From: a virus
Lineage: Duplodnaviria; Caudoviricetes
DNA: 64,000 nt
Virus record (IMG/VR): IMGVR_UViG_3300030330_006886
Span: 7,026 to 71,025 of that record
Strand: one strand, 5' to 3'
Positions 1 to 64,000 of this stretch are shown piece by piece (the first letter of the stretch is position 1; the number at the start of each line of letters is the position of its first letter). The notes below the pieces were generated by a model, which did no database searches, had not been told where the DNA came from, and was given only the letters and a program-made list of their open reading frames with translations. The translations under genes and the position numbers were made by a program.

Positions 1-3000
1 TGCTCCCGCTGCCACCAAGAAACCTAATATCTACATTTTGATTTTCATCAATACACTCAAACAAAGTTACTCCATTAGTACTACCGTCATTATCATAATC
101 TGAAAGAAATATTTTTCTTGAGCCAACAGTCTGAAAACCTGCGTTTGTTCCTCCAGCTAAATGAAGTTGCGCAGAAGTAAAATTTGTGTAGTCAGAACTA
201 TTACCCAACTGAATATACGCACTACCCGCGCTAGCGCCATCACTTACATAAATTCCATCTTTTACTCGAAGTTCTCCTGTTATATTAGTATCTCCACTGA
301 CCGTAAGAGTTGAACCAGCATACTGAGTAGTACCTCTAGCATCTCCACCGATTAATACTTGGCCATTTCCTCCACCCATGGCCGCATCTCTGACAGTTAA
401 TATGGCTCCTTGTCTTTGTTTTGCAAAATGATTACTGGTTGTTCCGCGGCCAATTTGCCAAAACGTAGCAGAACCTCCATAAGGCATTCCTGCAAACCAT
501 TCTTTACTGGTTTGATAATCATCATCTGCAAAAAATACTCCTACTGCTCGTCCTTCGTATCCATCTAAAGCAATTCTTGCTGCCTCAAAACCCGCTCCAG
601 CATCATTTCTAGCTCTTATTTGAAGTTCTGAAAAAGTAGAATCTTTTGTAGCTCCATATGATGAGCCAGCATCAGTGTCTCCAATAATCACCGTTGAATA
701 TGAACTGCCTCCTGACGTAGTTGCACCAGGCCCAGCAAAACGAGCTACTGTGTGAGTGTTTTGTCCTGAAACAAGTAATTTGAAAGGTCCTGGATTTGTT
801 GTTCCTATTCCAACTTTACCGCCTTTAACAACTACATCACCAGCTTGTCCTCCAGCATCTGTTGATGTTGAAAAGTGTATTACGCTTTCTGCACTAGTAT
901 TAGCAGGATAAGAATTTGCTCTTAAATGCAAGTCGCCGCCCAAGCCATAAATATTTGCAAATGTATAAGCAGACCCAATTGCTATACCACTTCCATCTGG
1001 GAGTACAATGTCGGCACGTGAGTTGTTTCCTTCAAGGACTCCAGCGCTACGAATTTCAATTGTGCCAGCAGCTGTAATGTTAAATATATCATCAGTACCT
1101 AATGCGCTATGTTGACTTAGTTTAAAAGAATCTCCGTCACTGTCGTCAGCGCCCATTGCCCAGTGAGTAGTATTGTTTACAAGAAAATTAATATAAGGAT
1201 CAGCTCCGTTTTCTCCTTCTATTTGTATTTTTGCTGTTCCTGCTGTGTCTCCAAAGACAGTAAGTGTTGAGCCTGGACTTTTTGTTCCAATGCCAAGCTG
1301 TCCAGTAATATATGAGTCGCCAGCATCTGCTCTTAATTGAATTTGAGTAGTGCCGTCTGCACTATTAAGCTGAAAATACCCAGCATCATCACTTAACAAT
1401 CCAAGAACAACGCCTTCTGTACTATTTTTTATCCCCATTCTGGCGCTTCCGCCGTGGACCATAAATTTTCTGGCTGGATTTGTTGTTCCTATTCCAACTC
1501 TTTGAACATCTGCATCTATTGTGACTGTTGGAGCAGATATGGTTCCAGCTGGATCTATTCTAACTATTTCATTAGTTCCTAGTGTAGCATTTCTACACAT
1601 GCTAAATGTCCCGAGAGAACGGTCTATACCGATTGTAAAATCAGTTGCACCTTGAGTCTCAAATGATATTGCCGAGTCGGCTGCGGCGTTGGTAGATTGA
1701 TTGTGGATGTTTATTGCTAATGGGCCATCTACGCTTTGACTTAGGTCTAACTGTGTATCTGGATTTGTTGTTCCTATTCCAACTTTGCCATCAGATTTTA
1801 TCGTCATCCTCGCAGCAGACGCTTGCGCTGTTGAAACGTGACTTGTTAAAAATGTCAGATCCGCCGAGCCATCATTCTCAGAGTTTCTTGTTCCTCTTAT
1901 TTTTGCGTTAAAATTAGTTAAATCACCAGCACTAGCAGAAGTATTAAATATTAATTCTCCTCCGCCACCAACAGTATTACTTCCATGTACGTCTAGATAA
2001 ATTTGAGAAGTAGGCCCCGAGGCCATCCGAGATCCTACTGTAAGCAAAGCTAATGCATCGTTTGTTCCTATTCCAACTCCCCCACCGTCCATTACATTTA
2101 GAAAAATATCTTTATTGGGCGCAGGAGTAACATTAATCGGGTAACCGTATGCAGGATGAACAAATAACGATAAACCACTGACAACTCTGTCACTGTGGTC
2201 TAATCTCATTCCAGCTAAATCAGCGTTAGCATTGAACCCAAAAGTATACGCTGCGGTGTCACTACCCGCAGTAGTTGGACTGTTTATTCGTACAGTGGGA
2301 TTTGCGCCGCTTATAGTTAGTAACTCGGCTGGGCCTGTTGTTCCTATTCCAACCTTGCCATCACCTCTTATAACCATCTTTACTGACGGGTCAGAACTCC
2401 CAACGGCATTATTAGTGCTAAACTTCAAGTCAGTATTAGTAGAAGAAGATGGGTGCCCGAAAACTTGTGCGCCCCTTTTATTACCAACGTTGCCATCAAC
2501 GCTTGACGTCCAAACTAGAGCTGAATACTTAGTAGTACTTTGTCCACCAAAATACAAAGACGCAAAATTAGAGTTTTCTGTAGTTATTTCTAAACCTCTA
2601 TGCCAGCCACCATCTCTTGTTCCCTCACCCCTAAAAATCCCCGCGCTGTCTACTTTTAACTCTCCTGTTACACTAGCATCTCCAGAAACAGTAAGTGCCG
2701 CCCCAAGGTGCTCAAGACTAAGGCCGCCAAGAGAACCTACTACAACTTCTTGATCATTATTAATATATAAAGCTGTTGTGCCTTTTGTGGTAGTATGACT
2801 TGCAGCAGTTCTAAGATACATATTTTCTGTAGAATTTCCATATGCAGTTCCACCACCAATATGAATGTCAGTTTTACTACTAGAACTGGTTGCCGTCATT
2901 AAAGTAACTGGCTCTTCCGTAATTGTATAATGCGGCATGCCAATTCTAACAACTTTGGTTTGTGAGTTAGATATTTGTGGTGCTACGCCAACATTATCAG

Positions 3001-3730
3001 ATCCAGCAATAATTGCAAATCCGTTAGTTGGATTTTGTCCTACTACTAATCTAGCATCTGGATGAAAATTGTCCGAATAACCAATTCCAACTTTTCCGAA
3101 ATAGCCACTAGTTCCAGAAACATTCGCTTGACTAAAAGACCCACTAACAGTCATGTCTCCAATAACAACTAAATTGCCATCAGTTTTTAATGTATTTGTT
3201 GCAGATCTAAAAAGATTAGCGTCTGTTCCGAACACTATACCGTTGTCATTAAAGTCTGCCGTTGCACTATAACTTGTAGAAACTTGTATTTTTTTAAATC
3301 TAGCCATTTGGGCACTACCGCCCTCTGTTAAAAAATTTATTTGCTGGTCAGACCTTATCCTAGTACTACTCGCGCTAGTTCTAAGATATATTGCTTCTTG
3401 TCCAGTTATAAATAAACTTCCAGAAACGTATGTATTATCTCTTAACCTTATTCGATTATTGTCGGGATCTATTTCTAACTTGGCTTCATTATTACGATAA
3501 GCTTTGATAGTATCGTCAGCAAAAACTTCAAAAACTGGCATGCCTGCTGCATCGTTAACACTAAACAATGAATCAGACAAATCATCACTTAAACTCAGCA
3601 AACTGCCTTGGTCGCCTTCAAAGTGTATATCGCCGCTTTCAGCTACCCGCAGTTGAATAGTGCCAGTATTTGTGCCAGAAAACCCGATTGTTCCTTGTCC
3701 TGGTGTGATTAGTATGTCTGGATTTGCCAT
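1..3730 (-). CDS. Large tail fibre-like protein (>1243 aa, 3' end runs off the window; absent from the ORF track)
   Basis: ATG at 3730 (MANPDILITPGQG...). My manual translation stays open to base 2 (...RFLGGSGS). It has repeated VGIGTTNP and TVSGD(A/T)xxTGEL motifs and shares modules with the 11672-22543 fibre. Confidence 0.85.
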   Translation of the reverse strand, partial: MANPDILITPGQGTIGFSGTNTGTIQLRVAESGDIHFEGDQGSLLSLSDDLSDSLFSVNDAAGMPVFEVFADDTIKAYRNNEAKLEIDPDNNRIRLRDNTYVSGSLFITGQEAIYLRTSASSTRIRSDQQINFLTEGGSAQMARFKKIQVSTSYSATADFNDNGIVFGTDANLFRSATNTLKTDGNLVVIGDMTVSGSFSQANVSGTSGYFGKVGIGYSDNFHPDARLVVGQNPTNGFAIIAGSDNVGVAPQISNSQTKVVRIGMPHYTITEEPVTLMTATSSSSKTDIHIGGGTAYGNSTENMYLRTAASHTTTKGTTALYINNDQEVVVGSLGGLSLEHLGAALTVSGDASVTGELKVDSAGIFRGEGTRDGGWHRGLEITTENSNFASLYFGGQSTTKYSALVWTSSVDGNVGNKRGAQVFGHPSSSTNTDLKFSTNNAVGSSDPSVKMVIRGDGKVGIGTTGPAELLTISGANPTVRINSPTTAGSDTAAYTFGFNANADLAGMRLDHSDRVVSGLSLFVHPAYGYPINVTPAPNKDIFLNVMDGGGVGIGTNDALALLTVGSRMASGPTSQIYLDVHGSNTVGGGGELIFNTSASAGDLTNFNAKIRGTRNSENDGSADLTFLTSHVSTAQASAARMTIKSDGKVGIGTTNPDTQLDLSQSVDGPLAINIHNQSTNAAADSAISFETQGATDFTIGIDRSLGTFSMCRNATLGTNEIVRIDPAGTISAPTVTIDADVQRVGIGTTNPARKFMVHGGSARMGIKNSTEGVVLGLLSDDAGYFQLNSADGTTQIQLRADAGDSYITGQLGIGTKSPGSTLTVFGDTAGTAKIQIEGENGADPYINFLVNNTTHWAMGADDSDGDSFKLSQHSALGTDDIFNITAAGTIEIRSAGVLEGNNSRADIVLPDGSGIAIGSAYTFANIYGLGGDLHLRANSYPANTSAESVIHFSTSTDAGGQAGDVVVKGGKVGIGTTNPGPFKLLVSGQNTHTVARFAGPGATTSGGSSYSTVIIGDTDAGSSYGATKDSTFSELQIRARNDAGAGFEAARIALDGYEGRAVGVFFADDDYQTSKEWFAGMPYGGSATFWQIGRGTTSNHFAKQRQGAILTVRDAAMGGGNGQVLIGGDARGTTQYAGSTLTVSGDTNITGELRVKDGIYVSDGASAGSAYIQLGNSSDYTNFTSAQLHLAGGTNAGFQTVGSRKIFLSDYDNDGSTNGVTLFECIDENQNVDIRFLGGSGS

Positions 3731-3745
3731 ATGCCTTGTATTTAA

Positions 3746-3751
3746 TTACAC
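3746..3751 (-). promoter_or_regulatory. GTGTAA motif (putative late promoter)
   Basis: AGTGTAATTAAATA, 15 nt upstream of ATG 3730. Confidence 0.6.
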
Positions 3752-3756
3752 TATAA

Positions 3757-4494
3757 TTAGTCAGTTAATCCGAATCTTGGTTTAATTTGAGATTCGTAAT
3801 TTTTTCTTATTTCTTTCTGTGTTAAAACTCTATTATAAATTCTAAATATAGCTATTTGTCCATTAAGATCCCTACTAGTGTCTGAAGTAGCACCCAGATA
3901 TAAACTTGATGTCGAGATATTAGCCGTGCCAGATGCACTACCAGTAGCACTAGTAAATACTTGAGCGTTCTTGTATATTTTAATTCTGTCTACGCTAGCA
4001 TTTCCGTCCCATGTTGCAACTACATGTACCCATTGGCCTGCTACGACAAAGCTTCCAGCACCAGCTTGAGTAAAAAGTGCTGAAGGGCTACTATTGTCAT
4101 ATATGTTTTGATAAATAGCAAATGGAGACGTTTGTGATAAATGCAATAAAGTGTTACCTTTTTGATAAATTCTTGGAAATGGGTTATTTTGAGAGGAATC
4201 GGCTTTAAAAACGGCTTCGACAGTAAATTCTGTGCTTTCCAACGCAGATTTCACCGCGGCATCTGAATTAGGTACTTCAATTTTATCATTACTTCCATCA
4301 AAATCAAAAAATTTTTTACCATTCGCGCCAGGGTCTGAGGAAAATGTCGCATTACTCAGTGTCCCAAAGTCACTTGTTGAAACTAAATTTTTAACAGTGG
4401 TGCCGCTACCAGAGTAACACCTTATAGCCTGAGCGTCAAAACATAAAACTAGTCCTTCTCTTGTTATGCTTGGTGAATGATTTAATACTGACAT
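3757..4494 (-). CDS. LamG/concanavalin A-like lectin domain protein
   Basis: FTVEAVF...WVHVVATWD...IKIYKN...LNGQIAIFRIYNRVLT pattern; N-terminal PSITREGLVLCFDA; C-terminal RFG. Confidence 0.85.
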   Translation of the reverse strand: MSVLNHSPSITREGLVLCFDAQAIRCYSGSGTTVKNLVSTSDFGTLSNATFSSDPGANGKKFFDFDGSNDKIEVPNSDAAVKSALESTEFTVEAVFKADSSQNNPFPRIYQKGNTLLHLSQTSPFAIYQNIYDNSSPSALFTQAGAGSFVVAGQWVHVVATWDGNASVDRIKIYKNAQVFTSATGSASGTANISTSSLYLGATSDTSRDLNGQIAIFRIYNRVLTQKEIRKNYESQIKPRFGLTD

Positions 4495-4518
4495 TTTGTT
4501 TTCTTGTTGTTGTTTTTA

Positions 4519-5763
4519 TTATTTTCCGAATCGACCTTTTTGGGCTATGTAGATGTCTTTTATTTCTTTGTCGGTTAAACACGAAGACCAAACAGACACA
4601 CAAGCAATTTCTCCATTAAAATACCTACTCAGATTAAGATAACCAATATGGCATGCGTCATTAAGTCCAGACGCCATAGTAACACCAGAATAAGTATGAG
4701 ATTCCACCTCAACACCATTTTTATAAATTTTTGACAAAGTGTCAGATCCTACAGTTTTTGAAGTTGCAACAGCATGAGTCCATACTCCTTGATCAGGACC
4801 ATTTGCTTCTGAGGTTTCAGCTCTACCATTAGTGAAATTTTTTTGAACAAATTGAAACTTATTCGCGCTAACGTTAAAATCTCTTCGGCCGCCGCTAGTA
4901 TTGTTATTAGTAACCATTCCCTGTAGACTCGAAAGACCACTATTACCCCCGTATTTAACCCAAACAGAAATCGTAACAAACTCAGAAGTCATAATTCCTG
5001 TTCCAGCATTTATATACTCATCAGTTCCATCAAAATCCCAATATGCGCCGCCTATGTGTCCTTGATTGATATTAAAAGAAGCTAAAACTTTACGATTTGT
5101 AGGCTTGAAAAGTTCTTGGCCGTATGCCGCAAAAGTCCCAGTTAGAGTAGTGCCCAGCGCACCAACTCCGCTAATATTTTTAACTGCATTTGACGCGGTG
5201 CGGGAAGTCGCCGTAAAAGGAGTTGAAGAAGTTTTTTGTTCTACCTGTATTCTTCTGATGTATTTATTGCCACTATAAGTTTCATTTGGCCTTAAATATC
5301 CATCATCCAATGTATACCCCGTTGTTATATTGTTAAATGTAAACCTTTTCCACTCTGTAGTAAGGTTGGCTGTTTGTGTAGTTCTTGTTGAAACACCTGA
5401 GTACAAAGCAAATTTTAAGACCTTGCCTTCGTCGTCAGCTTTTGCTTCAAAAGATATAGAAAATCCATCAGTAACAGTAGAAGTTAAATCAAGAAAATTT
5501 ACTCTAGGATAATCAGTGCCGCTGTTAGCGGTAGTATTAGATATTACAAGATGAGGTATTCCGTCTTCTGAGCCATACGATATAGTTCCAGCCGAACCAC
5601 CAGCCTGAGATATCGAAAAGTTACCAGCGGGTTCAGGGTCAGGGAAAACGTTTGTAGTAGGCTCGCCGCCATAACTATCAGAATTTGCTGCATCAATGCA
5701 AAACACCAACTGCTTAGAGCGGTCGCGTTGACTTACTGTTTTTGGTCCGATTTTTGTTGCCAT
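4519..5763 (-). CDS. LamG domain protein with inserted carbohydrate-binding-like module
   Basis: TISVWVK...WTHAVAT...IYKNG...FNGEIACVSVW; insert after GEPTTN containing ISFEAK and LTTEWKRFT (CBM-like); ends in RFGK. Confidence 0.8.
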   Translation of the reverse strand: MATKIGPKTVSQRDRSKQLVFCIDAANSDSYGGEPTTNVFPDPEPAGNFSISQAGGSAGTISYGSEDGIPHLVISNTTANSGTDYPRVNFLDLTSTVTDGFSISFEAKADDEGKVLKFALYSGVSTRTTQTANLTTEWKRFTFNNITTGYTLDDGYLRPNETYSGNKYIRRIQVEQKTSSTPFTATSRTASNAVKNISGVGALGTTLTGTFAAYGQELFKPTNRKVLASFNINQGHIGGAYWDFDGTDEYINAGTGIMTSEFVTISVWVKYGGNSGLSSLQGMVTNNNTSGGRRDFNVSANKFQFVQKNFTNGRAETSEANGPDQGVWTHAVATSKTVGSDTLSKIYKNGVEVESHTYSGVTMASGLNDACHIGYLNLSRYFNGEIACVSVWSSCLTDKEIKDIYIAQKGRFGK

Positions 5764-5771
5764 TGTGTTTT

Positions 5772-6530
5772 TTAAAATGATGATTCAGGACATAGCTTAT
5801 CTAAATATCTTCCAACATGGGCTAAAAAGTTTTGTTTTACTTCTGCTGCGGTTAAAACTTTATTGTATAAATATATTGGACCCATTTTACCATCCCAGTG
5901 AGTTGCGTATGTATAACGTGTGCCAATTCTAGCATTAATACCAAAATTTTCAGTTGCAGAAGTTGAATACGCAGCCGTTCTTTCTCTACCGTTTAAATAT
6001 ATTTTAGTACCAGAACTATTACTGGTTATCATCAAGTGAACCCACACGTTTGTAGGAAAGTCGCCCTGACTATAAGATCCTCCGCCAAAATTATACCGCA
6101 GTGTATTGTGAATATTAATGTTGTAACTACTGTAATTAGTTAACCACCAGCTTCCTCCATCGTTTCTGAAATCAAAAAGATAATCAGTGTTGGTGCTAGT
6201 TTTAAAAAACCACATTCCCGCAGTGCACTCGCTATTTGATCCAAGATCTTCATCAATATTTATTCCGTCACTACCGTCAAAGCCAAAAACATAACTACTA
6301 CTATTAGTGGATTGATCTTTTGCAATTGTTGGAAAATTACTTGTACTCTCAGTATGCGCTCCAGTTCCAGGATTACCGCTTGCGCCTGAGCATCTTTTAC
6401 TTCCAACTAAGTCGTGAGCACTAGTGTTGCCAGGTTGTACACATCTATTGTTGTGAGGATCAAGTAAAAAAACCAAACCTCTTGTTGTTAATTTTGGACT
6501 GTATCTTGTTGCCATTTTATGCCTTTCCAA
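5772..6530 (-). CDS. LamG domain protein
   Basis: YSPKLTTRGLVFLLD; WVHLMIT...IYLNG...WDGKMGPIYLYNKVLT. True start may be the second Met at 6515. Confidence 0.8.
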   Translation of the reverse strand: MERHKMATRYSPKLTTRGLVFLLDPHNNRCVQPGNTSAHDLVGSKRCSGASGNPGTGAHTESTSNFPTIAKDQSTNSSSYVFGFDGSDGINIDEDLGSNSECTAGMWFFKTSTNTDYLFDFRNDGGSWWLTNYSSYNINIHNTLRYNFGGGSYSQGDFPTNVWVHLMITSNSSGTKIYLNGRERTAAYSTSATENFGINARIGTRYTYATHWDGKMGPIYLYNKVLTAAEVKQNFLAHVGRYLDKLCPESSF

Positions 6531-8685
6531 ATCTGTTTTTAAAGTAGTTGTAAGCTTGAGTTACTTGATCTTGTGACAATGTGATATCGTAAACCATACC
6601 TGTTGCTATTTTTCCATCAAAGTAATATGATTCACCAGAAGAATTTCCAAGTTGAAAGTTGGCACTTGTATTTGTCCAATCTGCGTTTGTATTTTGTTGC
6701 GACGCAACTTGCACACCATCTAAATAAACCAAAGCAATTTTTGTACTTGCATCGTAAGTTGCTATTGCGCAATACCATGTCCCAGCGCTTAAAACGTTTC
6801 CTGAGGCTGCGATCAAATTATTTTCATCTAATCTAAAACTCAGTGTGGCATTATTATGAGCTAGCCTATAATTTCCATATGTTTTACCAATTAAATGTTT
6901 GAACCCAGAAATAGCATCTGGCTTAAACCATACCAATAATGAAAAATTATCATCATGCGCAAACTGTGTATGACTTGTATTTCCAAAATTAATATAATCA
7001 TTTGTACCATCAAAATCATAATGCTTTGGAAGATTGCTTACGTTTGTTGACGCCTGAGATGCACCTTCTACTGTACCATCAATTTCATTTGGCCCTAAAT
7101 CAAAGAATGTTGACGAATCGTATGTTCTGTCGCGAGCGGGACCAGAGGCATCTACATAAAGTACAACATTTTTTGGTGCAGGTATTTTTGGTATTGCGTT
7201 TATGCGTGATTTTGTTGCATTGTAGTTTTGCATTATTTCTCCGTGTGTTAAAGCTTTTTGGTATAAACGCAAAAATGCAAGTTCTCCTACAAAGCATTGC
7301 GAACTTTGTGCTAAAAATTGCATATTGTTTGAAGTAGCTGTTATGCCTTCAAAGTTGCCAGTGTTTCTAAATATTTCGGCTCCATTCTTGTACCAAGTCC
7401 ATGTGCTTCCGCCATCATAAACTCCGTGCCAATGAGCCCATTCTCCAGCAACAGTTCTGTGCTCTACGGCCACTAAAGAATCGTCATAAGTACTAGTTCC
7501 GCCGCTATGATTTTCTCTAAAATATGGTCTACCATAACTACTTCCAGCATATCTTAAAACAAAACCATTACTTTGGTAAGTTTCATTGGCAATAAGAGCA
7601 TAATTTGTTCCGCCAGTGCGACCACTATCAGCTTGACAACATATCATTGCCGCGGCCCACTCTATTGTGTAGCCTCCGTTTGCGTTTAGGTCTGAAATTT
7701 TGCTGTTTGTTGTGTAAGTTATTGATCTTCCAGCTTGATTTCCTATGATTATTCCTCTGTTTGAATTTACAGCTGGAAAAAGATAATCAATGCTAGAGGT
7801 ACTTGGTTTCGCGTTTTCTGTTGAGTCTCTTGCGCCTCTGCTTAAACCGCCACCAGTAGATAATTGTAATGGTATATCCCATTTGTGAGATAAATAAAAT
7901 TCCATTTGGTGTCTTTCTTCGTCCGTAAGTGTTGACTGAAAGACCATTACCTCAAATATTTCAACATTAGAGTTCCTTTCGTGAGCGTAATCAGCTCCAA
8001 GAACAATGCCTTTATGGGCGGTTGCCGCACTTAAAACATCACTAGATCCGCCAACTCGCAATCCGTTGTTCCATAAATATCCAGCATCTGCAAACCTAGC
8101 GCAAACAATATGAGGATCCAAACCATTTAAATCGCCATCAGTACCAGTAGTAGCTGCGTTGTGTCCTGCATACCAAGTCATACCAGTGCTTGAGGAATCG
8201 TGCCTGAGTAATCTTCTTGCATCTGCGTCACTGTCTGTATCTCCATCAAATATATATTTAGTATTATCTGATGAATTAGTAGATAACGCCCTAAAAACGA
8301 TAATAACATCATTAGCCGCATTGTCTGCAACATAATTATTAGAATGAAACGGTGCAAGCAATTCATTATTACTTCCATCAAAGCTAATTCCACCAAGGCC
8401 ATTGAGAGATTTTTTGTTGTAAGTTGGCCTATGATTGGAAGTATCAGCATCTGTCGCGTTACTTGCTCCGCCAAATTCTGCCGCGCTGCTTTTATCTAGC
8501 CAATCTGTTACTGCATTTGAAGAATGAATAATGGTTGACTCATCCGCAGCATCCAACCACATTATGCACCTTGCCGACAGACTGTTCGGAGATACATATT
8601 TGTTAGCGCCCTTGCCTCCACCATTTCCGTCGAAGTTTAAAGCGAGTTGGTCGGTAACTATTCGCGGTTTTAAATGCTGAGCCAT
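6517..8685 (-). CDS. Multi-LamG domain protein (about 722 aa)
   Basis: Three lectin-like folds (MWLDAAD...MEFYLSHKW; WAHWHGVYDG; WYCAIATYD). Start placed at MAQHLKPRIVT (8685), 1 nt after the upstream stop, rather than the track's 8724. Confidence 0.8.
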   Translation of the reverse strand: MAQHLKPRIVTDQLALNFDGNGGGKGANKYVSPNSLSARCIMWLDAADESTIIHSSNAVTDWLDKSSAAEFGGASNATDADTSNHRPTYNKKSLNGLGGISFDGSNNELLAPFHSNNYVADNAANDVIIVFRALSTNSSDNTKYIFDGDTDSDADARRLLRHDSSSTGMTWYAGHNAATTGTDGDLNGLDPHIVCARFADAGYLWNNGLRVGGSSDVLSAATAHKGIVLGADYAHERNSNVEIFEVMVFQSTLTDEERHQMEFYLSHKWDIPLQLSTGGGLSRGARDSTENAKPSTSSIDYLFPAVNSNRGIIIGNQAGRSITYTTNSKISDLNANGGYTIEWAAAMICCQADSGRTGGTNYALIANETYQSNGFVLRYAGSSYGRPYFRENHSGGTSTYDDSLVAVEHRTVAGEWAHWHGVYDGGSTWTWYKNGAEIFRNTGNFEGITATSNNMQFLAQSSQCFVGELAFLRLYQKALTHGEIMQNYNATKSRINAIPKIPAPKNVVLYVDASGPARDRTYDSSTFFDLGPNEIDGTVEGASQASTNVSNLPKHYDFDGTNDYINFGNTSHTQFAHDDNFSLLVWFKPDAISGFKHLIGKTYGNYRLAHNNATLSFRLDENNLIAASGNVLSAGTWYCAIATYDASTKIALVYLDGVQVASQQNTNADWTNTSANFQLGNSSGESYYFDGKIATGMVYDITLSQDQVTQAYNYFKNRFGKA

Positions 8686-8686
8686 A

Positions 8687-9184
8687 TTAAAGTAATCCAG
8701 TTTGCGTCCACTCTTCTGTTGCAAGTATTCCTAGTATTTCTGGATGATTAAATTCTGTTTTGCCCGAAACTGTAAGTGCGCTTGAGAAAATGTCTGGTCT
8801 TCCTGCAACAGTACCAGAAGTATAAGCTATGCCAGATCCAGTAATATTATCAGTATCAATCAAATGAAAACCACTGCCAGTTATAACATCGCTGCCTCCG
8901 TCATTTTGACTGTACAGCGGATAATATTCTTTTACTTGTTCGTAATATAAATTGTAAGTGTCGCCATTAGAATCAACATTATTATTATACTCTACATTTC
9001 CATCGTCATCGTATCCTTGAATTACTGGATATTCTGTTACATTGTATTTAACAAATGTTTTGCTACCGTCGATAGAATACCTCAGAGTAGCCGCTGCATT
9101 TTCTAATATCTGATCATAATTAACGTTTGTTGCATCGCCGCTGTTAATTATGCACCATCTTCTGTTTGGAAATCTATTGTTCAT
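8687..9184 (-). CDS. Hypothetical protein embedded in the LamG cluster
   Basis: 165 aa ORF co-oriented with and tightly packed among its neighbours; no family recognised. Confidence 0.6.
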   Translation of the reverse strand: MNNRFPNRRWCIINSGDATNVNYDQILENAAATLRYSIDGSKTFVKYNVTEYPVIQGYDDDGNVEYNNNVDSNGDTYNLYYEQVKEYYPLYSQNDGGSDVITGSGFHLIDTDNITGSGIAYTSGTVAGRPDIFSSALTVSGKTEFNHPEILGILATEEWTQTGLL

Positions 9185-9218
9185 ACTATTATTTTTTTAT
9201 TTTTTTTAAAATTTTCTA

Positions 9219-10943
9219 CTATAATCCGAATCTACTTTTTTGAGCGTTATAAATTTGCTTTATGTCGGCATGACTTAAAGCTGTATTATATATAGCAAAA
9301 CATGCTACTTGTCCATCCCAAATATAGGTATTTCTTCCCCCCACCCTAACATTACCAGGAAGAGTGTAAGAAGTATAGCTTTTAGTACCAGCTGCGTTTC
9401 CATCATAATAACCTCTTGCGGTTCCAGAATCCATTACTAAAGCTTGATGATACCATTTTGAATTATCAGCATTTGAAGGAAGAGACCATGCTGAGCTTTG
9501 TATGCCAAAAGGTTTTGGATTATCTGCTGTAATCAAAGCACAATAAAGTCTTTGATTACTACCGTTACTTCCATGGTCTAGCCACATTTTATTATTGGTT
9601 GTTGTATAAGATTTAACCCAAGCGACAAACGTCATTGGACTAGAATAAGGATTTCTTCCAGATCCAAATGAAGTTGTTACTAAATCATCACTTCCGTCAA
9701 AATGTATGGACGCAGGGCGATCAGTATTTGCTACTACTCCTCTTCCCGCAGGTACAAAACTTGACGTTGGGCTTGTGTCAGGATTAGGTAATATAATACT
9801 GCCTCTTCTTACAAAATGTACGTCTACACTTGCAGTTCCAAAATCTGAACTGCTAAACGTACCATGGTTTCCATTTCCACTAATATCTCTCCAAGCATTT
9901 GCCGCTGCCCTGGATCCATCTACAAATGGAGTCGCGTGATCCTTTTTTTCTACTTGAATTTCGGTCATATAATAAATTGCACCAATAGGATCGTCACTTA
10001 TAACCCTAAAACCATGTGTATGACTTCCATTTTTACTATAAAATTCATTAACAAGTTTAATCCATTTTCCTTTATCGTTTACATGATAAGTTCTATGGTT
10101 GCTAATAGTAGCACTATTAGCAGAATTATCCGTGTTAAAACGAGGAGCACTCCCAACAGAACTACTGCCATTACCAGTAGAACTTGTTGGAATGTAAAAC
10201 CAAGCGCTCATCGAGTACGGATGAGTTGCCGCACCACTATCACTATCCAAAGTAGGCCAGCCACTTCCAAAACAAATCCTCCCATTTGAGGCGTTATTTT
10301 TAACAATTTTTATTGCTTTTGGTGATGGCCTAAAGCCAGTATCGTCAATTGGACAATCTACAACTGAAGCGGTTCCTTCATAGCTAAAGTTCATATTGTC
10401 TGGGATAGCCCCATCATTACAATCACCATCTGTTATGATGTTAGTTGTAGGTTCTCCTGCAAAGCTTTTTGCGTTCATAGCATCTAAACACATAAGAAGA
10501 TGACTTACAGGAACGCCATTTGCGTCTGTTTGTATAACTTTGACGTCAGTTATAGTGCCGCTAAAGCTGCTGTCCGCCCTGATATAAATAATATCATTGC
10601 CTGTCACTTGGTGTGGGCCGTGAGTGTACTTTCCACTTGCAGTCATTTCTGTTCCAGAGGTAGCGCCACCAGTAGCATAAGATAAACTTAAAGTTCCAGC
10701 AGTTCTGGTTATGGTCATAATTACTTTATAGTAATTATTTTGAGGAAAATCCATAATCATCCACCTAGTAGCACTCTGAGAACCGTCAATAGTAGCAACT
10801 CCGTTGCTTATAGACCAATTGTCACTGTCTCCCAAACTACCAGGAGTAACAGTCCAGCCAGAAGATGAATTAAAAGTACCATCCTCGGTCATCACGTTTA
10901 TTTGTCCGCGATCTGGTAATTTTGGTCCACTTCTTACTCCCAT
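9219..10943 (-). CDS. LamG protein with two extra beta-sandwich/CBM-like modules (about 574 aa)
   Basis: LLMCLDA...GEPTTN insert...WRDISGNGNHGT...WYHQALV...WDGQVACFAIYN...KSRFGL. Start placed at MGVRSGPKLP (10943) so it does not overlap the upstream gene. Confidence 0.8.
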   Translation of the reverse strand: MGVRSGPKLPDRGQINVMTEDGTFNSSSGWTVTPGSLGDSDNWSISNGVATIDGSQSATRWMIMDFPQNNYYKVIMTITRTAGTLSLSYATGGATSGTEMTASGKYTHGPHQVTGNDIIYIRADSSFSGTITDVKVIQTDANGVPVSHLLMCLDAMNAKSFAGEPTTNIITDGDCNDGAIPDNMNFSYEGTASVVDCPIDDTGFRPSPKAIKIVKNNASNGRICFGSGWPTLDSDSGAATHPYSMSAWFYIPTSSTGNGSSSVGSAPRFNTDNSANSATISNHRTYHVNDKGKWIKLVNEFYSKNGSHTHGFRVISDDPIGAIYYMTEIQVEKKDHATPFVDGSRAAANAWRDISGNGNHGTFSSSDFGTASVDVHFVRRGSIILPNPDTSPTSSFVPAGRGVVANTDRPASIHFDGSDDLVTTSFGSGRNPYSSPMTFVAWVKSYTTTNNKMWLDHGSNGSNQRLYCALITADNPKPFGIQSSAWSLPSNADNSKWYHQALVMDSGTARGYYDGNAAGTKSYTSYTLPGNVRVGGRNTYIWDGQVACFAIYNTALSHADIKQIYNAQKSRFGL

Positions 10944-10959
10944 GTTTGTCCTTTGTTTA

Positions 10960-11682
10960 TCATATTCCGAATCTTGATCTTTGTGCGTTAAAATTTTGTT
11001 TGACTTCGGCATGTGTCAATGCTTTGTCTTTGTATATAGAAACTGGACCAAGTTTACCATCAAAACCAGTGCCAGACAGATTATCATCGTCAGCGGAATT
11101 TCCGATTATTAATCGATCCATATTGCCGTCAGCTGTAAGCGCAGTATCTGTATCTTGTCCTACTAGTTTTCCGTTTAAATACATAAAATATTGATCGCTT
11201 TTACCAGTAACCACCACGTGAGACCAACTACCTGTAGAAATTTGAGATGCCGAATCATTGTCGTTAACCAAAACTATACTAGATCCTCCAGTCGCTCTGT
11301 ATAGCAAAACTGGAATTTCTACGAGTCTTAACCTAAAATGTCCATTTCCAGCATATAAAAGATCTAAAACATGACACTGATTGTTCGTGTTATCATCTGG
11401 ATTGGCCCATACACAAAACGAAAAGTCATGATTATTCCAATCTATTGCTGTGTAATAATCACTTATAAAATAATCTCCAGCTCCATCCATTAACCAATAA
11501 TTATCATCAGTAATTGTAGGAGTACCTTGTATATTTATATCTGCCTGTAAAGTTCTATCAGCGCCGCTATTATTTTTTGCCAAATTTCTTATCGTTGAGC
11601 CGTGATGCCCATCTTTTGGATCAACAAGCATCCATAACTTCTCAGTAACAATCTGCGGTCCATATGCTAAATTACTCGCCAT
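10960..11682 (-). CDS. LamG domain protein
   Basis: YGPQIVTEKLWMLVD; FSFCVW...WSHVVVT...MYLNG...FDGKLG; ends QRSRFGI. Confidence 0.85.
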   Translation of the reverse strand: MASNLAYGPQIVTEKLWMLVDPKDGHHGSTIRNLAKNNSGADRTLQADINIQGTPTITDDNYWLMDGAGDYFISDYYTAIDWNNHDFSFCVWANPDDNTNNQCHVLDLLYAGNGHFRLRLVEIPVLLYRATGGSSIVLVNDNDSASQISTGSWSHVVVTGKSDQYFMYLNGKLVGQDTDTALTADGNMDRLIIGNSADDDNLSGTGFDGKLGPVSIYKDKALTHAEVKQNFNAQRSRFGI

Positions 11683-14600
11683 TTTCTCCGTCCTTATTTA
11701 CACTTTTATCTGGTTCTATTTCTAGCTTGCCGATATCTTTTCTTTCTGCATGTACCAAATAAAAGCAGTTGATTTTATTTTCTTTGTTGTTGTTTATTAA
11801 AATTTTGTTGTCTTTGATTGACTCGACGTATAATTCTTGGTGTTCGCCTATTGGTGTAAGTTGAACACTGATACTATCTTCGTGTACTAAGTATGGCCAA
11901 TGATCTGGTAATTCAATTATTTTGCTTTGTGCTTTTCCGCGAACAAAGACGTTGTGTTCTGGAGTTTCTGATGATGCGTATGCAAGTTGTTTGTCTGGTT
12001 TGGCAGGATCTGGATGATCAATAATAAAACTCTTATAGTCTGCTGCAAGACCACCGCTTACTGTGACTGTGTATGAAGCACTTGGGCTGTTGGTGCCAAA
12101 TCCAACAAGGTTATTACCAGCGTCGACGAAAATCATATTGTCTTGACCAGCTGTGCCTGCAACACGGAAATTTAAATCCTCTTTTTGGTGTCCAACAACA
12201 AGCTCTGAAGATGTTATTCTAATTCCTTCTTTTTCGCCACCTTTTATAAAGGTTCTGGAATCACCAAAATAAATAGACTCATGAAGGCCACCACCATCAG
12301 CCTGTATTCCAGCATAAGTTCCATCATTATATACTTTAAGCCTTGTTTGAGAAGCTCCGCCGAATATTGCATCAACAGCTCTTAGTTCTCCTGTTACGCT
12401 AGCGTCTCCACTAACAACAAGAGCGGAACCTTTTGCATTATTTGGATCAATGTTTATTCCAACAGCAGGCAATCCAGCATCTACAACAAAAGCATAATCT
12501 TGACCAGCAACTTCAGTATTTACATAAAAGTTTACGTCAGCAGTACTAGAAGCTAAACCACCAACCGCAACATAATCAGTGCCCACCTCTCTGAGCTCAA
12601 GCAAATTAACATCACCAGCTTTTAAATAAATTAAATCATTAGAAAATTCTAAAAATGTATTTGAGTCGCCTAGGTGACGAATTTTATCACCAACATAAAT
12701 ATCTGTTGCAAACTCTCCCTCACCAGCTACGTTTAAATCTCCAGCTGTTCGAAGTTCTCCTGTTATACTGGTATCACCATTAACCGCCAACATAGAACCA
12801 CCAAAGCTGGCCACTCCAATTCCAACTCCATAGTTGTTAAAAACAGTTCTTCCATCATCTTTAAATCTTGCAAGATCTAAAAACGAGCCATCTCCTTTTT
12901 GATGCCAAACTACCAAACCTCCATCCATACTTGAAGATATTTCATCTCCAAAATTAGTTTCGTCGGAGCCAAAGCTTATATTCCACTCTCCATCGATATT
13001 AGTTCTGCCACCTCCACCATTATGACGAAGTTTTAAATTTGCGGCAACGTTTGCTCCTGCGCCTTGAATATACAAGCTTCCTGCACTTGAACCACCATGC
13101 ACTTGTAATAATCCACTTGGATTTGTTGTTCCTATGCCGACATTACCATCCACAAATGTAACGGCATCAGTATTAGTACCAGCAATTTTATAACGCAACC
13201 TTATTTCTCCATCATTACTATCATGATAGATCATCTTCATTCCCGCAAAATAAGTACCAGCACCATCATTAGCAAACACTCTTCCTAACTCTGTTCCGTC
13301 TGTAACACTGCCATCATTTCTCAGCTCTATCTCTGCTCTAGTTGATGGGTTTGCAATGATTACATTATCATTTGTTCTTAGTTCTCCTGTTATACTGGTA
13401 TCACCACTAACGGTAAAAGTAGCTTGTGGACGGCCATTAATTCCTTGATGAAAGTTTCCAACCATCATCTGGCCTTCTCTGTTTATCATGGCAAATTCAT
13501 CAGTTTGGGTTGCTCCGTATCCGCCAAAAATAAGAGCGCCATTGGCGTCGTGAGTAGAACTACCATCGTATTCTATTCTAAAATGGTTATCTGTGGTACT
13601 ATTTTCAGCAAATTTAATTACAGCACTAGGATCTTGATCTGTTGAAGCGGCTTCAAATCTTAAAGCTGCTCCGTTTCCGTAAATTTCTAATTTTTCGCCT
13701 GGATTTGTTGTTCCTATTCCAACATTTTGTCGAGATATTGTTGCAGTAGGCGAAACAGTAAAGTTTACTGCGCCATTGGTCATTAACTCAATATTATTGT
13801 TATTTTGATTTACAATATAAAAATGAGACGGCGAACCTTGTATATAAGCTTCCCTTGTACTTATATCAGAGTGCCATGAAATAAATGGGCTAGTATCGGA
13901 TTGACGTAATAATTTGATAGATTCAGAAGTTTGCCCTCCTCCAACAACTAGTTGTCCTGTTATACTAGCGTCACCACTAACAACAAGCGCGGAGCCTTTA
14001 GCATCCAAGGGATCGCAGTTAATCCCCACGGTAGAAGTCCCAGCGTCTACTTCAACAACGTAGTCTATACCGTTTACCGCGCTACCAACCAAGAAGTTTA
14101 CATCTGGATTATCACCTACTCCTCCAATCGCAACATAATCTGTGCCAGCTTCTCGCGCATCGATTAACTCTACGCCGCCAGCATTAAATTTTATTCTGTT
14201 AGATGTAAAAGCAATATCAGTATCAGTATCACCTGCATGAATCAACTGCTCAGATATATAAACGTCTCGAGCAACAACATCTACGTCTGTGGTTATTTGT
14301 CCCGCAACTTTTAGCGCTCCTGTTACATTAGTGCTGCCATCAACTAAATTAATAAAAAATCTTTCTTGCCAAGAACTTGAATAGTTGGCCCAAATACTAA
14401 AACGATCATTGTCATATAAACTCCATGCTGCGCTACTATTATTTTCGTACCACTCCACTTGAGCATTATCAGAAGTTGGGTCACCAATTACTACATCAGA
14501 AAAACTACCTCGCGAATTAGCGGGCGCAACCCCGCCCAGCCCAACTCTTCCATCTGTTCGAAGTTCTCCTGTTATACTAGCGTCACCATTAACTGTAAGA

Positions 14601-17600
14601 TTTGCCGTTGGAGAAGAAACCTTTATTCCAAGCTTTCCGTCTTTGAGGACAAAAAAATCACCGCCCGCATCATAAACTGTTGTTTGTGTACTGGAGGCTG
14701 CAATTCTAATAGAGTTATTTCTAACTATGTGAAAGTCATGATTAGTAGCCGATCCAACATGTAAATAGTTGCTAGCATCATGAGCTGACAACCTTGTTTT
14801 TCTTCCAGCGGCAGATTCAAGAATAACATCTGCCACACTAGTTGGTCCATGCGCAATATAAAGTTGAGCATTATCTGGATTTGAACTACTGCCAATTCCA
14901 ACTTTCCCGAAATATCCGCTCAAGCCACTAATGTGATCTGGGCTTGTTCCATCTGCTGCTACCACTGAACCAGAAACATAAAGGTTGCCTGAAACATAAG
15001 CATCTTGACGCATATGCACGTGCCTCAAGTTGTCTATTTGCATTGCCTCAGTCGCACCTTTAAAGAACATAATTTGCGAACTTGATCCAGCCGTAGTTCC
15101 TGCCACAAATTTTAATGGATTACCGTTACCTCCAGCACTGATTAAAAAGTCATCATTTGCTAATCCTAAGTTTTCAAATCCAATATACGCAAAATCGTTT
15201 GCCGCGTTGCCTCTTTGAAATCTTAGGGCAGAGTGTGTTGCAGCAGAATCACTTGGACCTTTTATTAATACATCACCCCTCACTTCTAGTTTTTTTGATG
15301 GAGCGCTGGTTCCTATTCCAACTTTATTACCCGTGACTACTAAATCTCCACTATTGTATTGACCCATCACAATAGTGCCATCATCAAATGCCTCAAATAC
15401 TGGTAAACCTGCTATATCATTTACCGACATAAGAGAACCAGTAAGAGTATCTTCAACACTAAATAATGAACCTTGAGAACCTTCTACTAAAAATGCTGGT
15501 TGAGAATCGCCAGATTGGTAAATGTGGAGTTTGCCAGTAGGCGCTGTTGTTCCTATGCCAACTTTTGCTCCTGAAACCCGAACATGCTCACTACCATCTA
15601 CTTCTAAAGTGAGAAAAGAGCCTGCTGTTTCGTTGCTAGAGTCTGCTTGTATTTTTAGCGCTCCGTCTGATGCATCTATGTGAGCTAATGGAGTTCCTGC
15701 TGCGTTGTCATCTCTCAATCTTATTCTGGGGCTGGCTCCGTCTATGTGCAGTAGTTCTTGAGGGTTGTTTGTTCCTATTCCAACATTACCCGCCGTATCT
15801 ATATTTAAATTTGTAGAAGCAAAAGAATTACTGAAGCCAAGTGACATTATATCAGCAGAAGCATCTAGACCTACATAGACAGTATCAGTATTATCTGATA
15901 TAGATATCAAAGCATCGTTATCAGTAGATTTAAAACGCGCTATCTCGTTAGTGGTTCCTGCGTTAACAGTTAGTCTATAGTCAGGATTGTTTGTTCCTAT
16001 TCCAACATATCCAGTGTTATTAATGCGCATTGCTTCTGTAACAGTATCAGCACTGCCAGGAGCAGAAATAGAAAACGTCAATATTCCTTCTTGCGTTGAA
16101 GAGTTTGAAAAAGCTTTAATTGCCGCAGAATTATTTCCGTTATTAGCAAATAATACTTGCCCACAATCATTTAAGCTTGATCTTTTTCCTTCTAATTTTA
16201 TAACTGCTGCGTCGTCAGTTTTGTCATTATGAATGTGCAGTTGAGTATTTCCTGCGCTTGAGTCGTTTTCATAAATTTCTAAAAGACTTCCTGGGTTATT
16301 TGTTCCTATTCCGACCTTGCCGTCAGACACTATTCGCATCTTCGCGCTATTGCTAGTAAGAAATGCTAAATAGCCTCCTGCCTCACTTCCAGCTATCCTA
16401 GAATTTGTGCCTCCCCACTGCACGTATTGGTCATCCTCCAGTCTGATATTGTCGCCTACTCGTAATTCTCCTGTTATACTTGCATCGCCAGAAACTGATA
16501 AAGTTGCACTTGGCATTGAATTTGGAGTAGAAGGTTGCCAGTTTATTCCTACCTTGCCAGGTTTTAAATAAATAGTGTTAGATGTGCCTCCTACATCAAA
16601 ACCCATAAACTGATTAGCATGACTTGCTCTTATTCTTGTGTTTTCATTGTCCCAGTGCAAAGAATATCCGTTTTTAAGGCCGATTCCTTCTCCTACCTTT
16701 AATTGACCTGTTACACTAGCGTCTCCACTAACAACAAGAGCGGAGCCTTTAGCATCCAAAGGATCACAGTTAATCCCCACGGTAGAAGTTCCAGCATCCA
16801 CCTCAACAACATAGTCTATGCCGTTTACCGCGCTACCAACTAAAAAGTTTACGTCTGGATTGTCACCCACTCCTCCAATTGCAACATAATCTGCGCCAGC
16901 TTCTCGTGCATCGATTAATTGTAGCCCGCCGACTTCAAAAATCATTCTATCATCTAGCATTTGTATAAAGGTGTCAGTATCACCTCCATGTATAATTTTT
17001 TGTGCTATAGATAAGTCTCCTGTTATACTAGCATCACCGCTAACAGTAAGTAAAGCGCCAGCATGTCCACGACCTTCTCCAATTAATACTTCCCCATCAT
17101 CTCCATTTATCCATAGTCTTGAATGGTCTGCTGGATTGGTATTTAAGTTTCCTCCTGCTTCTGTTGCTAAAAATAAATTGCCATTATGTACGCTAAAAAT
17201 ACCAGCCCTTGTATCTGATGATGGCGAGTTATAGTCATGTCTTTGAGAAAAGCCAATGCCAACTGTATCATGAAAGCCAAGGGCCGAGTTAGGCCTGTGA
17301 ACCTTCATTGTCACATCGTCTTCACTAACAACCTCGAGTGCCGCCAGAGGAGTGCGTCCTGTTCCTATTATGACATCTCCATTTACTGCCAACTTTGATC
17401 CGTCAAAAGTTAAATTAGCTTCACCGTTTAAAGCGTCGCTTGATGAAAAAGTAGCAACTCTATTATCAGCGCCATTTGCAACCGCACTTACCGCACCTCC
17501 TCCGCCACCACCAGCACTAGCACTAGTCTGTGTTGTGCCATCTCCAAATACAATTCCATCGGCAAAATAACCACTGCCTTTCACGGATAAATGCCCAGAC

Positions 17601-20600
17601 TCAGCAGCTGCACCGCCGCTAATAGTAGCGCCACCAGAAATAAATACATTATCTCTCAAACGAATACGCTGGTTGGCTGGATCAACTTCAAACTTTGACT
17701 CTCCGCCTCTTTCGTTTACCTGAAGAGTGCATTGTGGATCGGCTGTATTCATTCCTACGAACACGCCATCATTAGTGCCATGTAAAATTAATCCACGTTC
17801 TTCATTTCCGCCTTTTGCTTTTACAAAAAAGTCTAAGTCAGTTCTAAAAGCGCTACTGTTTGTTTCACACTTTATAGCGCCAACATTTGAAGGAGCTGCA
17901 GCAGTATATTTGCCTCTAAATTGTATTCTAGAAATTTGTGTATTTGGAAGAGAATTTAAATCAGAGTTTCTTGTGAGAGTTATAGCAAGAGCGTCACTAA
18001 AGTCGCTTTGCACAACTTCCAGATTAGTAGCTGCGCTTCCTGTTCCTATTCCAAAACGACCTGCAGAAATGTGATTAGCTGTGCCATCAGTATAGAATGC
18101 AATTTTTTCAACTCCCCCATCGTACATGTGGAACCGTCCGCCATCTGTAGATTTTTCTGCGATTCTTACAATATCGTTAGTATTACTATTACCTTGGATA
18201 GTAAGTGCGCTAGCAGCAGAACTTACGCTAGACGACTTGATAGTCAGCGGAGAAGTCGGTGCTAGCGTTCCAATTCCTACACTAGCGTGAGCGTGAGCAT
18301 TGCCACCGACAAACAAGCCACTTCTATTAACGCGCAGTTCTCCTGTTATACTAGTATCGCCGCTTACAACAAGAGCAGAGCCTTTTGCATTAGCTGGATT
18401 AATGTTTATTCCTACCGAAGAATCGCCAGCGTCTACAGCAAAAGCGTAATCTGTACCACCAGCGCCCGCACTATTGACGAAAAAGTTTACGTCAGAAGAT
18501 ACAGTTGATAATCCTCCGATCGCGACATAATCTGCGCCAGCTTCTCTGGCATCGATTAACTCTACGCCACCCGCAAATAATCTAATTCTGTCTGTGTTAA
18601 ACCTAACATAAGTATCAGGGTCGCTGTCATGAATTATATCTGTCCCAACATGCACATCACTAGCTACTCTCGCATCACCAGCAACTCTTAATTCTCCTGT
18701 TATGCTAGCGTCACCACTAACATTAAATGTTGCTTGCATGTTAGTGTCACTATAGTTTCCAACACCAACTTTAGCAACCGTCCCCCCACCAACAACAAAA
18801 TTTCTGCCATTGTCACCTGGTCCAGTTCCTACAACCAAGCTTGTTCCTCCACTATCACTATTATAAATTCTTAAACCATCGCCACCAGTATTAGCTCTTA
18901 TTACAGAATTGTTGCCCCAAGATTGAAATAAAGTTGCGGATGTGTAAACATGTAATAAATCGCTCGGAGTTGTGGTGCCTATACCAACGCGATCATTGGC
19001 TGCATCTACAACAAGAGTATCATTGTCTACTCTTAATTCTCCTGTTATACTTGCATCTCCACCGACTTGAAGTTTTGCCTCTGGACTTGTTACGCCTATT
19101 CCAACACTGCCCGCCGATCCTCCTGCGGAAGTTATAGTGAGATTAGTCGCACCTGCATCGCTTGCACCACCTAAAGAGAAATAACCATTTCGAGAATGGA
19201 TGTAATTTAAAGTGGTATCATCCTCTATAAGAATGCTAGCTTTATCATCTGTGCTTTCAAATTTAGCTACAAAGTTGGTACCTGCTGAATTTACGTGCAG
19301 TGCTTGCTCAGGACTACTTGTTCCTATTCCAACATTTCCATTTTGTATGACTAATTTAGCATTCGCACCCATTTTGGTCGTGCCAATTCCTACTTTTCCA
19401 AAGTACCCGCTCAACCCACTAATGTGTGACCCAGTAGAAGAAATCGCCCCAAAAGAATCTAAAGAATCAGTCGTTGCATCTCCTAATGTAAAACTTCCAC
19501 TAACTTTTAAGTCTCCACTGATAGTAGCATCACCAGAAACATATAAATCGCCGTTTCTTACGTAAGTTCCATTATCAAAAAATAAATTTAAACTATTTGC
19601 GGTTAAACTCTTTTTGTGTCCATAACTTCCAGCAACTTTGTCTGGTCGTGAAGAATCGGCTAAAACAAACGCGCCGTTGTGAGCAGCCCAACCATAACTT
19701 CCCAATGCTAAAGATTGATTTCCTTGTCCAGTAGACTCTATGCCTCCAACAATCGAGTTAACTCCAGCATTGATATTATCTTTACCACCAAGTATAATTG
19801 AACGAGCTGTTGTAGTGCCAGTAATAATATTGTCTTGGCCACCTGCAATAACAGAATAAGCTCCTTGTTGCTGGTTTCCCCCTTCAAAAATTTGGTTGCC
19901 ATAACCACCGCCAATAAAATTGTAGTTACCAAATATTTGATTTTCTCTACCGCCAACTATTGCAGATGAATTTAACGCTCTATTTGCCTTTTTTACCCAA
20001 TCTTGACTGTCTATATCTTCTCCATAAACAGCTGCGCTCCTCGTAACGTCAATACCAATTGTGTTTTTGTATCCACCACCGATGAAAGATGTGCTGCCAG
20101 ACATTACATTAAACTGACCACCACCAATTATAGAGTTTTCAAATATAGCTTCAGGAATATCTGTGTCATTTTCTGTTTCACCAAATTGCAAAGAGCCCGA
20201 AGAGCTATCTGTGCTGTCGCCAAATATAGTATTTTTGTATCCACCAACCAATGCTTGACCATCACCAGAAACTAAGTTGCCATCACCACCAACAAGAACG
20301 TTTCTGTTTCCAGAAATGTAGTTTTCTCTACCACCTCCTAAAAATGATGCTTCACCTGGTTTTCCAACTGCTCCTAAAATTCTGTTTCCAGAACCACCAA
20401 CAAGCGCTGAAAGTTCACCAGTTACTCTGTTGTTTACGCCACCAACCACAACAACGCCAGTTCCTACTGCGGTTATTCCGCTTCCGCCAACCGTGGTTAC
20501 AAATGGGCCAGATTTTGTGATGGTTCCTGTGCCACCCAGTCTAAGACCCGCCTGACCTGGGACAAAGTCAAAATGACTAGCGTTTCCGCTAGCGGTAAAC

Positions 20601-22543
20601 ACTTTCTTAGCACTGTAGTTAGACGAAAAATTTTCAGCATTAAAAGCTCTAACTTTAATTGAGTATTGCCCGCCCTGTCGGGTTGAAGGAATCTGCAACT
20701 TTGGTTCAAACTCAGTTACAATTTCATTGTTAATATTTTTTGCAACTAAAGCCCCATCTGAATCGGGTAATAATTTATTATCTGCAACATAATTAGTTGT
20801 ATAACCTTCATTGCCAGTAAAATATATAAATCCACTTGTAGTATTACCAGCTGGAACAACTATTTTTTGTACATTAGAAAAACTGGTTGATAAGTTATTT
20901 AAATATTTACTGTCTAAATATATAGTATGAGCTAACCACTGTATACCACCATCTCCATATGCAGAAAATATATCAAAAATATTTCTTGAATAATTTATTG
21001 GAGAAACAGGGGTCAATGTAGCCTGGTCATTAGTCGCAATATTCGCTCCAGTTCCAGTAACCATATAATTTATACCAGAAACATTTGGAGCAGTAACAGT
21101 AAAGACTGTTGACTCTTTTTCAACTTCATCATCCAAAACTATTTCATAATTATTAACGCTAAATAATCTGTCCTTTTTCCACGTCAAATATGTATTAGTA
21201 ATGGTTTGGCCTTCAATATTTGTGCCAACAGTTTTAGTAGGATCAGTAACTAATCTGAATCCAGATGGAATATCTGGCGTTAATAAATTTTCTCCGACCC
21301 TAACTCCAGTAGCAAAAGAAACTGGGTCGCCAGTTCCAAATTCATCGTACGGAACAAATTTATAGTAATAACCTTTAAATGAATCTTCTTGAGTAAACAA
21401 GTCTCCATCAATTTTTATTTCGCCAAAACTACTCAAACGATTATCTGAAGCAGGAATCGTATGATTTTTTATTAAGTTGCTACTGCCTATATCATTTTTA
21501 ATTGCAAAATCTTGCGTTTCGTCACGATATACAGAAACTCCATTTAAACTTATATCTTCAAACGTTTGGCCCCTGAAACTTTTTGAAGGAGGATCTATTT
21601 GAAATGATATACCGTCATCTAAATCCACTAATGAAACATTACCCAATCTTGGTTGAGGAAAATCCACCATTAAGCGCCCTGTTGACCTATTACCATAATA
21701 GTCAACAGAAACAACTTCTACTTGATATTTTCTTTCTCCATTATTATCGAATATTTGCTGATTAAGCAGTCGCGGTATAGTGAGATTAGTAGAATCTGTA
21801 TATCCATACCTTCTACCAAGTCCAAACTCATTAATTTGCAAAAACGCGCCAGATCCAATACCTTTACCAGCTTGAGCAGCATCGCCGCTACCAGTTACCA
21901 GCAAAACAGTATCTTGAGTGTACCCACTACCACCAGAAACAATATCTAGATAAAATATACCAGATAAGTATCCAAGTCCACTTTCGGGCATAGAAAGAAC
22001 TGAACCACTTTTATGTAGTCCTGTTCCTAACGTACGAACTCTTATGTTTGCGCCAGTTCCAGATGGAACAGTATATTCCCCGTTTACTTTGGAACCCGTA
22101 ATAACAATTGTTGGATTAACATATCCAGATCCCCCAGATAATAAATCAATCTTTTGAATACTGCCATCTTGCTCAAAATTAATACCGCTATAAAACTTGC
22201 CTGTCGTATCGTAAAAATTTACTTCAAATCCCTGCAAATATCTTCCTATTAAAGCTGAGTCAGAAACTTGTAAGTTTGTGGCAGGATCTTTTACGCCCCA
22301 AGATATTGTTAAATCTTTTGTATCATATTGACCACTTGCAGAATAAATGCCTGTTGCACCCGTAGTATAATATCCATTATCTACCGCCCCAGAAAAAAGC
22401 TCGTGCGCTAAACCAGTAGAATGATCAAGAAACAAAGCTTGCGAGCTTTGTGTATGAACCTTGAATCCTGTGATCTCCCACTTTCTGCCAGTTACAGCAA
22501 AATAGTCGATTGGCGGTAAATAATAATTTCCTTCGATTGGCAT
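11672..22543 (-). CDS. Giant modular tail fibre (3623 aa)
   Basis: N-terminal SGGSGY and FN3-like segments, GG(x)N beta-helix-like repeats, many VGIGTT and SGD(A/T)S(I/V)TG motifs, C-terminal YKSFIIDHP...ETPEHNVFVRG domain; lies directly after the J-like gene. Confidence 0.85.
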   Translation of the reverse strand: MPIEGNYYLPPIDYFAVTGRKWEITGFKVHTQSSQALFLDHSTGLAHELFSGAVDNGYYTTGATGIYSASGQYDTKDLTISWGVKDPATNLQVSDSALIGRYLQGFEVNFYDTTGKFYSGINFEQDGSIQKIDLLSGGSGYVNPTIVITGSKVNGEYTVPSGTGANIRVRTLGTGLHKSGSVLSMPESGLGYLSGIFYLDIVSGGSGYTQDTVLLVTGSGDAAQAGKGIGSGAFLQINEFGLGRRYGYTDSTNLTIPRLLNQQIFDNNGERKYQVEVVSVDYYGNRSTGRLMVDFPQPRLGNVSLVDLDDGISFQIDPPSKSFRGQTFEDISLNGVSVYRDETQDFAIKNDIGSSNLIKNHTIPASDNRLSSFGEIKIDGDLFTQEDSFKGYYYKFVPYDEFGTGDPVSFATGVRVGENLLTPDIPSGFRLVTDPTKTVGTNIEGQTITNTYLTWKKDRLFSVNNYEIVLDDEVEKESTVFTVTAPNVSGINYMVTGTGANIATNDQATLTPVSPINYSRNIFDIFSAYGDGGIQWLAHTIYLDSKYLNNLSTSFSNVQKIVVPAGNTTSGFIYFTGNEGYTTNYVADNKLLPDSDGALVAKNINNEIVTEFEPKLQIPSTRQGGQYSIKVRAFNAENFSSNYSAKKVFTASGNASHFDFVPGQAGLRLGGTGTITKSGPFVTTVGGSGITAVGTGVVVVGGVNNRVTGELSALVGGSGNRILGAVGKPGEASFLGGGRENYISGNRNVLVGGDGNLVSGDGQALVGGYKNTIFGDSTDSSSGSLQFGETENDTDIPEAIFENSIIGGGQFNVMSGSTSFIGGGYKNTIGIDVTRSAAVYGEDIDSQDWVKKANRALNSSAIVGGRENQIFGNYNFIGGGYGNQIFEGGNQQQGAYSVIAGGQDNIITGTTTARSIILGGKDNINAGVNSIVGGIESTGQGNQSLALGSYGWAAHNGAFVLADSSRPDKVAGSYGHKKSLTANSLNLFFDNGTYVRNGDLYVSGDATISGDLKVSGSFTLGDATTDSLDSFGAISSTGSHISGLSGYFGKVGIGTTKMGANAKLVIQNGNVGIGTSSPEQALHVNSAGTNFVAKFESTDDKASILIEDDTTLNYIHSRNGYFSLGGASDAGATNLTITSAGGSAGSVGIGVTSPEAKLQVGGDASITGELRVDNDTLVVDAANDRVGIGTTTPSDLLHVYTSATLFQSWGNNSVIRANTGGDGLRIYNSDSGGTSLVVGTGPGDNGRNFVVGGGTVAKVGVGNYSDTNMQATFNVSGDASITGELRVAGDARVASDVHVGTDIIHDSDPDTYVRFNTDRIRLFAGGVELIDAREAGADYVAIGGLSTVSSDVNFFVNSAGAGGTDYAFAVDAGDSSVGININPANAKGSALVVSGDTSITGELRVNRSGLFVGGNAHAHASVGIGTLAPTSPLTIKSSSVSSAASALTIQGNSNTNDIVRIAEKSTDGGRFHMYDGGVEKIAFYTDGTANHISAGRFGIGTGSAATNLEVVQSDFSDALAITLTRNSDLNSLPNTQISRIQFRGKYTAAAPSNVGAIKCETNSSAFRTDLDFFVKAKGGNEERGLILHGTNDGVFVGMNTADPQCTLQVNERGGESKFEVDPANQRIRLRDNVFISGGATISGGAAAESGHLSVKGSGYFADGIVFGDGTTQTSASAGGGGGGAVSAVANGADNRVATFSSSDALNGEANLTFDGSKLAVNGDVIIGTGRTPLAALEVVSEDDVTMKVHRPNSALGFHDTVGIGFSQRHDYNSPSSDTRAGIFSVHNGNLFLATEAGGNLNTNPADHSRLWINGDDGEVLIGEGRGHAGALLTVSGDASITGDLSIAQKIIHGGDTDTFIQMLDDRMIFEVGGLQLIDAREAGADYVAIGGVGDNPDVNFLVGSAVNGIDYVVEVDAGTSTVGINCDPLDAKGSALVVSGDASVTGQLKVGEGIGLKNGYSLHWDNENTRIRASHANQFMGFDVGGTSNTIYLKPGKVGINWQPSTPNSMPSATLSVSGDASITGELRVGDNIRLEDDQYVQWGGTNSRIAGSEAGGYLAFLTSNSAKMRIVSDGKVGIGTNNPGSLLEIYENDSSAGNTQLHIHNDKTDDAAVIKLEGKRSSLNDCGQVLFANNGNNSAAIKAFSNSSTQEGILTFSISAPGSADTVTEAMRINNTGYVGIGTNNPDYRLTVNAGTTNEIARFKSTDNDALISISDNTDTVYVGLDASADIMSLGFSNSFASTNLNIDTAGNVGIGTNNPQELLHIDGASPRIRLRDDNAAGTPLAHIDASDGALKIQADSSNETAGSFLTLEVDGSEHVRVSGAKVGIGTTAPTGKLHIYQSGDSQPAFLVEGSQGSLFSVEDTLTGSLMSVNDIAGLPVFEAFDDGTIVMGQYNSGDLVVTGNKVGIGTSAPSKKLEVRGDVLIKGPSDSAATHSALRFQRGNAANDFAYIGFENLGLANDDFLISAGGNGNPLKFVAGTTAGSSSQIMFFKGATEAMQIDNLRHVHMRQDAYVSGNLYVSGSVVAADGTSPDHISGLSGYFGKVGIGSSSNPDNAQLYIAHGPTSVADVILESAAGRKTRLSAHDASNYLHVGSATNHDFHIVRNNSIRIAASSTQTTVYDAGGDFFVLKDGKLGIKVSSPTANLTVNGDASITGELRTDGRVGLGGVAPANSRGSFSDVVIGDPTSDNAQVEWYENNSSAAWSLYDNDRFSIWANYSSSWQERFFINLVDGSTNVTGALKVAGQITTDVDVVARDVYISEQLIHAGDTDTDIAFTSNRIKFNAGGVELIDAREAGTDYVAIGGVGDNPDVNFLVGSAVNGIDYVVEVDAGTSTVGINCDPLDAKGSALVVSGDASITGQLVVGGGQTSESIKLLRQSDTSPFISWHSDISTREAYIQGSPSHFYIVNQNNNNIELMTNGAVNFTVSPTATISRQNVGIGTTNPGEKLEIYGNGAALRFEAASTDQDPSAVIKFAENSTTDNHFRIEYDGSSTHDANGALIFGGYGATQTDEFAMINREGQMMVGNFHQGINGRPQATFTVSGDTSITGELRTNDNVIIANPSTRAEIELRNDGSVTDGTELGRVFANDGAGTYFAGMKMIYHDSNDGEIRLRYKIAGTNTDAVTFVDGNVGIGTTNPSGLLQVHGGSSAGSLYIQGAGANVAANLKLRHNGGGGRTNIDGEWNISFGSDETNFGDEISSSMDGGLVVWHQKGDGSFLDLARFKDDGRTVFNNYGVGIGVASFGGSMLAVNGDTSITGELRTAGDLNVAGEGEFATDIYVGDKIRHLGDSNTFLEFSNDLIYLKAGDVNLLELREVGTDYVAVGGLASSTADVNFYVNTEVAGQDYAFVVDAGLPAVGINIDPNNAKGSALVVSGDASVTGELRAVDAIFGGASQTRLKVYNDGTYAGIQADGGGLHESIYFGDSRTFIKGGEKEGIRITSSELVVGHQKEDLNFRVAGTAGQDNMIFVDAGNNLVGFGTNSPSASYTVTVSGGLAADYKSFIIDHPDPAKPDKQLAYASSETPEHNVFVRGKAQSKIIELPDHWPYLVHEDSISVQLTPIGEHQELYVESIKDNKILINNNKENKINCFYLVHAERKDIGKLEIEPDKSVNKDGENGE
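11698..11703 (-). promoter_or_regulatory. GTGTAA motif embedded in the fibre gene's last codons
   Basis: AGTGTAAATAAGGA, 15 nt upstream of ATG 11682. Confidence 0.55.
12385..18580 (-). repeat. Four dispersed copies of a ~75 aa module inside the giant fibre
   Basis: Copies at about 18343-18580, 16711-16930, 13955-14190 and 12385-12620, pattern (IDAREAG/LELREVG)xDYVA(I/V)GG...V(G)IN..P..AKGSALVVSGD. Confidence 0.85.
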
Positions 22544-22544
22544 T

Positions 22545-25500
22545 TTAGTAGTATATTAAATCCAAATTTCCATTCGAGTCTATAGAGTATACTGCAACAT
22601 CTACTTCGCCCGAATAATTTCCTATGTTTACACTTACTGAAGTATCAACAACTTCAGAATTAGCATCTTTTGCATCTTTTTCTAGCACTATCTTTTTGCC
22701 AGATGAAGTTGAGCCCGAACCTTGGCCTTGTAAAGTTATTACAATTTTATATTTATCTGGAGTTACAGGTATTGGCTCCCACGATACACTTAATTCTCTT
22801 TCCAAACCTCCATTTAAAGAAGTTATTGAAATTCTGGGCACGCCGATTGGCTTGGCAGGTCTAGAATAAGTCAAAGGACTTTTTGAATAATTTATATTGA
22901 GTTTTCTGTTGATTTTGTTGTCAGACAAATCATATTTTGATTCAATATACCTAACTCCCTGAACTTCATATTCTAAATCATTTGTTTGACCAACATTAAC
23001 AACCTTAAATGTGTCTTCTTGAATTTTGACGTCGGTACCTTTTTGATTTAATATAAAAATTGATCCAATATTAATTTTTCCAAAATCATCTAAGGAACTA
23101 CCATTTACTTCCTCTAACTCCACTATTCTATTTTCATGCGGTACAATAGATTTGTCTGCGGTAATACTTTTTATTTTAAATTCTTCTACTTGCGATTTTC
23201 GTATATTTGATATTTCTTCATCAGTCACAGTTTTTTGCTTAATCGAGCCTTCATCTGTGATGGTAATTTTATCTACCTTTCTGTTCAAAGCGTCAGAAAA
23301 TTCAAAATCTTGTATAATTGTGATAAAAATACTTTCGCCAACATAATCTTCTGACAAGTTTAAGTCAACTTTTATTTTCTGTTCTCCAGAAACAAAATCA
23401 ACAACTCTTCCGCCAAACCTTTTCTGGGTCCTAGTCTTGTCTATTACCTTAAATACATCTCCAGGCCTTAAATACGCGCATTCTTTGCCTCCAGAAAATT
23501 CTACAGTTTCTGTTTCGTACTGAGCTGAAAATAAAAACCAACGACCTAGTCTTCGCGCTTGAGATCTTGAAGCGCAGCCAAATGCTACTAAATCTTTTTC
23601 TATAATACCATATTTAACAATTCCATCTGGGTCTTCAACATATTCTATTTTAGGTTTATAATTTTCATATTTATCTACATATCTTACAATGCATGTTGTG
23701 AACCTATCAGATCTAGATGAACCAGAATAACTAAAATTACCATCTTTAACGTTTGCGTTTGTAAAGTTTAATATTGCATCACGTTTTTTATCAAAATGTG
23801 CGAATATTTTACCGTTCGCAAAATATGTGATACCTCTAAATATAGAAGCTACGTCATTTAATATTTTATACGCATCTACTTGAGTAGTAATATATAGATT
23901 AGCAGAAAACCTTGGCTCAAGAATATCAAAGTTTCCATAAAATTCTGTTGCCGCAAGACCAGAAGCAGAAGTGCTATTTATTTTCTGCCTAACGTCAAAA
24001 TTTTGAGTAATCAAAGAATTTTTATTTGCAGGATCGTCCATAAATTGCAATATTAACTGAGTATCTGTTGCATTCTTTTCAAAAAAGTTTGCATTAACAT
24101 TTTGTTTTTTAGACCTCAACAAATCAGATATTCCTGGTTGTATTCTTAAGCACTCTTCTGGAGAAATTAGTTTATGCAATTCTATTATTGCCGAACCAGC
24201 AGAATTTTCATCACTTCCTCTGTAGCTTCTTAATTTATTTGGATTAGAAGTAGAATATCTTTCATTTGTTTGTACAAGCGCCGAACTACCACTACCAGTT
24301 TTTTCTCTTGAATACTTTCTTAAATATTTTATTCTTCTATGAACGGGTTCTTTTTCATCATTTAAATCGTACAGTGCTATTGTTGAATACTCTGGAAATT
24401 CTTTTTCAAATTCCGCTTGATTTAAGAATCCATCAATTTGTATCCTAGAGCTGCCATGTTTTGGATTGCTACTTACCGTAAATTTTTTAGGCTTGTATTT
24501 TGGATCTAAACCAGTTTTAACTTTTTCATCACAATATTTAGCTATTTCATATAAATTCCATTTATCAATAGATTCGGCATTCAAACCAAATTTGCCCATG
24601 CCATACCTTTTGTTTGTCACTAAATCGTAAAATATCCACGCAGGGTTATCGGTCCACTGTAGTTCAGCAGAGTCAAATTCTGCATTTTCATCAAATCTAA
24701 ATGATTCATCAACTATTGCTTCTGCAAAATCAAATATGTCTGTAGAATTATTATCTCTGTCGTCGCCTTTTATATAAAATTGTGTTGTAAAATCGTTTTT
24801 TATTAAATCTCTTAAATTATCTGGATTAACGCCAGTGCCTCCTCTTGGATGCGCTTTGGTATTAAATGATTCTATGTATTTTGCTTTTTTGGAAACTACA
24901 ATTTCATCCATATAACCATTAAAACTCGTAGCATAAACTTTATTATCTTTTGACACATATGGAGTTTTTGTGCCACCGATTTGTATTTCTCCTCTAGTTG
25001 CATTTTCTCCCGACAAATATTTAAAGCCAAAAATAGGCCTTTTATCAATAGTAATTGAAGCTTCTCTAGTTCCGTCAACGAACATGTACATATCATCTCC
25101 GTTTCTTACAACCGCAATATGATGCCAAGCATCGTCGGCAATATTTGTAGTGCTCGTTATATCAGCTTGTAGTTGCAGTTTAAGATCAGAAAATTCTGGA
25201 ACCAGATTCGACGTAGTTCCCGAGCTGCTATTAAAAGTTTGAAAACTAATACCTCCAACAGGACTAAATGCTCGAAACCTAACTTTTCCTAAATCAGTAA
25301 AATCAGGATCAGAACTATTCTTAGTTCCTACCTCAATTCTCCAGGAGCCGCCAAAAAGATTAGCAAAAGTACTGTGAACACTATCTCTTTGCAATTCTTT
25401 TTGAATTTGATCTGATATTACAGTCATTTCGGCTAGACCAGGGATTCCACCATTTCCATCCCAATTAATTGAACTATTTTCTTCTGAAGCAATTAGCACC

Positions 25501-27332
25501 TTAGGCACCCCCTCTACGCCACTAGAAGAGTCGACGCCGCTACTTGCAACTTTTAAATTATAAACGTTTTGAACTTGCGCAGCACTAGCTTTTACATAAA
25601 ACTCAATAGTAAAGTTAACTCCATCAAAAGTACCGAGAGGCGCCTCGGGCGTCACTGAAAGATCTCCACGAGTTGTTGGATTAGAAACTGTTGAAAAGCT
25701 ATCCCTAACTAATAAAACTTTTCCAGTTTCTGCGTCTGTGCCAAAAGTGTCTGAGCTTGGAAAAAATATTGAGCCGCTTCCAAACTTTTTAGTCCCAGTT
25801 TTTACTTTGACAGATCCATCTGAGTTGATAACGGTTTTTGCTTCTCTGAGTTTATAAGAAGATAAAGATGCTCCAGTCAATTCATTTCCAGTTAAAGAAG
25901 ATGTATTGATAACATCTTTAGTTTTAAACTTGCCATTCCAATTACCAACATACTCTTTTGTATCAGGTAAATAATTAGAAGGCACTTTCATTTTTAAAAG
26001 TTTTAATAAATACTTTCTATCTGGAACATTCGCAAATGCTCTAGAATCAAGAGTGGTGCCAATGATTGCAGAATCTGGATAGTATAATTTACAAGATACT
26101 GTTTCTACAATTGAATGCAAGCTTGATGCTGCCATAATCGAATCTTTTCCGCCTCTAAACTCTTCATCGGGATCTATTCTTGAAATTCTTATTACTCTTT
26201 TTTTACCTTTTGGATTTGGAGGTAGGTGGATTTTAGTCTCAAATAGATAATCGCTGGTCGCAAGTCCAGAAACTTTTCTAATAAAATAACCACCAGTATC
26301 ATTTTCTATTAATTCGTGGGGAACGTAACCGCGGACAGTATTATAAAATTGACCATTGATAGCAAATTTTGCACCATCAGCGGCTCCTTCTGCGTTTTCT
26401 GCCATCTCAGGAGTAACCTCTAGTATTGGCGGCTGATTAATTGAAGGTTCTCCTTCGTTATTAACATAAATTAAAAAACTAAGATCTGCTGGTTTAGTTT
26501 TCGTAGTTCTTTTTCCTACAACATTTTTACTTAAAGCCTGGACGTTAATCACGATCGAAACAATATCTACATTTGTATCAGTAATTGTGTGCACTACTGG
26601 ATGCATATGCCTCTCCAGCTTTTTAAACTTTTCATGTAATGCAACTTTTTGCTCTGTAAAAACTTTTACGATACCCGCTACACCTTTTGCATCTTGTAAT
26701 TCTATTGCTACTCCAGCGGCTTTTAATATGTCATCAAACTTTCCATCTTTGCCCATTTGTATATTAAAATGATCTCCCTCATATGCATTTGGGCCTAGTT
26801 CCCTAGAATATGTTGATACTGGAGCTAGCTCGTTTGGCAAAGTTGTTTTAGGCACATCACTATTTGCAGGAAAAAGTTGAGAGTTGTAGAAAATAGTTTT
26901 ACCGTGACTTTTATAAGAATTTGGAAAAGGATCCTGCCTGGTTATTCCTTCTCTAAAATCAGCATCAAAGACCCTAAAGTTAAACGTATTATCTCTTTCA
27001 TTTAATACTGGAGTATCATTTAAAAATATTGATTTTAAATACTGTAAATTCTGTGAGCGCAATGCAGAAAAAAATCTGATAGTATTTCCAGCTTTGTCAG
27101 AAAAACCTTCGATTGGACCTTCACAAATTAAATCAACTATTTTTGACAAGCTTGCAGATTCAAAATACTGATCTTCACCTTTTTTGTTAGCCTTACTGAC
27201 AAAGGGAGTTTCTTTTCTTATCGCGGTATCGAGTTTCCAATCATAATAAGGATAAGTATAAGAATCATAGGTTCCACCATGTATTCCTAATACGGCATTA
27301 AACTTTTTACCTAAACCTACATTAGTAGCCAT
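22545..27332 (-). CDS. Tail tip/central fibre protein, lambda J-like, with LamG insertion
   Basis: DLICEGPIEG, WTDNPAWIFYDLVTNKRYGMG, IDKWNLYEIAKYCDE, PRFSAN, GCASRSQARRLGRW and LRPGDVF match lambda J family motifs; C-terminal FN3-like domain. Confidence 0.9.
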   Translation of the reverse strand: MATNVGLGKKFNAVLGIHGGTYDSYTYPYYDWKLDTAIRKETPFVSKANKKGEDQYFESASLSKIVDLICEGPIEGFSDKAGNTIRFFSALRSQNLQYLKSIFLNDTPVLNERDNTFNFRVFDADFREGITRQDPFPNSYKSHGKTIFYNSQLFPANSDVPKTTLPNELAPVSTYSRELGPNAYEGDHFNIQMGKDGKFDDILKAAGVAIELQDAKGVAGIVKVFTEQKVALHEKFKKLERHMHPVVHTITDTNVDIVSIVINVQALSKNVVGKRTTKTKPADLSFLIYVNNEGEPSINQPPILEVTPEMAENAEGAADGAKFAINGQFYNTVRGYVPHELIENDTGGYFIRKVSGLATSDYLFETKIHLPPNPKGKKRVIRISRIDPDEEFRGGKDSIMAASSLHSIVETVSCKLYYPDSAIIGTTLDSRAFANVPDRKYLLKLLKMKVPSNYLPDTKEYVGNWNGKFKTKDVINTSSLTGNELTGASLSSYKLREAKTVINSDGSVKVKTGTKKFGSGSIFFPSSDTFGTDAETGKVLLVRDSFSTVSNPTTRGDLSVTPEAPLGTFDGVNFTIEFYVKASAAQVQNVYNLKVASSGVDSSSGVEGVPKVLIASEENSSINWDGNGGIPGLAEMTVISDQIQKELQRDSVHSTFANLFGGSWRIEVGTKNSSDPDFTDLGKVRFRAFSPVGGISFQTFNSSSGTTSNLVPEFSDLKLQLQADITSTTNIADDAWHHIAVVRNGDDMYMFVDGTREASITIDKRPIFGFKYLSGENATRGEIQIGGTKTPYVSKDNKVYATSFNGYMDEIVVSKKAKYIESFNTKAHPRGGTGVNPDNLRDLIKNDFTTQFYIKGDDRDNNSTDIFDFAEAIVDESFRFDENAEFDSAELQWTDNPAWIFYDLVTNKRYGMGKFGLNAESIDKWNLYEIAKYCDEKVKTGLDPKYKPKKFTVSSNPKHGSSRIQIDGFLNQAEFEKEFPEYSTIALYDLNDEKEPVHRRIKYLRKYSREKTGSGSSALVQTNERYSTSNPNKLRSYRGSDENSAGSAIIELHKLISPEECLRIQPGISDLLRSKKQNVNANFFEKNATDTQLILQFMDDPANKNSLITQNFDVRQKINSTSASGLAATEFYGNFDILEPRFSANLYITTQVDAYKILNDVASIFRGITYFANGKIFAHFDKKRDAILNFTNANVKDGNFSYSGSSRSDRFTTCIVRYVDKYENYKPKIEYVEDPDGIVKYGIIEKDLVAFGCASRSQARRLGRWFLFSAQYETETVEFSGGKECAYLRPGDVFKVIDKTRTQKRFGGRVVDFVSGEQKIKVDLNLSEDYVGESIFITIIQDFEFSDALNRKVDKITITDEGSIKQKTVTDEEISNIRKSQVEEFKIKSITADKSIVPHENRIVELEEVNGSSLDDFGKINIGSIFILNQKGTDVKIQEDTFKVVNVGQTNDLEYEVQGVRYIESKYDLSDNKINRKLNINYSKSPLTYSRPAKPIGVPRISITSLNGGLERELSVSWEPIPVTPDKYKIVITLQGQGSGSTSSGKKIVLEKDAKDANSEVVDTSVSVNIGNYSGEVDVAVYSIDSNGNLDLIYY

Positions 27333-27335
27333 AAA

Positions 27336-28010
27336 TTATCCTCCTGCTCCTCCGCCAGAATCTTGATCTAGAGAAAATACTCCTGCTGGATCTGTATTTT
27401 CTAAGTAAACTTTTGTGTCTCCCAAGTTTTCTTGATACTTGGACACATTGCCTAAATTCTTAAAAAACCTAACGTGAGATTGTGAAGAACTGACATCACT
27501 AGTCGTATCGACTCTATGTCTATCAATATGTTCCATTGTGGCACTAGCAACCACAGAACCAACCAAAAGCCTTCCATAACCTAAAGGTACTGGAACTCCT
27601 TGTTGCGCTACGTTTTCTCCGCCAGAAAATAAAAATGATTTACTTTGCTTTTCTTCTTCTGGTTTTGGCGGTTTAAAAAGAGCTCGCATAATAAATCCAG
27701 TTGCAAGACTAACAATTAACGGAACAACAAAAGCTTGTAAAGCTCCTTCTGCATTCGGTATTATATGAAATTCTTTACATTTTTTTGGTAAAGGCACAAT
27801 TAACTCTTCTTTGGATTGTATTGTATGTTCTTCGTTGTCAAGAAGAAAAGAAAAAGTTTTGTTTTCTTGAAGATTATCTAATAAATAGTCGAAAAAGCCT
27901 CCAACATTTGCATCAATTGCTCTCAACGCTTCTGTTATTGAATCCACCTCGAGTAGCCATTTTTCTCCAAACATTTTACCAATTTTTCCATGTAAATGTA
28001 TAGTTTTCAT
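27336..28010 (-). CDS. Tail tip assembly protein, lambda I-like
   Basis: IHLHGKIGKMFG...EALRAI; SFLFSGGENVAQQGVPVPLGYGRLLVGS. Confidence 0.9.
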   Translation of the reverse strand: MKTIHLHGKIGKMFGEKWLLEVDSITEALRAIDANVGGFFDYLLDNLQENKTFSFLLDNEEHTIQSKEELIVPLPKKCKEFHIIPNAEGALQAFVVPLIVSLATGFIMRALFKPPKPEEEKQSKSFLFSGGENVAQQGVPVPLGYGRLLVGSVVASATMEHIDRHRVDTTSDVSSSQSHVRFFKNLGNVSKYQENLGDTKVYLENTDPAGVFSLDQDSGGGAGG

Positions 28011-28030
28011 CCTTAGACCGTTAAGTATTA

Positions 28031-28036
28031 TTACAC
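28031..28036 (-). promoter_or_regulatory. GTGTAA motif
   Basis: TAGTGTAATAATAC, overlapping the K stop, 20 nt upstream of ATG 28010. Confidence 0.6.
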
Positions 28037-28767
28037 TATTTATTTGCTATTCTATATACACTATGTATTTTTTTTAAAAAAACATCATCAAGCATTCTTT
28101 TTGAAGACAAAGTGCCTTGCTGATGATGCATAAACTGATTATCATCTAACATTATTCCAAAATGAGATATAGATGCATTTTCGGCAAAAAATATTAAAAG
28201 ATCGTTCGTTTGAGCCAAATTGTTAGATATTCTTTGTATGTCATTTTTTTTAAAAAAATTTTTAAATTTATCTAGAACGCTTGAGTCATATTGATATTCG
28301 CTTGACCTTTTTAAGTAAAAATTAAAGTCACAATGATTTAAAAGGCCAATTGAAATATAATAATCATATACAAACTTCCAACAATTTTGAAAATGTTCTA
28401 TATAGTCACGTCCAATTAATGGCGGCAATGAATATGTTGTGGGAAAAAATATGTTAAAATTGTCTGTTTCTAATGCGTATAAGCAAATAGGAATGCACAA
28501 CTCTTCAGATTGATCAATATCTTTTTGAGAGAATATGGCGTCACCAACTGGGTGAGAATGATATAAACAGACTATATCATACTTTTTCTTTACTTCTAAA
28601 AATTTATAAGGACAAATTTTAAATCCCTCTTTTGGATAATCATATATGTTTTCGCAAGGTATTATTATTAACTGTTTTAAATTGTCTAAAACAATAAATC
28701 CACAACATTCTTTTTCTGGTTCAATTTTAGCATGAGTAATTAGAAGAGTTTCTATTTTTTTATCCAT
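28036..28767 (-). CDS. Tail tip assembly protein, lambda K-like (JAB/MPN plus NlpC/P60)
   Basis: ECCGF and YHSHP...FSQKD JAMM motif; NCW (Cys) and HFGI...MHH NlpC/P60 residues. Confidence 0.9.
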   Translation of the reverse strand: MDKKIETLLITHAKIEPEKECCGFIVLDNLKQLIIIPCENIYDYPKEGFKICPYKFLEVKKKYDIVCLYHSHPVGDAIFSQKDIDQSEELCIPICLYALETDNFNIFFPTTYSLPPLIGRDYIEHFQNCWKFVYDYYISIGLLNHCDFNFYLKRSSEYQYDSSVLDKFKNFFKKNDIQRISNNLAQTNDLLIFFAENASISHFGIMLDDNQFMHHQQGTLSSKRMLDDVFLKKIHSVYRIANK

Positions 28768-29845
28768 AAGGAAATCTCTCTACTCCAGGAAAACCTCCAT
28801 ATGGCAAACCTTTATTTGTATTCGCAAATCTTAGTAAACATCCGCTAAGATTTTTTGAGCATTGGTCTTGAACCCAGTTATCTGTATCATATCTTGGATC
28901 TTTGCCCGAAACATTAAAAAATGTTAAAGCGGTACCTTCAAATTCTGTTGCCATTTTACCAGTAGGCTTCGCAACAAAATACAATTTAACTTCGTCTGAT
29001 TCAGTGCTTTGAATTGTTACATAGTCGCCACTGGCATAGATTCCAGTTCTGTCGTATGAGCCAGAGTTTGCAAATGGCGAGCTAAGATTTTCTTGCCATG
29101 TCGCGTTTCCGTCTGTCGAGAATCCATATACTTCTCCTAAAAATTTATTATTGTCTGCATCTGCAACTGGTTGACCAAGAATATTTCCATCGGTTGGCAA
29201 TAGCCAAGTTGACTTTGGGTGCACATCTTTATTTCCATAATGACAGCCATTTCCTCTATAAATCCACGGACAGTAATTCGCATAAACAGTACGAGCTGGC
29301 AATTTTACAGTCTCAAGCTCTAATTCGGAAACAAGCTCAAACTCTATAGCGTTTTTATCTTCAAGTATCTTTTTGTTAATAAAATACTTTTCATCTGGAA
29401 ATTTAACAGTTTCATCTGGAGTGCCATATGGATTAATATTGTCAACAAAATTTGTTTCATCTAAATATTTTAAGAAGGTTCTTATTCTTTTTACTTTTAG
29501 TCCAACAAAATCGTCCTTTCCGTTTATAATACTAGAAATAAATCCATCAGTATTTGCTAATACCATTTTTGGCCGAGGTAAACTTCCGTCTCCCTTAATT
29601 TCAAAATCTTCAACTTCTACAGAATAAGCTTGGTATGTTTCACTATTAAAAACAATATCTCCTTGAATAACTTTCCCAGCATGAAATCTATAAATTTGTC
29701 CGCCATACTTTGCGGTATCTATTTCAAAAAGTTCAATTATTGCAGATCCTTCTAAAGACTGTATCTGTTCATTAAACTTAATCGTATCGATTTGCTCGAA
29801 TGTATCGATGTGAGAATATTGATTTGATTGAGTTTCTTCTGCCAT
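28760..29845 (-). CDS. Minor tail protein, lambda L-like
   Basis: IELFEID...RFH; LPRPKM; LPART...CPWIYRG.GC.Y...CSK..SGC.LRF...YGGFPG, giving four C-terminal Cys as in Fe-S-binding lambda L. Confidence 0.9.
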   Translation of the reverse strand: MAEETQSNQYSHIDTFEQIDTIKFNEQIQSLEGSAIIELFEIDTAKYGGQIYRFHAGKVIQGDIVFNSETYQAYSVEVEDFEIKGDGSLPRPKMVLANTDGFISSIINGKDDFVGLKVKRIRTFLKYLDETNFVDNINPYGTPDETVKFPDEKYFINKKILEDKNAIEFELVSELELETVKLPARTVYANYCPWIYRGNGCHYGNKDVHPKSTWLLPTDGNILGQPVADADNNKFLGEVYGFSTDGNATWQENLSSPFANSGSYDRTGIYASGDYVTIQSTESDEVKLYFVAKPTGKMATEFEGTALTFFNVSGKDPRYDTDNWVQDQCSKNLSGCLLRFANTNKGLPYGGFPGVERFPYG

Positions 29846-29857
29846 CTTTTATTTTAT

Positions 29858-32800
29858 TTAAATTAGTTTGATAAATCCAGCGTAAGATTCATTTTTTCCT
29901 CTTAAACCAAAATCAGCTATTTTGACCTTTTGTACCGCATCTCCCGCAGCAGAACCATCTGCGTCAAGTATTTTTAAAATATAATATCTAAATGATCCTT
30001 TATTTTCTTCGGGTATCTGAAAATATCTTATTGCCCCAGGAACTGAAACGTAAGAATTGTGCAGTGCTCCTTCTACCTCAATTAAGCTTTTTTGTTGTTC
30101 TTTATTTTCAGTATAATCTGCATCATAAACTTTTGAATTTGTTGGCACTATTCTAGCTTTTGGCATAAAATTATGATGAACCTTAGTGTGCAAAAGTGTC
30201 ATGTCTGAATCTCCGTTCAAGCCGTCTGGAGCGCCATTGTATCCATATAGCTGCCACCTCGTTGGCGCAAAAACTGTTCCGAAAACTGATTCAGTGGAGT
30301 TGCTGGCATAATGTGACTCAGAAGCTCCAGCGCTAGCAATGTGATAACACTCAGCCTGCTGTGCATTTCCATTACCAAAATCATATACTAAATAATATGG
30401 AAAAGCCCCTTGATCCATTAAAACGTAATCATTAAAAGATCCGTTGATTTCTTGGTTGAAAGCTTTCCATGCGGGATAGCTTCCATTAACAGCATTGCTT
30501 TGATTTGGAGTTGTTCTTGTGACAGAGGTAAAATCCATTTTATCAGAGCCGTTACTTTTTAGTCCTGAAATTAATCCTACAACTTTATTTTGACCAGAAG
30601 CAGTTGCTATTGCAGTTGCACTGGTAAATTTAGGAGTTAAGTATGATCCATAACCTATTTTGTTTCTATATAATTCTGAATTTTTGGCTTCAAGTTCATG
30701 TTTTCCATCTTGACCGCTACAAGGAATATTATCTGTAGGATAAAAGTCTAAGATTGCTCCATTTGTATTTATACATAATCCTCCAGTTCCACCAAATCCA
30801 AAACTTCTAGGCTCTGGTCCGTAAGTCGAGCTTATATATCTTTCTGTGTAATTTTGCACGGGATGCTCACCATTGAATCCGTCTTGACCAAAGCCTCCAC
30901 CGAAACCTCCATAACCTCCAGCATTTCTCAATGATTCTTGTTCATCAGGAAAACTAACTTTTAAACCGCTTGGATTTTGCAGAGCATAGTTGCCTCTGCC
31001 CATGACTGGCGCAGCAAGAAACATAGATGTTGCACCATTACCGCCTCTGGCTTCACCAATTTGTTCTCCAGTGCTAAGAGGAAAAGTTATTTCAGATGAC
31101 TCGCCATTTTTTGAGCTTGTTAAAACCTCAAATGTCCTGCTGCTAAACGCTCTAACTTTTGACACAAACTGTGCACAACCTTTACCTCCATCTGCTGGAG
31201 AAGGAGAAATAATTCCAGCATCGCCTCCTTCAGACGTTGATAAATTAAACCCAGCGCCACCTCCACCACCGCCACCTGGTCTCACTTCATAATAAAACTG
31301 ATCTTCTTTATTGTCTTTAGGATCATCTTTATCTGGCGTAGCAGGAACTATTTTAGCTTGTAAAGCTGGATGTGGTTTTGTGAAAGCTAGGTGATGAGTT
31401 TTTAAATCTGATTTATATGGCAAAAGTGTTTCCCTGACCCCTCTGTCTCTTGAAGATAAAGTCTTTGTATTTGGATCAAAAGTGATTATTTCTCTTGGGA
31501 TCTGAAGCGCAGTAATATTTGAAACTCTTGTACCTCCAGCACCACCGCCACCGCCTCCACCTCCGATAAATCCTTTGCATTCTAACCTAATACTAGAAGA
31601 AGCGTAATCAGAACTAATCTCAAAAGCTGTACCACCATTTCCTCCGTCATTTGGCGTAGATCCAACTGAGTAGTTTCCATCCATTTTGCCTTTTAAGTAC
31701 CTTAATGAAATTGGTCCAACTCCAGCGAGTTCTGGCAACGAGCAAAACCTAACTTCTTTTGACGACAAAGTCGACCTTTGTGAAGAGGTTACAGTGTACG
31801 CTATTGGACATTCTTTTTTGTCTCCAATTGCTCCTCCGTAAGATCTCACAGAAAAAGCGTTTGCACCTTTGCCTCCAGCACCAATTATTTGTGTTGTTTT
31901 TGGAATATATAATTCTATAGGAACTGGGTCCAATCCTCCTCCTCCACCGTATGTACTCGTAAATTTTGTTCCAGTATCCAAAGCGGGCAAGCTGGTATTT
32001 GCTGAAAATATGTACATCTCCTCATCAAATTTAAACTCAATTTTTGAAAATGCATTAACTGTTATATTTGAGTTTAACGCGTTCAATCTGTTGATTTCAT
32101 TTTGAGCGATTGTTTTTAGGTTTACATTTTTAAAACCAATATTTGATTCTGCGAAACTTTTTGCCGACTCTTTGTCCACTCTTACTGTTAAAGATGTTTT
32201 AGCAACTGTTGCGCTTGCATGTACAAATTCAGTGGCTTCAACTTTTCTCAAATTTCCTCCGTTAACATTTCCGCCAATCAAGTCTATATTTTGTGTTCTG
32301 ATTCTAAAATGATGCGCTTGACCAGGAACACATGGATAACTAAAAACTGTTGTTCCTGTTGGCTCATCGATAAGAACGCCTGTTGCGGTTTCGCCAGCTG
32401 GTAAAGATGAAGCGGGAGCAACACCAGAAACTTCTAATAAAATTCCTGTCGCCGTTAATGGTTCACTATATGTCCATTGACCAGTTAATAAAATGTCATC
32501 TTCATTAGCTTTGACATCAAACGATGCAATCGGCCCAGGAGGCACAGCTTCCGCATTTCCAGTTAAATCTATTTTTATAGTTCCACTCGGGTCTGCAAAG
32601 TTATATTGATCAGTGCTTGTAACTGTAAGTTGTGATGGCCTATTATGCGGCCCAGTATACCCAGCTCCACCATGCCCAGAAAAATAATAAAAATAACCTT
32701 CTGTAGACAAATCATCTGTAAACCAAGAATTTTGTGCTCCAGATTTTCCAGTCGTAGCAAACTCTATTTCAAAAAATCCACTTTCTTTTTGGCCAAGTTC

Positions 32801-34240
32801 AAAAATCGCACTTGCATGGCTATTGAGCTTGAATCTAGAATCTGTATTATCTTTAAATTTGTAAACTCCAGACCTTGCATGCTCTCCAGACAAATTTAAA
32901 GTTGATATAATTTTTTGATCGCCACTATTATACAAATACATGCCAGTCCCACTTTTAAAACCAGTCATAAAAATGCCGTAATCTACTTCGAAGACTGAGC
33001 CAGCAGTTCCAATTTGCTTTTCATAAGGAGCTATTACTCTACCTCCTTCATCTAAAATAAATGTTCTAAAATTTCTTGGAGTCTTATTTAAGTCTAGGGG
33101 CATTTCTTCAAACGCTGCAGACAAACTTCTATTATCATTAAAAACATAACTGTCAGACCAACCTTGGCAAACAAATATTTTATTTGCTTGTTCGTACGGA
33201 TGTGGCGGAGAAAATTTAAAACTTTCGTATCCTTTTTTATTTATTAAAAAATGACTAATTGCTTTTGCCTCATGTTCGCTCTTTCCTTGAAATTCTAAAT
33301 TTATGTCAAGCAAATTTGTATTAATACCATCATTCCATCTTTCAACATAATTTCTGTTTAATTCACTTTTTAGTAATCGCGGCTTTTGTGGAATATTAAA
33401 AGATGTTGGTTTGAAATAAAATGTATCGTTAGTCCATAAAGTGCTTGCGCCAGTTGGCCCATTAGCAGCAGTAGCGATACCAGATCCTTTGCCAGTGTGA
33501 TAATAAAATCCACTAAAGTTTGAAATATTGTGTCCACTAAAATAAACAATATCATAAGTACCATATGTTGCTCCCGCTGCCCAAAAACCTGAAGTGTTAT
33601 CTAAATTTATTTCTTTGTTTTTCCAATTTGTTAACGAGTCTTCGCTTTTATCAAACAATGCGCTAATATTATGTACATTAGTAAATACTTGATTATGATC
33701 AAACTCTTCGCAATAATATTTGCCTGTTTGATTATAAGGTCTAAAAGGTGTAAAGTTAAAACCTGTTAATATTAAGTCTCCTTGATATTCTGTATGTAAA
33801 TTTGGATAAGCTCCAGCAGTCCCAGACGCAGCACCAGTATAACCTTCTTCGAACCTGTGTCCTAAGAAATGTAAAATTGCTTTTGCTTCTTTTGTTGTTC
33901 GCCCTTGAAAACTTAGGTTATATTTTACTTTTAGATTGTTATGCGATTTAGGTAGTAATGTGTAATAGCCGTCTCCAAAAGTGTGTTTATTATTTTCCGC
34001 GCTAAAAGAAACGCTGGAGTTATAAGAGGGCGTGCTTGGAAAACTTCTTGTCCATTTAGTGTTTGTTCCTGTGGGTGACAAGCTTGTGTTTGACGCGGAG
34101 CTGTTATCTGCAGTTGCATAATAGTAGCCAGACTCAAAAGGATTACAGCCCGTGACACTATGGCCAGAAAAAAATACAACATCAAACTTTTTATAAGATT
34201 GAGTTGGACTCCATCCAGATATATCAAAATCTACCTTCAT
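29858..34240 (-). CDS. Extended distal tail protein: two lambda M-like domains plus FN3-like, glycine-rich and discoidin-like C-terminal parts (1460 aa)
   Basis: FGDGY...NLSFQGRTTKEAKAILHFL and a second copy NLEFQGKSEHEAKAISHFL...FKFSPPHPY; located between the tape measure and L. Confidence 0.75.
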   Translation of the reverse strand: MKVDFDISGWSPTQSYKKFDVVFFSGHSVTGCNPFESGYYYATADNSSASNTSLSPTGTNTKWTRSFPSTPSYNSSVSFSAENNKHTFGDGYYTLLPKSHNNLKVKYNLSFQGRTTKEAKAILHFLGHRFEEGYTGAASGTAGAYPNLHTEYQGDLILTGFNFTPFRPYNQTGKYYCEEFDHNQVFTNVHNISALFDKSEDSLTNWKNKEINLDNTSGFWAAGATYGTYDIVYFSGHNISNFSGFYYHTGKGSGIATAANGPTGASTLWTNDTFYFKPTSFNIPQKPRLLKSELNRNYVERWNDGINTNLLDINLEFQGKSEHEAKAISHFLINKKGYESFKFSPPHPYEQANKIFVCQGWSDSYVFNDNRSLSAAFEEMPLDLNKTPRNFRTFILDEGGRVIAPYEKQIGTAGSVFEVDYGIFMTGFKSGTGMYLYNSGDQKIISTLNLSGEHARSGVYKFKDNTDSRFKLNSHASAIFELGQKESGFFEIEFATTGKSGAQNSWFTDDLSTEGYFYYFSGHGGAGYTGPHNRPSQLTVTSTDQYNFADPSGTIKIDLTGNAEAVPPGPIASFDVKANEDDILLTGQWTYSEPLTATGILLEVSGVAPASSLPAGETATGVLIDEPTGTTVFSYPCVPGQAHHFRIRTQNIDLIGGNVNGGNLRKVEATEFVHASATVAKTSLTVRVDKESAKSFAESNIGFKNVNLKTIAQNEINRLNALNSNITVNAFSKIEFKFDEEMYIFSANTSLPALDTGTKFTSTYGGGGGLDPVPIELYIPKTTQIIGAGGKGANAFSVRSYGGAIGDKKECPIAYTVTSSQRSTLSSKEVRFCSLPELAGVGPISLRYLKGKMDGNYSVGSTPNDGGNGGTAFEISSDYASSSIRLECKGFIGGGGGGGGAGGTRVSNITALQIPREIITFDPNTKTLSSRDRGVRETLLPYKSDLKTHHLAFTKPHPALQAKIVPATPDKDDPKDNKEDQFYYEVRPGGGGGGGAGFNLSTSEGGDAGIISPSPADGGKGCAQFVSKVRAFSSRTFEVLTSSKNGESSEITFPLSTGEQIGEARGGNGATSMFLAAPVMGRGNYALQNPSGLKVSFPDEQESLRNAGGYGGFGGGFGQDGFNGEHPVQNYTERYISSTYGPEPRSFGFGGTGGLCINTNGAILDFYPTDNIPCSGQDGKHELEAKNSELYRNKIGYGSYLTPKFTSATAIATASGQNKVVGLISGLKSNGSDKMDFTSVTRTTPNQSNAVNGSYPAWKAFNQEINGSFNDYVLMDQGAFPYYLVYDFGNGNAQQAECYHIASAGASESHYASNSTESVFGTVFAPTRWQLYGYNGAPDGLNGDSDMTLLHTKVHHNFMPKARIVPTNSKVYDADYTENKEQQKSLIEVEGALHNSYVSVPGAIRYFQIPEENKGSFRYYILKILDADGSAAGDAVQKVKIADFGLRGKNESYAGFIKLI

Positions 34241-35013
34241 TACTGAAAAACTTGCCTAACCGATATTACACCATTTAAATAGTTTTGCGCAGAAACTGTA
34301 AGATTTTGGCTTACAATCTGGCCACTGCATCTTAACTTTTCCAAAGTATGATTTGAATTCATGTCTAGCATATGGCAAGTAATTTCCGCATGATTTCCAG
34401 AGACAGCTAGTACGTCTCCAATATTGTCTCCACGTATGGTCATGTTTACTTCAACTCCTTGTTTTGTTACTCTTGTAGGAGTTGTTTCTCCTGCTAAATA
34501 TATTGGCATTCTTTGTGCAGATACAGAATAAGAAACAGATAATGTATTGTTAATGTTTGATGGCGTACCTACAACAAAAGATCTGATACCGTGCGCATAT
34601 TTGTTTGTCCAATTGCTTAAACTTGTTGGATTGCTAAAATTAGAAGATATGTTACTTGTTAATGCGCTGTAAAAGTCCATATTAGAAGATATCATTACTG
34701 GTGAATATGGTTCTACATCTAAACTAAATGATGTTGTGTAAGCATCGGAAAATCCCAATCCGCCAAAGCTTCCGTTGCGTGTATCGGCTTCATTAATTCC
34801 AGTGATATCAAGATATGTTGGTAATGCTCCAGTCATATAATATTCAAATGACATTTGACCCTTCAGACCATTTGTCGGCGCATACCTTTCTATTTCTCCA
34901 TATATGTTTCTTGATTCTGATAATGAAGCTTCAACATTAATAGATGCCGTATCAGCAAAGATATCGTCATTACCTACTTTTACTAAAACATCTTCGTATT
35001 TTAAAAATGCCAT
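34240..35013 (-). CDS. Tube-like tail protein (possible baseplate tube ring)
   Basis: All-beta pattern; segments YTTSFSLDV and LSVSYSVSAQRMPIY resemble the tube paralogues; positioned between the tape measure and Dit. Confidence 0.5.
   Translation of the reverse strand: MAFLKYEDVLVKVGNDDIFADTASINVEASLSESRNIYGEIERYAPTNGLKGQMSFEYYMTGALPTYLDITGINEADTRNGSFGGLGFSDAYTTSFSLDVEPYSPVMISSNMDFYSALTSNISSNFSNPTSLSNWTNKYAHGIRSFVVGTPSNINNTLSVSYSVSAQRMPIYLAGETTPTRVTKQGVEVNMTIRGDNIGDVLAVSGNHAEITCHMLDMNSNHTLEKLRCSGQIVSQNLTVSAQNYLNGVISVRQVFQ
34266..34271 (-). promoter_or_regulatory. GTGTAA motif embedded in coding sequence
   Basis: GGTGTAATATC, 25 nt upstream of ATG 34240. Confidence 0.45.
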
Positions 35014-35906
35014 TATCGTTTATTAGAATATTTTTTGTAAGTTAAGTTAACTGTTATTGCGCCGCCTACATCAGAACTAAAACTTTCAGATATTAATCTA
35101 GATTTTGACAAATCAAACTTTATAATCTCACTGCCAGAATCGTCATTAATTGTTATGTCAACGGGGTGAACATGTATGCCTGTTAATGCTCCATATAAAT
35201 TCTTTGTTTCATAATCATCAATTTCAAGTGTGAAATTTGTTGTAGATTCTACTGGGTAAATTAAATCGACTTGTGCTGGCATTTTCCATTTAACATCATC
35301 ACCAAGAATATCTGCGGTTGCAGCTGTTGGTAAAGCATAAATTGGCTCTCGCGGCAATTCAACCGTGTGACTAAACGAAGTAATTCTATTTGTGCTTGAT
35401 CCGTCACATGTTAAAACTATGCCACCTTGATCTGGTACACGTATCGTGGGATTATCTGCTGCCGCTGCACCACCATTATATCTAGCATCAATACCTGGGC
35501 CTAAATCTCCAAATACAGATATAGAAGCTTGCACAGATGGAACTTCTCCAATGCCACAAGATATGCTGTAACTATTAAGGTATCCACTATGAAAACCAAA
35601 TGAACCACTTAAATTATTTTCAAGTGTTCCTCCTATGTTTGGTTTTTCATAAAATATTGTTCCACTAAAAGCATAAGTTGGCCCATCTCCTGTTAAGTTT
35701 AAAAATGGATCTTCGCTTATCAATGCGCGACTAACAGTAAAGTTGCCTTGCATTGGCTGCGATATTAATCCAGTAACATATCCAAAACCAATAAAGTTTA
35801 CATTTTTTTCTGTAACACCATAATTACCTTCAACACTTTGAACACCAGAGATACCAGTGCCATTTATAAATATTGATTGGTTATATGATAGTGAAGCGTT
35901 TTTCAT
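35013..35906 (-). CDS. Tube-like tail protein (possible baseplate tube ring)
   Basis: GYLNSYSISCGIGEVPSVQASI parallels GFITNYSVNASVGAVPTASV of 46452-47687; second half ITSFSHTVELPREPIY. Confidence 0.6.
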   Translation of the reverse strand: MKNASLSYNQSIFINGTGISGVQSVEGNYGVTEKNVNFIGFGYVTGLISQPMQGNFTVSRALISEDPFLNLTGDGPTYAFSGTIFYEKPNIGGTLENNLSGSFGFHSGYLNSYSISCGIGEVPSVQASISVFGDLGPGIDARYNGGAAAADNPTIRVPDQGGIVLTCDGSSTNRITSFSHTVELPREPIYALPTAATADILGDDVKWKMPAQVDLIYPVESTTNFTLEIDDYETKNLYGALTGIHVHPVDITINDDSGSEIIKFDLSKSRLISESFSSDVGGAITVNLTYKKYSNKR

Positions 35907-38900
35907 TATGGTTTAGCGTATGGATCTCTTAATTTACCACCAACACGTTTTTCACTTTCAATAACTTGAAGAACTGCGTGTCTTATTTTGCGACCTAAGT
36001 CACGGCCGTTGGATTGACGATCATTATTTGTGCCCGATGCATCTTCGCTGATCGTTGGGCCTGTTGCACCCATATTGACTGCGATGTTAACAGTGTTGTT
36101 GTTTGTTGAACTTGATGCGTCAGAAGATTTTGCAGAACCCTCTTGTGGAACAAATTTTTGGTTTCCGACCATTCCGCCAGACTGAAAGCGGTTCATGCTG
36201 TTTAGCATGTTACTTCCATATTTTCTTACTGCTCCAGCGTTGACTACAAACTCTCCACCAGTTAGCATTGCGGGTATATTATCGATTGAGCCGCCACGTT
36301 GCTTTTTAGGCATGAAGATATCTGGATATTGTTGACGAAATAGCTTGTCATTTGCATCCTTTATATTAAGGCCGCGCATTTGTCTTGTAGGATCAAATAA
36401 AGGCTCATCTGTGCTGAGATACTCGAATACGGTATCATCAACTTGTTTTTCTATTGCTTGCTCAAATTTTTGGTGAATACCCAACCCACCAAGACCTCTG
36501 TGTTCTGGCAGCGGAATTACACCATATTTTCCGCCTACGCTTAATGCCTCATTATACATATGCTGAGCCATGGCCGCTCTGTCACCAGGTTTTATTCCTG
36601 CTTTGCGAAATGTATTCATTAAAGCTCCAGCTCTGCCTCCGTGCGCGTCGGATTGAGCAACCGCTTTGTTCATAGACATACCTGACGCCAAGTTCTTACC
36701 GAGCTGAAAGTGTTGATCACTCATCCGAATTGCTCTGTTAGCTGATGCTGTGCCAGTAAATCTTGGAGCCATTGGTGTCCCTTGCCTTCCGCCAAACGGA
36801 GTTAAAGAAAGTGGGCCAGGAACCATGTTAAATCCTGGAGCAGGAAGATCTGCTGCGCCTGGAGATTGATCTCCATGTCCGTAACCAGCAGCTGTGTCAA
36901 TTAAGCTTTGATCTGGAGTAAACTTTTTCTTAAACAAATTTCCACTCATTAAAGCACTCAAACCTACGTTGATTCCTGTACTTACAACTGTTGATACAAG
37001 TTGATCTCTTTCTGCTTGTTTTTGGAATTGTTTTTGAATGTCTTTTTGTCGTTCTTGTCTTAAAAATCCACGAGTAGCTTGTAATGTAGGATCGTTTGCA
37101 TGAGCTAACGAACTTAAATTTGGATTAAATATTCCTAAATTTAGTCCAATACCACCGCCGCCAGCTGCAGATCCTCCACCGCTTGGTCCAAACGATGCAT
37201 GGCCAAATTTATCCAAAGCTTTTTTTCTGTGCTTTGAAGGTACTCCGCCAAAAACTCCACCGTTTTGAAATCTTGGAAACATACCAAAATTAATTGAATC
37301 AAGGGCGCCTGGTCCGCCCATGGCTTTTACTGCATTTCTGTTAAGAACATATTCGCCGTCTTCGAGCATTGCTGGATTTTTGTCGCCTGTTCGACTGCCA
37401 GAAATGTACATACCTCTTTGCCCTTTATCTGGCGTACCAATTCCAAAAAAGTTGCCCAGTTTTCCGCCTACAAAATCAGCAACTTGTCCTGAAGCTTGTT
37501 GATTAATTGATCCTAAAGTTCCCATCAACAAATTCATTCCGATTTTACTTGCACTCATTGATGGATCGGCAATACTTTGCAGCGCGCTTTGTAGTGAATT
37601 TTTGAATCCTTCGATTCCTGCAATCAATGGGCCGTTTTTACTCATTAGATCGGCCATCTTCTTTTGAGCTTTGATAAAATCTTCTTGAGCGTTGGCGTTA
37701 ATTTCTAATAGTTTAGCAGAATTTTTTAAATTTTCGGCAAATTCTTGAAGCTTTTTTCTTGAGTCATCCATGATGTCTAACTCTGAACCTTCAAATTCAA
37801 CCTTGCCTGCTCCAAACTTTAATTTATCAGTTGCTGCAACCGCGGCACCAATATCTCCGCCTGCTAATGCGCTCGATAAAGTTTGCATTAGTTTTTGGTT
37901 TTGAGGGGTTGCGCTTAGGGGTAACGCTCCAAACCGACCTGCGAAGTCAGAAGCCAAATTTCTTTGGTCTAGATTTTTTTGCAAATTAGCTTCGTTCATT
38001 TGATCTAAAAACGCTTCCCTTGCGGTTGCCCTTGCTCCTCCAAATCTACCAACTAAGTCAAGCCGAGCTTGTTGTGAAATGCCTCTCACCCTTGCGGCAC
38101 CAGCTTCTCGAGCTTGAAATTGAGTATTTCCTGTTCTTGATCTTAGCAAATTTAATCTCATGGCATCAAACTCAGGCTGAAGATTTATACCCTCGGGGCC
38201 ACCGAGAGGGCCAGGTCCACTAGGCCCAGCAGTGTTAAGTTCACGCATAAGACGTCCTAATTTACTATCCCCAAGTAAACCTTGATTCCTTAGATCGCCC
38301 TGTCCGATATTTTCCTTAAATTCATTAGCTTGAGTGAAGCCGATGCCCATACTTTCAAGAAAATTTAAATCTCTGATATTACCTCCACTTAATAAGAGAG
38401 CGTTTATTTTCTGTTGATCCTCTCTTGACAAACTAGAGAGGTCCGAAGCAACACCTCTTAGTTGCTCATCGGTCATGGTATCTCTGTTGTCTATTAAGCT
38501 GTGAAGCGCTAAGCCTGCGCGTTTTCTTGTTACATTGTCAGAAATTCTTGAAGCTTCTTGGGTTTGAATTTCTCCCATTGTTCTGACACCTTTAGAGAAA
38601 CCTCCTGATTGTTCCGCTTCATTAAAAGCTTTTGTCAATTTAGATTTTAAAGTTGGATCTTTAATATCTTTTAAAGCATCTCTGCCCTTTTGTAACGCAC
38701 CTTTAAATTGTGATGGATTTGATCTAGATTCGCTTGCGGCTATCAAAGCTTGACGAGCTGTGTCGCCTAACGTTTGATCATTTTGTCTTTGAATCATAGT
38801 TGACTCTAACAACAAACCTCTTTCGTCTAGACTTAAATTGCCTTGTCCACCTGCGCTATGCCCAGCCAAGTATGCAGCGCCAGTACCCGCTAAAACTAAG

Positions 38901-41900
38901 CCGCCTTTGACAAGCGCAGAATGTGGAGTTATTGGCGGTGTCGCTGCGGCTGCAAGGGTTAACGCGGTTGCCGCATTTTTAGCAAAGCCCACTCCTCTTG
39001 ACTCTCTGCCAGCTTCTACTCTTTGCCGCTCAGTCATATTAATCCGTGCCTCAGGAGACGGAGGAGGAAAAAATCCTTGAGCCATTTCGCCCAACATCAT
39101 AGTTGTGAACACAGGACCCATCGCTCGTTCTCCAGCACCTTTTAATCCAGTACTAAATCTTGCTGCAGTATCAGATATTTTTCTAAAACGACTTCTAGGA
39201 TCAACTGCAGGAGCTGGGGTACCAGCTGTTCTTCCAAATGCTCCAGTTCCTGTTGGTCTGCTAGATTTTTCTACAGCTTTGACTGTTGCAGCGCCAACTG
39301 AATCTCCTAGTTTTTTGCTAGCTTTATCGTCTATACCAGTAATTCGAACGTCTTTACCTTCGCGCATAATATAATCTGTAACATCATCAGCAAATGTCGC
39401 ACCAGCACCTCTTCTAGGTATTACGGCACCACTTCTACGCAAAGCAAAGTTTGGTAAATTCGCAGTTCTTAAATCTTCTCCTCTGTGCATTCTTCGTGCA
39501 TCTGCAAAGTTATTTTGTCCAATCGTGGGAGAAATAACTCCAAAGCCGCCAGGATTAAATGGACTTCTTAATGCTGTGTTTTGTACGACTTTTGTTTTGA
39601 CGCTAGATGGAGAAATTCCTAGCATACCACCGACTTGCATTTTTTCTCTTCTTACTGCATCTCCTATTGGAGAAAAGTTAGGGAATAATGGTGTGGCAAA
39701 TTTTCTAAAAGCTCCTCTAAAAGCTGCGCCCTTTAATCCACCAAACATTCCGTGTTCTTTAGTGCCTGGCTTCATTTGTCCAAATGGCCCTGTTCCACCC
39801 ATCATTTGATCATCTAAAAAGCTTCTCAAACCCTTACCACCTTTGATAGCACTGCCTGATACTGGATCTTTTGTATTACCTAAGAAATCATAAACTTTTT
39901 GATTTGACCTAATATGTTTACTTATCATGGACATAGAGTTTTCTCTTGACATAGTAGCTTTTACTTCCACTGGTTTACCAGATCTGTCTACTGAGTCAAT
40001 TATATAATTTTTATGATCAAAACCTGTAAGCCCATATTTTCTCATTAAAGCTTGCTCTACAGCACCTCTTTGATAGTGACTTCTAAGGGCTGCTGCTTGT
40101 CTAGATTCAGAGGTAACACTGCTACCTGTGGTTGGAAGATGTTTATTTACAGCATTATTAAATGCCCCGACTGGATCTTTAGCAAAAGCCTCTGTTCTCA
40201 TATTTGCCAATCCGTCTTTGTAAATTTTAGACATCATCTCATCGTTTACTGCAGGAATCGGACTCTTTTGGCTATAAACATCCTTATAAAAACTTTGCGC
40301 TGAGTCGGGCGTAGCAAAACCTGACCTATGAGAACCTAATCCTGCAGATATATGCGTAACATTATTAGCTTTAAAAAAGGCGCTTAACTCTTCCCCTAAG
40401 CGCGGCATTTTCTTTTTACCCTTTCTAATAGCTTTTGACAAAAAAGCGTTAACGCTGTGCTTACCTGAAAACTCGCCACCAGCACTAACTCCACCCATTA
40501 ATTGTCCAACATTAAAAACCTTGTTACCTTTTGCGTCAGTCTCAAAATGCTGAAAATTAGGCACTCCAGTAGTTGGTGCAAATGAAGGTGCTCCGCGTCT
40601 ACCTCTTCCTTTTGTTATAAAGCCTGCAGCGCTAACTCCAAAGCCGCCTGCATATGCGCCTGCTGCCATTCTTGCACTTGCCGCTGCAGCTTTTTCTCGA
40701 AGCACAACTTCTTGCGCTAAAAATCTATTTACTATTGCAGCTTGTCTTGCAGTATTTCCTTCTGCTGCTGCGATTTGCTGTTGAAACTTTACGTTTGTGG
40801 CGAGTAGCTGGCCAATGCCTTGTTGAAGTGCAGCTTGTTGTTTTGATGCATTGTTCAGTCCTAATAAGTTTTTTAAACTTTTAACACCAAATACACTTAA
40901 GTCTTTGAATAATTTCAAAAACACGCCGCCGATAACAATTAAACCTGGACCTGTTAAAACTCCTCCAATACCTCTTAGTAATCCTTTTGCAAAGTTTGAT
41001 CCCGCACCTTCACCATCTAGTCCACGAGTTGCTCCTTCTACAAGTTCGTTAAAAGTAGTAAGAATATTACGCATTCCTGGGCCAAGACTAATATCACCAA
41101 TTTTCTTTGCTAATTCTTCAACAGCTAGCCCACCCTGAGTTGCGAGTGCCGCAAGTGTTTTATTTAATTGTTGATTTTTTTGAATTGCTTGATCTGTTGC
41201 ATTTGCAGAAACTTGTTGAGCTCTGTTGTATTCATTATTAACGGTACTTAAATCTCCTAATACAGATTTTAAAATGTTGATTTGAAATTTGCCCGCAACA
41301 AACTGATCAATTGTAGCTTTTTGTGATCTATTAAGCCCATCATATGATTGTGCTAAATTTTGTAGAATTTTGTTAGCTGGTAATGCGGCACCAGCTACAT
41401 CATCAACAGCTATCTTGACGCTCCTCAGTGCCGCTAAAGCTTTGGGATCTTGTATACGAGTATAAATTGTTTTGAAAGCGTTACCAATAACAGCACCACC
41501 ACGAGCAGTTCTTTGTTGCGCTACTGTGACTAAAGCAACCAGCTCATCAAAGCTAACTCCAGCGTCTTGAGCTACAGCGCCTGCACGACTCAACGCGTCA
41601 ATCAAGTCATCTGTACCAACCGCAAATTGAACGTCAACGGCAGACAGTTTGTTAATAATCTGAGTGGTAGTAAGTCCAGCTTTGCCAAAGCCGTTAACTG
41701 CAGCAGTTAGACCTTTAACAGAGTCCGCAGCTTTTAGTCCAGTAAGACGAGTAAGAATAAGCGCATCATTTGTACGCTTTAATGTTTCTTCAATACTTAA
41801 ACCTTGACGAGCAAATTCAGTAGCAGCTTCAGCAACCACGTCAAAACTTTGTGCAGTATTTTTTGCAACTTTGAAAAGTCCATCTCCGAATTTTGCAATG

Positions 41901-42229
41901 CCTTTTTGCGAAGCACCTAAAACAATATTAATGTCGGTTAATTTTTTCTCGACATTGATTGTAGTAGCGACTAAGGATTTAAAAGCATTACTGATACCAT
42001 TGATAACACCAACGCTGGCCCCGAATGCAATAACACGAGCGTTAGAAGCTTCAATAGATTTTGTAAATTCGTCCGCATCTGCTCTTATCTTTCCAAGCAT
42101 TCTGCCCAACGGAGCTACTGCTCCTGACGATCTGCCCAAGTTTCTAAACGCCGTTGCTGCCTCGCCTTCTATCGATTTTGCAAGCGTTCCTCTTTTTGCT
42201 ACTACTGGTACTTCTATTGCTCTGGCCAT
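35906..42229 (-). CDS. Tail tape measure protein (TP901-like core, about 2107 aa)
   Basis: Ala/Gly-rich helical core (LSRAGAVAQDAGVSFDELVAL...GNAFKTIYTR); C-terminal PAMLxxGE(F/Y)V repeats. Start placed at MARAIEVP (42229), with AAGG upstream. Confidence 0.9.
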   Translation of the reverse strand: MARAIEVPVVAKRGTLAKSIEGEAATAFRNLGRSSGAVAPLGRMLGKIRADADEFTKSIEASNARVIAFGASVGVINGISNAFKSLVATTINVEKKLTDINIVLGASQKGIAKFGDGLFKVAKNTAQSFDVVAEAATEFARQGLSIEETLKRTNDALILTRLTGLKAADSVKGLTAAVNGFGKAGLTTTQIINKLSAVDVQFAVGTDDLIDALSRAGAVAQDAGVSFDELVALVTVAQQRTARGGAVIGNAFKTIYTRIQDPKALAALRSVKIAVDDVAGAALPANKILQNLAQSYDGLNRSQKATIDQFVAGKFQINILKSVLGDLSTVNNEYNRAQQVSANATDQAIQKNQQLNKTLAALATQGGLAVEELAKKIGDISLGPGMRNILTTFNELVEGATRGLDGEGAGSNFAKGLLRGIGGVLTGPGLIVIGGVFLKLFKDLSVFGVKSLKNLLGLNNASKQQAALQQGIGQLLATNVKFQQQIAAAEGNTARQAAIVNRFLAQEVVLREKAAAASARMAAGAYAGGFGVSAAGFITKGRGRRGAPSFAPTTGVPNFQHFETDAKGNKVFNVGQLMGGVSAGGEFSGKHSVNAFLSKAIRKGKKKMPRLGEELSAFFKANNVTHISAGLGSHRSGFATPDSAQSFYKDVYSQKSPIPAVNDEMMSKIYKDGLANMRTEAFAKDPVGAFNNAVNKHLPTTGSSVTSESRQAAALRSHYQRGAVEQALMRKYGLTGFDHKNYIIDSVDRSGKPVEVKATMSRENSMSMISKHIRSNQKVYDFLGNTKDPVSGSAIKGGKGLRSFLDDQMMGGTGPFGQMKPGTKEHGMFGGLKGAAFRGAFRKFATPLFPNFSPIGDAVRREKMQVGGMLGISPSSVKTKVVQNTALRSPFNPGGFGVISPTIGQNNFADARRMHRGEDLRTANLPNFALRRSGAVIPRRGAGATFADDVTDYIMREGKDVRITGIDDKASKKLGDSVGAATVKAVEKSSRPTGTGAFGRTAGTPAPAVDPRSRFRKISDTAARFSTGLKGAGERAMGPVFTTMMLGEMAQGFFPPPSPEARINMTERQRVEAGRESRGVGFAKNAATALTLAAAATPPITPHSALVKGGLVLAGTGAAYLAGHSAGGQGNLSLDERGLLLESTMIQRQNDQTLGDTARQALIAASESRSNPSQFKGALQKGRDALKDIKDPTLKSKLTKAFNEAEQSGGFSKGVRTMGEIQTQEASRISDNVTRKRAGLALHSLIDNRDTMTDEQLRGVASDLSSLSREDQQKINALLLSGGNIRDLNFLESMGIGFTQANEFKENIGQGDLRNQGLLGDSKLGRLMRELNTAGPSGPGPLGGPEGINLQPEFDAMRLNLLRSRTGNTQFQAREAGAARVRGISQQARLDLVGRFGGARATAREAFLDQMNEANLQKNLDQRNLASDFAGRFGALPLSATPQNQKLMQTLSSALAGGDIGAAVAATDKLKFGAGKVEFEGSELDIMDDSRKKLQEFAENLKNSAKLLEINANAQEDFIKAQKKMADLMSKNGPLIAGIEGFKNSLQSALQSIADPSMSASKIGMNLLMGTLGSINQQASGQVADFVGGKLGNFFGIGTPDKGQRGMYISGSRTGDKNPAMLEDGEYVLNRNAVKAMGGPGALDSINFGMFPRFQNGGVFGGVPSKHRKKALDKFGHASFGPSGGGSAAGGGGIGLNLGIFNPNLSSLAHANDPTLQATRGFLRQERQKDIQKQFQKQAERDQLVSTVVSTGINVGLSALMSGNLFKKKFTPDQSLIDTAAGYGHGDQSPGAADLPAPGFNMVPGPLSLTPFGGRQGTPMAPRFTGTASANRAIRMSDQHFQLGKNLASGMSMNKAVAQSDAHGGRAGALMNTFRKAGIKPGDRAAMAQHMYNEALSVGGKYGVIPLPEHRGLGGLGIHQKFEQAIEKQVDDTVFEYLSTDEPLFDPTRQMRGLNIKDANDKLFRQQYPDIFMPKKQRGGSIDNIPAMLTGGEFVVNAGAVRKYGSNMLNSMNRFQSGGMVGNQKFVPQEGSAKSSDASSSTNNNTVNIAVNMGATGPTISEDASGTNNDRQSNGRDLGRKIRHAVLQVIESEKRVGGKLRDPYAKP

Positions 42230-42253
42230 GGGTCCAATTATCCTTATATGCAA

Positions 42254-42259
42254 TTACAC
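42254..42259 (-). promoter_or_regulatory. GTGTAA motif
   Basis: TGTGTAATTGCATATAAGG, 24 nt upstream of the tape measure ATG 42229. Confidence 0.6.
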
Positions 42260-42266
42260 ATAAAAA

Positions 42267-43265
42267 TTAACCCATTCCACTTAATTTCATTAAATCTTCC
42301 ATGTTTAAGGTGCCGCCCTTTTTCTTTGCCGCTTCTTCTAAGGAAACTGTTCCAGCTCCTTGCGTTTCAATACCTAATGATTCAAGGTCTTCTTTTGTCG
42401 CTCCAAACAAGCCTGCTCCGCCTTCGCCAGATTTTTCCATAACTTCTCTTGCTTTTTCTCTACCTTTAGGATTTCTTGCCCAATCCATAAGTTTTTGCGG
42501 ATCTTTGCGTATTTTAAAAGGTATTTCTTCTCCAGAATTAAATATGTTTTTAAACATTACAGTATAAGAGTATAATCTTAATTGATAATGTGTTAAAAGA
42601 GTAGTAGGTTTTCCGAAAAAGTCTAACGGTTTATCACAGCACTGCATATACGGTCCGTAAAAATCTTCTAAAACCATTTTTTGAAAATTTAAATCAGAAT
42701 ATGTTCCAAATATTTCATTATATATAGCATTAACTATTGATAATTCAGTATTTGATAATTCGTCAAATAATTGTTGTGTAAAAACAGCATCTTCAAATTT
42801 TATGTCATAATAAAAGCTTTTTATAATATACAAATCAATACAACGTTTTTCCGCATAATCTTCACAAGTATTACCCAACAGTCCTCTTCTTATTTTTAGT
42901 TTTTCGTCCAGCTCTTCGCGAGCTTTGTGAATCAGTTCGTCTTGTCTATCTATTTGACTCTGCAAATATAATCCAGCTTTATTGTCTATCAAGCTTTGAA
43001 TAAAAGAGCGTTGATCTGATATATCTTTTTCGTCTTTATCTGTCCAATCGCCACTGTCTTTTAGAAATTTTAATACTTCTTTTTCTTCAGGGATTCCTCT
43101 TTGCTTTGCGCGTTCTAAATGCTCTAATCTGTAATCATCCAGATCAACTTGTTCATTAACGCCAAGATGCTTAACGTAGATTTTTTTGTTGTTATAATAA
43201 TTTATTGAATGTCCGCGAACAACATCACGAAAAATGCGCTTGAACAGTGTTTGTTCTAAACCCAT
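42267..43265 (-). CDS. Hypothetical protein, tail assembly chaperone-like by position
   Basis: Helical and charged; immediately upstream of the tape measure; TAATG overlap with the upstream gene. Confidence 0.5.
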   Translation of the reverse strand: MGLEQTLFKRIFRDVVRGHSINYYNNKKIYVKHLGVNEQVDLDDYRLEHLERAKQRGIPEEKEVLKFLKDSGDWTDKDEKDISDQRSFIQSLIDNKAGLYLQSQIDRQDELIHKAREELDEKLKIRRGLLGNTCEDYAEKRCIDLYIIKSFYYDIKFEDAVFTQQLFDELSNTELSIVNAIYNEIFGTYSDLNFQKMVLEDFYGPYMQCCDKPLDFFGKPTTLLTHYQLRLYSYTVMFKNIFNSGEEIPFKIRKDPQKLMDWARNPKGREKAREVMEKSGEGGAGLFGATKEDLESLGIETQGAGTVSLEEAAKKKGGTLNMEDLMKLSGMG

Positions 43266-44026
43266 TAAACATTACCTTCTTCAATATCTTTATCTAGCTG
43301 TTCAATGTCTGCGCGAGTTACTCCCGCCGTAAAATACCAATAACTTACAAAGGTTGCAAGTTTTGATTGAACTAGTAAATATAATTCGTCTTGAGCTTCA
43401 TCAAGTTCATAATAATGATTTTCTTTTTGTTCAAAAGAGTCTCCTACAAACAATGGCTCTGGATCTTCTTCTCCTCTTGCGACATATGCTAAATTTAAAA
43501 CGTACCACAAAATAACTCTGTTTTGAGCTTTAGTGTCCGCAGTATGATTAAACAAAGAAGCATATGCAGTTTCAGTATCAACAATGTCTCTGCGTAGCGC
43601 CGCGATATCTTGAATTAATTGTTTTTCTTTTTCTTCATCTTCTTCTGTGCGATCTCCCGTTTTTGTATTTAGTCTTGTGAAATCAGTTTGAAGTTGATTT
43701 AGTTGTCCGTATTTTTGAGTTAATACTTGAGCATCAGTTTCTGCCATCAATCCGCCAGAATCACTATATTTTTTAGCAAGCATAGCTTTTGTAAGAATGC
43801 CTCTTTTGATGCATTGACTAATTTCAATGCTATACTCCATATCAGCTTCTTCAATTTGTCTGCGATTAGGCTCTTTCAAAATAACCCGCACAGGCTCTTT
43901 TTCTGTAAACTTTTCATTGACAGACACTGTTTTTTCTTCACCAGTATCTTTATCAATAATTGTTTTTTCGACTTTCTTTTCTTTTTCCTTTGAAAGTTCG
44001 ACTGTAAAGCTATATATTTCGTTCAT
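43265..44026 (-). CDS. Hypothetical protein, tail assembly chaperone-like
   Basis: Acidic coiled coil; VILKEPNRRQIEEAD segment; position upstream of the tape measure. Confidence 0.5.
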   Translation of the reverse strand: MNEIYSFTVELSKEKEKKVEKTIIDKDTGEEKTVSVNEKFTEKEPVRVILKEPNRRQIEEADMEYSIEISQCIKRGILTKAMLAKKYSDSGGLMAETDAQVLTQKYGQLNQLQTDFTRLNTKTGDRTEEDEEKEKQLIQDIAALRRDIVDTETAYASLFNHTADTKAQNRVILWYVLNLAYVARGEEDPEPLFVGDSFEQKENHYYELDEAQDELYLLVQSKLATFVSYWYFTAGVTRADIEQLDKDIEEGNV

Positions 44027-44044
44027 ACCTTGATCCTTATTATA

Positions 44045-44332
44045 TTAATTTTTAAATTGAAATTCTATTGTGAACTTATCTAAATCATCGTCATTATTGC
44101 GAATATTTTCATTGCCCATATCTAATACTTTTTTACGAAGATATTGCATCTTCTTTTCGTCGAAATAATCAGCCTGTTCGATTAATTCTTTATGATTGGG
44201 TAAATTTTTGCGAAGTTTGCAAAAATGAATGTCATGGTCTGTTTTTAAATCTTCTAATAAAATTAAAAATGTCTTAAATAATTTCTTAGTATTACGACCA
44301 TAATAATCGCCTAATAATCCTTTTGCGTCCAT
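44045..44332 (-). CDS. Hypothetical protein (95 aa)
   Basis: AAGG-type RBS and GTGTAA motif upstream; first gene of the leftward tail operon. Confidence 0.6.
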   Translation of the reverse strand: MDAKGLLGDYYGRNTKKLFKTFLILLEDLKTDHDIHFCKLRKNLPNHKELIEQADYFDEKKMQYLRKKVLDMGNENIRNNDDDLDKFTIEFQFKN

Positions 44333-44358
44333 AATTTAAACCTTAAACCTAAATTATA

Positions 44359-44385
44359 TTACACAAAAAACAATAAAAAGTGTAA
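44359..44385. promoter_or_regulatory. Back-to-back divergent GTGTAA motifs
   Basis: Minus copy 44359-44364 faces ATG 44332; plus copy 44380-44385 faces ATG 44394. Confidence 0.7.
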
Positions 44386-44393
44386 AGAAAAGC

Positions 44394-44846
44394 ATGGCAA
44401 GTTTACTTACAGCTACGGATAAATCAGCATTGAATGATGTCATGGACAGTCTCCATGATACTTTTGCACGCGATATCCAGATAATCAAAGAAGCCACAAA
44501 AACAGTTACAACTCCTAGTTCAGAGTTTAACTCTGTTTACGGAACCGCTGGATCAACAACAAGTGTTGTAAATGTAACACAATCTGGCAGTTACAAAGCG
44601 AGAGTTCAATATATGAATCAAAACGAAGAATATTTTGCAGATTCTCAACTTGACTCTCAATTAAAAATTAAAATGCCTGCAGGTAGCGTAAGAATCAAGG
44701 TTTCTGGAGATGCACATAGTTATTTAAAAGATGCAAAACGTGTCCAACTGGATGGCAGAAGGTTTACTATTTTTAGTGATTATAGACCGCATGGACTTTT
44801 TGATGCGAGATTTTACACTTATTATTTAAAGCCAATCGATGAGTAG
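44394..44846 (+). CDS. Putative head closure/stopper protein
   Basis: 150 aa beta-rich (YKARVQY...VRIKVS...RVQLDGRRFTI...YYLKP); first gene of the neck block. Confidence 0.55.
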   Translation: MASLLTATDKSALNDVMDSLHDTFARDIQIIKEATKTVTTPSSEFNSVYGTAGSTTSVVNVTQSGSYKARVQYMNQNEEYFADSQLDSQLKIKMPAGSVRIKVSGDAHSYLKDAKRVQLDGRRFTIFSDYRPHGLFDARFYTYYLKPIDE

Positions 44847-45420
44847 AGTAGTAGTTCCAGCTGGAGCAATTGATATTGTTTATAAACAAACTGGCAAATT
44901 TCTCAGGAAAGATGTAGAGTCTAGACTGATAAAAGAGTTTGAAATATTAAAACAAGAAATGCTTGCAGAATTTAATAACCACCCAGTAACGCAAGAGCTC
45001 GAGCGTGGAGTTGACGCAGATCCAAGTGCATTTGTCAGTAAAGGCAGTTTATTTGGATTTATTGGATTTAACAAAAATGATGAACCAGTAAGAACCGTAA
45101 GAAATATGCTAGAATCTTCTTATATAGCATTTATCCGAGTAAAAAACGCAATAGTTGACTTTAAAATATATTATCCATCTAAAGAGGAACTGTTTGATGC
45201 AACTCCATTACCGTATGCTACGGGCAGAAGCTGGTTAAAAGGTATAGAAACTGGATTATCTGGTCTTGGCAGATATTTAAACGTAGAATCAGACGCTAGT
45301 AGGTCTGGAGGAGGCATTCAAAGTCAATCAAAAATCCGCGGCGGAAGATTTAAAAATACTAAATACATATCAGAAATACTAAACAACTTTTTACTAAAAG
45401 TAAATAAATTATCACTATGA
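44839..45420 (+). CDS. Putative neck/tail-completion protein
   Basis: Basic; ELFDATPLPYATGRSWLKGIE; position between the closure-like and terminator-like genes. Confidence 0.45.
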   Translation: MSRVVVPAGAIDIVYKQTGKFLRKDVESRLIKEFEILKQEMLAEFNNHPVTQELERGVDADPSAFVSKGSLFGFIGFNKNDEPVRTVRNMLESSYIAFIRVKNAIVDFKIYYPSKEELFDATPLPYATGRSWLKGIETGLSGLGRYLNVESDASRSGGGIQSQSKIRGGRFKNTKYISEILNNFLLKVNKLSL

Positions 45421-46340
45421 AACCACAATTTCAACATACATTAATGACCAGCTTTTTTCTTTGGTTTGACAACTATTTGCAAAAGTATGGAGACGCTTAC
45501 AAAAACAAAACTGGCGTATTTTATAATATGACAGATGACAGATTATCAAGTGATTATAACGTTTATTCGTCACAATATAAACAATTTATATTTGATAGTG
45601 GCTTGCATAGCGGAGTTGTAAATTCACAAGGAACTCAGGGTGCAATAGTTCTCGACAGAGTCAGTGGCCAAAGAGAGGATGGCACAGCTTTTGAAATACC
45701 TCGCGGAACAAGTGGTTTAACAATAGATTATGATAACGGTAGAGTATTTTTTACTGGTGACGATTCTGGAAATGTGCCTGGCAATGATTTATCTTTGAGT
45801 GGTCAATTCGCGGTAAAAGACTTTAATATATATATGACAAACCAAACAGAAGAAGATTTGGTTATTGAAAAATTTAAAACAAATGATAGATTTGGTGCTA
45901 TTAACACAACTGGAGTAGAACCTTATGATCAAGTTTTACCAGCAGTTTTTGTTACTTCTGAAAGTGTGCAAAATGAACCATTTGCTTTTGGCGGATTAGA
46001 TATCACAAAAACAAACGTAAAAGCTGTTGTTATGACTAGTGATTTATATTGTTTAGACTGCGTATTGTCATTAGCGGCGGATGCTCAAAAAAGATCTTTT
46101 GTGCAAGTTGACTTTGAAGATTTTCCTACAACTGAATTTGGAGATATAAAGTCAGCAACTTATCCTACAGGATACAGCTACAATCAAGTAGAAAGTGACG
46201 CATCTGACAGTTTGTTTCATATTGAGTCTGTAGACGTTTCAAAATTAAGTGATCGTGTCAAAAAGCGTGTGAATCCTAACATTTTTATAGGGTTTATTGA
46301 TTTTGAAATACACAAATATCGTTCGCCTAGAGCAAATTAA
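45417..46340 (+). CDS. Putative tail terminator/neck protein
   Basis: LPAVFVTSESVQNEPFAFGG...TNVKAVV...FIDFEI pattern; immediately before the major tail gene. Confidence 0.5.
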   Translation: MKPQFQHTLMTSFFLWFDNYLQKYGDAYKNKTGVFYNMTDDRLSSDYNVYSSQYKQFIFDSGLHSGVVNSQGTQGAIVLDRVSGQREDGTAFEIPRGTSGLTIDYDNGRVFFTGDDSGNVPGNDLSLSGQFAVKDFNIYMTNQTEEDLVIEKFKTNDRFGAINTTGVEPYDQVLPAVFVTSESVQNEPFAFGGLDITKTNVKAVVMTSDLYCLDCVLSLAADAQKRSFVQVDFEDFPTTEFGDIKSATYPTGYSYNQVESDASDSLFHIESVDVSKLSDRVKKRVNPNIFIGFIDFEIHKYRSPRAN

Positions 46341-46346
46341 GTGTAA
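46341..46346 (+). promoter_or_regulatory. GTGTAA motif
   Basis: Directly after the stop at 46340, upstream of the major tail gene, followed by an inverted repeat. Confidence 0.55.
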
Positions 46347-46451
46347 AGTAAAGTATAAAGTTGACTTTTAACTTTATATAAGTTTAGAAAAAATTTCACA
46401 TTACAGTAGAAATGTTGTAAACAACAATAACCTTAAACCTTTTTAAACATC

Positions 46452-47687
46452 ATGGCAAGAAACAGAGTAATTTATCAAAGTGAAGCGTTGTTTGTGACCC
46501 ACCAATATACTGGTAAACATACAATCGACTTAGTAACCAATGGAATTGGAGGAGTTGGGGGTGCTGCCACCAATTTTGCAGCTGCACATGGAAGTATTCC
46601 CCTAGATGCAATGCACCAAATCCATCGCGTTCAAAGTGCAAACTACAACTTTGCAATTAATAGAACCGATATCAATCAATTTGGACAGCTAGCTCGTATA
46701 GACACAGCTGTAATTGATGCTCCAACTGTAGGGCTAGATTTTACATATTTAGTAACAAACGGTGTAAATGAAGACGCGCTAGGTATTTCAGTCGACAGTG
46801 CAAATGACATCACTCCTACGTGTTCTGCCATTTCTGGTATCCTTTCAAATATTTCTGGTAGAAACTATCATATTCTAACGGTAAAAGAAGGAGAAGATGC
46901 CAATGGCGGCGGAGCTCAAGCTGATAGCACAAGCACTGTAATTTCAATTGGTAATGGATTTATCACTAACTATAGCGTTAACGCGTCAGTTGGTGCAGTT
47001 CCAACAGCCAGCGTCTCTGTTGAAGGGTTAAACATTAACGCTCAAACTGCAGCGGCGACAATGACCACTCCAGCAATTGACCCTGACGCTGGGACACAGG
47101 GTACTGCGACATTTGGATTGCCTGCCCCAGTTACTGGTTCTGTTGGAGAAGTAATTAGGCCTGGTGATATACAGGTATTATTTGCTGGCTCTAGCAATAA
47201 TCAAGGAACGGGAGTCTTGACTAACTTAGTTGACAGCGCCTCTGCAACTTCTGCGCATATTAATAGTTTTTCAATTGATTTGCCATTAGGCAGAAGCGTA
47301 TTACAAAGATTAGGAAATTCTTTTGGCTTTGCCAGAGAAATCGACTTCCCAGTTCAAGTATCTGTTAGTGTATCTGCTACTGTTGCAGATTTAAAAGCAG
47401 GCAATTTGTTCGACGAATTGTACGATAATACAAAACACGATATTGTCTTGAAAATGCATAAAAATGCTGCTGGCGGAAGTAGCGCTGGAGTTAACGCGCA
47501 AGGTCAGTTAGCTTATGTTATCAAAAATGCAACGCTAGACAGCGAATCATTTAGCTCAAGCATTGGAGATAATAAATCTGTTGATTTATCATTTACTGCT
47601 ACTATTGGTGGTCCACAAGATACAACAAACGGATTGTTTATTTCTGGAACTCAGTGTGGAAATAATGATATTAGAAGTTCAGAATAA
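46452..47687 (+). CDS. Major tail tube protein candidate (internally duplicated)
   Basis: 411 aa Ser/Thr/Gly-rich beta protein; two related halves (RVQSANYNFAINRTDINQFG and HINSFSIDLPLGRSVLQRLG); long dedicated upstream intergenic region. Confidence 0.7.
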   Translation: MARNRVIYQSEALFVTHQYTGKHTIDLVTNGIGGVGGAATNFAAAHGSIPLDAMHQIHRVQSANYNFAINRTDINQFGQLARIDTAVIDAPTVGLDFTYLVTNGVNEDALGISVDSANDITPTCSAISGILSNISGRNYHILTVKEGEDANGGGAQADSTSTVISIGNGFITNYSVNASVGAVPTASVSVEGLNINAQTAAATMTTPAIDPDAGTQGTATFGLPAPVTGSVGEVIRPGDIQVLFAGSSNNQGTGVLTNLVDSASATSAHINSFSIDLPLGRSVLQRLGNSFGFAREIDFPVQVSVSVSATVADLKAGNLFDELYDNTKHDIVLKMHKNAAGGSSAGVNAQGQLAYVIKNATLDSESFSSSIGDNKSVDLSFTATIGGPQDTTNGLFISGTQCGNNDIRSSE

Positions 47688-47712
47688 AATACCATTAAAT
47701 ATAAGTTATATT

Positions 47713-47742
47713 TTACACCACAGTCTTTTGATTGTGGTGTAA
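47713..47742. promoter_or_regulatory. Hairpin whose right arm is the GTGTAA motif
   Basis: TTACACCACA-GTCTTTTGAT-TGTGGTGTAA; plus-strand GTGTAA at 47737-47742, 12 nt before ATG 47755. Confidence 0.65.
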
Positions 47743-47754
47743 TTTTATATAGGC

Positions 47755-48972
47755 ATGAGGAACAGGATAGCATATCAAAACGTAGGATTATTGGTTGGAC
47801 CGACTCCAGCATATTCACTTCATACTGGTTCTCACACTAGTACTCCGAATCACCAGTACGTCCCTAGCAAGCTTAAACAAATAAATCTAGTACAAAGTGC
47901 CTCTTTTAATTTTAACGTCGCTAGAACGGAAATACAGCAAATTGGCGGCCATTCTCTTACTACTAGAAAGGCTGTAGTTCAACCTGACGTATCTATAGGC
48001 TTCACTTATTTATTAAGTGATGGGAGAAATGAAGGCATGTTGGGCTTTTGCCCATCTGGAGAAAGTTCTGCATTCTTATCTGGCCAACAAAATACAAGCG
48101 GAGATAGAAATTTATTTTTAATAGTTAGCGAAAAACAAGAACAAGATTTTAATCTTGTAAATAATTTTTCTAATCAAAGTGTTTTTGGTTTTGGCAACTG
48201 TGTTCCAACAAACTATAGTATACAGGCTTCTGTTGGCTCGATTCCTACTGCATCCGTAGAATATTTAGCATCTAATGTTAAGTTTGATACAACAAGCGGC
48301 ACAATGAGTTTTCAAGATGCGCACGGTACAGTTTGCACTATTGGTTCTGGTCTAATTCCAGCAGTGAACCCAGCTGATGGTCAACCTGCCACAAATCCCT
48401 ATGGATACGTATTAAGGACTGGCGACTTTGCTCAATCCCCAGGAACAAACTTTCATACAATGGGCCATCAAAATAGCGGAGATATACATTATTTAAGACC
48501 TGGTGATGTCCAAATGGCTTTTAAAGAAACGACAGTTGGCGGTATCAACCTATCTGGATCAAATAAAATGCACATTACGGACGTTAGTATAGACGTTCCA
48601 ATAAATAGAACTGAATTATTTGGATTTGGGTCTAGGTATGCATACGATAGAAGGGCAAAATTTCCATCTTTAGGGAACATAAGTTTTACAGCCACAGCTA
48701 ATAATATAGAAGATGGTAACGTAAACGATATATTTTCCGAAGATAATGATTATGATTTTACTTTGACTTTTATGGATCCCACGAGTGATTTGGGAAGTGA
48801 TCGTAAACCCTCCAACAAAGCTATTGAAATAGAAATAACCAAAGCTAGACTACAAAATCAAAATTTTGGACAGTCAATAGGCAGCAATATGGAAGTTAGT
48901 GCCACCTTTACATTTGAATGTAATCCAATTACTGGATTTAAGTTTAGTGGAATTGCTAAAGGCGATATTTAA
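47755..48972 (+). CDS. Tail tube paralogue
   Basis: MRNRIAYQ, VQSASFNFNVARTEIQQIG, IGFTYLLSDGRNE, FGFGNCVPTNYSIQASVG and LRPGDVQ are collinear with 46452-47687. Confidence 0.7.
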   Translation: MRNRIAYQNVGLLVGPTPAYSLHTGSHTSTPNHQYVPSKLKQINLVQSASFNFNVARTEIQQIGGHSLTTRKAVVQPDVSIGFTYLLSDGRNEGMLGFCPSGESSAFLSGQQNTSGDRNLFLIVSEKQEQDFNLVNNFSNQSVFGFGNCVPTNYSIQASVGSIPTASVEYLASNVKFDTTSGTMSFQDAHGTVCTIGSGLIPAVNPADGQPATNPYGYVLRTGDFAQSPGTNFHTMGHQNSGDIHYLRPGDVQMAFKETTVGGINLSGSNKMHITDVSIDVPINRTELFGFGSRYAYDRRAKFPSLGNISFTATANNIEDGNVNDIFSEDNDYDFTLTFMDPTSDLGSDRKPSNKAIEIEITKARLQNQNFGQSIGSNMEVSATFTFECNPITGFKFSGIAKGDI

Positions 48973-49475
48973 ACTATATTCTCGCGATTACCTGTTACTG
49001 GAGCTACTCGAACATCAGTTCCTGCAACTTGCCTTGGTTGAGCTTGATAGTAATTATAAGCATAAACTTGTTTTTCTAACTCTTCCTCTGCGTCTTTTGC
49101 TAATCCGCGATATGTTTTAGCAATTTCGTTTTTGTTTGTACGAGTAATCATCGAGTCACCTTCGCGCAAAGAAATAAAATCTACGCTGCTATCAATGCCT
49201 TTTAATACATTTCTAGCCTTTTTACGATAAAAGTGTTTTAAATATAATTGTTTGAATATTCCACTTTCTTCGTAGCCAAATTTATTTTCTGGGACAATTT
49301 TAATATTATCCGTAACACCAATACCAGAACCGCTAAATGAAGTAAATATTAAAGTATTTAGCTCACCAATATTATTTTCAAACCACCCTGAAATTTGGCT
49401 CAGAGTGGCCATGTCTGTATCACTGTCAAATTCATTGACAAAAACACTATTAGCTAATACTTTAAATTCGTTCAT
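48969..49475 (-). CDS. Putative head-tail adaptor
   Basis: 168 aa; helical N-terminus, ISLREGDSMITRTN hairpin, C-terminal helix; second gene after the capsid gene. Confidence 0.5.
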   Translation of the reverse strand: MNEFKVLANSVFVNEFDSDTDMATLSQISGWFENNIGELNTLIFTSFSGSGIGVTDNIKIVPENKFGYEESGIFKQLYLKHFYRKKARNVLKGIDSSVDFISLREGDSMITRTNKNEIAKTYRGLAKDAEEELEKQVYAYNYYQAQPRQVAGTDVRVAPVTGNRENIV

Positions 49476-49894
49476 TAGAAACCTTCAGACATTAGTTTTT
49501 TTACTTTATCGAACTGTGGGTCGTTTGGGTCAATAATTGGCTTTTGCTCGCCAGTAGCATATCTGCGACCTTTTGTTTGGCTGACAAATTCTTTTACTAG
49601 CTTTTGCTTAAGAGCTGACCTGTTACCAGATGGAAATACTCCAGCTTCTACTGCTAAAGCTTGCATATCTGTTAAAGTCATATTTGACAAATCATCCTTA
49701 AAAACTTCTAAATCATTAGTTTTAAATACTGTTGTTTGATCCACGCCTAAAAGCTCCTCAAGCTCTCTGACTTTATCAACTTCTAGTTTTCCGTCCATTA
49801 AATTAAGTTGTTCCAACTCAGACTGTTTTTTAGCAACCGTCTTTTTTCTAGGCTTCTTAGCAGAAGCTTTTCTTTTTGAAGTAGTCTTTTTCAT
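49475..49894 (-). CDS. Basic protein with HeH/SAP/Rho-N-like helix-extension-helix
   Basis: Lys/Arg-rich N-tail; LSNMTLTDMQALAVEAGVFPSGNRSALKQKL. Confidence 0.5.
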   Translation of the reverse strand: MKKTTSKRKASAKKPRKKTVAKKQSELEQLNLMDGKLEVDKVRELEELLGVDQTTVFKTNDLEVFKDDLSNMTLTDMQALAVEAGVFPSGNRSALKQKLVKEFVSQTKGRRYATGEQKPIIDPNDPQFDKVKKLMSEGF

Positions 49895-49934
49895 ATTTTA
49901 TAATATTTCCTTATACCTTTGAATTCTATTCTTA

Positions 49935-49940
49935 TTACAC
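49935..49940 (-). promoter_or_regulatory. GTGTAA motif
   Basis: AGTGTAATAAG, downstream of the capsid terminator, 40 nt upstream of ATG 49894. Confidence 0.65.
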
Positions 49941-49961
49941 TTTTTAAGTTAAAAATAGAAA

Positions 49962-49992
49962 TAAAAAACCCGCCCCCAAATGGAGCGGGTTA
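49962..49992 (-). terminator. Rho-independent terminator after the major capsid gene
   Basis: Minus strand AACCCGCTCC-ATTTG-GGGGCGGGTT followed by TTTTAT, about 20 nt after the stop. Confidence 0.85.
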
Positions 49993-50012
49993 AGAGTTTG
50001 TGTCGATATGGA

Positions 50013-51167
50013 TTACAGATCGATTGCAACACCAACAATAGCTCTGTCGTCGAGGACCACGCGACCCTCTTCAATAGAACCATAGTAGCCAATCTTCTGC
50101 TGACGCACACTGTACTGATCATCAGCAACTAAGCTGAACTCAGAACCAGTCTCACTGTCAACTGCGATTGCGCGAACAAAAGCATCGCGGCTACGATCAA
50201 TACCGATAACCAAGTCATCAGCATCACCATGATCGAAGGCGCTGTCGCCACCGTTCGGGTTATTATCCATCTGAGCAGAACCAGCCAAACCAGCGAAGAT
50301 CTTAGTGAACTTCTTGTTTGGACCGAGCTCGTGAATTTCCATTACGCTTACGCCGTAGAACTCAGGAATACCAGCGCTAGTATACATGCCAGCACGCACT
50401 GAATCTGGTGCAGCAAGACCCTGGGCAGTGCCAGAAGAAGCTGTACCATCTTGTTCGCGTGTATTAATTGGGTTATAGGCCATTTCACGAAGATCCTCAA
50501 CAGTCTCAGGAGAAACGATAAGATCCGTGATACCAGCGCTACCAGCCACAGGAGTTCCGCCAGCAAACGAAGGACGAATTCTCTTGGCTAAGGTTAACAA
50601 GGCGTTAAGATCATCCAACAAGAAGCGGCCAGCCTGGTTGCTAGCAAATGTATGCTTCTTAGTTGAACCATCAATAGTGGTAGAAGCGTTTGCTAATGCA
50701 CCCAATAACAAGTTACCAGAAGTTCTCTCCTGCTTCAGAAGAATTTCCTGGGCAGCACGAGTGAAACTTTTGCTAACTACGTCCATTCTCGAACGAGAAG
50801 CATATTTCTTATCAAAAGAAACTGCAGTGTCGAGCTTGTAAGTAGCCAACTTCACTTCGTTATGAGAAGGAGTAACTTGGTTGGTGGGAAGACCACCTGG
50901 AGCGTGCGAGCTGTAAACGTTAATGTAGTCTTCGTCAGCTACATCGTAATAAACATCCAAGGGGATGCTGGGGTTGTCATCAGCATTAAACTGAAGCGGG
51001 GTGAACAAGTTGCTCAAAGTAGGAGCGTTGTTAACCACTTCGTTAATCACTGGGCCGATAAACTCGGCCAAAGCAACCTGAGCTTCGTAAGCAACATCTC
51101 TGTTCTTAGAGGCCATTGCCTGAACTAACTCAAGCTGTTCATTTGTTCTTTTTAAGGTAATATTCAT
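50013..51167 (-). CDS. Major capsid protein
   Basis: 384 aa; follows portal, protease and decoration-like genes; AAAGGAAAT RBS; terminator downstream; visibly C-ending codons; QKIGYYGSIEEGRVVLDDRAIVGV C-terminus typical of the HK97 fold. Confidence 0.8.
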   Translation of the reverse strand: MNITLKRTNEQLELVQAMASKNRDVAYEAQVALAEFIGPVINEVVNNAPTLSNLFTPLQFNADDNPSIPLDVYYDVADEDYINVYSSHAPGGLPTNQVTPSHNEVKLATYKLDTAVSFDKKYASRSRMDVVSKSFTRAAQEILLKQERTSGNLLLGALANASTTIDGSTKKHTFASNQAGRFLLDDLNALLTLAKRIRPSFAGGTPVAGSAGITDLIVSPETVEDLREMAYNPINTREQDGTASSGTAQGLAAPDSVRAGMYTSAGIPEFYGVSVMEIHELGPNKKFTKIFAGLAGSAQMDNNPNGGDSAFDHGDADDLVIGIDRSRDAFVRAIAVDSETGSEFSLVADDQYSVRQQKIGYYGSIEEGRVVLDDRAIVGVAIDL

Positions 51168-51196
51168 TGTATTTATTTCCTTTCTATACTCTAAGA

Positions 51197-51913
51197 TTAG
51201 ACGTTAAGTTTTAAGACGCCATAGGCACCTGCGTGTACATCAGTAACAGGACCGACAGAAGTTCTTGTACCTGAACCAATCCAAGTACCAACAACGTGGT
51301 CAGTCGTATACTTCACAACAGTTCCGCCCTGGCCAACGTGAGCCAAACCAGTTACGGAAGTAGCTAAGCCGCCATACAAGCTAGAGAAAGCTACACCACT
51401 TACTTTACCAGCGGTTGCAGGAGAAATAACTGCTGCAGTGCCAGGTACACAAGATGGAGTACCATTGTTAGCGTTGTCAAAAGCGTCACTTGTCAAAGTG
51501 AAAATACCTTTCGTGGCGATAGGCACTGCCTGGCCAGAAAGTACAGCTTGAAGCTCGTCTCTCTTGACGGGATTGTAGAGAAGCTTCTCTTCGTTCTCGT
51601 CCTTTTCAAGGGTCTGCTTCAATGTAATACCAAGTACCTCACCAGCAAAAGCGCCTGCAGCTGCTGCAGTAACTTTTAACTGAACTTCAGGATACTGGTT
51701 CTTAACATGATCGTAAGAAGCAGAAAGCTCCGTGCGATCAACGTAAGTGATGGGGTCTTTACTAAAGTTTCCTCCACCACTCTTAATACTAACAAAAACT
51801 CCTGCACTTCCGTTCCCATTGGTAGTCGGCTTAGCGTCCGACGTATCATTGGCGAACAGATTAATGACGTCGTTTTCGTCGTATTGTCTGAATGGTAATA
51901 ATCTATATGCCAT
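51197..51913 (-). CDS. Putative capsid decoration/cement protein
   Basis: 238 aa Ala/Gly/Val-rich; VLGITLKQT...VLSGQAVPIATKGIF; lies between scaffold and capsid genes. Confidence 0.55.
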   Translation of the reverse strand: MAYRLLPFRQYDENDVINLFANDTSDAKPTTNGNGSAGVFVSIKSGGGNFSKDPITYVDRTELSASYDHVKNQYPEVQLKVTAAAAGAFAGEVLGITLKQTLEKDENEEKLLYNPVKRDELQAVLSGQAVPIATKGIFTLTSDAFDNANNGTPSCVPGTAAVISPATAGKVSGVAFSSLYGGLATSVTGLAHVGQGGTVVKYTTDHVVGTWIGSGTRTSVGPVTDVHAGAYGVLKLNV

Positions 51914-51921
51914 AATGCTTG

Positions 51922-53538
51922 TTAGTAGGTTATTTGAATGTTTTCTTTGCTAAACGCGGATTGGAACTTTGATTTCAGAGTTTCCGCCTCTCCAGAAGAA
52001 GCTTCGTTGGTATTAGCAATCTCAGGAGTTGTCTCTTGAGCTTCATCTAAAACCTCTTCTAAATTTACTTCTGCAGTGGCCTCTTCAGTAGAAGCTTTAG
52101 ATTCTTCCAAAGAAGAAACTTTCTTTTCTACCGCCTCAGCTACAGCTGCGTCAAATTTTTCTTGCTGAGCTTTGATATAATCTTTGCTCTTATGAGCGAA
52201 GATAACACCAAGCTTTTCCTGATACGAAGCAAAAGCTTCGTCAGACTCTTCTAGGTCTTTTACCTCAGATGCAACGATCTTAAGGTCGTCCTCGTTTAAT
52301 TCGTAACCCTGCTCGATTGTTTCCATACGAGCGTCGAATCTAGCAACTGCCTGCTGGCGGTTGATATCTTCTTCGAATTGACGAATTTTGTCTTCGGCCG
52401 CTTGGAGCTTCTCGCTAAGAGTCTCCACTGACGCGGTGAGTTCTTTTTGCTGAGCCTCGACTTGAGCTTTTTCTTCTTGTGCCTTCGAGAGTTCATTTTT
52501 GTACTCTTCATTCTTTTCGCGAATCGCTTGATTCACAATAGAAGAAATGGAAGCCACAGACTCTTCTGCGAAATTGTCCGAAGACACTTTTTCAGAAGAA
52601 AGCTTTTCATCTAGCACAGATTTAATCTCTTGGATTAGTTGTTCTGTATTCATAATGCTTGAATTACTTTCTTGTTGATTTTTTACAGTGTTTTTTTCAC
52701 TTTGTGAAATTTTATTTTTAAAATTTAAAATATTTTTTAATATTTTGTCAGCTTTTTCTGGAGCAATAATTGACGCGTCATCTTCATCGTTAAAGGAAAC
52801 ACTATCTTTCTCTGTTAGAACAACGCCTTCTACATCGGCTGCTGGATTAGCAGTAAACCCTATTCCTAAAGGATAGACATTACCAACTACAAGTCTTCGC
52901 ACTAATGTGCCATCTTTCATAGCACCGTTGCCTTCTGCAGCTTTTAGATACTGACTTAGTTCTTTGATTTGCTTTTCATCAGTGACTATTTCTGCTTCAG
53001 ATAAATCTTCGCTACCCAGAGCAATTTGATAGTCATTGAATCCTATCTCCCAACTTGCAGAAACTTGATTGTGCAATGGGCTTTCTGGATCAACTGACTG
53101 ATTAATTAATTCTGCAAACTTTTTATCAACCATTCTGTAAACTACTGCACCTAATGCAATGTTAAAAGGATCTTTTGTTTCTCTTAATTCTTCGTCAGAA
53201 ACTAATTCGTTATCTCCATAACTAGAAAAAGCGGAAGAAACAATGTGGCCTACAATTCTTTGTTTTTTATGTTCTATGTTGGTAGGCTTGTGAACAAAAT
53301 AGTCTTTAACCGCTAAAGCTGTCTCAGTGCCAATGCCATCATGATTTCTGTTAAATTTATTAACAACAGCAGCGTTAAAAGCAACGCCAACTAAATCAAT
53401 ATTTTTATCCAAGTCAATTGACTCGGGCATTAATGTTTTTAGACTGTCTAGTGATGCTTGAGAAATCTGCAGGCTGTCTTGATCAATATCTGCTGATGCA
53501 ATAATTGGCTGCAGGAATGTTGTTGTGTGTTTATACAT
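51922..53538 (-). CDS. Prohead protease fused to coiled-coil scaffold
   Basis: N-domain with KPTNIEH...IVGH, VSASWE and GIGFTANPAAD; acidic heptad C-terminal half. Confidence 0.75.
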   Translation of the reverse strand: MYKHTTTFLQPIIASADIDQDSLQISQASLDSLKTLMPESIDLDKNIDLVGVAFNAAVVNKFNRNHDGIGTETALAVKDYFVHKPTNIEHKKQRIVGHIVSSAFSSYGDNELVSDEELRETKDPFNIALGAVVYRMVDKKFAELINQSVDPESPLHNQVSASWEIGFNDYQIALGSEDLSEAEIVTDEKQIKELSQYLKAAEGNGAMKDGTLVRRLVVGNVYPLGIGFTANPAADVEGVVLTEKDSVSFNDEDDASIIAPEKADKILKNILNFKNKISQSEKNTVKNQQESNSSIMNTEQLIQEIKSVLDEKLSSEKVSSDNFAEESVASISSIVNQAIREKNEEYKNELSKAQEEKAQVEAQQKELTASVETLSEKLQAAEDKIRQFEEDINRQQAVARFDARMETIEQGYELNEDDLKIVASEVKDLEESDEAFASYQEKLGVIFAHKSKDYIKAQQEKFDAAVAEAVEKKVSSLEESKASTEEATAEVNLEEVLDEAQETTPEIANTNEASSGEAETLKSKFQSAFSKENIQITY

Positions 53539-53568
53539 GTACGTAAACTGTTGGTACCTATTAACCTG

Positions 53569-53574
53569 TTACAC
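53569..53574 (-). promoter_or_regulatory. GTGTAA motif
   Basis: TGTGTAACAGG, 30 nt upstream of the protease ATG 53538. Confidence 0.6.
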
Positions 53575-53579
53575 AGTTT

Positions 53580-55586
53580 TTATTCGTTTGAGAAATTTTT
53601 CGAATGATAAATCAATGCTGCGCTGTAATCAGTTAAGTGATGTTCTTCTGCAGTTTTTTCAATTTCTTCCATCGTCGATAGTCCGAGTATAGAGTTTGAG
53701 TCTTCAAAACATTTGCTGATTTGATTTTCCCAATCTTCCATGTCACTAGCCATAATCACTTTTTTACATAAATCATTGACTGTTTCATTTTGTGTTTTTG
53801 ACAATCTTTTGATCTTATAATGTTTTCTTGCCTGCTTCTTACCAAAAGTTTCTAATTTTTCACTTGCATGAATAACATTTGTGATGTTTTTAGCAGATAT
53901 TTCTGAACGTGCAATTTCTTGTGGAATACCTGTAGTGCCACTTGGTCGACCAGGAGTTCCTGGTACGGTTTGCTCAGTTTTCTCTGGCTCACCTAAGTCA
54001 TCATCTAGATCCATCATGGGTGCGCCACCAACCAATGGATTGTAATATCCTTGTTTACGCTGCTCGATGAATTTTTCTTGACTTTTGTCAACTTCCTCTG
54101 AATTTGGAAATACTCCCTTATTTATAACATCCATACCTTGTTGCGGAGTCATTAAGCCAAGCTCCATAAGTCGCGTGGCAACACGTTGCAATTGAGTCTC
54201 ATCTTTGGTGTCAACTTCTTTAAATCTTACAATTGGATAATTTCTAAAACCCATGTTTTTGCATACCTGTTTGATTTCAGGTTGTAGGAAATCATTGATA
54301 AAAGCTTCTCGAGCTTCTTTTAATCTTTCTAAAAAGATTTCTGCTTTTACTGCAGTGTTACTATATTTTTCGCTGCCAACAACTATATTTTGTAAACCCT
54401 CCTTGATATCTTCGTTAACAATTCTGTATTTTTCATATCCCAATACTTTGTTCATATCAGGAATTAAAAATTCAGCTTTAGTGGTATAATCAGATATTAA
54501 AACTCGGCCAACGCTTTCATTTCTAAACAGTTCTTGCATTGCCGCAAGGTTGTTATGATTAATGCCTCCCTTGTTAGGCTCATTGCCCATTGTAATTAAC
54601 AAAATGACGTTTTCAATAGTTCTGACAATGGCTTGGTCAATCTTCTTGAACTCAAGTTTCATGTTAATGTCTTTTAAAACTGAAAAGCCAAATGGTACAG
54701 AAAAAGGCTCATAATCTTGCTTTTTGTAAAAAGAATATCTTAGCCTTTCTGGCTCTAGCTCAAGTTTAGCTCCGTCAAGAAAATATCCATTTTTACTAAA
54801 GTTGTCTTTCATTTCTTGCGGCAAAGATTCGTAGACCTCGCGATCATAATCATTTTTTGGATTTTTTAGTCTTTCAATTTCATACTCACTTAAAACTTTT
54901 GCATAAACTCCTGTGGTTTCAAACCCAGTAGTTCTTCTTGCTACTACATCAAAAGGATTAAGCATAATATATCGCACTGGCAACTTATTTAAAGATACTC
55001 CATTTGATCCATAAGTTTTTAGCATCTTAACATAATCTTCAGTATTGAATTTACCGTCGATCTTATAAAAGAAAATATTACCAGATCTATAATATTCGCG
55101 GAAATATTGATCTTTTAATTTCCAGATCTTAATTTTTCTAAACCAAGCTTCAATAAAATCCCTCGACCTTTTACTGCCAGAATCTAAGAAAAGATCTGCA
55201 TTAGAAAATTCTGCCATGATATCAATAGCATTTCTAAAAATAGCTACATTTGCATATGCTTTTTGGCAAAGCTCGATAGCCTCTCTGACATTGATACCGC
55301 TAACAGCGTAATCGTATGGCAATAGTCCATCACGAATATTTGTGTATTGATCTCTCTGAGGCACCCTATGAATTCTATTTGAACGAGTTCTAACCTCTGG
55401 ATTACCTCCCCCTCTAACATAAGAAGCTTTTGCGGTTGAACCAATATACGGTTCTCCTTCAATACTAGGAGAATACGTACTGTTTTGCAACAAAGGATTA
55501 TTAGCTAAAGTTTCTTCAATAGAGCTAGCTTTGCCAAATTTATTCCAATATTCCGATTTCTTTGTATATTTTCTTTTAGAGGCCAT
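53580..55586 (-). CDS. Portal protein
   Basis: 668 aa directly after terminase; YANVAIFRNAIDIMAEF, EYYRSGNIF, YEPFSVPFG, LISDYTTKAEF. Confidence 0.8.
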   Translation of the reverse strand: MASKRKYTKKSEYWNKFGKASSIEETLANNPLLQNSTYSPSIEGEPYIGSTAKASYVRGGGNPEVRTRSNRIHRVPQRDQYTNIRDGLLPYDYAVSGINVREAIELCQKAYANVAIFRNAIDIMAEFSNADLFLDSGSKRSRDFIEAWFRKIKIWKLKDQYFREYYRSGNIFFYKIDGKFNTEDYVKMLKTYGSNGVSLNKLPVRYIMLNPFDVVARRTTGFETTGVYAKVLSEYEIERLKNPKNDYDREVYESLPQEMKDNFSKNGYFLDGAKLELEPERLRYSFYKKQDYEPFSVPFGFSVLKDINMKLEFKKIDQAIVRTIENVILLITMGNEPNKGGINHNNLAAMQELFRNESVGRVLISDYTTKAEFLIPDMNKVLGYEKYRIVNEDIKEGLQNIVVGSEKYSNTAVKAEIFLERLKEAREAFINDFLQPEIKQVCKNMGFRNYPIVRFKEVDTKDETQLQRVATRLMELGLMTPQQGMDVINKGVFPNSEEVDKSQEKFIEQRKQGYYNPLVGGAPMMDLDDDLGEPEKTEQTVPGTPGRPSGTTGIPQEIARSEISAKNITNVIHASEKLETFGKKQARKHYKIKRLSKTQNETVNDLCKKVIMASDMEDWENQISKCFEDSNSILGLSTMEEIEKTAEEHHLTDYSAALIYHSKNFSNE

Positions 55587-55595
55587 TTGTTTTAG

Positions 55596-55601
55596 TTACA
55601 C
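55596..55601 (-). promoter_or_regulatory. GTGTAA motif
   Basis: CGTGTAACTAAAAC, 9 nt upstream of the portal ATG 55586. Confidence 0.6.
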
Positions 55602-55615
55602 GAAAGTTATGAATG

Positions 55616-55633
55616 TTAACTTTTAAAAGTTAA
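55616..55633. repeat. Perfect 18 bp palindrome TTAACTTTTAAAAGTTAA
   Basis: Read directly in the terminase-portal intergenic gap; flanked by further AAAGTTA copies. Confidence 0.8.
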
Positions 55634-55644
55634 AAAAGTTACTT

Positions 55645-57516
55645 TTAGTTTATAAACATGGGAGTAAAAGTAGATTGAACAGACTCTTGTTTAAAGTTCA
55701 TCATATCAAAATACGTTTTTACCATCCAGTTGCCTAATACTAAAGCTGAATAGCTATCTTTTCTAGCTTTATCTCTGCCAGATTGCCTTTTTAGATTAGG
55801 CGGAAGGTCAAAAGTTTGCGTGCCTTGGGAAGTTGTGGTTATTTGTATAAGTGCGCATTCTACTTTTGTTAAATCAATTATGTCTGTTTGATGTTCAATA
55901 AAATCAATCATTTTTGCTTCTCTACCCATTTTTTCGTTATCGCCAGCACGCAGATATTTTAATGTATCAATTGGTATATGTTTTCTTTTTTGATTTTGAT
56001 ATGAGTCGTCAATAGCTCTTGACGCAAAAAATATTCTTTTATGATCAAAATTAGATTGCAATAACTCGTTAGCCTGTCTGATCCAATTGCTTGTAGGTTT
56101 TCTTAAATAGCAAATCTTTTTTTCTTTTATGTTATAAGAATTTCTAGCATTTTGTAAATCTTGTCTGTAACTTTCAGAATGCTCAAATGGAACATCAATA
56201 ATTCCTAAATTTATTTTATCCTTCTTAAATGTTTCACTTTCATTGCATGCGCTTAAAAACTGTACGCCACCAGCATAGTCACCTACTACCATTACAATAT
56301 TAAAGTTGGTAAGCAGATAATGAAAATATCTAATGTGATCTTTCATGTTTGCACCAGATAGCGCATAACTATGAACCACGGTGCCAACTTGTTTTTCTTT
56401 ATTTAATTTTAAAACTTGTATTGCAAAATCATCAGAGCTTTCACTTTCTGCCCAGCTTGGGTCAAAAGCCAATAAATATTCTGCTCCAGGCTCACCAGCA
56501 ACTTCTACAGAAGGATCTTCTCCGTCTGGTATGGTACAGTCTGCCATTTTTGATATTTTAAAATATCCGCTACTATCGTCTGTAAACTTTGCGCCAAACT
56601 CGCGATCAAACTGAGATTCACTCATAGTTGCTTTTGCTTGGTTGATTAAGTTTTGATCGTACAACTGTTTAGGGGCACAGTCGTATGAAAATTGCATAAT
56701 TGTTCTATGAGCGGTGTCTTTCGAATTTTGATTAAAAATTAAGTTTTCAAATTGACTGTATAATTTATACATATACTCAAATTTGTAAGACGCAGAAGAA
56801 AGTGCTATAAGTTTGTTGTTTGGCCAAACATATCTTTCTTCTTCGGTCATTTTCCCCTGCTTGATTAAATCTGTTTCAAGGTTGTATAAATCTTCACGTT
56901 GTGTTGGATTTTCCACGACAGATAAAAACGGTACAATCACCTCGTTGTAAATTCTTTCTGGCATGAGCAAAAATTCGTCAATAATTATTCTATGAAAACG
57001 AAAACCGCGCAGCTTCTCACCATCACCTAATGGTAACGCTCTTATTCTTGAACTACCAATTTCTAACAACCATTCGTCATTACTTTTGCTTTTCTTTGTT
57101 ATGCACTGAGCGAACAAAGCCGCTTCAGGTTTTGCCGCAATATCTTCTATTTTCTTGAAGATCATTTTTGCCTGTCTGAACGATTTAGAAAGTATTCCTA
57201 TTTCAACGCCTTGATTAAGCGTCGCATCAAGCGCGGCAAATATAGCGGTTGTAAAAGACTTTGACATACCACGAGACCACACGCCCATAAAATAATCTGT
57301 TTCAAACATAGCCTTCACGGACATATGCTGAAACGGAAAAAGTTTTATACCCATCAGTAAGTCTGCTGCAAAAGTTGTATTTTCTCGCAAGAACTTATAC
57401 AGTAAAAGCTTGGCTTCTTTTTCTTCTAAGAAACCAAGATCACCTTCAAGAAGCTCTTTGTTTATATCGCGGGTTTTGCTGAGTCTTCTTTTTTGATTGC
57501 CTTCTTGCCAAGCCAT
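55645..57516 (-). CDS. terL: Terminase large subunit
   Basis: LFPFQ adenine motif, WSRGMSKS Walker A variant, LRGFRFHRIIIDE Walker B, RNase H-like LLAFDPS...RKDSYSAL. Confidence 0.92.
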   Translation of the reverse strand: MAWQEGNQKRRLSKTRDINKELLEGDLGFLEEKEAKLLLYKFLRENTTFAADLLMGIKLFPFQHMSVKAMFETDYFMGVWSRGMSKSFTTAIFAALDATLNQGVEIGILSKSFRQAKMIFKKIEDIAAKPEAALFAQCITKKSKSNDEWLLEIGSSRIRALPLGDGEKLRGFRFHRIIIDEFLLMPERIYNEVIVPFLSVVENPTQREDLYNLETDLIKQGKMTEEERYVWPNNKLIALSSASYKFEYMYKLYSQFENLIFNQNSKDTAHRTIMQFSYDCAPKQLYDQNLINQAKATMSESQFDREFGAKFTDDSSGYFKISKMADCTIPDGEDPSVEVAGEPGAEYLLAFDPSWAESESSDDFAIQVLKLNKEKQVGTVVHSYALSGANMKDHIRYFHYLLTNFNIVMVVGDYAGGVQFLSACNESETFKKDKINLGIIDVPFEHSESYRQDLQNARNSYNIKEKKICYLRKPTSNWIRQANELLQSNFDHKRIFFASRAIDDSYQNQKRKHIPIDTLKYLRAGDNEKMGREAKMIDFIEHQTDIIDLTKVECALIQITTTSQGTQTFDLPPNLKRQSGRDKARKDSYSALVLGNWMVKTYFDMMNFKQESVQSTFTPMFIN

Positions 57517-58432
57517 AATTTCTTGCGTCTATATGATATTGTAAATCACAATACCATATCTTTCTTCCAAAATATAAAATTCTTTGAATCAAATCCATCG
57601 AAGAAGTTCTATTACCAGAAAAAACAAATTGACATGTTTCTGGGAACTCGTGGCATAATGCTTTCATATTGTGAAAAATAAATTTTAAGTTTGCGGGATG
57701 TGGAGAAAAGTGATTTTGCTTTTTAATTTTTTGTATACTGCTATCAACCACAACAAACACATAACTGTCCATTGCTTTTGCTCTTGCCATTTCTTTTCTA
57801 AACCGCGGAAAGTTGTACGACATTGTAGATTTAAAATCTGACTCGCTTTTTCTTTCTACAAATGTATAATCATATTTAGTACCACTTGCAGTATAATCTG
57901 CAAAGTCTAATGCAAACTTTTTAGTATTTTTAAAAGGTAGCGGATTGTTTTCACGTGTGTCAATAACTATTTCTAAGTTGTCAAAACCTTCTTGAGTAAA
58001 AAAGCTTTCGTCCAAGTTTCTATATAGCATTGGGCGTACTCCAGCCTGACTGCAGGCATGAGAATAACTTGTGAAAAACTTTTTGTAAATGTCTATTGTT
58101 GGTAAATCACTTAATAAAAGCTCAAGATGTGTTGGGCCAAGCTTTAACTCTTTTTCTTGTATGCGTTCTTTTAGTTTTTTCAAAGTATATTTTTTAACTT
58201 CATCAACATCTGAATGGTGGCACCATTTTAAAAGTTGACTGTATGTAGAAAAATCTTTTGCAAAATAATCCTTCTTGTTTTTGAATGGTAAAAGATCACC
58301 AGTCAATAAATTTTTTCTTGGAAAATGTTTTGTATAATAATCCGCAAGTGTCATATCATGACCTTTTAGATGGCGATGAAGTGCCGCCTCAGAGCCAAAA
58401 TCTTTACCACACTCTTTACAGTTAAATGACAT
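57446..58432 (-). CDS. C2H2 zinc finger plus ERCC4 (XPF/Mus81-type) nuclease
   Basis: CKECGKDFGSEAALHRHLKGH; IVIDTRE, DFADY, VERKSESDF (ERKx3D), RFRKEMARA. Confidence 0.85.
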   Translation of the reverse strand: MSFNCKECGKDFGSEAALHRHLKGHDMTLADYYTKHFPRKNLLTGDLLPFKNKKDYFAKDFSTYSQLLKWCHHSDVDEVKKYTLKKLKERIQEKELKLGPTHLELLLSDLPTIDIYKKFFTSYSHACSQAGVRPMLYRNLDESFFTQEGFDNLEIVIDTRENNPLPFKNTKKFALDFADYTASGTKYDYTFVERKSESDFKSTMSYNFPRFRKEMARAKAMDSYVFVVVDSSIQKIKKQNHFSPHPANLKFIFHNMKALCHEFPETCQFVFSGNRTSSMDLIQRILYFGRKIWYCDLQYHIDARNYGLARRQSKKKTQQNPRYKQRAS

Positions 58433-59474
58433 CGTCTTTTCTCACTCCTAAAACTCTTGATTTCCATTCGCCCATGGACTCAAGTTCGTCCGCCTCTTTG
58501 CGAACAACCTTCTTTTGCATTTCTGCCATCTTAACCATAATGCCACGCTCTTGTTCTTCTTGAAAAAGTTGAACAATATTTAAAATGCTAGCGTTCTGCT
58601 GATTCCTAGATGCGACGCGTTTTGCACGATCACCATTTAACTTAGTGATCAACTTGTCCATGCGTGATGCACATTGATTATATTCTTCGCTTTTGGTTTT
58701 TAAAATCTCTGTTAGACGAATTGTAAATTCTTGTTGATCTTGGGCGTCATCAAACATCATGTTTAACTTAGCTTTTTGTTGTTCAATGTGTTTTAAATTT
58801 ATATAATCCATACACACATTGATATATAAATTAATTTCGTCAGATGTTAAATCTGGCTTATCCCAAACGCATCTTACAAACTCTGCCTCAAATAATTCTC
58901 TGTCTTCTTGTGAGCCGTAGTTGTTAATTACTTGTAAAAATCTAGGGCTTGATAAAAAGTTCATTAAGCTCTCTGCAGCTTTTCTGTCTTGCATTTGCAG
59001 TTTGTTTTCATCAAGATCTTTACCTGCAAAGTCATTTATCTTTTTGATTGACCTTGACAAAGCTTTTGGCGGACTGTATCTCGTGCCCACAGCACTTTCT
59101 TCCGATTTTACAAAATCTGGGTGATGGTTCTTAATGTAGTCTGCTACGACTCTTTGCTCTTTTGATAGCTTTTTGATTTCTTTATTTGGCCACAACAACT
59201 CTGCCAGTTGTATGCTTGACATATCTTGACCAGCATGTGAATTTAAAAATTCTTTTTCTTCATCTGTTAAAATTATTTCCTCAACCTTTGAATGTTTAGA
59301 AGTTTGATAGTTCAAACCTTGATCAACCATGAACTTTCTGATAGAACGTCCAATTTTGCTTCTACCATCAATGGTATCGTCACCCGATACTATTTGCGTT
59401 AGCCGTGTTAAGTCTGGTATAGATTTGTAATTTTCTGCAATTAACTTTTTTTGCTCGTCAGTTAATTCACTCAT
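58422..59474 (-). CDS. Hypothetical helical protein (possible small terminase or regulator)
   Basis: Two LTDE(Q/E)K repeats with HTH-like segments; C-terminal coiled coil; two genes upstream of terL. Confidence 0.4.
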   Translation of the reverse strand: MSELTDEQKKLIAENYKSIPDLTRLTQIVSGDDTIDGRSKIGRSIRKFMVDQGLNYQTSKHSKVEEIILTDEEKEFLNSHAGQDMSSIQLAELLWPNKEIKKLSKEQRVVADYIKNHHPDFVKSEESAVGTRYSPPKALSRSIKKINDFAGKDLDENKLQMQDRKAAESLMNFLSSPRFLQVINNYGSQEDRELFEAEFVRCVWDKPDLTSDEINLYINVCMDYINLKHIEQQKAKLNMMFDDAQDQQEFTIRLTEILKTKSEEYNQCASRMDKLITKLNGDRAKRVASRNQQNASILNIVQLFQEEQERGIMVKMAEMQKKVVRKEADELESMGEWKSRVLGVRKDDVI

Positions 59475-60183
59475 TTGTTATTATAATATCTTTTTCCTTA
59501 ATAATCAAAATAGCTTTTTCTTTAAACATTTTTTTTAAGTTTTTGATTTGCTTGTATCCAGCTTTTCTGTTTTTTTCATTAGTGGTATAACCAAGATCTT
59601 TTGCAACTTCATCTTCTGGTAAATTTTTAATAAATAAGTCTTCGTAAACTTTGTAATGTTTTGTATTCAATACCATCTTCATTTCAATGTGTAGTTTTTT
59701 TATAGAGTCGCCAAAATTAAACTCTGTTGTTGAAATAGAAAATACTTCTTGTTGATGATTTTCAAGTGCTAGTGGTAACTTTATATCATACGCATGTTTT
59801 TTACTTTTTTCCCATTTAGCATATAGCTTGCATTCAGAGCATTGTTTTTTACTTGGTGTGAACGAGCAACTGTTTTCTCCGCCGCCTTCTTCTTCTGATT
59901 CATTGAATGGACAGTTTAAACATGGTCGCGCAAAATTACTATAATGATTTCTTAAAATATTTTTAAGTTGATTAGAAATAATTTTGTTAACCCATGGCTC
60001 AAGATTTCTTGACTGATCCCATTGATCCCACTTTTTAAAAATATGAAATCTTATGATTTGCTCAACGTCTTCGAAGTCAAACCATGCAAGTGCATTTAAA
60101 TGCCACTTGTGTTTTCTTTTTTGAAGCTCTGCGTCAATAATTTCGACTTTGTCTTCGTACTTGTATTTCTTTTTACGAGGCAT
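59467..60183 (-). CDS. ECF-like RNA polymerase sigma factor with Cys-rich insertion
   Basis: Region 2-like DFEDVEQIIRFHIFKKWDQWDQSRNLEPWVNKIISNQLKNILRN; region 4 HTH YEDLFIKNLPEDEVAKDLGY; CLNC...C...CSEC between them. Confidence 0.75.
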   Translation of the reverse strand: MPRKKKYKYEDKVEIIDAELQKRKHKWHLNALAWFDFEDVEQIIRFHIFKKWDQWDQSRNLEPWVNKIISNQLKNILRNHYSNFARPCLNCPFNESEEEGGGENSCSFTPSKKQCSECKLYAKWEKSKKHAYDIKLPLALENHQQEVFSISTTEFNFGDSIKKLHIEMKMVLNTKHYKVYEDLFIKNLPEDEVAKDLGYTTNEKNRKAGYKQIKNLKKMFKEKAILIIKEKDIIITNE

Positions 60184-60572
60184 TAATCATCTAAAGGTCT
60201 GTTACGAGCACTTTGACACTCTCTCATAGTTTCGGCTTCAATTTCTTCTCGAGTCATTCTTTTTGAAGCTTGACTAGTGTTTGAGATCCTCGTACCTTCA
60301 GATGAAGATTGTTTTGAATTTATAAGTTGACCAATAGTCGTTTTGTTATTAGCGCCAACATCAACAGAGTATTCTAATTTTGAAATATTTGGAATGTCTG
60401 TTGGTTCTTCTAAATTAGCTTGTGCTGATTGCAGGTGAGGTGCGTTTGTGGTTCGTGGTTCGTTGCCTGCTGTCGCCTGGTTCAGTGATTGCCCACAACC
60501 AGCACAAAATTTTGCTTCGTTTAAAGTGTAAACGTTTTTAAAACCACATTGTGTACAGTATCTAAATGGCAT
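60183..60572 (-). CDS. Zinc-ribbon protein
   Basis: CTQCG-x10-CAGCG at the N-terminus; low-complexity remainder. Confidence 0.75.
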   Translation of the reverse strand: MPFRYCTQCGFKNVYTLNEAKFCAGCGQSLNQATAGNEPRTTNAPHLQSAQANLEEPTDIPNISKLEYSVDVGANNKTTIGQLINSKQSSSEGTRISNTSQASKRMTREEIEAETMRECQSARNRPLDD

Positions 60573-60602
60573 ATTTTATTTTATATATTTTTTAAAATAT
60601 TT

Positions 60603-61427
60603 CTAACTTGAACGTTTAGTGTTTACACTTTTATTTTGTCTTGTGGCTCTTTTTTTAGCTGAAGCAGGAGTTTCTTGTAGTTTTTCGAGCTTACCAACAA
60701 TAAATTTAAGTATTTCGCTTCTTACAATATCCTCCTTGTAAAAGTCAAAACAATATATGCCTTTTTCGTTAGATTCTTTATCATTAAAAAGATTTGATAT
60801 AGTTTTAAATCCGCTTTTACCATTAATGTCACTTTGCATAGGATCACCGCAAATAAATAATTTACTATTTTCTCCTAGTCTTGTTATTAAGGTGGTTAGC
60901 TCTTTTGCGGTAAAGTTTTGAGATTCATCTGCAATAATAATTTTATTAATCCAGTTTGAGCCACGCAAGTAATTTATGGGCATAGCATTTATGATTTTCT
61001 TTTGTTCTAAAAAGTTTCTTTCTTGTGAAGCTATCATTTCTTCAAGCTTATCATTTAGTGGCATCATAAAAGGATTAAACTTTTCATTAACGTCTCCTGG
61101 AAGCGAGCCCAAACCTTTTTCGCCACTCTCAGCAATAGTACGAACATACATAATATCATAATCGTTGTTAATATTGAAGAGTTGAAGTGCAGTATATACA
61201 GCCAAATAAGTTTTGCTTGTTCCAGCGGGACCGCGTACAAACATCATTTTCGTATCTTTAGCAATCGATAATTTTAAAAATTGTTTTTGTTTTTCAGTAA
61301 ACTTTACTGGGTTTAATTTTATTTTTTTCTTTTTCAAAGAAGACATGCAATCTATTATGTTGTTTTCGTCAGTTTCGCAAATAACGTCAGCATTAGACAC
61401 CGCCTTGATAGCAGATTTTCTAGCCAT
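60603..61427 (-). CDS. phoH: PhoH-family ATPase
   Basis: GPAGTSKT, LGSLPGD..EKFNPF, YLRG, IIADESQN, LITRLGENSK..ICGDPMQSD, DIVRSE. Confidence 0.95.
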   Translation of the reverse strand: MARKSAIKAVSNADVICETDENNIIDCMSSLKKKKIKLNPVKFTEKQKQFLKLSIAKDTKMMFVRGPAGTSKTYLAVYTALQLFNINNDYDIMYVRTIAESGEKGLGSLPGDVNEKFNPFMMPLNDKLEEMIASQERNFLEQKKIINAMPINYLRGSNWINKIIIADESQNFTAKELTTLITRLGENSKLFICGDPMQSDINGKSGFKTISNLFNDKESNEKGIYCFDFYKEDIVRSEILKFIVGKLEKLQETPASAKKRATRQNKSVNTKRSS

Positions 61428-61477
61428 TGTTTTATAAAAATTTTAGTGCTTAGTTTTGGTGTTATCACCATAATATA

Positions 61478-61483
61478 TTACAC
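61478..61483 (-). promoter_or_regulatory. GTGTAA motif
   Basis: AGTGTAATATATTA, 50 nt upstream of the phoH ATG 61427. Confidence 0.55.
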
Positions 61484-61492
61484 TAAAACTTG

Positions 61493-64000
61493 TTATATTC
61501 TATAACGAATTACCTCTTCTGAGACAACGTTTCCTGCTCCGCCAATAAAAATTTCTTTTTCAGTTGCGGCTAATGCGGTTTCTGGTCTCCCATGTCTATC
61601 AGTACCTCCAACTCCAGAATATTGTATTTCTTGCGTCTGGGTCCAGCTAGAACCTTCTCCAGTAAATACATAAGCAGCGCCTTTATTAGCATCACCTCTG
61701 CCTGGCGCGCCCACAACAATTTTATGAGCGGTTGGCATTGATACAGTGTAGCCAAATAAATCGTTTGCCGCAGCAGCAGTTTGACTAAGCGTAGCTGCGT
61801 ATTTCCATCGAGTTGGCTTAGACTTATAATTTTTTGCGTCACTTGCCGCGTCGTTAAATCCTGTAAATACAAAAACTGCTCCAGCATTAGAAGTTCCATT
61901 GTGATCGCCACTAGGAGCGCCGACTACAATAGTATTTTCAAAAATGTCTACGTCAGTGCCAAAAGCTGAATTTTGAGTTACACCTTCGGTTGATCCATAC
62001 TTAGTACCAGTTAAATTTGCAACAACCCTATAATTCCCGATTGCGTCACCATCTCCTTGTGTGGCAACATAAACCAAAGCAGATCCCGAAGGGTGCGTGC
62101 CTGCTAGAATATTATTTTCAGGCGCACCAGCAACAATAACCCCTTTGTGCATTGCTACACTATGCCCCAATCTTTGACCTGCCGTGAAAATTTGACCAGC
62201 CAAGTCTAAACTGGCTGTTCCTATCTGGGCCTCACTAAACGCATCAACTGCAGAAGTTTTATATCCGTTTGTAACTGTTCCTTTGAATAAATATATCGCT
62301 CCATGATTTCCAGTGCTACCAACAGTTTGATGTGGTGCACCTATAACTCCGAGCTGTTGACCGTCACCACTAACAGATTTATCAAAAGCAATATCGTCTG
62401 AGTATCTGATGTTATTTGTAGCGTCAGTTAAAACAGTGTTAATTGTAAAAGAGTTTTTGGCATCATTAGGTTCAAAAATTGAAACCGATCCATCATCTCC
62501 AGCCGCATCTGGGGTCGCAATTGCGATCAATCCACTAGGGCTAACGGCCACTGCACCGCCAAAATTATGATGCCTGCTATCATCTGGTAATTTTGCAGTA
62601 TTGCTTAATCCAGCTTGTCTAATTCCCGCTTCTCCGCTTGTTTGGTGGATTTGCTTGTAGAAACCTTTTTCTTTTTTATAAATATATGCTGCACCATTTT
62701 CGAATGTGTCACCCCCGCCAATAAATCCGCTTGCACCAATAACCAAAAAGTCATCATTTGCCGCAACAGCGCTGCCAAAGCTAAATATACCATAGCCTTG
62801 ATCAGTTTTTGTGTCTGTTGACATTCCTGTTTCAATTACTTGTAACTGCTCATAATTTCCAGAAGAATTCATTGTAAATGATCCACCCAAAGAGCCATCT
62901 GCTACATTTTTAGGATCACCTAATTGTGCCGTAAAAGTATAATCAGCGCTTCTGTTGTCACCAATGGACATACCATAAGATTCGCTTTCCAATGTAGCAT
63001 TTTTTAATATATATACAATAGACTTGTCTCCCTGCTTTGCTCCAGCGCTAGAAGGTTTATGCATTGTTATTTTAATATCATTTTTATTATTAGCGTAAAC
63101 TTCTTCAAACAAAGATCTTGTTTCATCTGGGCGATCTGCTAAAATAGCAGAAATGCTGACAGATGCAGTAATCGGAGTATCTAAAACTTTTGAGTACCCA
63201 AACGAGTTACCAATTCTTTGTAAAGTCGTTCTTCCTAATGGCACATCAATAGAAAAACTTTGTATATGAGCAGAATTTGCTCCAGCACTATCAGATATTA
63301 AACTTAATAAAGCGCCAGTACCAAAGTCAACCTCAATGTCGCCTGGTAATAATTGCGCTACACCGTCTCCAGTGCTTATATATTCATTTGGTATAACATA
63401 TGTTTCGGTAGATTTTGTGCCATCTTTTATGTTAATTCCTGGGCTGTCTCCAGCTTTATTGCCAGCATCAACTTTTATGTTAAAAGCTTCTGCAGAAACT
63501 GAAGCAATTGGCAACCCTCCAACTGAAGCATTTACGGAATAATTTGTTACATAACAGTTTCCAATTCCAATAACACTTTTATTACCATCTGATTGAGCTT
63601 CTAAATCTGAAATTGACCCTATAGCATCATTTTTTTGATCAGCTGTATAAATATAAAAATTTCTACCATCTTGATCGTTTATAAAACTTTCTGATAAAAA
63701 ATTAGAATTTTCAGCATTGTCGAATCCTAACAGATTTTCGTTTTGGCCATCAGTGAGGTAATAACTAAAGTCTAAAGAAACGGTTGGTGCAGATAAGACT
63801 GCAGAGTCTATTCTGGCTAATTGGCCAAACTGATAGGTATCAGTTCGATTAATAGAAAAACCATAATTAACATTCTGGACTCGCTTTAGCTGCCTGATTA
63901 AGCTTTCTCCTGCGCCTCCGTCATTTAGATATTGTGACCCTGTTGCTGACGGAGCCACCATCAAAATTTCATTTGAATAAATTGTCCTGTTTCTTGCCAT
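61493..64000 (-). CDS. Tail-tube-like domain fused to FG-GAP beta-propeller (835 aa)
   Basis: First ~385 aa collinear with 46452-47687 (MARNRTIY, FSINRTDTYQFGQLARIDSAV, HIQSFSIDVPLGRTTLQRIGNSFG); then about seven FG-x-x-VA...VVGAP...GAVYVF repeats. Confidence 0.85.
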   Translation of the reverse strand: MARNRTIYSNEILMVAPSATGSQYLNDGGAGESLIRQLKRVQNVNYGFSINRTDTYQFGQLARIDSAVLSAPTVSLDFSYYLTDGQNENLLGFDNAENSNFLSESFINDQDGRNFYIYTADQKNDAIGSISDLEAQSDGNKSVIGIGNCYVTNYSVNASVGGLPIASVSAEAFNIKVDAGNKAGDSPGINIKDGTKSTETYVIPNEYISTGDGVAQLLPGDIEVDFGTGALLSLISDSAGANSAHIQSFSIDVPLGRTTLQRIGNSFGYSKVLDTPITASVSISAILADRPDETRSLFEEVYANNKNDIKITMHKPSSAGAKQGDKSIVYILKNATLESESYGMSIGDNRSADYTFTAQLGDPKNVADGSLGGSFTMNSSGNYEQLQVIETGMSTDTKTDQGYGIFSFGSAVAANDDFLVIGASGFIGGGDTFENGAAYIYKKEKGFYKQIHQTSGEAGIRQAGLSNTAKLPDDSRHHNFGGAVAVSPSGLIAIATPDAAGDDGSVSIFEPNDAKNSFTINTVLTDATNNIRYSDDIAFDKSVSGDGQQLGVIGAPHQTVGSTGNHGAIYLFKGTVTNGYKTSAVDAFSEAQIGTASLDLAGQIFTAGQRLGHSVAMHKGVIVAGAPENNILAGTHPSGSALVYVATQGDGDAIGNYRVVANLTGTKYGSTEGVTQNSAFGTDVDIFENTIVVGAPSGDHNGTSNAGAVFVFTGFNDAASDAKNYKSKPTRWKYAATLSQTAAAANDLFGYTVSMPTAHKIVVGAPGRGDANKGAAYVFTGEGSSWTQTQEIQYSGVGGTDRHGRPETALAATEKEIFIGGAGNVVSEEVIRYRI

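Follow-up and report, generated by a model that had tools for sequence, protein, structure and literature searches.

A GTGTAA box before the virion genes of an uncultured aquatic phage as a probable post-early promoter read by a phage sigma factor

Location and enrichment of the GTGTAA box

The window (the whole stretch of 64,000 nucleotides analysed here) belongs to an uncultured aquatic phage. Its contig, of about 71 kb, covers only that half of the genome which encodes virion and packaging functions (48% complete according to CheckV), and for this reason early genes were tested in relatives only. The hexamer GTGTAA precedes many of the gene starts of this region (Table 1). A preliminary description had listed 13 such sites, and all of them were confirmed, with the orientation of the downstream gene and the distances given there (8-50 nt, once 105 nt). 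It had also pointed to boxes written into coding sequence, to a back-to-back pair at the divergent junction and to a box just after the capsid terminator, and these arrangements were confirmed. Its statement that most of the larger intergenic gaps carry a box holds for 10 of the 13 gaps of at least 25 nt; the start at 60572, which it had counted as boxless, does have one. This 14th box heads an operon formed by a zinc-ribbon gene, the Cys-rich sigma gene, a 350-aa gene, an ERCC4 nuclease gene and TerL. Two sites are atypical, namely 46341, for its gap to the ATG, and 47737, which lies within a hairpin stem. The two divergent boxes are separated by only 15 nt in a gap of 61 nt, so that there is no room for other promoters upstream of either.

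Table 1. GTGTAA boxes and neighbouring features, in window coordinates
Feature	Position	Strand	Distance to start	Gene and remarks
GTGTAA box	3746..3751	-	15 nt before ATG 3730	Giant fibre gene (2722 aa in full contig); C-A step at box +13/+14
GTGTAA box	11698..11703	-	15 nt before ATG 11682	Within 3' end of 3623-aa fibre gene
Extra GTGTAA copy, uncertain 15th candidate	22628..22633	-	84 nt before ATG 22543	Intragenic; flank score -1.6 (poor)
GTGTAA box	28031..28036	-	20 nt before ATG 28010	Tail assembly I-like gene
GTGTAA box	34266..34271	-	25 nt before ATG 34240	1460-aa tail protein; within preceding coding sequence
GTGTAA box	42254..42259	-	24 nt before ATG 42229	Tape measure gene
GTGTAA box	44359..44364	-	26 nt before ATG 44332	Member of divergent pair; best flank score
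GTGTAA box	44380..44385	+	8 nt before ATG 44394	Partner in divergent pair; predicted leaderless message
GTGTAA box	46341..46346	+	105 nt before ATG 46452	Tube-like gene; abuts stop codon of preceding gene; function least certain
13-bp terminator-like hairpin	47713..47742	+		TTACACCACAG...TTGTGGTGTAA, then TTTTAT
GTGTAA box	47737..47742	+	12 nt before ATG 47755	3' arm of the 13-bp hairpin
GTGTAA box	49935..49940	-	40 nt before ATG 49894	About 20 nt past capsid-gene terminator; layout kept in 20 relatives
Intrinsic terminator	49967..49991	-		After capsid-like gene; 10-bp stem, 7 G-C pairs, T run
GTGTAA box	53569..53574	-	30 nt before ATG 53538	538-aa head-module gene
GTGTAA box	55596..55601	-	9 nt before ATG 55586	668-aa gene after TerL; predicted leaderless or nearly so; AACTTT repeats precede
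Cys-rich sigma-70-family protein	59467..60183	-		Sigma2 and sigma4 domains, Cys-rich linker; member of the box regulon
GTGTAA box (14th)	60623..60628	-	50 nt before ATG 60572	Inside 3' end of PhoH-like gene
GTGTAA box	61478..61483	-	50 nt before ATG 61427	PhoH-like gene

The hexamer by itself is common, as the preliminary description had stressed when it placed the signal in position and orientation. The window contains 33 copies, which is the overall chance level (34.7 ± 5.9 expected). Within 60 nt upstream of starts, 13 sense copies are found, against 0.82 expected from dinucleotide shuffles of the upstream segments and a maximum of 4 in 1000 shuffles; the same segments hold 4 antisense copies, three of which are explained by the divergent pair and the hairpin. 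The comparison with shuffled sequence that had been proposed as a check thus came out in favour of the motif. For the 39 starts scored by our own gene caller on the 71-kb contig, 12 copies were counted in the upstream 60 nt versus 0.53 expected (P 6e-13), and GTGTAA ranks first of 4096 hexamers in upstream enrichment. Genes do not avoid the hexamer on their sense strand (10 observed versus 8.7 expected under synonymous-codon shuffling), indicating that the bare hexamer cannot suffice for function. Together with six sense copies located deep within genes, this means that specificity must be supplied by the flanking context or by another factor. A chance or compositional artefact of AT-rich intergenic DNA would agree with the window total and with the lack of intragenic avoidance; nevertheless, it was rejected on the local shuffles, the strand bias and the conservation of the box, which extends to relatives with 57% capsid identity and to phages whose structural genes are unrelated, and its probability is negligible.

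Conservation, gene classes and geometry

The box is kept as GTGTA(A/T) in hundreds of environmental relatives, with wwwGTGTA[A/T] as the family consensus. Three sets of relatives have GTGTAA/GTGTAT at or near the top of their upstream hexamers, namely those with capsid identity of 78-80% (27 copies versus 1.1 expected), those with 57-62%, and a set of loci collected by way of the sigma gene. Downstream of the capsid gene the order terminator, about 20 nt, GTGTA(A/T/C) is held in 20 relatives whose neighbouring sequence has diverged.

Early genes were analysed in G005, a relative 97% identical over 15 kb that carries 51 kb beyond the contig and thereby makes roughly 122 kb available for the lineage as a composite. 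In its early region a TTGACW-N15-19-TRnnnT promoter precedes 17 of 60 ORFs and the box only 2, whereas in its virion region the TTGAC type precedes none of 29 ORFs and the box 12 (Fisher P 6e-7 for the early/late partition). Equal frequency of the box before early genes, which the preliminary description had regarded as contrary to its reading, is therefore not observed. The early promoters of G005 are of the TTGAC-N17-TATAAT type. In the complete genome of G002 the box was not found before about 90 early-type genes, where TTGACA promoters occur instead; it does precede the gene for the ribonucleotide reductase large subunit. For this reason the term late, used in the preliminary description, is too narrow and the class is better called post-early, comprising middle and late genes.

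The geometry was analysed on 252 non-redundant sites, across which no -35 partner is conserved, in agreement with what had been noted for the window. The spacing from box to ATG peaks at 8-10 nt (118 of the 252 sites, many of them orthologous, so that positional statistics overstate the number of independent cases), and shorter spacing is almost absent. In 98 long-leader sites, used because there the ATG cannot contribute to the signal, a pyrimidine-purine step peaks exactly at box +13/+14 (55% versus about 20%), as does the dinucleotide TA (44% versus about 15%), with the same reservation on orthology. This step, 8 nt after the box, coincides with the position of the A of the ATG in the N8 class, that is, in many leaderless relatives, and it is present at 10 of the 14 window sites. 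The flanks of the box are A/T-rich.

It might be argued that the box works at the RNA level, by promoting translation or ribosome loading, by marking a processing site or by contributing to regulatory hairpins, an alternative already raised in the preliminary description. The modal spacing of 8-10 nt in relatives resembles that of a Shine-Dalgarno sequence and one copy is the arm of a hairpin. However, only 3 of the 14 window boxes lie 8-12 nt from the ATG, the others being at 15-105 nt, and the long-leader genes have their own AAGG-type sites near the ATG. GTGTAA is moreover not complementary to the CCUCC core, which is part of the 3' end of 16S rRNA. The early genes of this phage group are also leaderless (TATAAT-N7-ATG) and do not have the box, which consequently is not a general translation signal. 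Since the divergent pair would then require promoters within the opposite genes, and since a pyrimidine-purine peak at a fixed offset is a feature of transcription starts, we regard an RNA element as very improbable.

These features point to a phage-specific post-early promoter with GTGTAA as its only core element, used by the host core RNA polymerase with a phage factor of the sigma-70 family, most probably the second of the two families described below, a reading to which we assign a probability of about 0.72. In the proposed mechanism the phage sigma on the host core would bind the box at about -14 to -9, a -35 element would not be needed and transcription would begin about 8 nt past the box. 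The 14 promoters of the window would drive the tail-fibre, tail, tape-measure, tube, head and packaging genes and the operon of the Cys-rich sigma. The boxes before ATG 44394 and ATG 55586 would give rise to leaderless or nearly leaderless messages, and the remaining ones to leaders of about 4-97 nt with AAGG-type ribosome sites.

The box could instead be the site of a phage activator or co-factor, without any sigma, redirecting the host sigma-70 holoenzyme to a weak AT-rich -10 beside it. Late activators that work with the host polymerase are used by many phages, e.g. P2 Ogr and Mu C, the flanks are A/T-rich, and the post-capsid promoter of distant relatives has TATAAT or TAAAAT from 7-8 nt past the box. 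Against this, only 18 of 86 long-leader sites, most of them orthologous copies of a single promoter, have TAnnnT so positioned, and at N8-10 sites transcription from such a -10 would begin within the gene. Matches to the sigma-70 type between 42 and 62 kb are at chance level (70 versus 61 ± 9.5), and two phage sigma families co-occur with the box. An activator of this kind is clearly unlikely.

Candidate sigma factors

Each genome encodes two or three phage sigmas. All 21 members of the Cys-rich family match Pfam Sigma70_r2, and in the structural model residues 2-81 resemble an ECF sigma2 domain (Z 7.2, rmsd 2.9 Å) and residues 153-235 a sigma4 domain (Z 7.5, rmsd 2.1 Å). The second family, sigma-II, of about 200 aa and with a QGCINIH motif, gave a model with pLDDT 85 for which every top fold match is a sigma factor; its sequence profile matches FliA, SigA and RpoD at about 1e-5. 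Although a sigma4 domain is present in both candidates, the proposed promoters lack a conserved -35 element.

An exhaustive six-frame profile search found no homologue of the Cys-rich sigma in G008, G010 and G011, genomes 93-100% complete in which homologues of the TerL and capsid genes of the window phage were not found either. These genomes retain sigma-II and the box, with the N8-10 geometry unchanged, and G002 encodes no sigma other than the Cys-rich one and sigma-II. Thus, sigma-II is the factor common to all box-bearing genomes, although G008, G010 and G011 also encode a third, ECF-like sigma that could functionally replace the Cys-rich one, which makes this an argument of parsimony and not proof. 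Going upstream from sigma-II operons, the first promoter that can be recognised is of the sigma-70 type at 56 of 77 loci and the box at 4; for operons of the Cys-rich sigma it is the box at 11 of 19 loci and a sigma-70-type promoter at one. We infer that the reader of the box is most probably sigma-II and not the Cys-rich sigma of the window, given that the operon of the latter itself has a box and that box-bearing phages exist without it. In the resulting cascade host sigma-70, acting at the TTGAC/TATAAT promoters found before sigma-II in relatives, would lead to sigma-II and this in turn to the GTGTAA genes.

Sigma-II was not seen in the contig or in the roughly 122-kb composite with G005. 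In the relative L227, which has 79.5% identity to contig bases 40-1156, it is located 2.7 kb to the left of that stretch; sigma-II therefore probably lies about 3 kb past the left end of the contig, a placement taken from synteny with a single, about 80% identical relative.

The companion idea that the same promoter is read by the Cys-rich sigma is not favoured here and we consider it rather unlikely. It would involve positive feedback of this sigma on its own operon once a host-type, AT-rich -10 immediately ahead of the zinc-ribbon gene had allowed some weak initial transcription; AT-rich -10-like sequences are present at this place in several relatives. The protein belongs to the sigma-70 family and sits in the middle of the regulon and beside packaging genes in all capsid relatives examined; in the roughly 122 kb available for the lineage no other sigma was detected. 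Self-activation has a precedent in phiEco32 gp36, a middle-gene product on which middle promoters depend (PMC8948821). What weighs against it are the box regulons of identical geometry in the three near-complete genomes devoid of a homologue and the near absence of a recognisable host-type promoter before its operon. The invariance of the box is also more easily explained by the conserved sigma-II than by a factor replaced in other lineages.

Comparison with known promoters

In T4 late promoters the -10 sequence is TATAAATA, and its recognition by gp55 involves gp33 and the gp45 clamp. They resemble the promoters proposed here in being confined to the -10 region and in relying on a phage sigma-like protein on the host core polymerase. 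The consensus is different from GTGTAA, so that the different, -35-less and phage-specific element put forward by the preliminary description stands in this respect. gp55 is a truncated sigma, equivalent to region 2 only and dependent on the sliding clamp, whereas both sigmas described here have two domains, and no link to replication is evident.

The box also recalls extended -10 host promoters (TGnTATAAT), including those of the early genes of the group, which combine a TG element with an adjacent A/T-rich stretch and are independent of a -35. If TGTAAW is aligned with TATAAT, the distance to a leaderless ATG is equal (TGTAAW-N7-ATG versus TATAAT-N7-ATG), but G then stands where the essential A at -11 should be; shifted to the other register, the box has its TG directly against TA, with the spacer base missing. 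Furthermore, TTGACA is present in the early promoters of the group and absent with the box.

The late promoters of Salmonella phage 7-11 are likewise read by a phage sigma, gp47, through a bipartite GTAAtg-N16-aCTA, whose upstream element overlaps GTGTAA in sequence (PMC8948821). In the present sites no conservation is seen 16 nt past the box, and many have the ATG only 8 nt away, which excludes the box as a -35 element.

The closest known case is that of the gp36 promoters of Escherichia phage phiEco32. gp36, helped by gp79, reads a single element, tAATGTAtA or AATGTA centred at -11.5, from -14 to -9, with no required -35 consensus, and its starts lie 6-8 bp downstream of the element (PMC8948821; PMC12276001). 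The TGTA core is common to both systems and the position proposed for our box agrees within 1 nt; early genes likewise use host sigma-70 promoters, and gp36 has sigma2-like and sigma4-like domains as the sigmas here do. In our box TGTA follows an invariant G where phiEco32 has AA, and similarity to gp36 could not be detected in the sequence of either sigma family: the profile of the Cys-rich sigma matched no PDB sequence, and the 60 matches listed for the sigma-II profile are cellular sigma factors only. phiEco32 is a coliphage podovirus, whereas the phages described here are large, siphovirus-like and aquatic and carry two or three sigmas per genome. The kind of control that we propose is thus already known, and it is the sequence of the box that is new.

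The GTGTAA box ahead of virion and packaging genes

The window takes up bases 7026-71025 of a 71,025-bp IMG/VR record, whose estimated completeness is 48%, and family searches identify the window as a siphovirus-like virion and packaging block without replication or early genes, so that the question of early versus late expression could only be answered in relatives. Among deposited phage genomes no close relative was found by megablast of 44-56 kb, TerL matched by tblastn at no more than 26% identity, and the sigma-like protein had no match. A search for the host through prophages returned a single match, a 211-kb contig binned as Cellvibrionales, which is probably the phage itself because its size is in keeping with that of the phage genomes.

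Genes of the window recognised by family searches
Feature	Location	Evidence
Two giant fibres	window	family searches
Lambda J/I/K/L/M-like tail-tip genes	window	family searches
Tape measure, 2107 aa	window	family searches
Tube-like paralogues	window	family searches
Capsid-like gene	50013-51167	family searches
TerL	55645-57516	family searches
ERCC4 nuclease	window	family searches
PhoH-like ATPase	window	family searches
Sigma-like protein, 238 aa	59467-60183	family searches

The 13 GTGTAA sites that the preliminary description placed before gene starts are all present as described, and a 14th box (60623-60628) was added ahead of ATG 60572. The hexamer shows no overall enrichment in the window (33 copies, 34.7 expected); in the 60-nt segments ahead of 39 starts, however, it occurs 12 times versus 0.53 expected and ranks first of the 4096 hexamers. 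Comparison with dinucleotide-shuffled upstream segments, the control suggested for the claimed positional signal, bore the claim out, with 13 copies versus 0.82 expected and a maximum of 4 in 1000 shuffles; the placement of the box is far from chance. Within genes there is no avoidance of sense-strand copies (10 observed, 8.7 expected under synonymous shuffling), hence the hexamer by itself is insufficient, and functional copies have T/A-rich flanks. In the coding regions of the whole contig the antisense form, TTACAC on the coding strand, is mildly depleted, occurring 13 times versus 22.7 expected from synonymous shuffles, of which 1.3% are as low.

The box is conserved in relatives, of which 132 loci were recovered from IMG/VR with the capsid and sigma proteins as queries. 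GTGTAA or GTGTAT is the top or near-top upstream hexamer at both 78-80% and 57-62% capsid identity, and also around the sigma gene. On the 3' side of the capsid gene in 20 relatives, a terminator hairpin with compensatory stem changes is followed after about 20 nt by GTGTA(A/T/C), while the other sequence drifts; the conserved layout is a phylogenetic footprint.

Two other elements lie close to boxes. Between two tube-like genes, a 13-bp terminator-like hairpin (47713-47742) with a perfect 10-bp core precedes TTTTAT; it consists of two boxes in inverted orientation, lengthened by CACA/TGTG, the box at 47737-47742 forming its 3' arm, and it may be terminator and promoter simultaneously. Between TerL and the gene for a 668-aa protein, three to four AACTTT(T) repeats at 55602-55644 (AAGTAACTTTTTTAACTTTTAAAAGTTAAC...AACTTTC) stand immediately upstream of the latter's box. 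Such repeats are present at the orthologous position in many relatives, in near relatives AACTTT ranks second among hexamers for upstream enrichment (24 versus 3.4 expected), and the repeats may represent a regulator-binding or DNA-bending array.

Geometry of the box and the predicted start site

The information profile of 252 non-redundant sites across relatives contains only GTGTA(A/T) with T/A-rich flanks, and no -35 partner is conserved among them; a weak TTCT signal at -20 was traced to a single orthologous promoter set and discarded. The distance between the end of the box and the ATG clusters at 8-10 nt (118 of the 252 sites) with a hard lower edge. In the 98 sites with a leader of at least 15 nt, a pyrimidine-purine step (55%; TA, 44%) forms a sole peak at box +13/+14, coinciding with the position of the A of the ATG in the class with an 8-nt spacing, and the step is found in 10 of the 14 window sites. 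We infer that it marks the start site, which would place the box at about -14 to -9. An internal calibration is given by the early promoter layout TATAAT-N7-ATG of G005, a near-identical relative, which puts TGTAAW in line with TATAAT; alternatively, the TA of the box may fall at -12/-11. Under the start site at +13/+14, only ATG 44394 and ATG 55586 in the window would be leaderless or nearly so, and most of the remaining leaders contain AAGG-type ribosome sites.

A host sigma-70 promoter would be expected to carry TTGACA and, about 17 bp further on, a TATAAT-like -10 hexamer, an arrangement that is not found at the box sites. Upstream of starts in the 71-kb contig TTGACA occurs once versus 0.66 expected, matches to the host consensus in 42-62 kb are at chance level, and a host-type -10 hexamer follows the box at the expected offset in just 18 of 86 long-leader sites. 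A Shine-Dalgarno-type signal was likewise rejected, as the spacing in the window varies from 8 to 105 nt, just 3 of the 14 boxes lying within 12 nt of the ATG, and the box is not complementary to CCUCC, taken from a generic 16S rRNA 3' end that may not be that of the host.

The partition between early and virion genes could be followed in G005, which is 97% identical to the contig over 15 kb and reaches 51 kb past its right end. In its early region TTGACW-N15-19-TRnnnT was found at 17 of 60 ORFs and the box at 2 of 60, versus 0 and 12, respectively, of 29 ORFs in the virion region (Fisher P 6e-7), and the complete 180-kb relative G002 has the same partition. In these two relatives the box is thus partitioned away from early genes, instead of occurring before them with equal frequency. 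The proposal of a late-promoter regulon stands as regards a phage-specific one-box promoter class, deduced from sequence, but 'late' is too narrow: a box precedes the ribonucleotide reductase large subunit gene in G002, which makes 'post-early' the safer term.

About 20 textbook TTGAC-N17-(TG)nTATAAT early promoters lie at 12.9-38.4 kb of G005 (L148-L149), past the right end of the contig, with the ATG 7 or 10 nt past the -10 hexamer, so that the early messages would be leaderless or nearly so; this layout points tentatively to a host able to translate leaderless mRNA with good efficiency. The early promoters of G002 (1-23 kb and 167-180 kb; L135, L143) have two -10 flavours, TTGACA-N17-TGGTAAGGT and TTGCAA/TTGACA-N16-17-TATGCGAAA; in the second, G replaces T at the first hexamer position, and this flavour might be a separate promoter class. 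At the right end of the window, the ATG of an 835-aa tube-like FG-GAP gene forms the final three bases of the contig (63998-64000). G005 supplies its true upstream region, a divergent gap of 60 nt that contains boxes in both orientations; a GTGTAT box lies 25 nt ahead of this gene.

Candidate sigma factors for the box

The sigma-like protein of the window matches Pfam Sigma70_r2 with 21.9-24 bits, at or just under the 24-bit cut-off, and all 21 members of its family match at E 0.01 or less (best 1.4e-6); Pfam r4_2 matches only 2 of the 21. In the structural model, residues 2-81 superimpose on the N-terminal domains of SigE and SigR (Z 7.0-7.2, rmsd 2.9-3.0 Å, 75-76 residues aligned) and residues 153-235 on region 4 of SigA (Z 7.5, rmsd 2.1 Å, 66 of 70 residues), Z values of 7-8 being middling for helical folds; the latter segment also matches the -35-binding domains of SigD and SigL. 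A search of PDB sequences with the family profile returned no matches. As modelled, the protein is a true member of the sigma-70 family, with two domains and a Cys-rich linker. A 129-aa zinc-ribbon-like gene (60183-60572) shares 1 nt with the beginning of the sigma gene, and every relative examined has retained a gene of 108-139 aa at this position. The zinc-ribbon-like product could be a partner of the Cys-rich sigma or its anti-sigma.

As a sigma factor encoded among these genes, the Cys-rich protein would be the obvious reader of the box, but we do not favour this assignment. Its own operon is preceded by the box at 60623, and in relatives the nearest recognisable promoter upstream of the operon takes the form of a box at 11 of 19 loci and is host-type at 1 of 19. 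Moreover, the box occurs without it in the nearly complete genomes G008, G010 and G011, with the same spacing of 8-10 nt; these lack the Cys-rich sigma as well as the TerL and capsid genes of this phage. Relatives also carry a second sigma family, sigma-II, whose promoters suggest early expression. The sigma gene within the regulon more probably belongs to the targets of the box promoters than encodes their reader, which would correct the obvious guess.

Sigma-II, whose model and sequence profile both match sigma factors, is present in the complete relatives and in G008, G010 and G011, and at 56 of 77 loci its operons follow a host-type promoter. At least 420 sigma-II loci were found in IMG/VR, and at these loci, too, GTGTAA ranks first among upstream hexamers (120 versus 12 expected). 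Since G008, G010 and G011 contain a third, ECF-like sigma in place of the Cys-rich one, and the sigmas of G002 are limited to the Cys-rich protein and sigma-II, sigma-II is the sole factor common to all box-bearing genomes. It is absent from the contig and from G005. In the locus L227, however, a stretch with 79.5% identity to contig bases 40-1156 has sigma-II 2.7 kb to its left, and in this lineage sigma-II very probably falls immediately outside the contig. The view that the lineage has only the Cys-rich sigma, derived from a 122-kb composite, was dropped because sigma-II of L227 adjoins the homologue of the contig's left end. The likely reader of the box is consequently sigma-II rather than the sigma in the window, by comparative parsimony, not proof. 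Left of the window, a 131-aa protein (L152:758-1150; contig bases 758-1153) has a weak PHROG transcriptional regulator match (E 4e-5); its gene follows sigma-II at a distance of about 3 kb, in conserved synteny, in L227, L191, L221, L181, L211 and L185. Leftward extension through a 371-aa gene (contig 1467-2582) found no relatives.

We tentatively propose, at roughly one chance in four, a three-tier sigma cascade with the box as middle tier, conserved among the uncultured aquatic phages of one very large clade, with hundreds of IMG/VR contigs and genomes of 125-211 kb. Host sigma-70 would transcribe leaderless early genes, sigma-II among them; sigma-II would then read the one-box GTGTAW promoters, which would in turn switch on virion genes and a further, lineage-specific sigma. 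Here the latter would be the Cys-rich, probably zinc-binding sigma, paired with the zinc-ribbon protein, and it would control a third, yet unrecognised promoter class or another late function.

The analysis suggests a simple rule for the transcription programme of widespread uncultured marine and freshwater phages, in which GTGTAW marks post-early units and TTGAC-N17-TATAAT early units, starts at the ATG being frequent in both classes. The rule should improve operon and start-codon annotation in these phages, and the box with its sigma represents a compact candidate orthogonal sigma/promoter pair.

Comparison with known phage promoters

Our literature search found no paper describing GTGTAA or GTGTAT as a phage promoter. 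The closest known case is phiEco32, in which gp36, with sigma2-like and sigma4-like domains, recognises just one element, tAATGTAtA (AATGTA, with its centre at -11.5), transcription starting 6-8 bp downstream, and early genes use sigma-70 (PMC8948821; PMC12276001). The likeness lies in the TGTA core and the geometry of the box, in one conserved -10-region element with no conserved -35 element, in a sigma-70-family factor encoded by the phage itself (Cys-rich in the window, sigma-II in relatives) and, as seen in relatives, in the absence of the element from early genes with host sigma-70 promoters. The consensus differs, however, wwwGTGTAW sharing the TGTA core alone, and the profile searches showed no sequence resemblance of either sigma family to gp36, in a PDB copy that may lack the gp36 chains (9M7Y). 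Both families match sigma factors generally by fold, and among the matches listed the sigma-II profile finds cellular sigmas only. A two-part promoter like that of phage 7-11 (GTAAtg-N16-aCTA) was ruled out, there being no conservation 16 nt downstream of the box. The T4 late promoter, with TATAAATA at -10 read by gp55, is a looser analogue, the enriched upstream hexamers here being GTGTAA, AGTGTA and TGTAAT and not TATAAATA. Judged by its sequence features, the box would work like the gp36 type yet belong to a different promoter family, and its description as a one-box phage promoter class, known in kind but new in consensus, appears largely right.

What the first reader, a model, noticed from the sequence alone, without database searches (positions are those of the whole stretch)
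61493..64000. Third tail-tube paralogue, displaced from the tail module and fused to a seven-bladed FG-GAP propeller
Seen: residues ~1-385 align block by block with 46452-47687 (for example QFGQLARID is identical, and the LGRxxLQRxGNSFG block is shared). They are followed by about seven FG-GAP repeats (FGSAVA, FGGAVA, LGHSVA, FGTDVD, FGYTVS...). The gene sits over 12 kb from the other tube genes, upstream of phoH. Established: siphophage tubes often carry Ig or FN3 appendages; I do not recall integrin-alpha-like propellers on tube subunits. Inference: a minor ring that co-polymerises into the tail and displays adhesive propellers, or a variant tube subunit.
Basis: partly seen in the sequence, partly recalled or inferred. 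Interest (0 to 1): 0.75.

Follow-up and report, generated by a model that had tools for sequence, protein, structure and literature searches.

The report
Tail-tube copy carrying an integrin-like propeller
An uncultured marine phage has an extra copy of its tail-tube gene fused to a seven-bladed integrin-like propeller that varies between near-identical phages, so it most likely puts a swappable adhesion module on the outside of the tail.

Summary
The minus-strand ORF 61493-64000 (835 aa) has an N-terminal ~372 aa that is 44% identical (E 3e-95) to the 411-aa protein at 46452 and 29% identical to the 405-aa protein at 47755. Its AlphaFold model (pLDDT 85) is a tandem double tail-tube fold, with Z 21 to T5 pb6 and P74-26 TTP and Z 18 to T5 p140. 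Residues ~384-835 form a seven-bladed FG-GAP_2 propeller that matches integrin alpha propellers (Foldseek E 1e-14).

The gene is a duplicate of the 411-type tube gene. It heads the phoH-sigma-terminase-head operon in six related contigs. The tube half is under strong purifying selection (dN/dS 0.04). The propeller is only 43% identical in a phage whose neighbouring genes are 95-99% identical.

The architecture is unannotated but not rare: at least 41 marine metagenome clusters carry it. Other family members carry BspA-type LRR or Ig modules instead.

Best reading: a minor ring-forming tube subunit that displays an exchangeable adhesin. It is a gene-duplication counterpart of the lactococcal TpeX and SPP1 gp17.1* tube extensions. 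Ring position, copy number and ligand are untested.

This is a new variant of a known kind. The scan noted the same architecture on another genome.

The parts
61493..64000 (-). Complete 835-aa gene: tandem tail-tube domains plus a FG-GAP propeller. First gene of the leftward phoH-sigma-nuclease-terminase-portal-capsid gene string.
   Evidence: ORF. Three family copies in the record. Same position in L004-L009.
63386..64000 (-). Tube domain 1 (about residues 1-205), including the conserved N-terminal arm MARNRxIY.
   Evidence: Model pLDDT 85. This half matches monocin, SPP1 and phage 812 tube proteins at Z 8-9. The N-terminus is shared with the 411-aa and 405-aa paralogues.
62885..63385 (-). 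Tube domain 2 (about residues 206-372).
   Evidence: This half matches Hcp and CIS tube proteins at Z 8-9. The whole domain matches T5 pb6 at Z 21.1, P74-26 TTP at 20.7 and T5 p140 at 18.2.
62786..62884 (-). Short linker (about residues 373-405). It includes strand 384-390, which appears to complete blade 7 of the propeller.
   Evidence: DSSP of the full-length model. Identity to the G001 allele drops across this segment, 69%.
61496..62785 (-). Seven-bladed FG-GAP_2 beta-propeller (residues 406-835), the hypervariable part.
   Evidence: Pfam PF14312 E 4.9e-25. Foldseek to integrin alpha propellers E 1e-14. 43% identity to the allele in an otherwise 95-99% identical phage.
46452..47687 (+). 411-aa undecorated tandem tube protein. 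It is the closest paralogue and the inferred major tube protein.
   Evidence: 44% identity. Sister clade of the fused genes in the tree. Conserved beside the 405-type in all related loci.
47755..48972 (+). 405-aa divergent tube paralogue. It co-varies with the tape-measure region.
   Evidence: 29% identity. A separate long-branched clade. 48% identity in G003, where the 2115-aa protein is 54% and head genes are 96-100%.
35013..35906 (-). 297-aa remote fourth member of the tube family, just after the 2115-aa presumed tape measure. Candidate T5-p140-like or baseplate ring.
   Evidence: hhalign against A1: probability 97.5%, E 5e-12.
60603..61427 (-). phoH, immediately downstream, with its own GTGTAA box at 61478-61483.
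   Evidence: PF02562 E 4.3e-47. Box found.

Best explanation
The gene encodes a minor structural subunit of a long non-contractile tail.

Shown: the N-terminal 372 residues are a tandem-duplicated tail-tube module of the T5 pb6/p140 and P74-26 type. The module descends from a duplication of the phage's own 411-type tube gene and is kept under strong purifying selection.

Inferred: like its solved relatives, it assembles as a trimer into a pseudo-hexameric ring that stacks on rings of the 411-aa protein, using the conserved N-terminal arm and loops. Each ring would then project three propellers from the outer wall of the tube on a short linker of about 10 residues.

Shown: the C-terminal 450 residues are a seven-bladed FG-GAP_2 propeller. 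It evolves about six times faster than the tube half and differs sharply between otherwise near-identical phages.

Inferred: the propeller is an exchangeable binding module for a host-surface or particle-associated ligand, probably a glycan or surface protein. It would add reversible, multivalent adhesion along or at one end of the tail. I favour one or a few dedicated rings over bulk incorporation, because an undecorated 411-type and a 405-type tube gene are conserved throughout the lineage and the fused gene is an accessory of one sub-lineage.
For: Fold:
- The N-domain model has pLDDT 85.3 and pTM 0.87.
- Foldseek E 2e-12 to T5 p140, T5 pb6, SH-Ab15497 MTP and P74-26 TTP.
- VIA Z 21.1 / 20.7 / 20.6 / 18.2, with each half matching single tube/Hcp domains.
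- BFVD neighbours are annotated tail tube or major tail protein.

Origin:
- The fused clade (support 100/99) is sister (94/93) to the sub-lineage's 411-type genes, inside a 411-type superclade (100/100).
- All 26 near-invariant positions of the family are kept.

Selection:
- Tube half dN/dS is 0.038. dN is 0.089 for the tube half against 0.529 for the propeller.

Module exchange:
- In G001 the tube half is 88% identical and the propeller 43%, while phoH, sigma, TerL and the 668-aa protein are 97-99% identical.

Family trend:
- Other members carry BspA-type LRR_5, He_PIG Ig or FG-GAP_2 C-terminal modules, with proteins up to 1516 aa scanned and up to 1904 aa listed.

Regulation:
- A conserved AAAAAAGTGTA(T/A) box lies about 22 nt before the ATG in four relatives. 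It resembles the GTGTAA boxes before virion genes.

Precedents:
- T5 p140 is a tube paralogue that forms one dedicated trimeric ring (PMC10038345).
- Lactococcal MTP-TpeX extensions carry CBMs that bind host cells specifically (PMC6669499).
Against: - No multimer modelling, virion proteomics or expression data could be obtained, so ring formation, stacking partner, copy number and position are all inferred.
- The gene lies outside the tail module, next to non-structural genes (phoH, sigma factor).
- The propeller lacks the integrin-type Ca2+ loops, and no ligand-binding site can be named.
- The full-length model has only moderate confidence (pLDDT 67.6), so the propeller's orientation relative to the tube is unknown.
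- The fused gene stays 97.5% identical in G003 although the 405-type gene and the 2115-aa protein are swapped there (48-54%). This says nothing positive about which partner it contacts.
Confidence: 0.6

Rival explanations
1. Fibre-docking collar. The fused protein forms one ring whose three propellers serve as the platform that anchors the giant side fibres. This would merge into one chain the roles of the T5 p140 ring and the p132 collar.
For: In T5 a tube-paralogue ring (p140) carries the collar to which the side fibres attach. The window encodes several giant fibre-like proteins of 1243+, 3623, 1595 and 1460 aa. In G001, where the propeller allele differs, the N-terminal 1010 aa of the 3623-aa protein are also more diverged (74%) than its neighbours (88-95%).
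Against: A better p140 candidate, the undecorated 297-aa protein, sits right after the presumed tape measure. Other family members carry LRR and Ig adhesin-type modules, which suggests ligand binding rather than a structural socket. The covariation with the fibre rests on a single genome pair.
Confidence: 0.15
2. Bulk co-polymer. The fused subunit mixes freely with the 411-aa protein in rings all along the tube, like the frameshift-made gp17.1* or TpeX forms, so the whole tail is sparsely coated with propellers.
For: It is a recent duplicate of the 411-type gene with a conserved N-terminal arm and core. TpeX and gp17.1* are incorporated this way.
Against: 55% sequence divergence from the 411-aa protein and a 19-residue deletion after the N-arm suggest a specialised interface. 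In a trimeric ring of double-domain subunits, mixed rings would need heteromeric lateral contacts. No data bear on stoichiometry.
Confidence: 0.15
3. Not a virion part. It could be a soluble or cell-associated tube-like protein used during infection, for example as an assembly factor, a decoy or a superinfection block. That would fit its position among non-structural genes.
For: The gene sits beside phoH, a zinc-ribbon gene and a sigma factor, 12.5 kb from the tail genes.
Against: The full tube fold and all family-invariant residues are retained, with dN/dS 0.04. The same gene string continues into terminase, portal-sized and capsid-sized genes. A virion-type promoter box lies upstream. I know of no non-virion role for a tandem tube protein (own knowledge).
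Confidence: 0.05

Closest known systems
Bacteriophage T5 tail tube protein pb6 and its paralogue p140 (PDB 9INY, 7QG9, 9IOZ, 5NGJ)
   Same: Tandem duplication of the tail-tube domain in one chain (Z 21.1 to pb6, 18.2 to p140). pb6 carries a C-terminal decoration on the outside of the tube. p140 shows that a tube paralogue can form one dedicated trimeric ring.
   Different: Sequence identity is only 13-14%. The pb6 decoration is a small Ig-like domain, not a 450-residue propeller. p140 is undecorated and encoded in the baseplate region, whereas this gene is displaced to the head of the packaging operon and is a recent duplicate of the tube gene (44% identity, against 9% for pb6/p140).
Lactococcal 936-group MTP extension TpeX and SPP1 gp17.1* (PMC6669499)
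   Same: A sub-population of tube subunits carries a large, variable C-terminal binding module on the tail surface. TpeX binds host cells specifically.
   Different: Those forms are made by a programmed frameshift of the single tube gene and carry CBM or FN3 folds on a hexameric single-domain tube. Here a separate duplicated gene encodes the decorated form, the tube module is the trimeric double-domain type, and the module is a FG-GAP propeller.
Integrin alpha-subunit head propeller / Pfam FG-GAP_2 (PF14312)
   Same: A seven-bladed propeller built of FG-GAP repeats (Foldseek E 1e-14, TM about 0.6; Pfam 87.9 bits).
   Different: 14-17% identity. No D-x-D-x-D-G-x-x-D Ca2+ loops. No beta-subunit partner. 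The single RGD at residue 768 is not conserved in orthologues and is taken as chance.
Thermus phage P74-26 tail tube protein (PDB 8ED0)
   Same: A fused double tube domain that forms trimeric rings (Z 20.7).
   Different: No external decoration. It is the single tube gene of that phage.

Membership tests
Tandem-duplicated siphophage tail tube proteins (T5 pb6/p140, P74-26 TTP type) | Two tail-tube (Hcp-like) beta-sandwich domains in one polypeptide | tested here: met
   VIA Z 21.1, rmsd 3.6 A over 302 residues, to T5 pb6. Residues 1-205 and 210-385 each match single tube/Hcp domains at Z 8-9. Foldseek E 2e-12.
Tandem-duplicated siphophage tail tube proteins (T5 pb6/p140, P74-26 TTP type) | Assembles into trimeric pseudo-hexameric rings that stack into a tube | not testable with these tools
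   No multimer prediction was available. The only support is retention of the N-terminal arm and of all 26 near-invariant family positions.
Tandem-duplicated siphophage tail tube proteins (T5 pb6/p140, P74-26 TTP type) | Encoded in a tailed-phage genome with packaging and long-tail genes | tested here: met
   TerL (phrog_2 E 1e-26, PF03237). Two further tube paralogues. The 2115-aa ORF in the tape-measure position was not itself tested.
T5 p140-type adaptor ring | Undecorated tube paralogue encoded with the baseplate genes, surrounded by a separate collar protein | tested here: not met
   The protein carries a 450-aa propeller and lies 12.5 kb from the tail genes. The undecorated 297-aa gene after the presumed tape measure fits better.
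FG-GAP_2 repeat propellers (Pfam PF14312) | FG-GAP_2 HMM above the gathering score | tested here: met
   87.9 bits against a cut-off of 23, three stretches.
FG-GAP_2 repeat propellers (Pfam PF14312) | Seven four-stranded blades forming a closed propeller | tested here: met
   DSSP of the model gives seven blades. Propeller blocks mostly have pLDDT 70-90. The top 50 Foldseek hits are integrin alpha propellers.
Integrin alpha subunits proper | Ca2+-binding D-x-[DN]-x-[DN]-G-x-x-D hairpins in the last blades | tested here: not met
   A regular-expression scan found none.
Frameshift-made tube extensions (TpeX, gp17.1*) | The extension is produced by a programmed frameshift at the end of the single major tail gene | tested here: not met
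   The fused protein is one uninterrupted ORF at a separate locus. The 411-aa gene ends with a stop and is followed by the 405-aa gene.

The most novel reading that the evidence does not exclude
In this large uncultured marine phage lineage, the duplicated tandem tube gene is a general chassis for host recognition. Dedicated tube rings carry interchangeable propeller, BspA-LRR or Ig modules and act as primary or co-primary receptor-binding stations on the tail shaft, or as the collar that anchors the giant fibres, rather than as mere accessory decoration. Host range would then be set partly by swapping alleles of a tube gene.
Probability: 0.3. Interest if true: 0.7.

Novelty: new variant of a known kind. 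Interest (0 to 1): 0.55.

Why it matters
Tail-tube decorations known so far are small Ig or FN3 domains, or CBMs added by frameshifting. Here a separate, duplicated tube gene carries a 450-residue integrin-like propeller. The same chassis carries LRR or Ig modules in related phages.

If these rings bind host or particle surfaces, they are a second, easily exchanged specificity determinant besides the fibres. The phage lineage is widespread in the sea: the stretch was found in runs from 13 studies, and the protein family has about 1000 clusters at 50% identity. It would also give a natural example of how new ring types arise in a tail by duplication of the tube gene, as inferred for T5 p140.

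Tried and rejected
Searches that found nothing for the N-domain:
- Pfam and PHROGs gave nothing. The only hit was a weak phrog_290 'minor tail' match for the 405-aa paralogue.
- PDB by sequence and by profile gave only noise.
- tblastn against 50,697 phage records found no relative of the tube half. It found one 24% match of the propeller, in Sinorhizobium phage Phosso.

Tools that did not run:
No transcript presence or population-variant data were obtained. All runs are kept as contigs in any case.
- The search for related loci with alignment A1 failed for lack of a conserved stretch.

Ideas dropped:
- Host assignment. Family relatives sit in MAG bins of Verrucomicrobiota, Neomarinimicrobiota, Flavobacteriales, Halobacteriovorax and others. 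This is too inconsistent to name a host.
- Integrin-like Ca2+ loops: none found.
- RGD at residue 768: not conserved in orthologues, so treated as chance.
- The 257-aa gene at 34240-35013 as a further tube paralogue: not supported (hhalign probability 0.5%).
- The nested 113-aa ORF at 61570-61911 is an out-of-frame shadow of the main gene.

Full report
**What is there.** The finding's coordinates hold one complete gene on the minus strand, 61493-64000, 835 aa. Its ATG is the last codon of the window. The window end is also the end of a 71,025-base IMG/VR record that CheckV rates about 48% complete, so the record was trimmed at this gene start. The record holds three copies of the N-terminal module. 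BLASTP gives 44% identity (E 3e-95) over residues 1-369 against the 411-aa protein at 46452-47687. It gives 29% identity (E 2e-41) against the 405-aa protein at 47755-48972. The gene immediately downstream is phoH (PF02562, E 4e-47).

**The N-terminal half is a tail-tube module.** Sequence libraries are silent: no Pfam, no PHROG, no PDB hit by sequence or profile, and no cultured phage by tblastn. An exhaustive phmmer search found 1035 representative clusters at E<=1e-3, most of them 360-420 aa. An AlphaFold2 model of residues 1-385 was built on 68 of them and has pLDDT 85.3 and pTM 0.87.
- Foldseek against the PDB puts T5 p140, T5 pb6, the SH-Ab15497 major tail protein, the DT57C tube and the P74-26 tube on top, at E 2e-12 to 1e-9.
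- VIA-align gives Z 21.1 to T5 pb6 (rmsd 3.6 A over 302 residues), 20.7 to P74-26 TTP, 20.6 to SH-Ab15497 MTP and 18.2 to T5 p140.
- The next rows, at Z 8-9, are single tube or Hcp domains that match either residues 1-205 or residues 210-385.
- BFVD neighbours are annotated tail tube, major tail or minor tail proteins.

The module is therefore the tandem-duplicated tube type. In T5 and P74-26 this type forms trimeric, pseudo-hexameric rings (PMC10038345).

**The C-terminal half is a seven-bladed FG-GAP propeller.** Pfam FG-GAP_2 scores 87.9 bits against a cut-off of 23. The full-length model, built on 39 orthologues, has moderate confidence overall (pLDDT 67.6), but most 10-residue blocks in the propeller lie between 70 and 90. 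It shows seven four-stranded blades at 407-455, 483-525, 536-592, 614-663, 684-738, 752-793 and 810-834. Strand 384-390 apparently completes the last blade. All top Foldseek hits are integrin alpha head propellers (E 1e-14, target TM about 0.6). Integrin-type Ca2+ loops are absent. The RGD at residue 768 is not conserved in orthologues. The linker between the tube module and the propeller is only about 10 residues long.

**Origin and context.**
- In six related viral contigs the gene occupies the same place. It is the first gene of the string phoH, zinc ribbon, sigma factor, 350-aa gene, ERCC4 nuclease, TerL, 668-aa and 538-aa genes (TerL).
- Near-identical contigs (L004, L005) show what the trimmed record lacks. 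A divergently transcribed ankyrin-repeat gene lies 60 bp upstream.
- The intergenic region is conserved. It carries AAAAAAGTGTA(T/A) about 22 nt before the ATG, and a GTGTAA box for the ankyrin gene on the other strand.
- Across the wider lineage a 411-type plus 405-type gene pair, preceded by the 150-, 193- and 307-aa genes and facing the 95-, 253- and 332-aa genes, is conserved in all ten loci examined. Some lineages have extra tandem copies or N- or C-terminal extensions.
- In a maximum-likelihood tree the fused genes form one clade (100/99). That clade is sister (94/93) to the 411-type genes of the same sub-lineage and lies inside a 411-type superclade (100/100). The 405-type genes are separate and long-branched. 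The fused gene is therefore a duplicate of the 411-type gene that moved and gained a propeller.
- A remote fourth family member is the 297-aa gene right after the presumed tape measure (hhalign probability 97.5%). The 257-aa gene next to it is not a member.

**Evolutionary behaviour.**
- Against contig G001, the packaging and head genes are mostly 93-99% identical (two small ones 83-85%) and the other tail genes 84-99% identical. The fused gene is 63% identical overall: 88% in the tube half and 43% in the propeller.
- Synonymous sites are saturated across the whole fused gene (pS 0.72-0.78), whereas neighbouring phoH has pS 0.17. The whole allele has therefore been replaced from a more distant source.
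- Within it the tube half is tightly constrained (dN/dS 0.038; dN 0.089). The propeller has changed about six times faster (dN 0.529).
- Against G003 the reverse mosaic is seen. The fused gene is 97.5% identical, while the 405-type gene (48%), the 2115-aa protein (54%) and the 253- and 332-aa genes (65-67%) are swapped.
- The 405-type gene thus travels with the tape-measure block. The fused gene does not.

**How common is the architecture?** A word-indexed search restricted to proteins of 459-1462 aa found at least 41 full-length clusters at 90% identity (802-901 aa). They combine this tube module with PF14312. Those with a listed source come from metagenome collections, and none carries a functional name. 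Longer family members carry BspA-type LRR_5 arrays, He_PIG Ig domains or further FG-GAP_2 repeats after the tube module. Two full-text searches found no paper that describes a propeller on a tail tube protein. The same architecture was noted by this scan on another genome (e1-6030985). The DNA occurs in marine, estuarine and seawater metagenomes from 13 studies.

**Interpretation.**
- Shown: a tandem tube fold, a seven-bladed FG-GAP propeller, descent from the 411-type tube gene, a conserved displaced position, purifying selection on the tube half, and hypervariability of the propeller.
- Inferred: the protein forms trimeric rings that join the tail tube and expose three propellers per ring, and the propeller is an exchangeable binding module.

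The closest functional precedent is the lactococcal MTP-TpeX extension, a large variable CBM on a subset of tube subunits that binds host cells specifically (PMC6669499). There, and in SPP1, the decorated form is made by frameshifting. Here it is made by a second gene. The closest structural precedent for a dedicated ring is T5 p140. That protein is undecorated and encoded with the baseplate genes, and the 297-aa gene fits that role better.

I favour one or a few dedicated rings, confidence 0.6 for the overall reading. The rivals are a fibre-docking collar (0.15), free co-polymerisation along the tube (0.15) and a non-virion role (0.05).

**What could not be done.** Ring position, stoichiometry, expression and ligand therefore remain open.

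**Verdict.** It is a new variant of a known kind, decorated tail-tube subunits. It is of moderate interest because of the size and type of the module, the gene-duplication route, and the evidence that the module is swapped between close relatives.

Noticed in passing
window 64000 (record end); L005 1-10000, L004 1-10000: The IMG/VR record is cut exactly at the ATG of the fused gene and is labelled provirus. Near-identical contigs continue upstream with a 517-aa ankyrin-repeat gene that has its own GTGTAA box, a tubulin/FtsZ-like gene, a DUF1552 (HXXSHH) gene, a cytidylyltransferase and an Amt ammonium transporter. The trimmed-off side is therefore probably still phage DNA with unusual auxiliary genes.
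   Followed up: partly
window 35013-35906 (-): The 297-aa gene directly after the 2115-aa presumed tape measure is a remote member of the same tube family (hhalign probability 97.5%, E 5e-12). Its size and position recall T5 p140. The adjacent 257-aa gene shows no such relation.
   Followed up: partly
window 35906-48972 compared with G003 (L087/L088): A tail-module swap. In G003 the 405-aa tube paralogue (48%), the 2115-aa protein (54%) and the 253- and 332-aa genes (65-67%) are replaced, while head and packaging genes stay 96-100% identical. The 411-aa gene is 83% identical in both G001 and G003.
   Followed up: partly
L077 9692-16098; L079 8846-16811; L045 11267-13741: Related phages carry three tube paralogues in tandem inside the tail module. 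Some have N-terminal extensions of about 380 aa or C-terminal extensions of about 400 aa. Other family members reach 1904 aa and carry BspA-type LRR arrays.
   Followed up: partly
L092, L093 (genome contigs): The best family relatives in binned genomes lie on contigs of Coraliomargarita and Puniceicoccaceae (Verrucomicrobiota) MAGs. Others lie in Neomarinimicrobiota, Flavobacteriales and Halobacteriovorax bins. This may hint at a host or may be a binning artefact.
   Followed up: no
window 61478-61483 (-) and 61978-61983 (-): A GTGTAA box sits between the stop of the fused gene and phoH, so phoH probably has its own promoter. Another copy lies inside the propeller-coding region.
   Followed up: no
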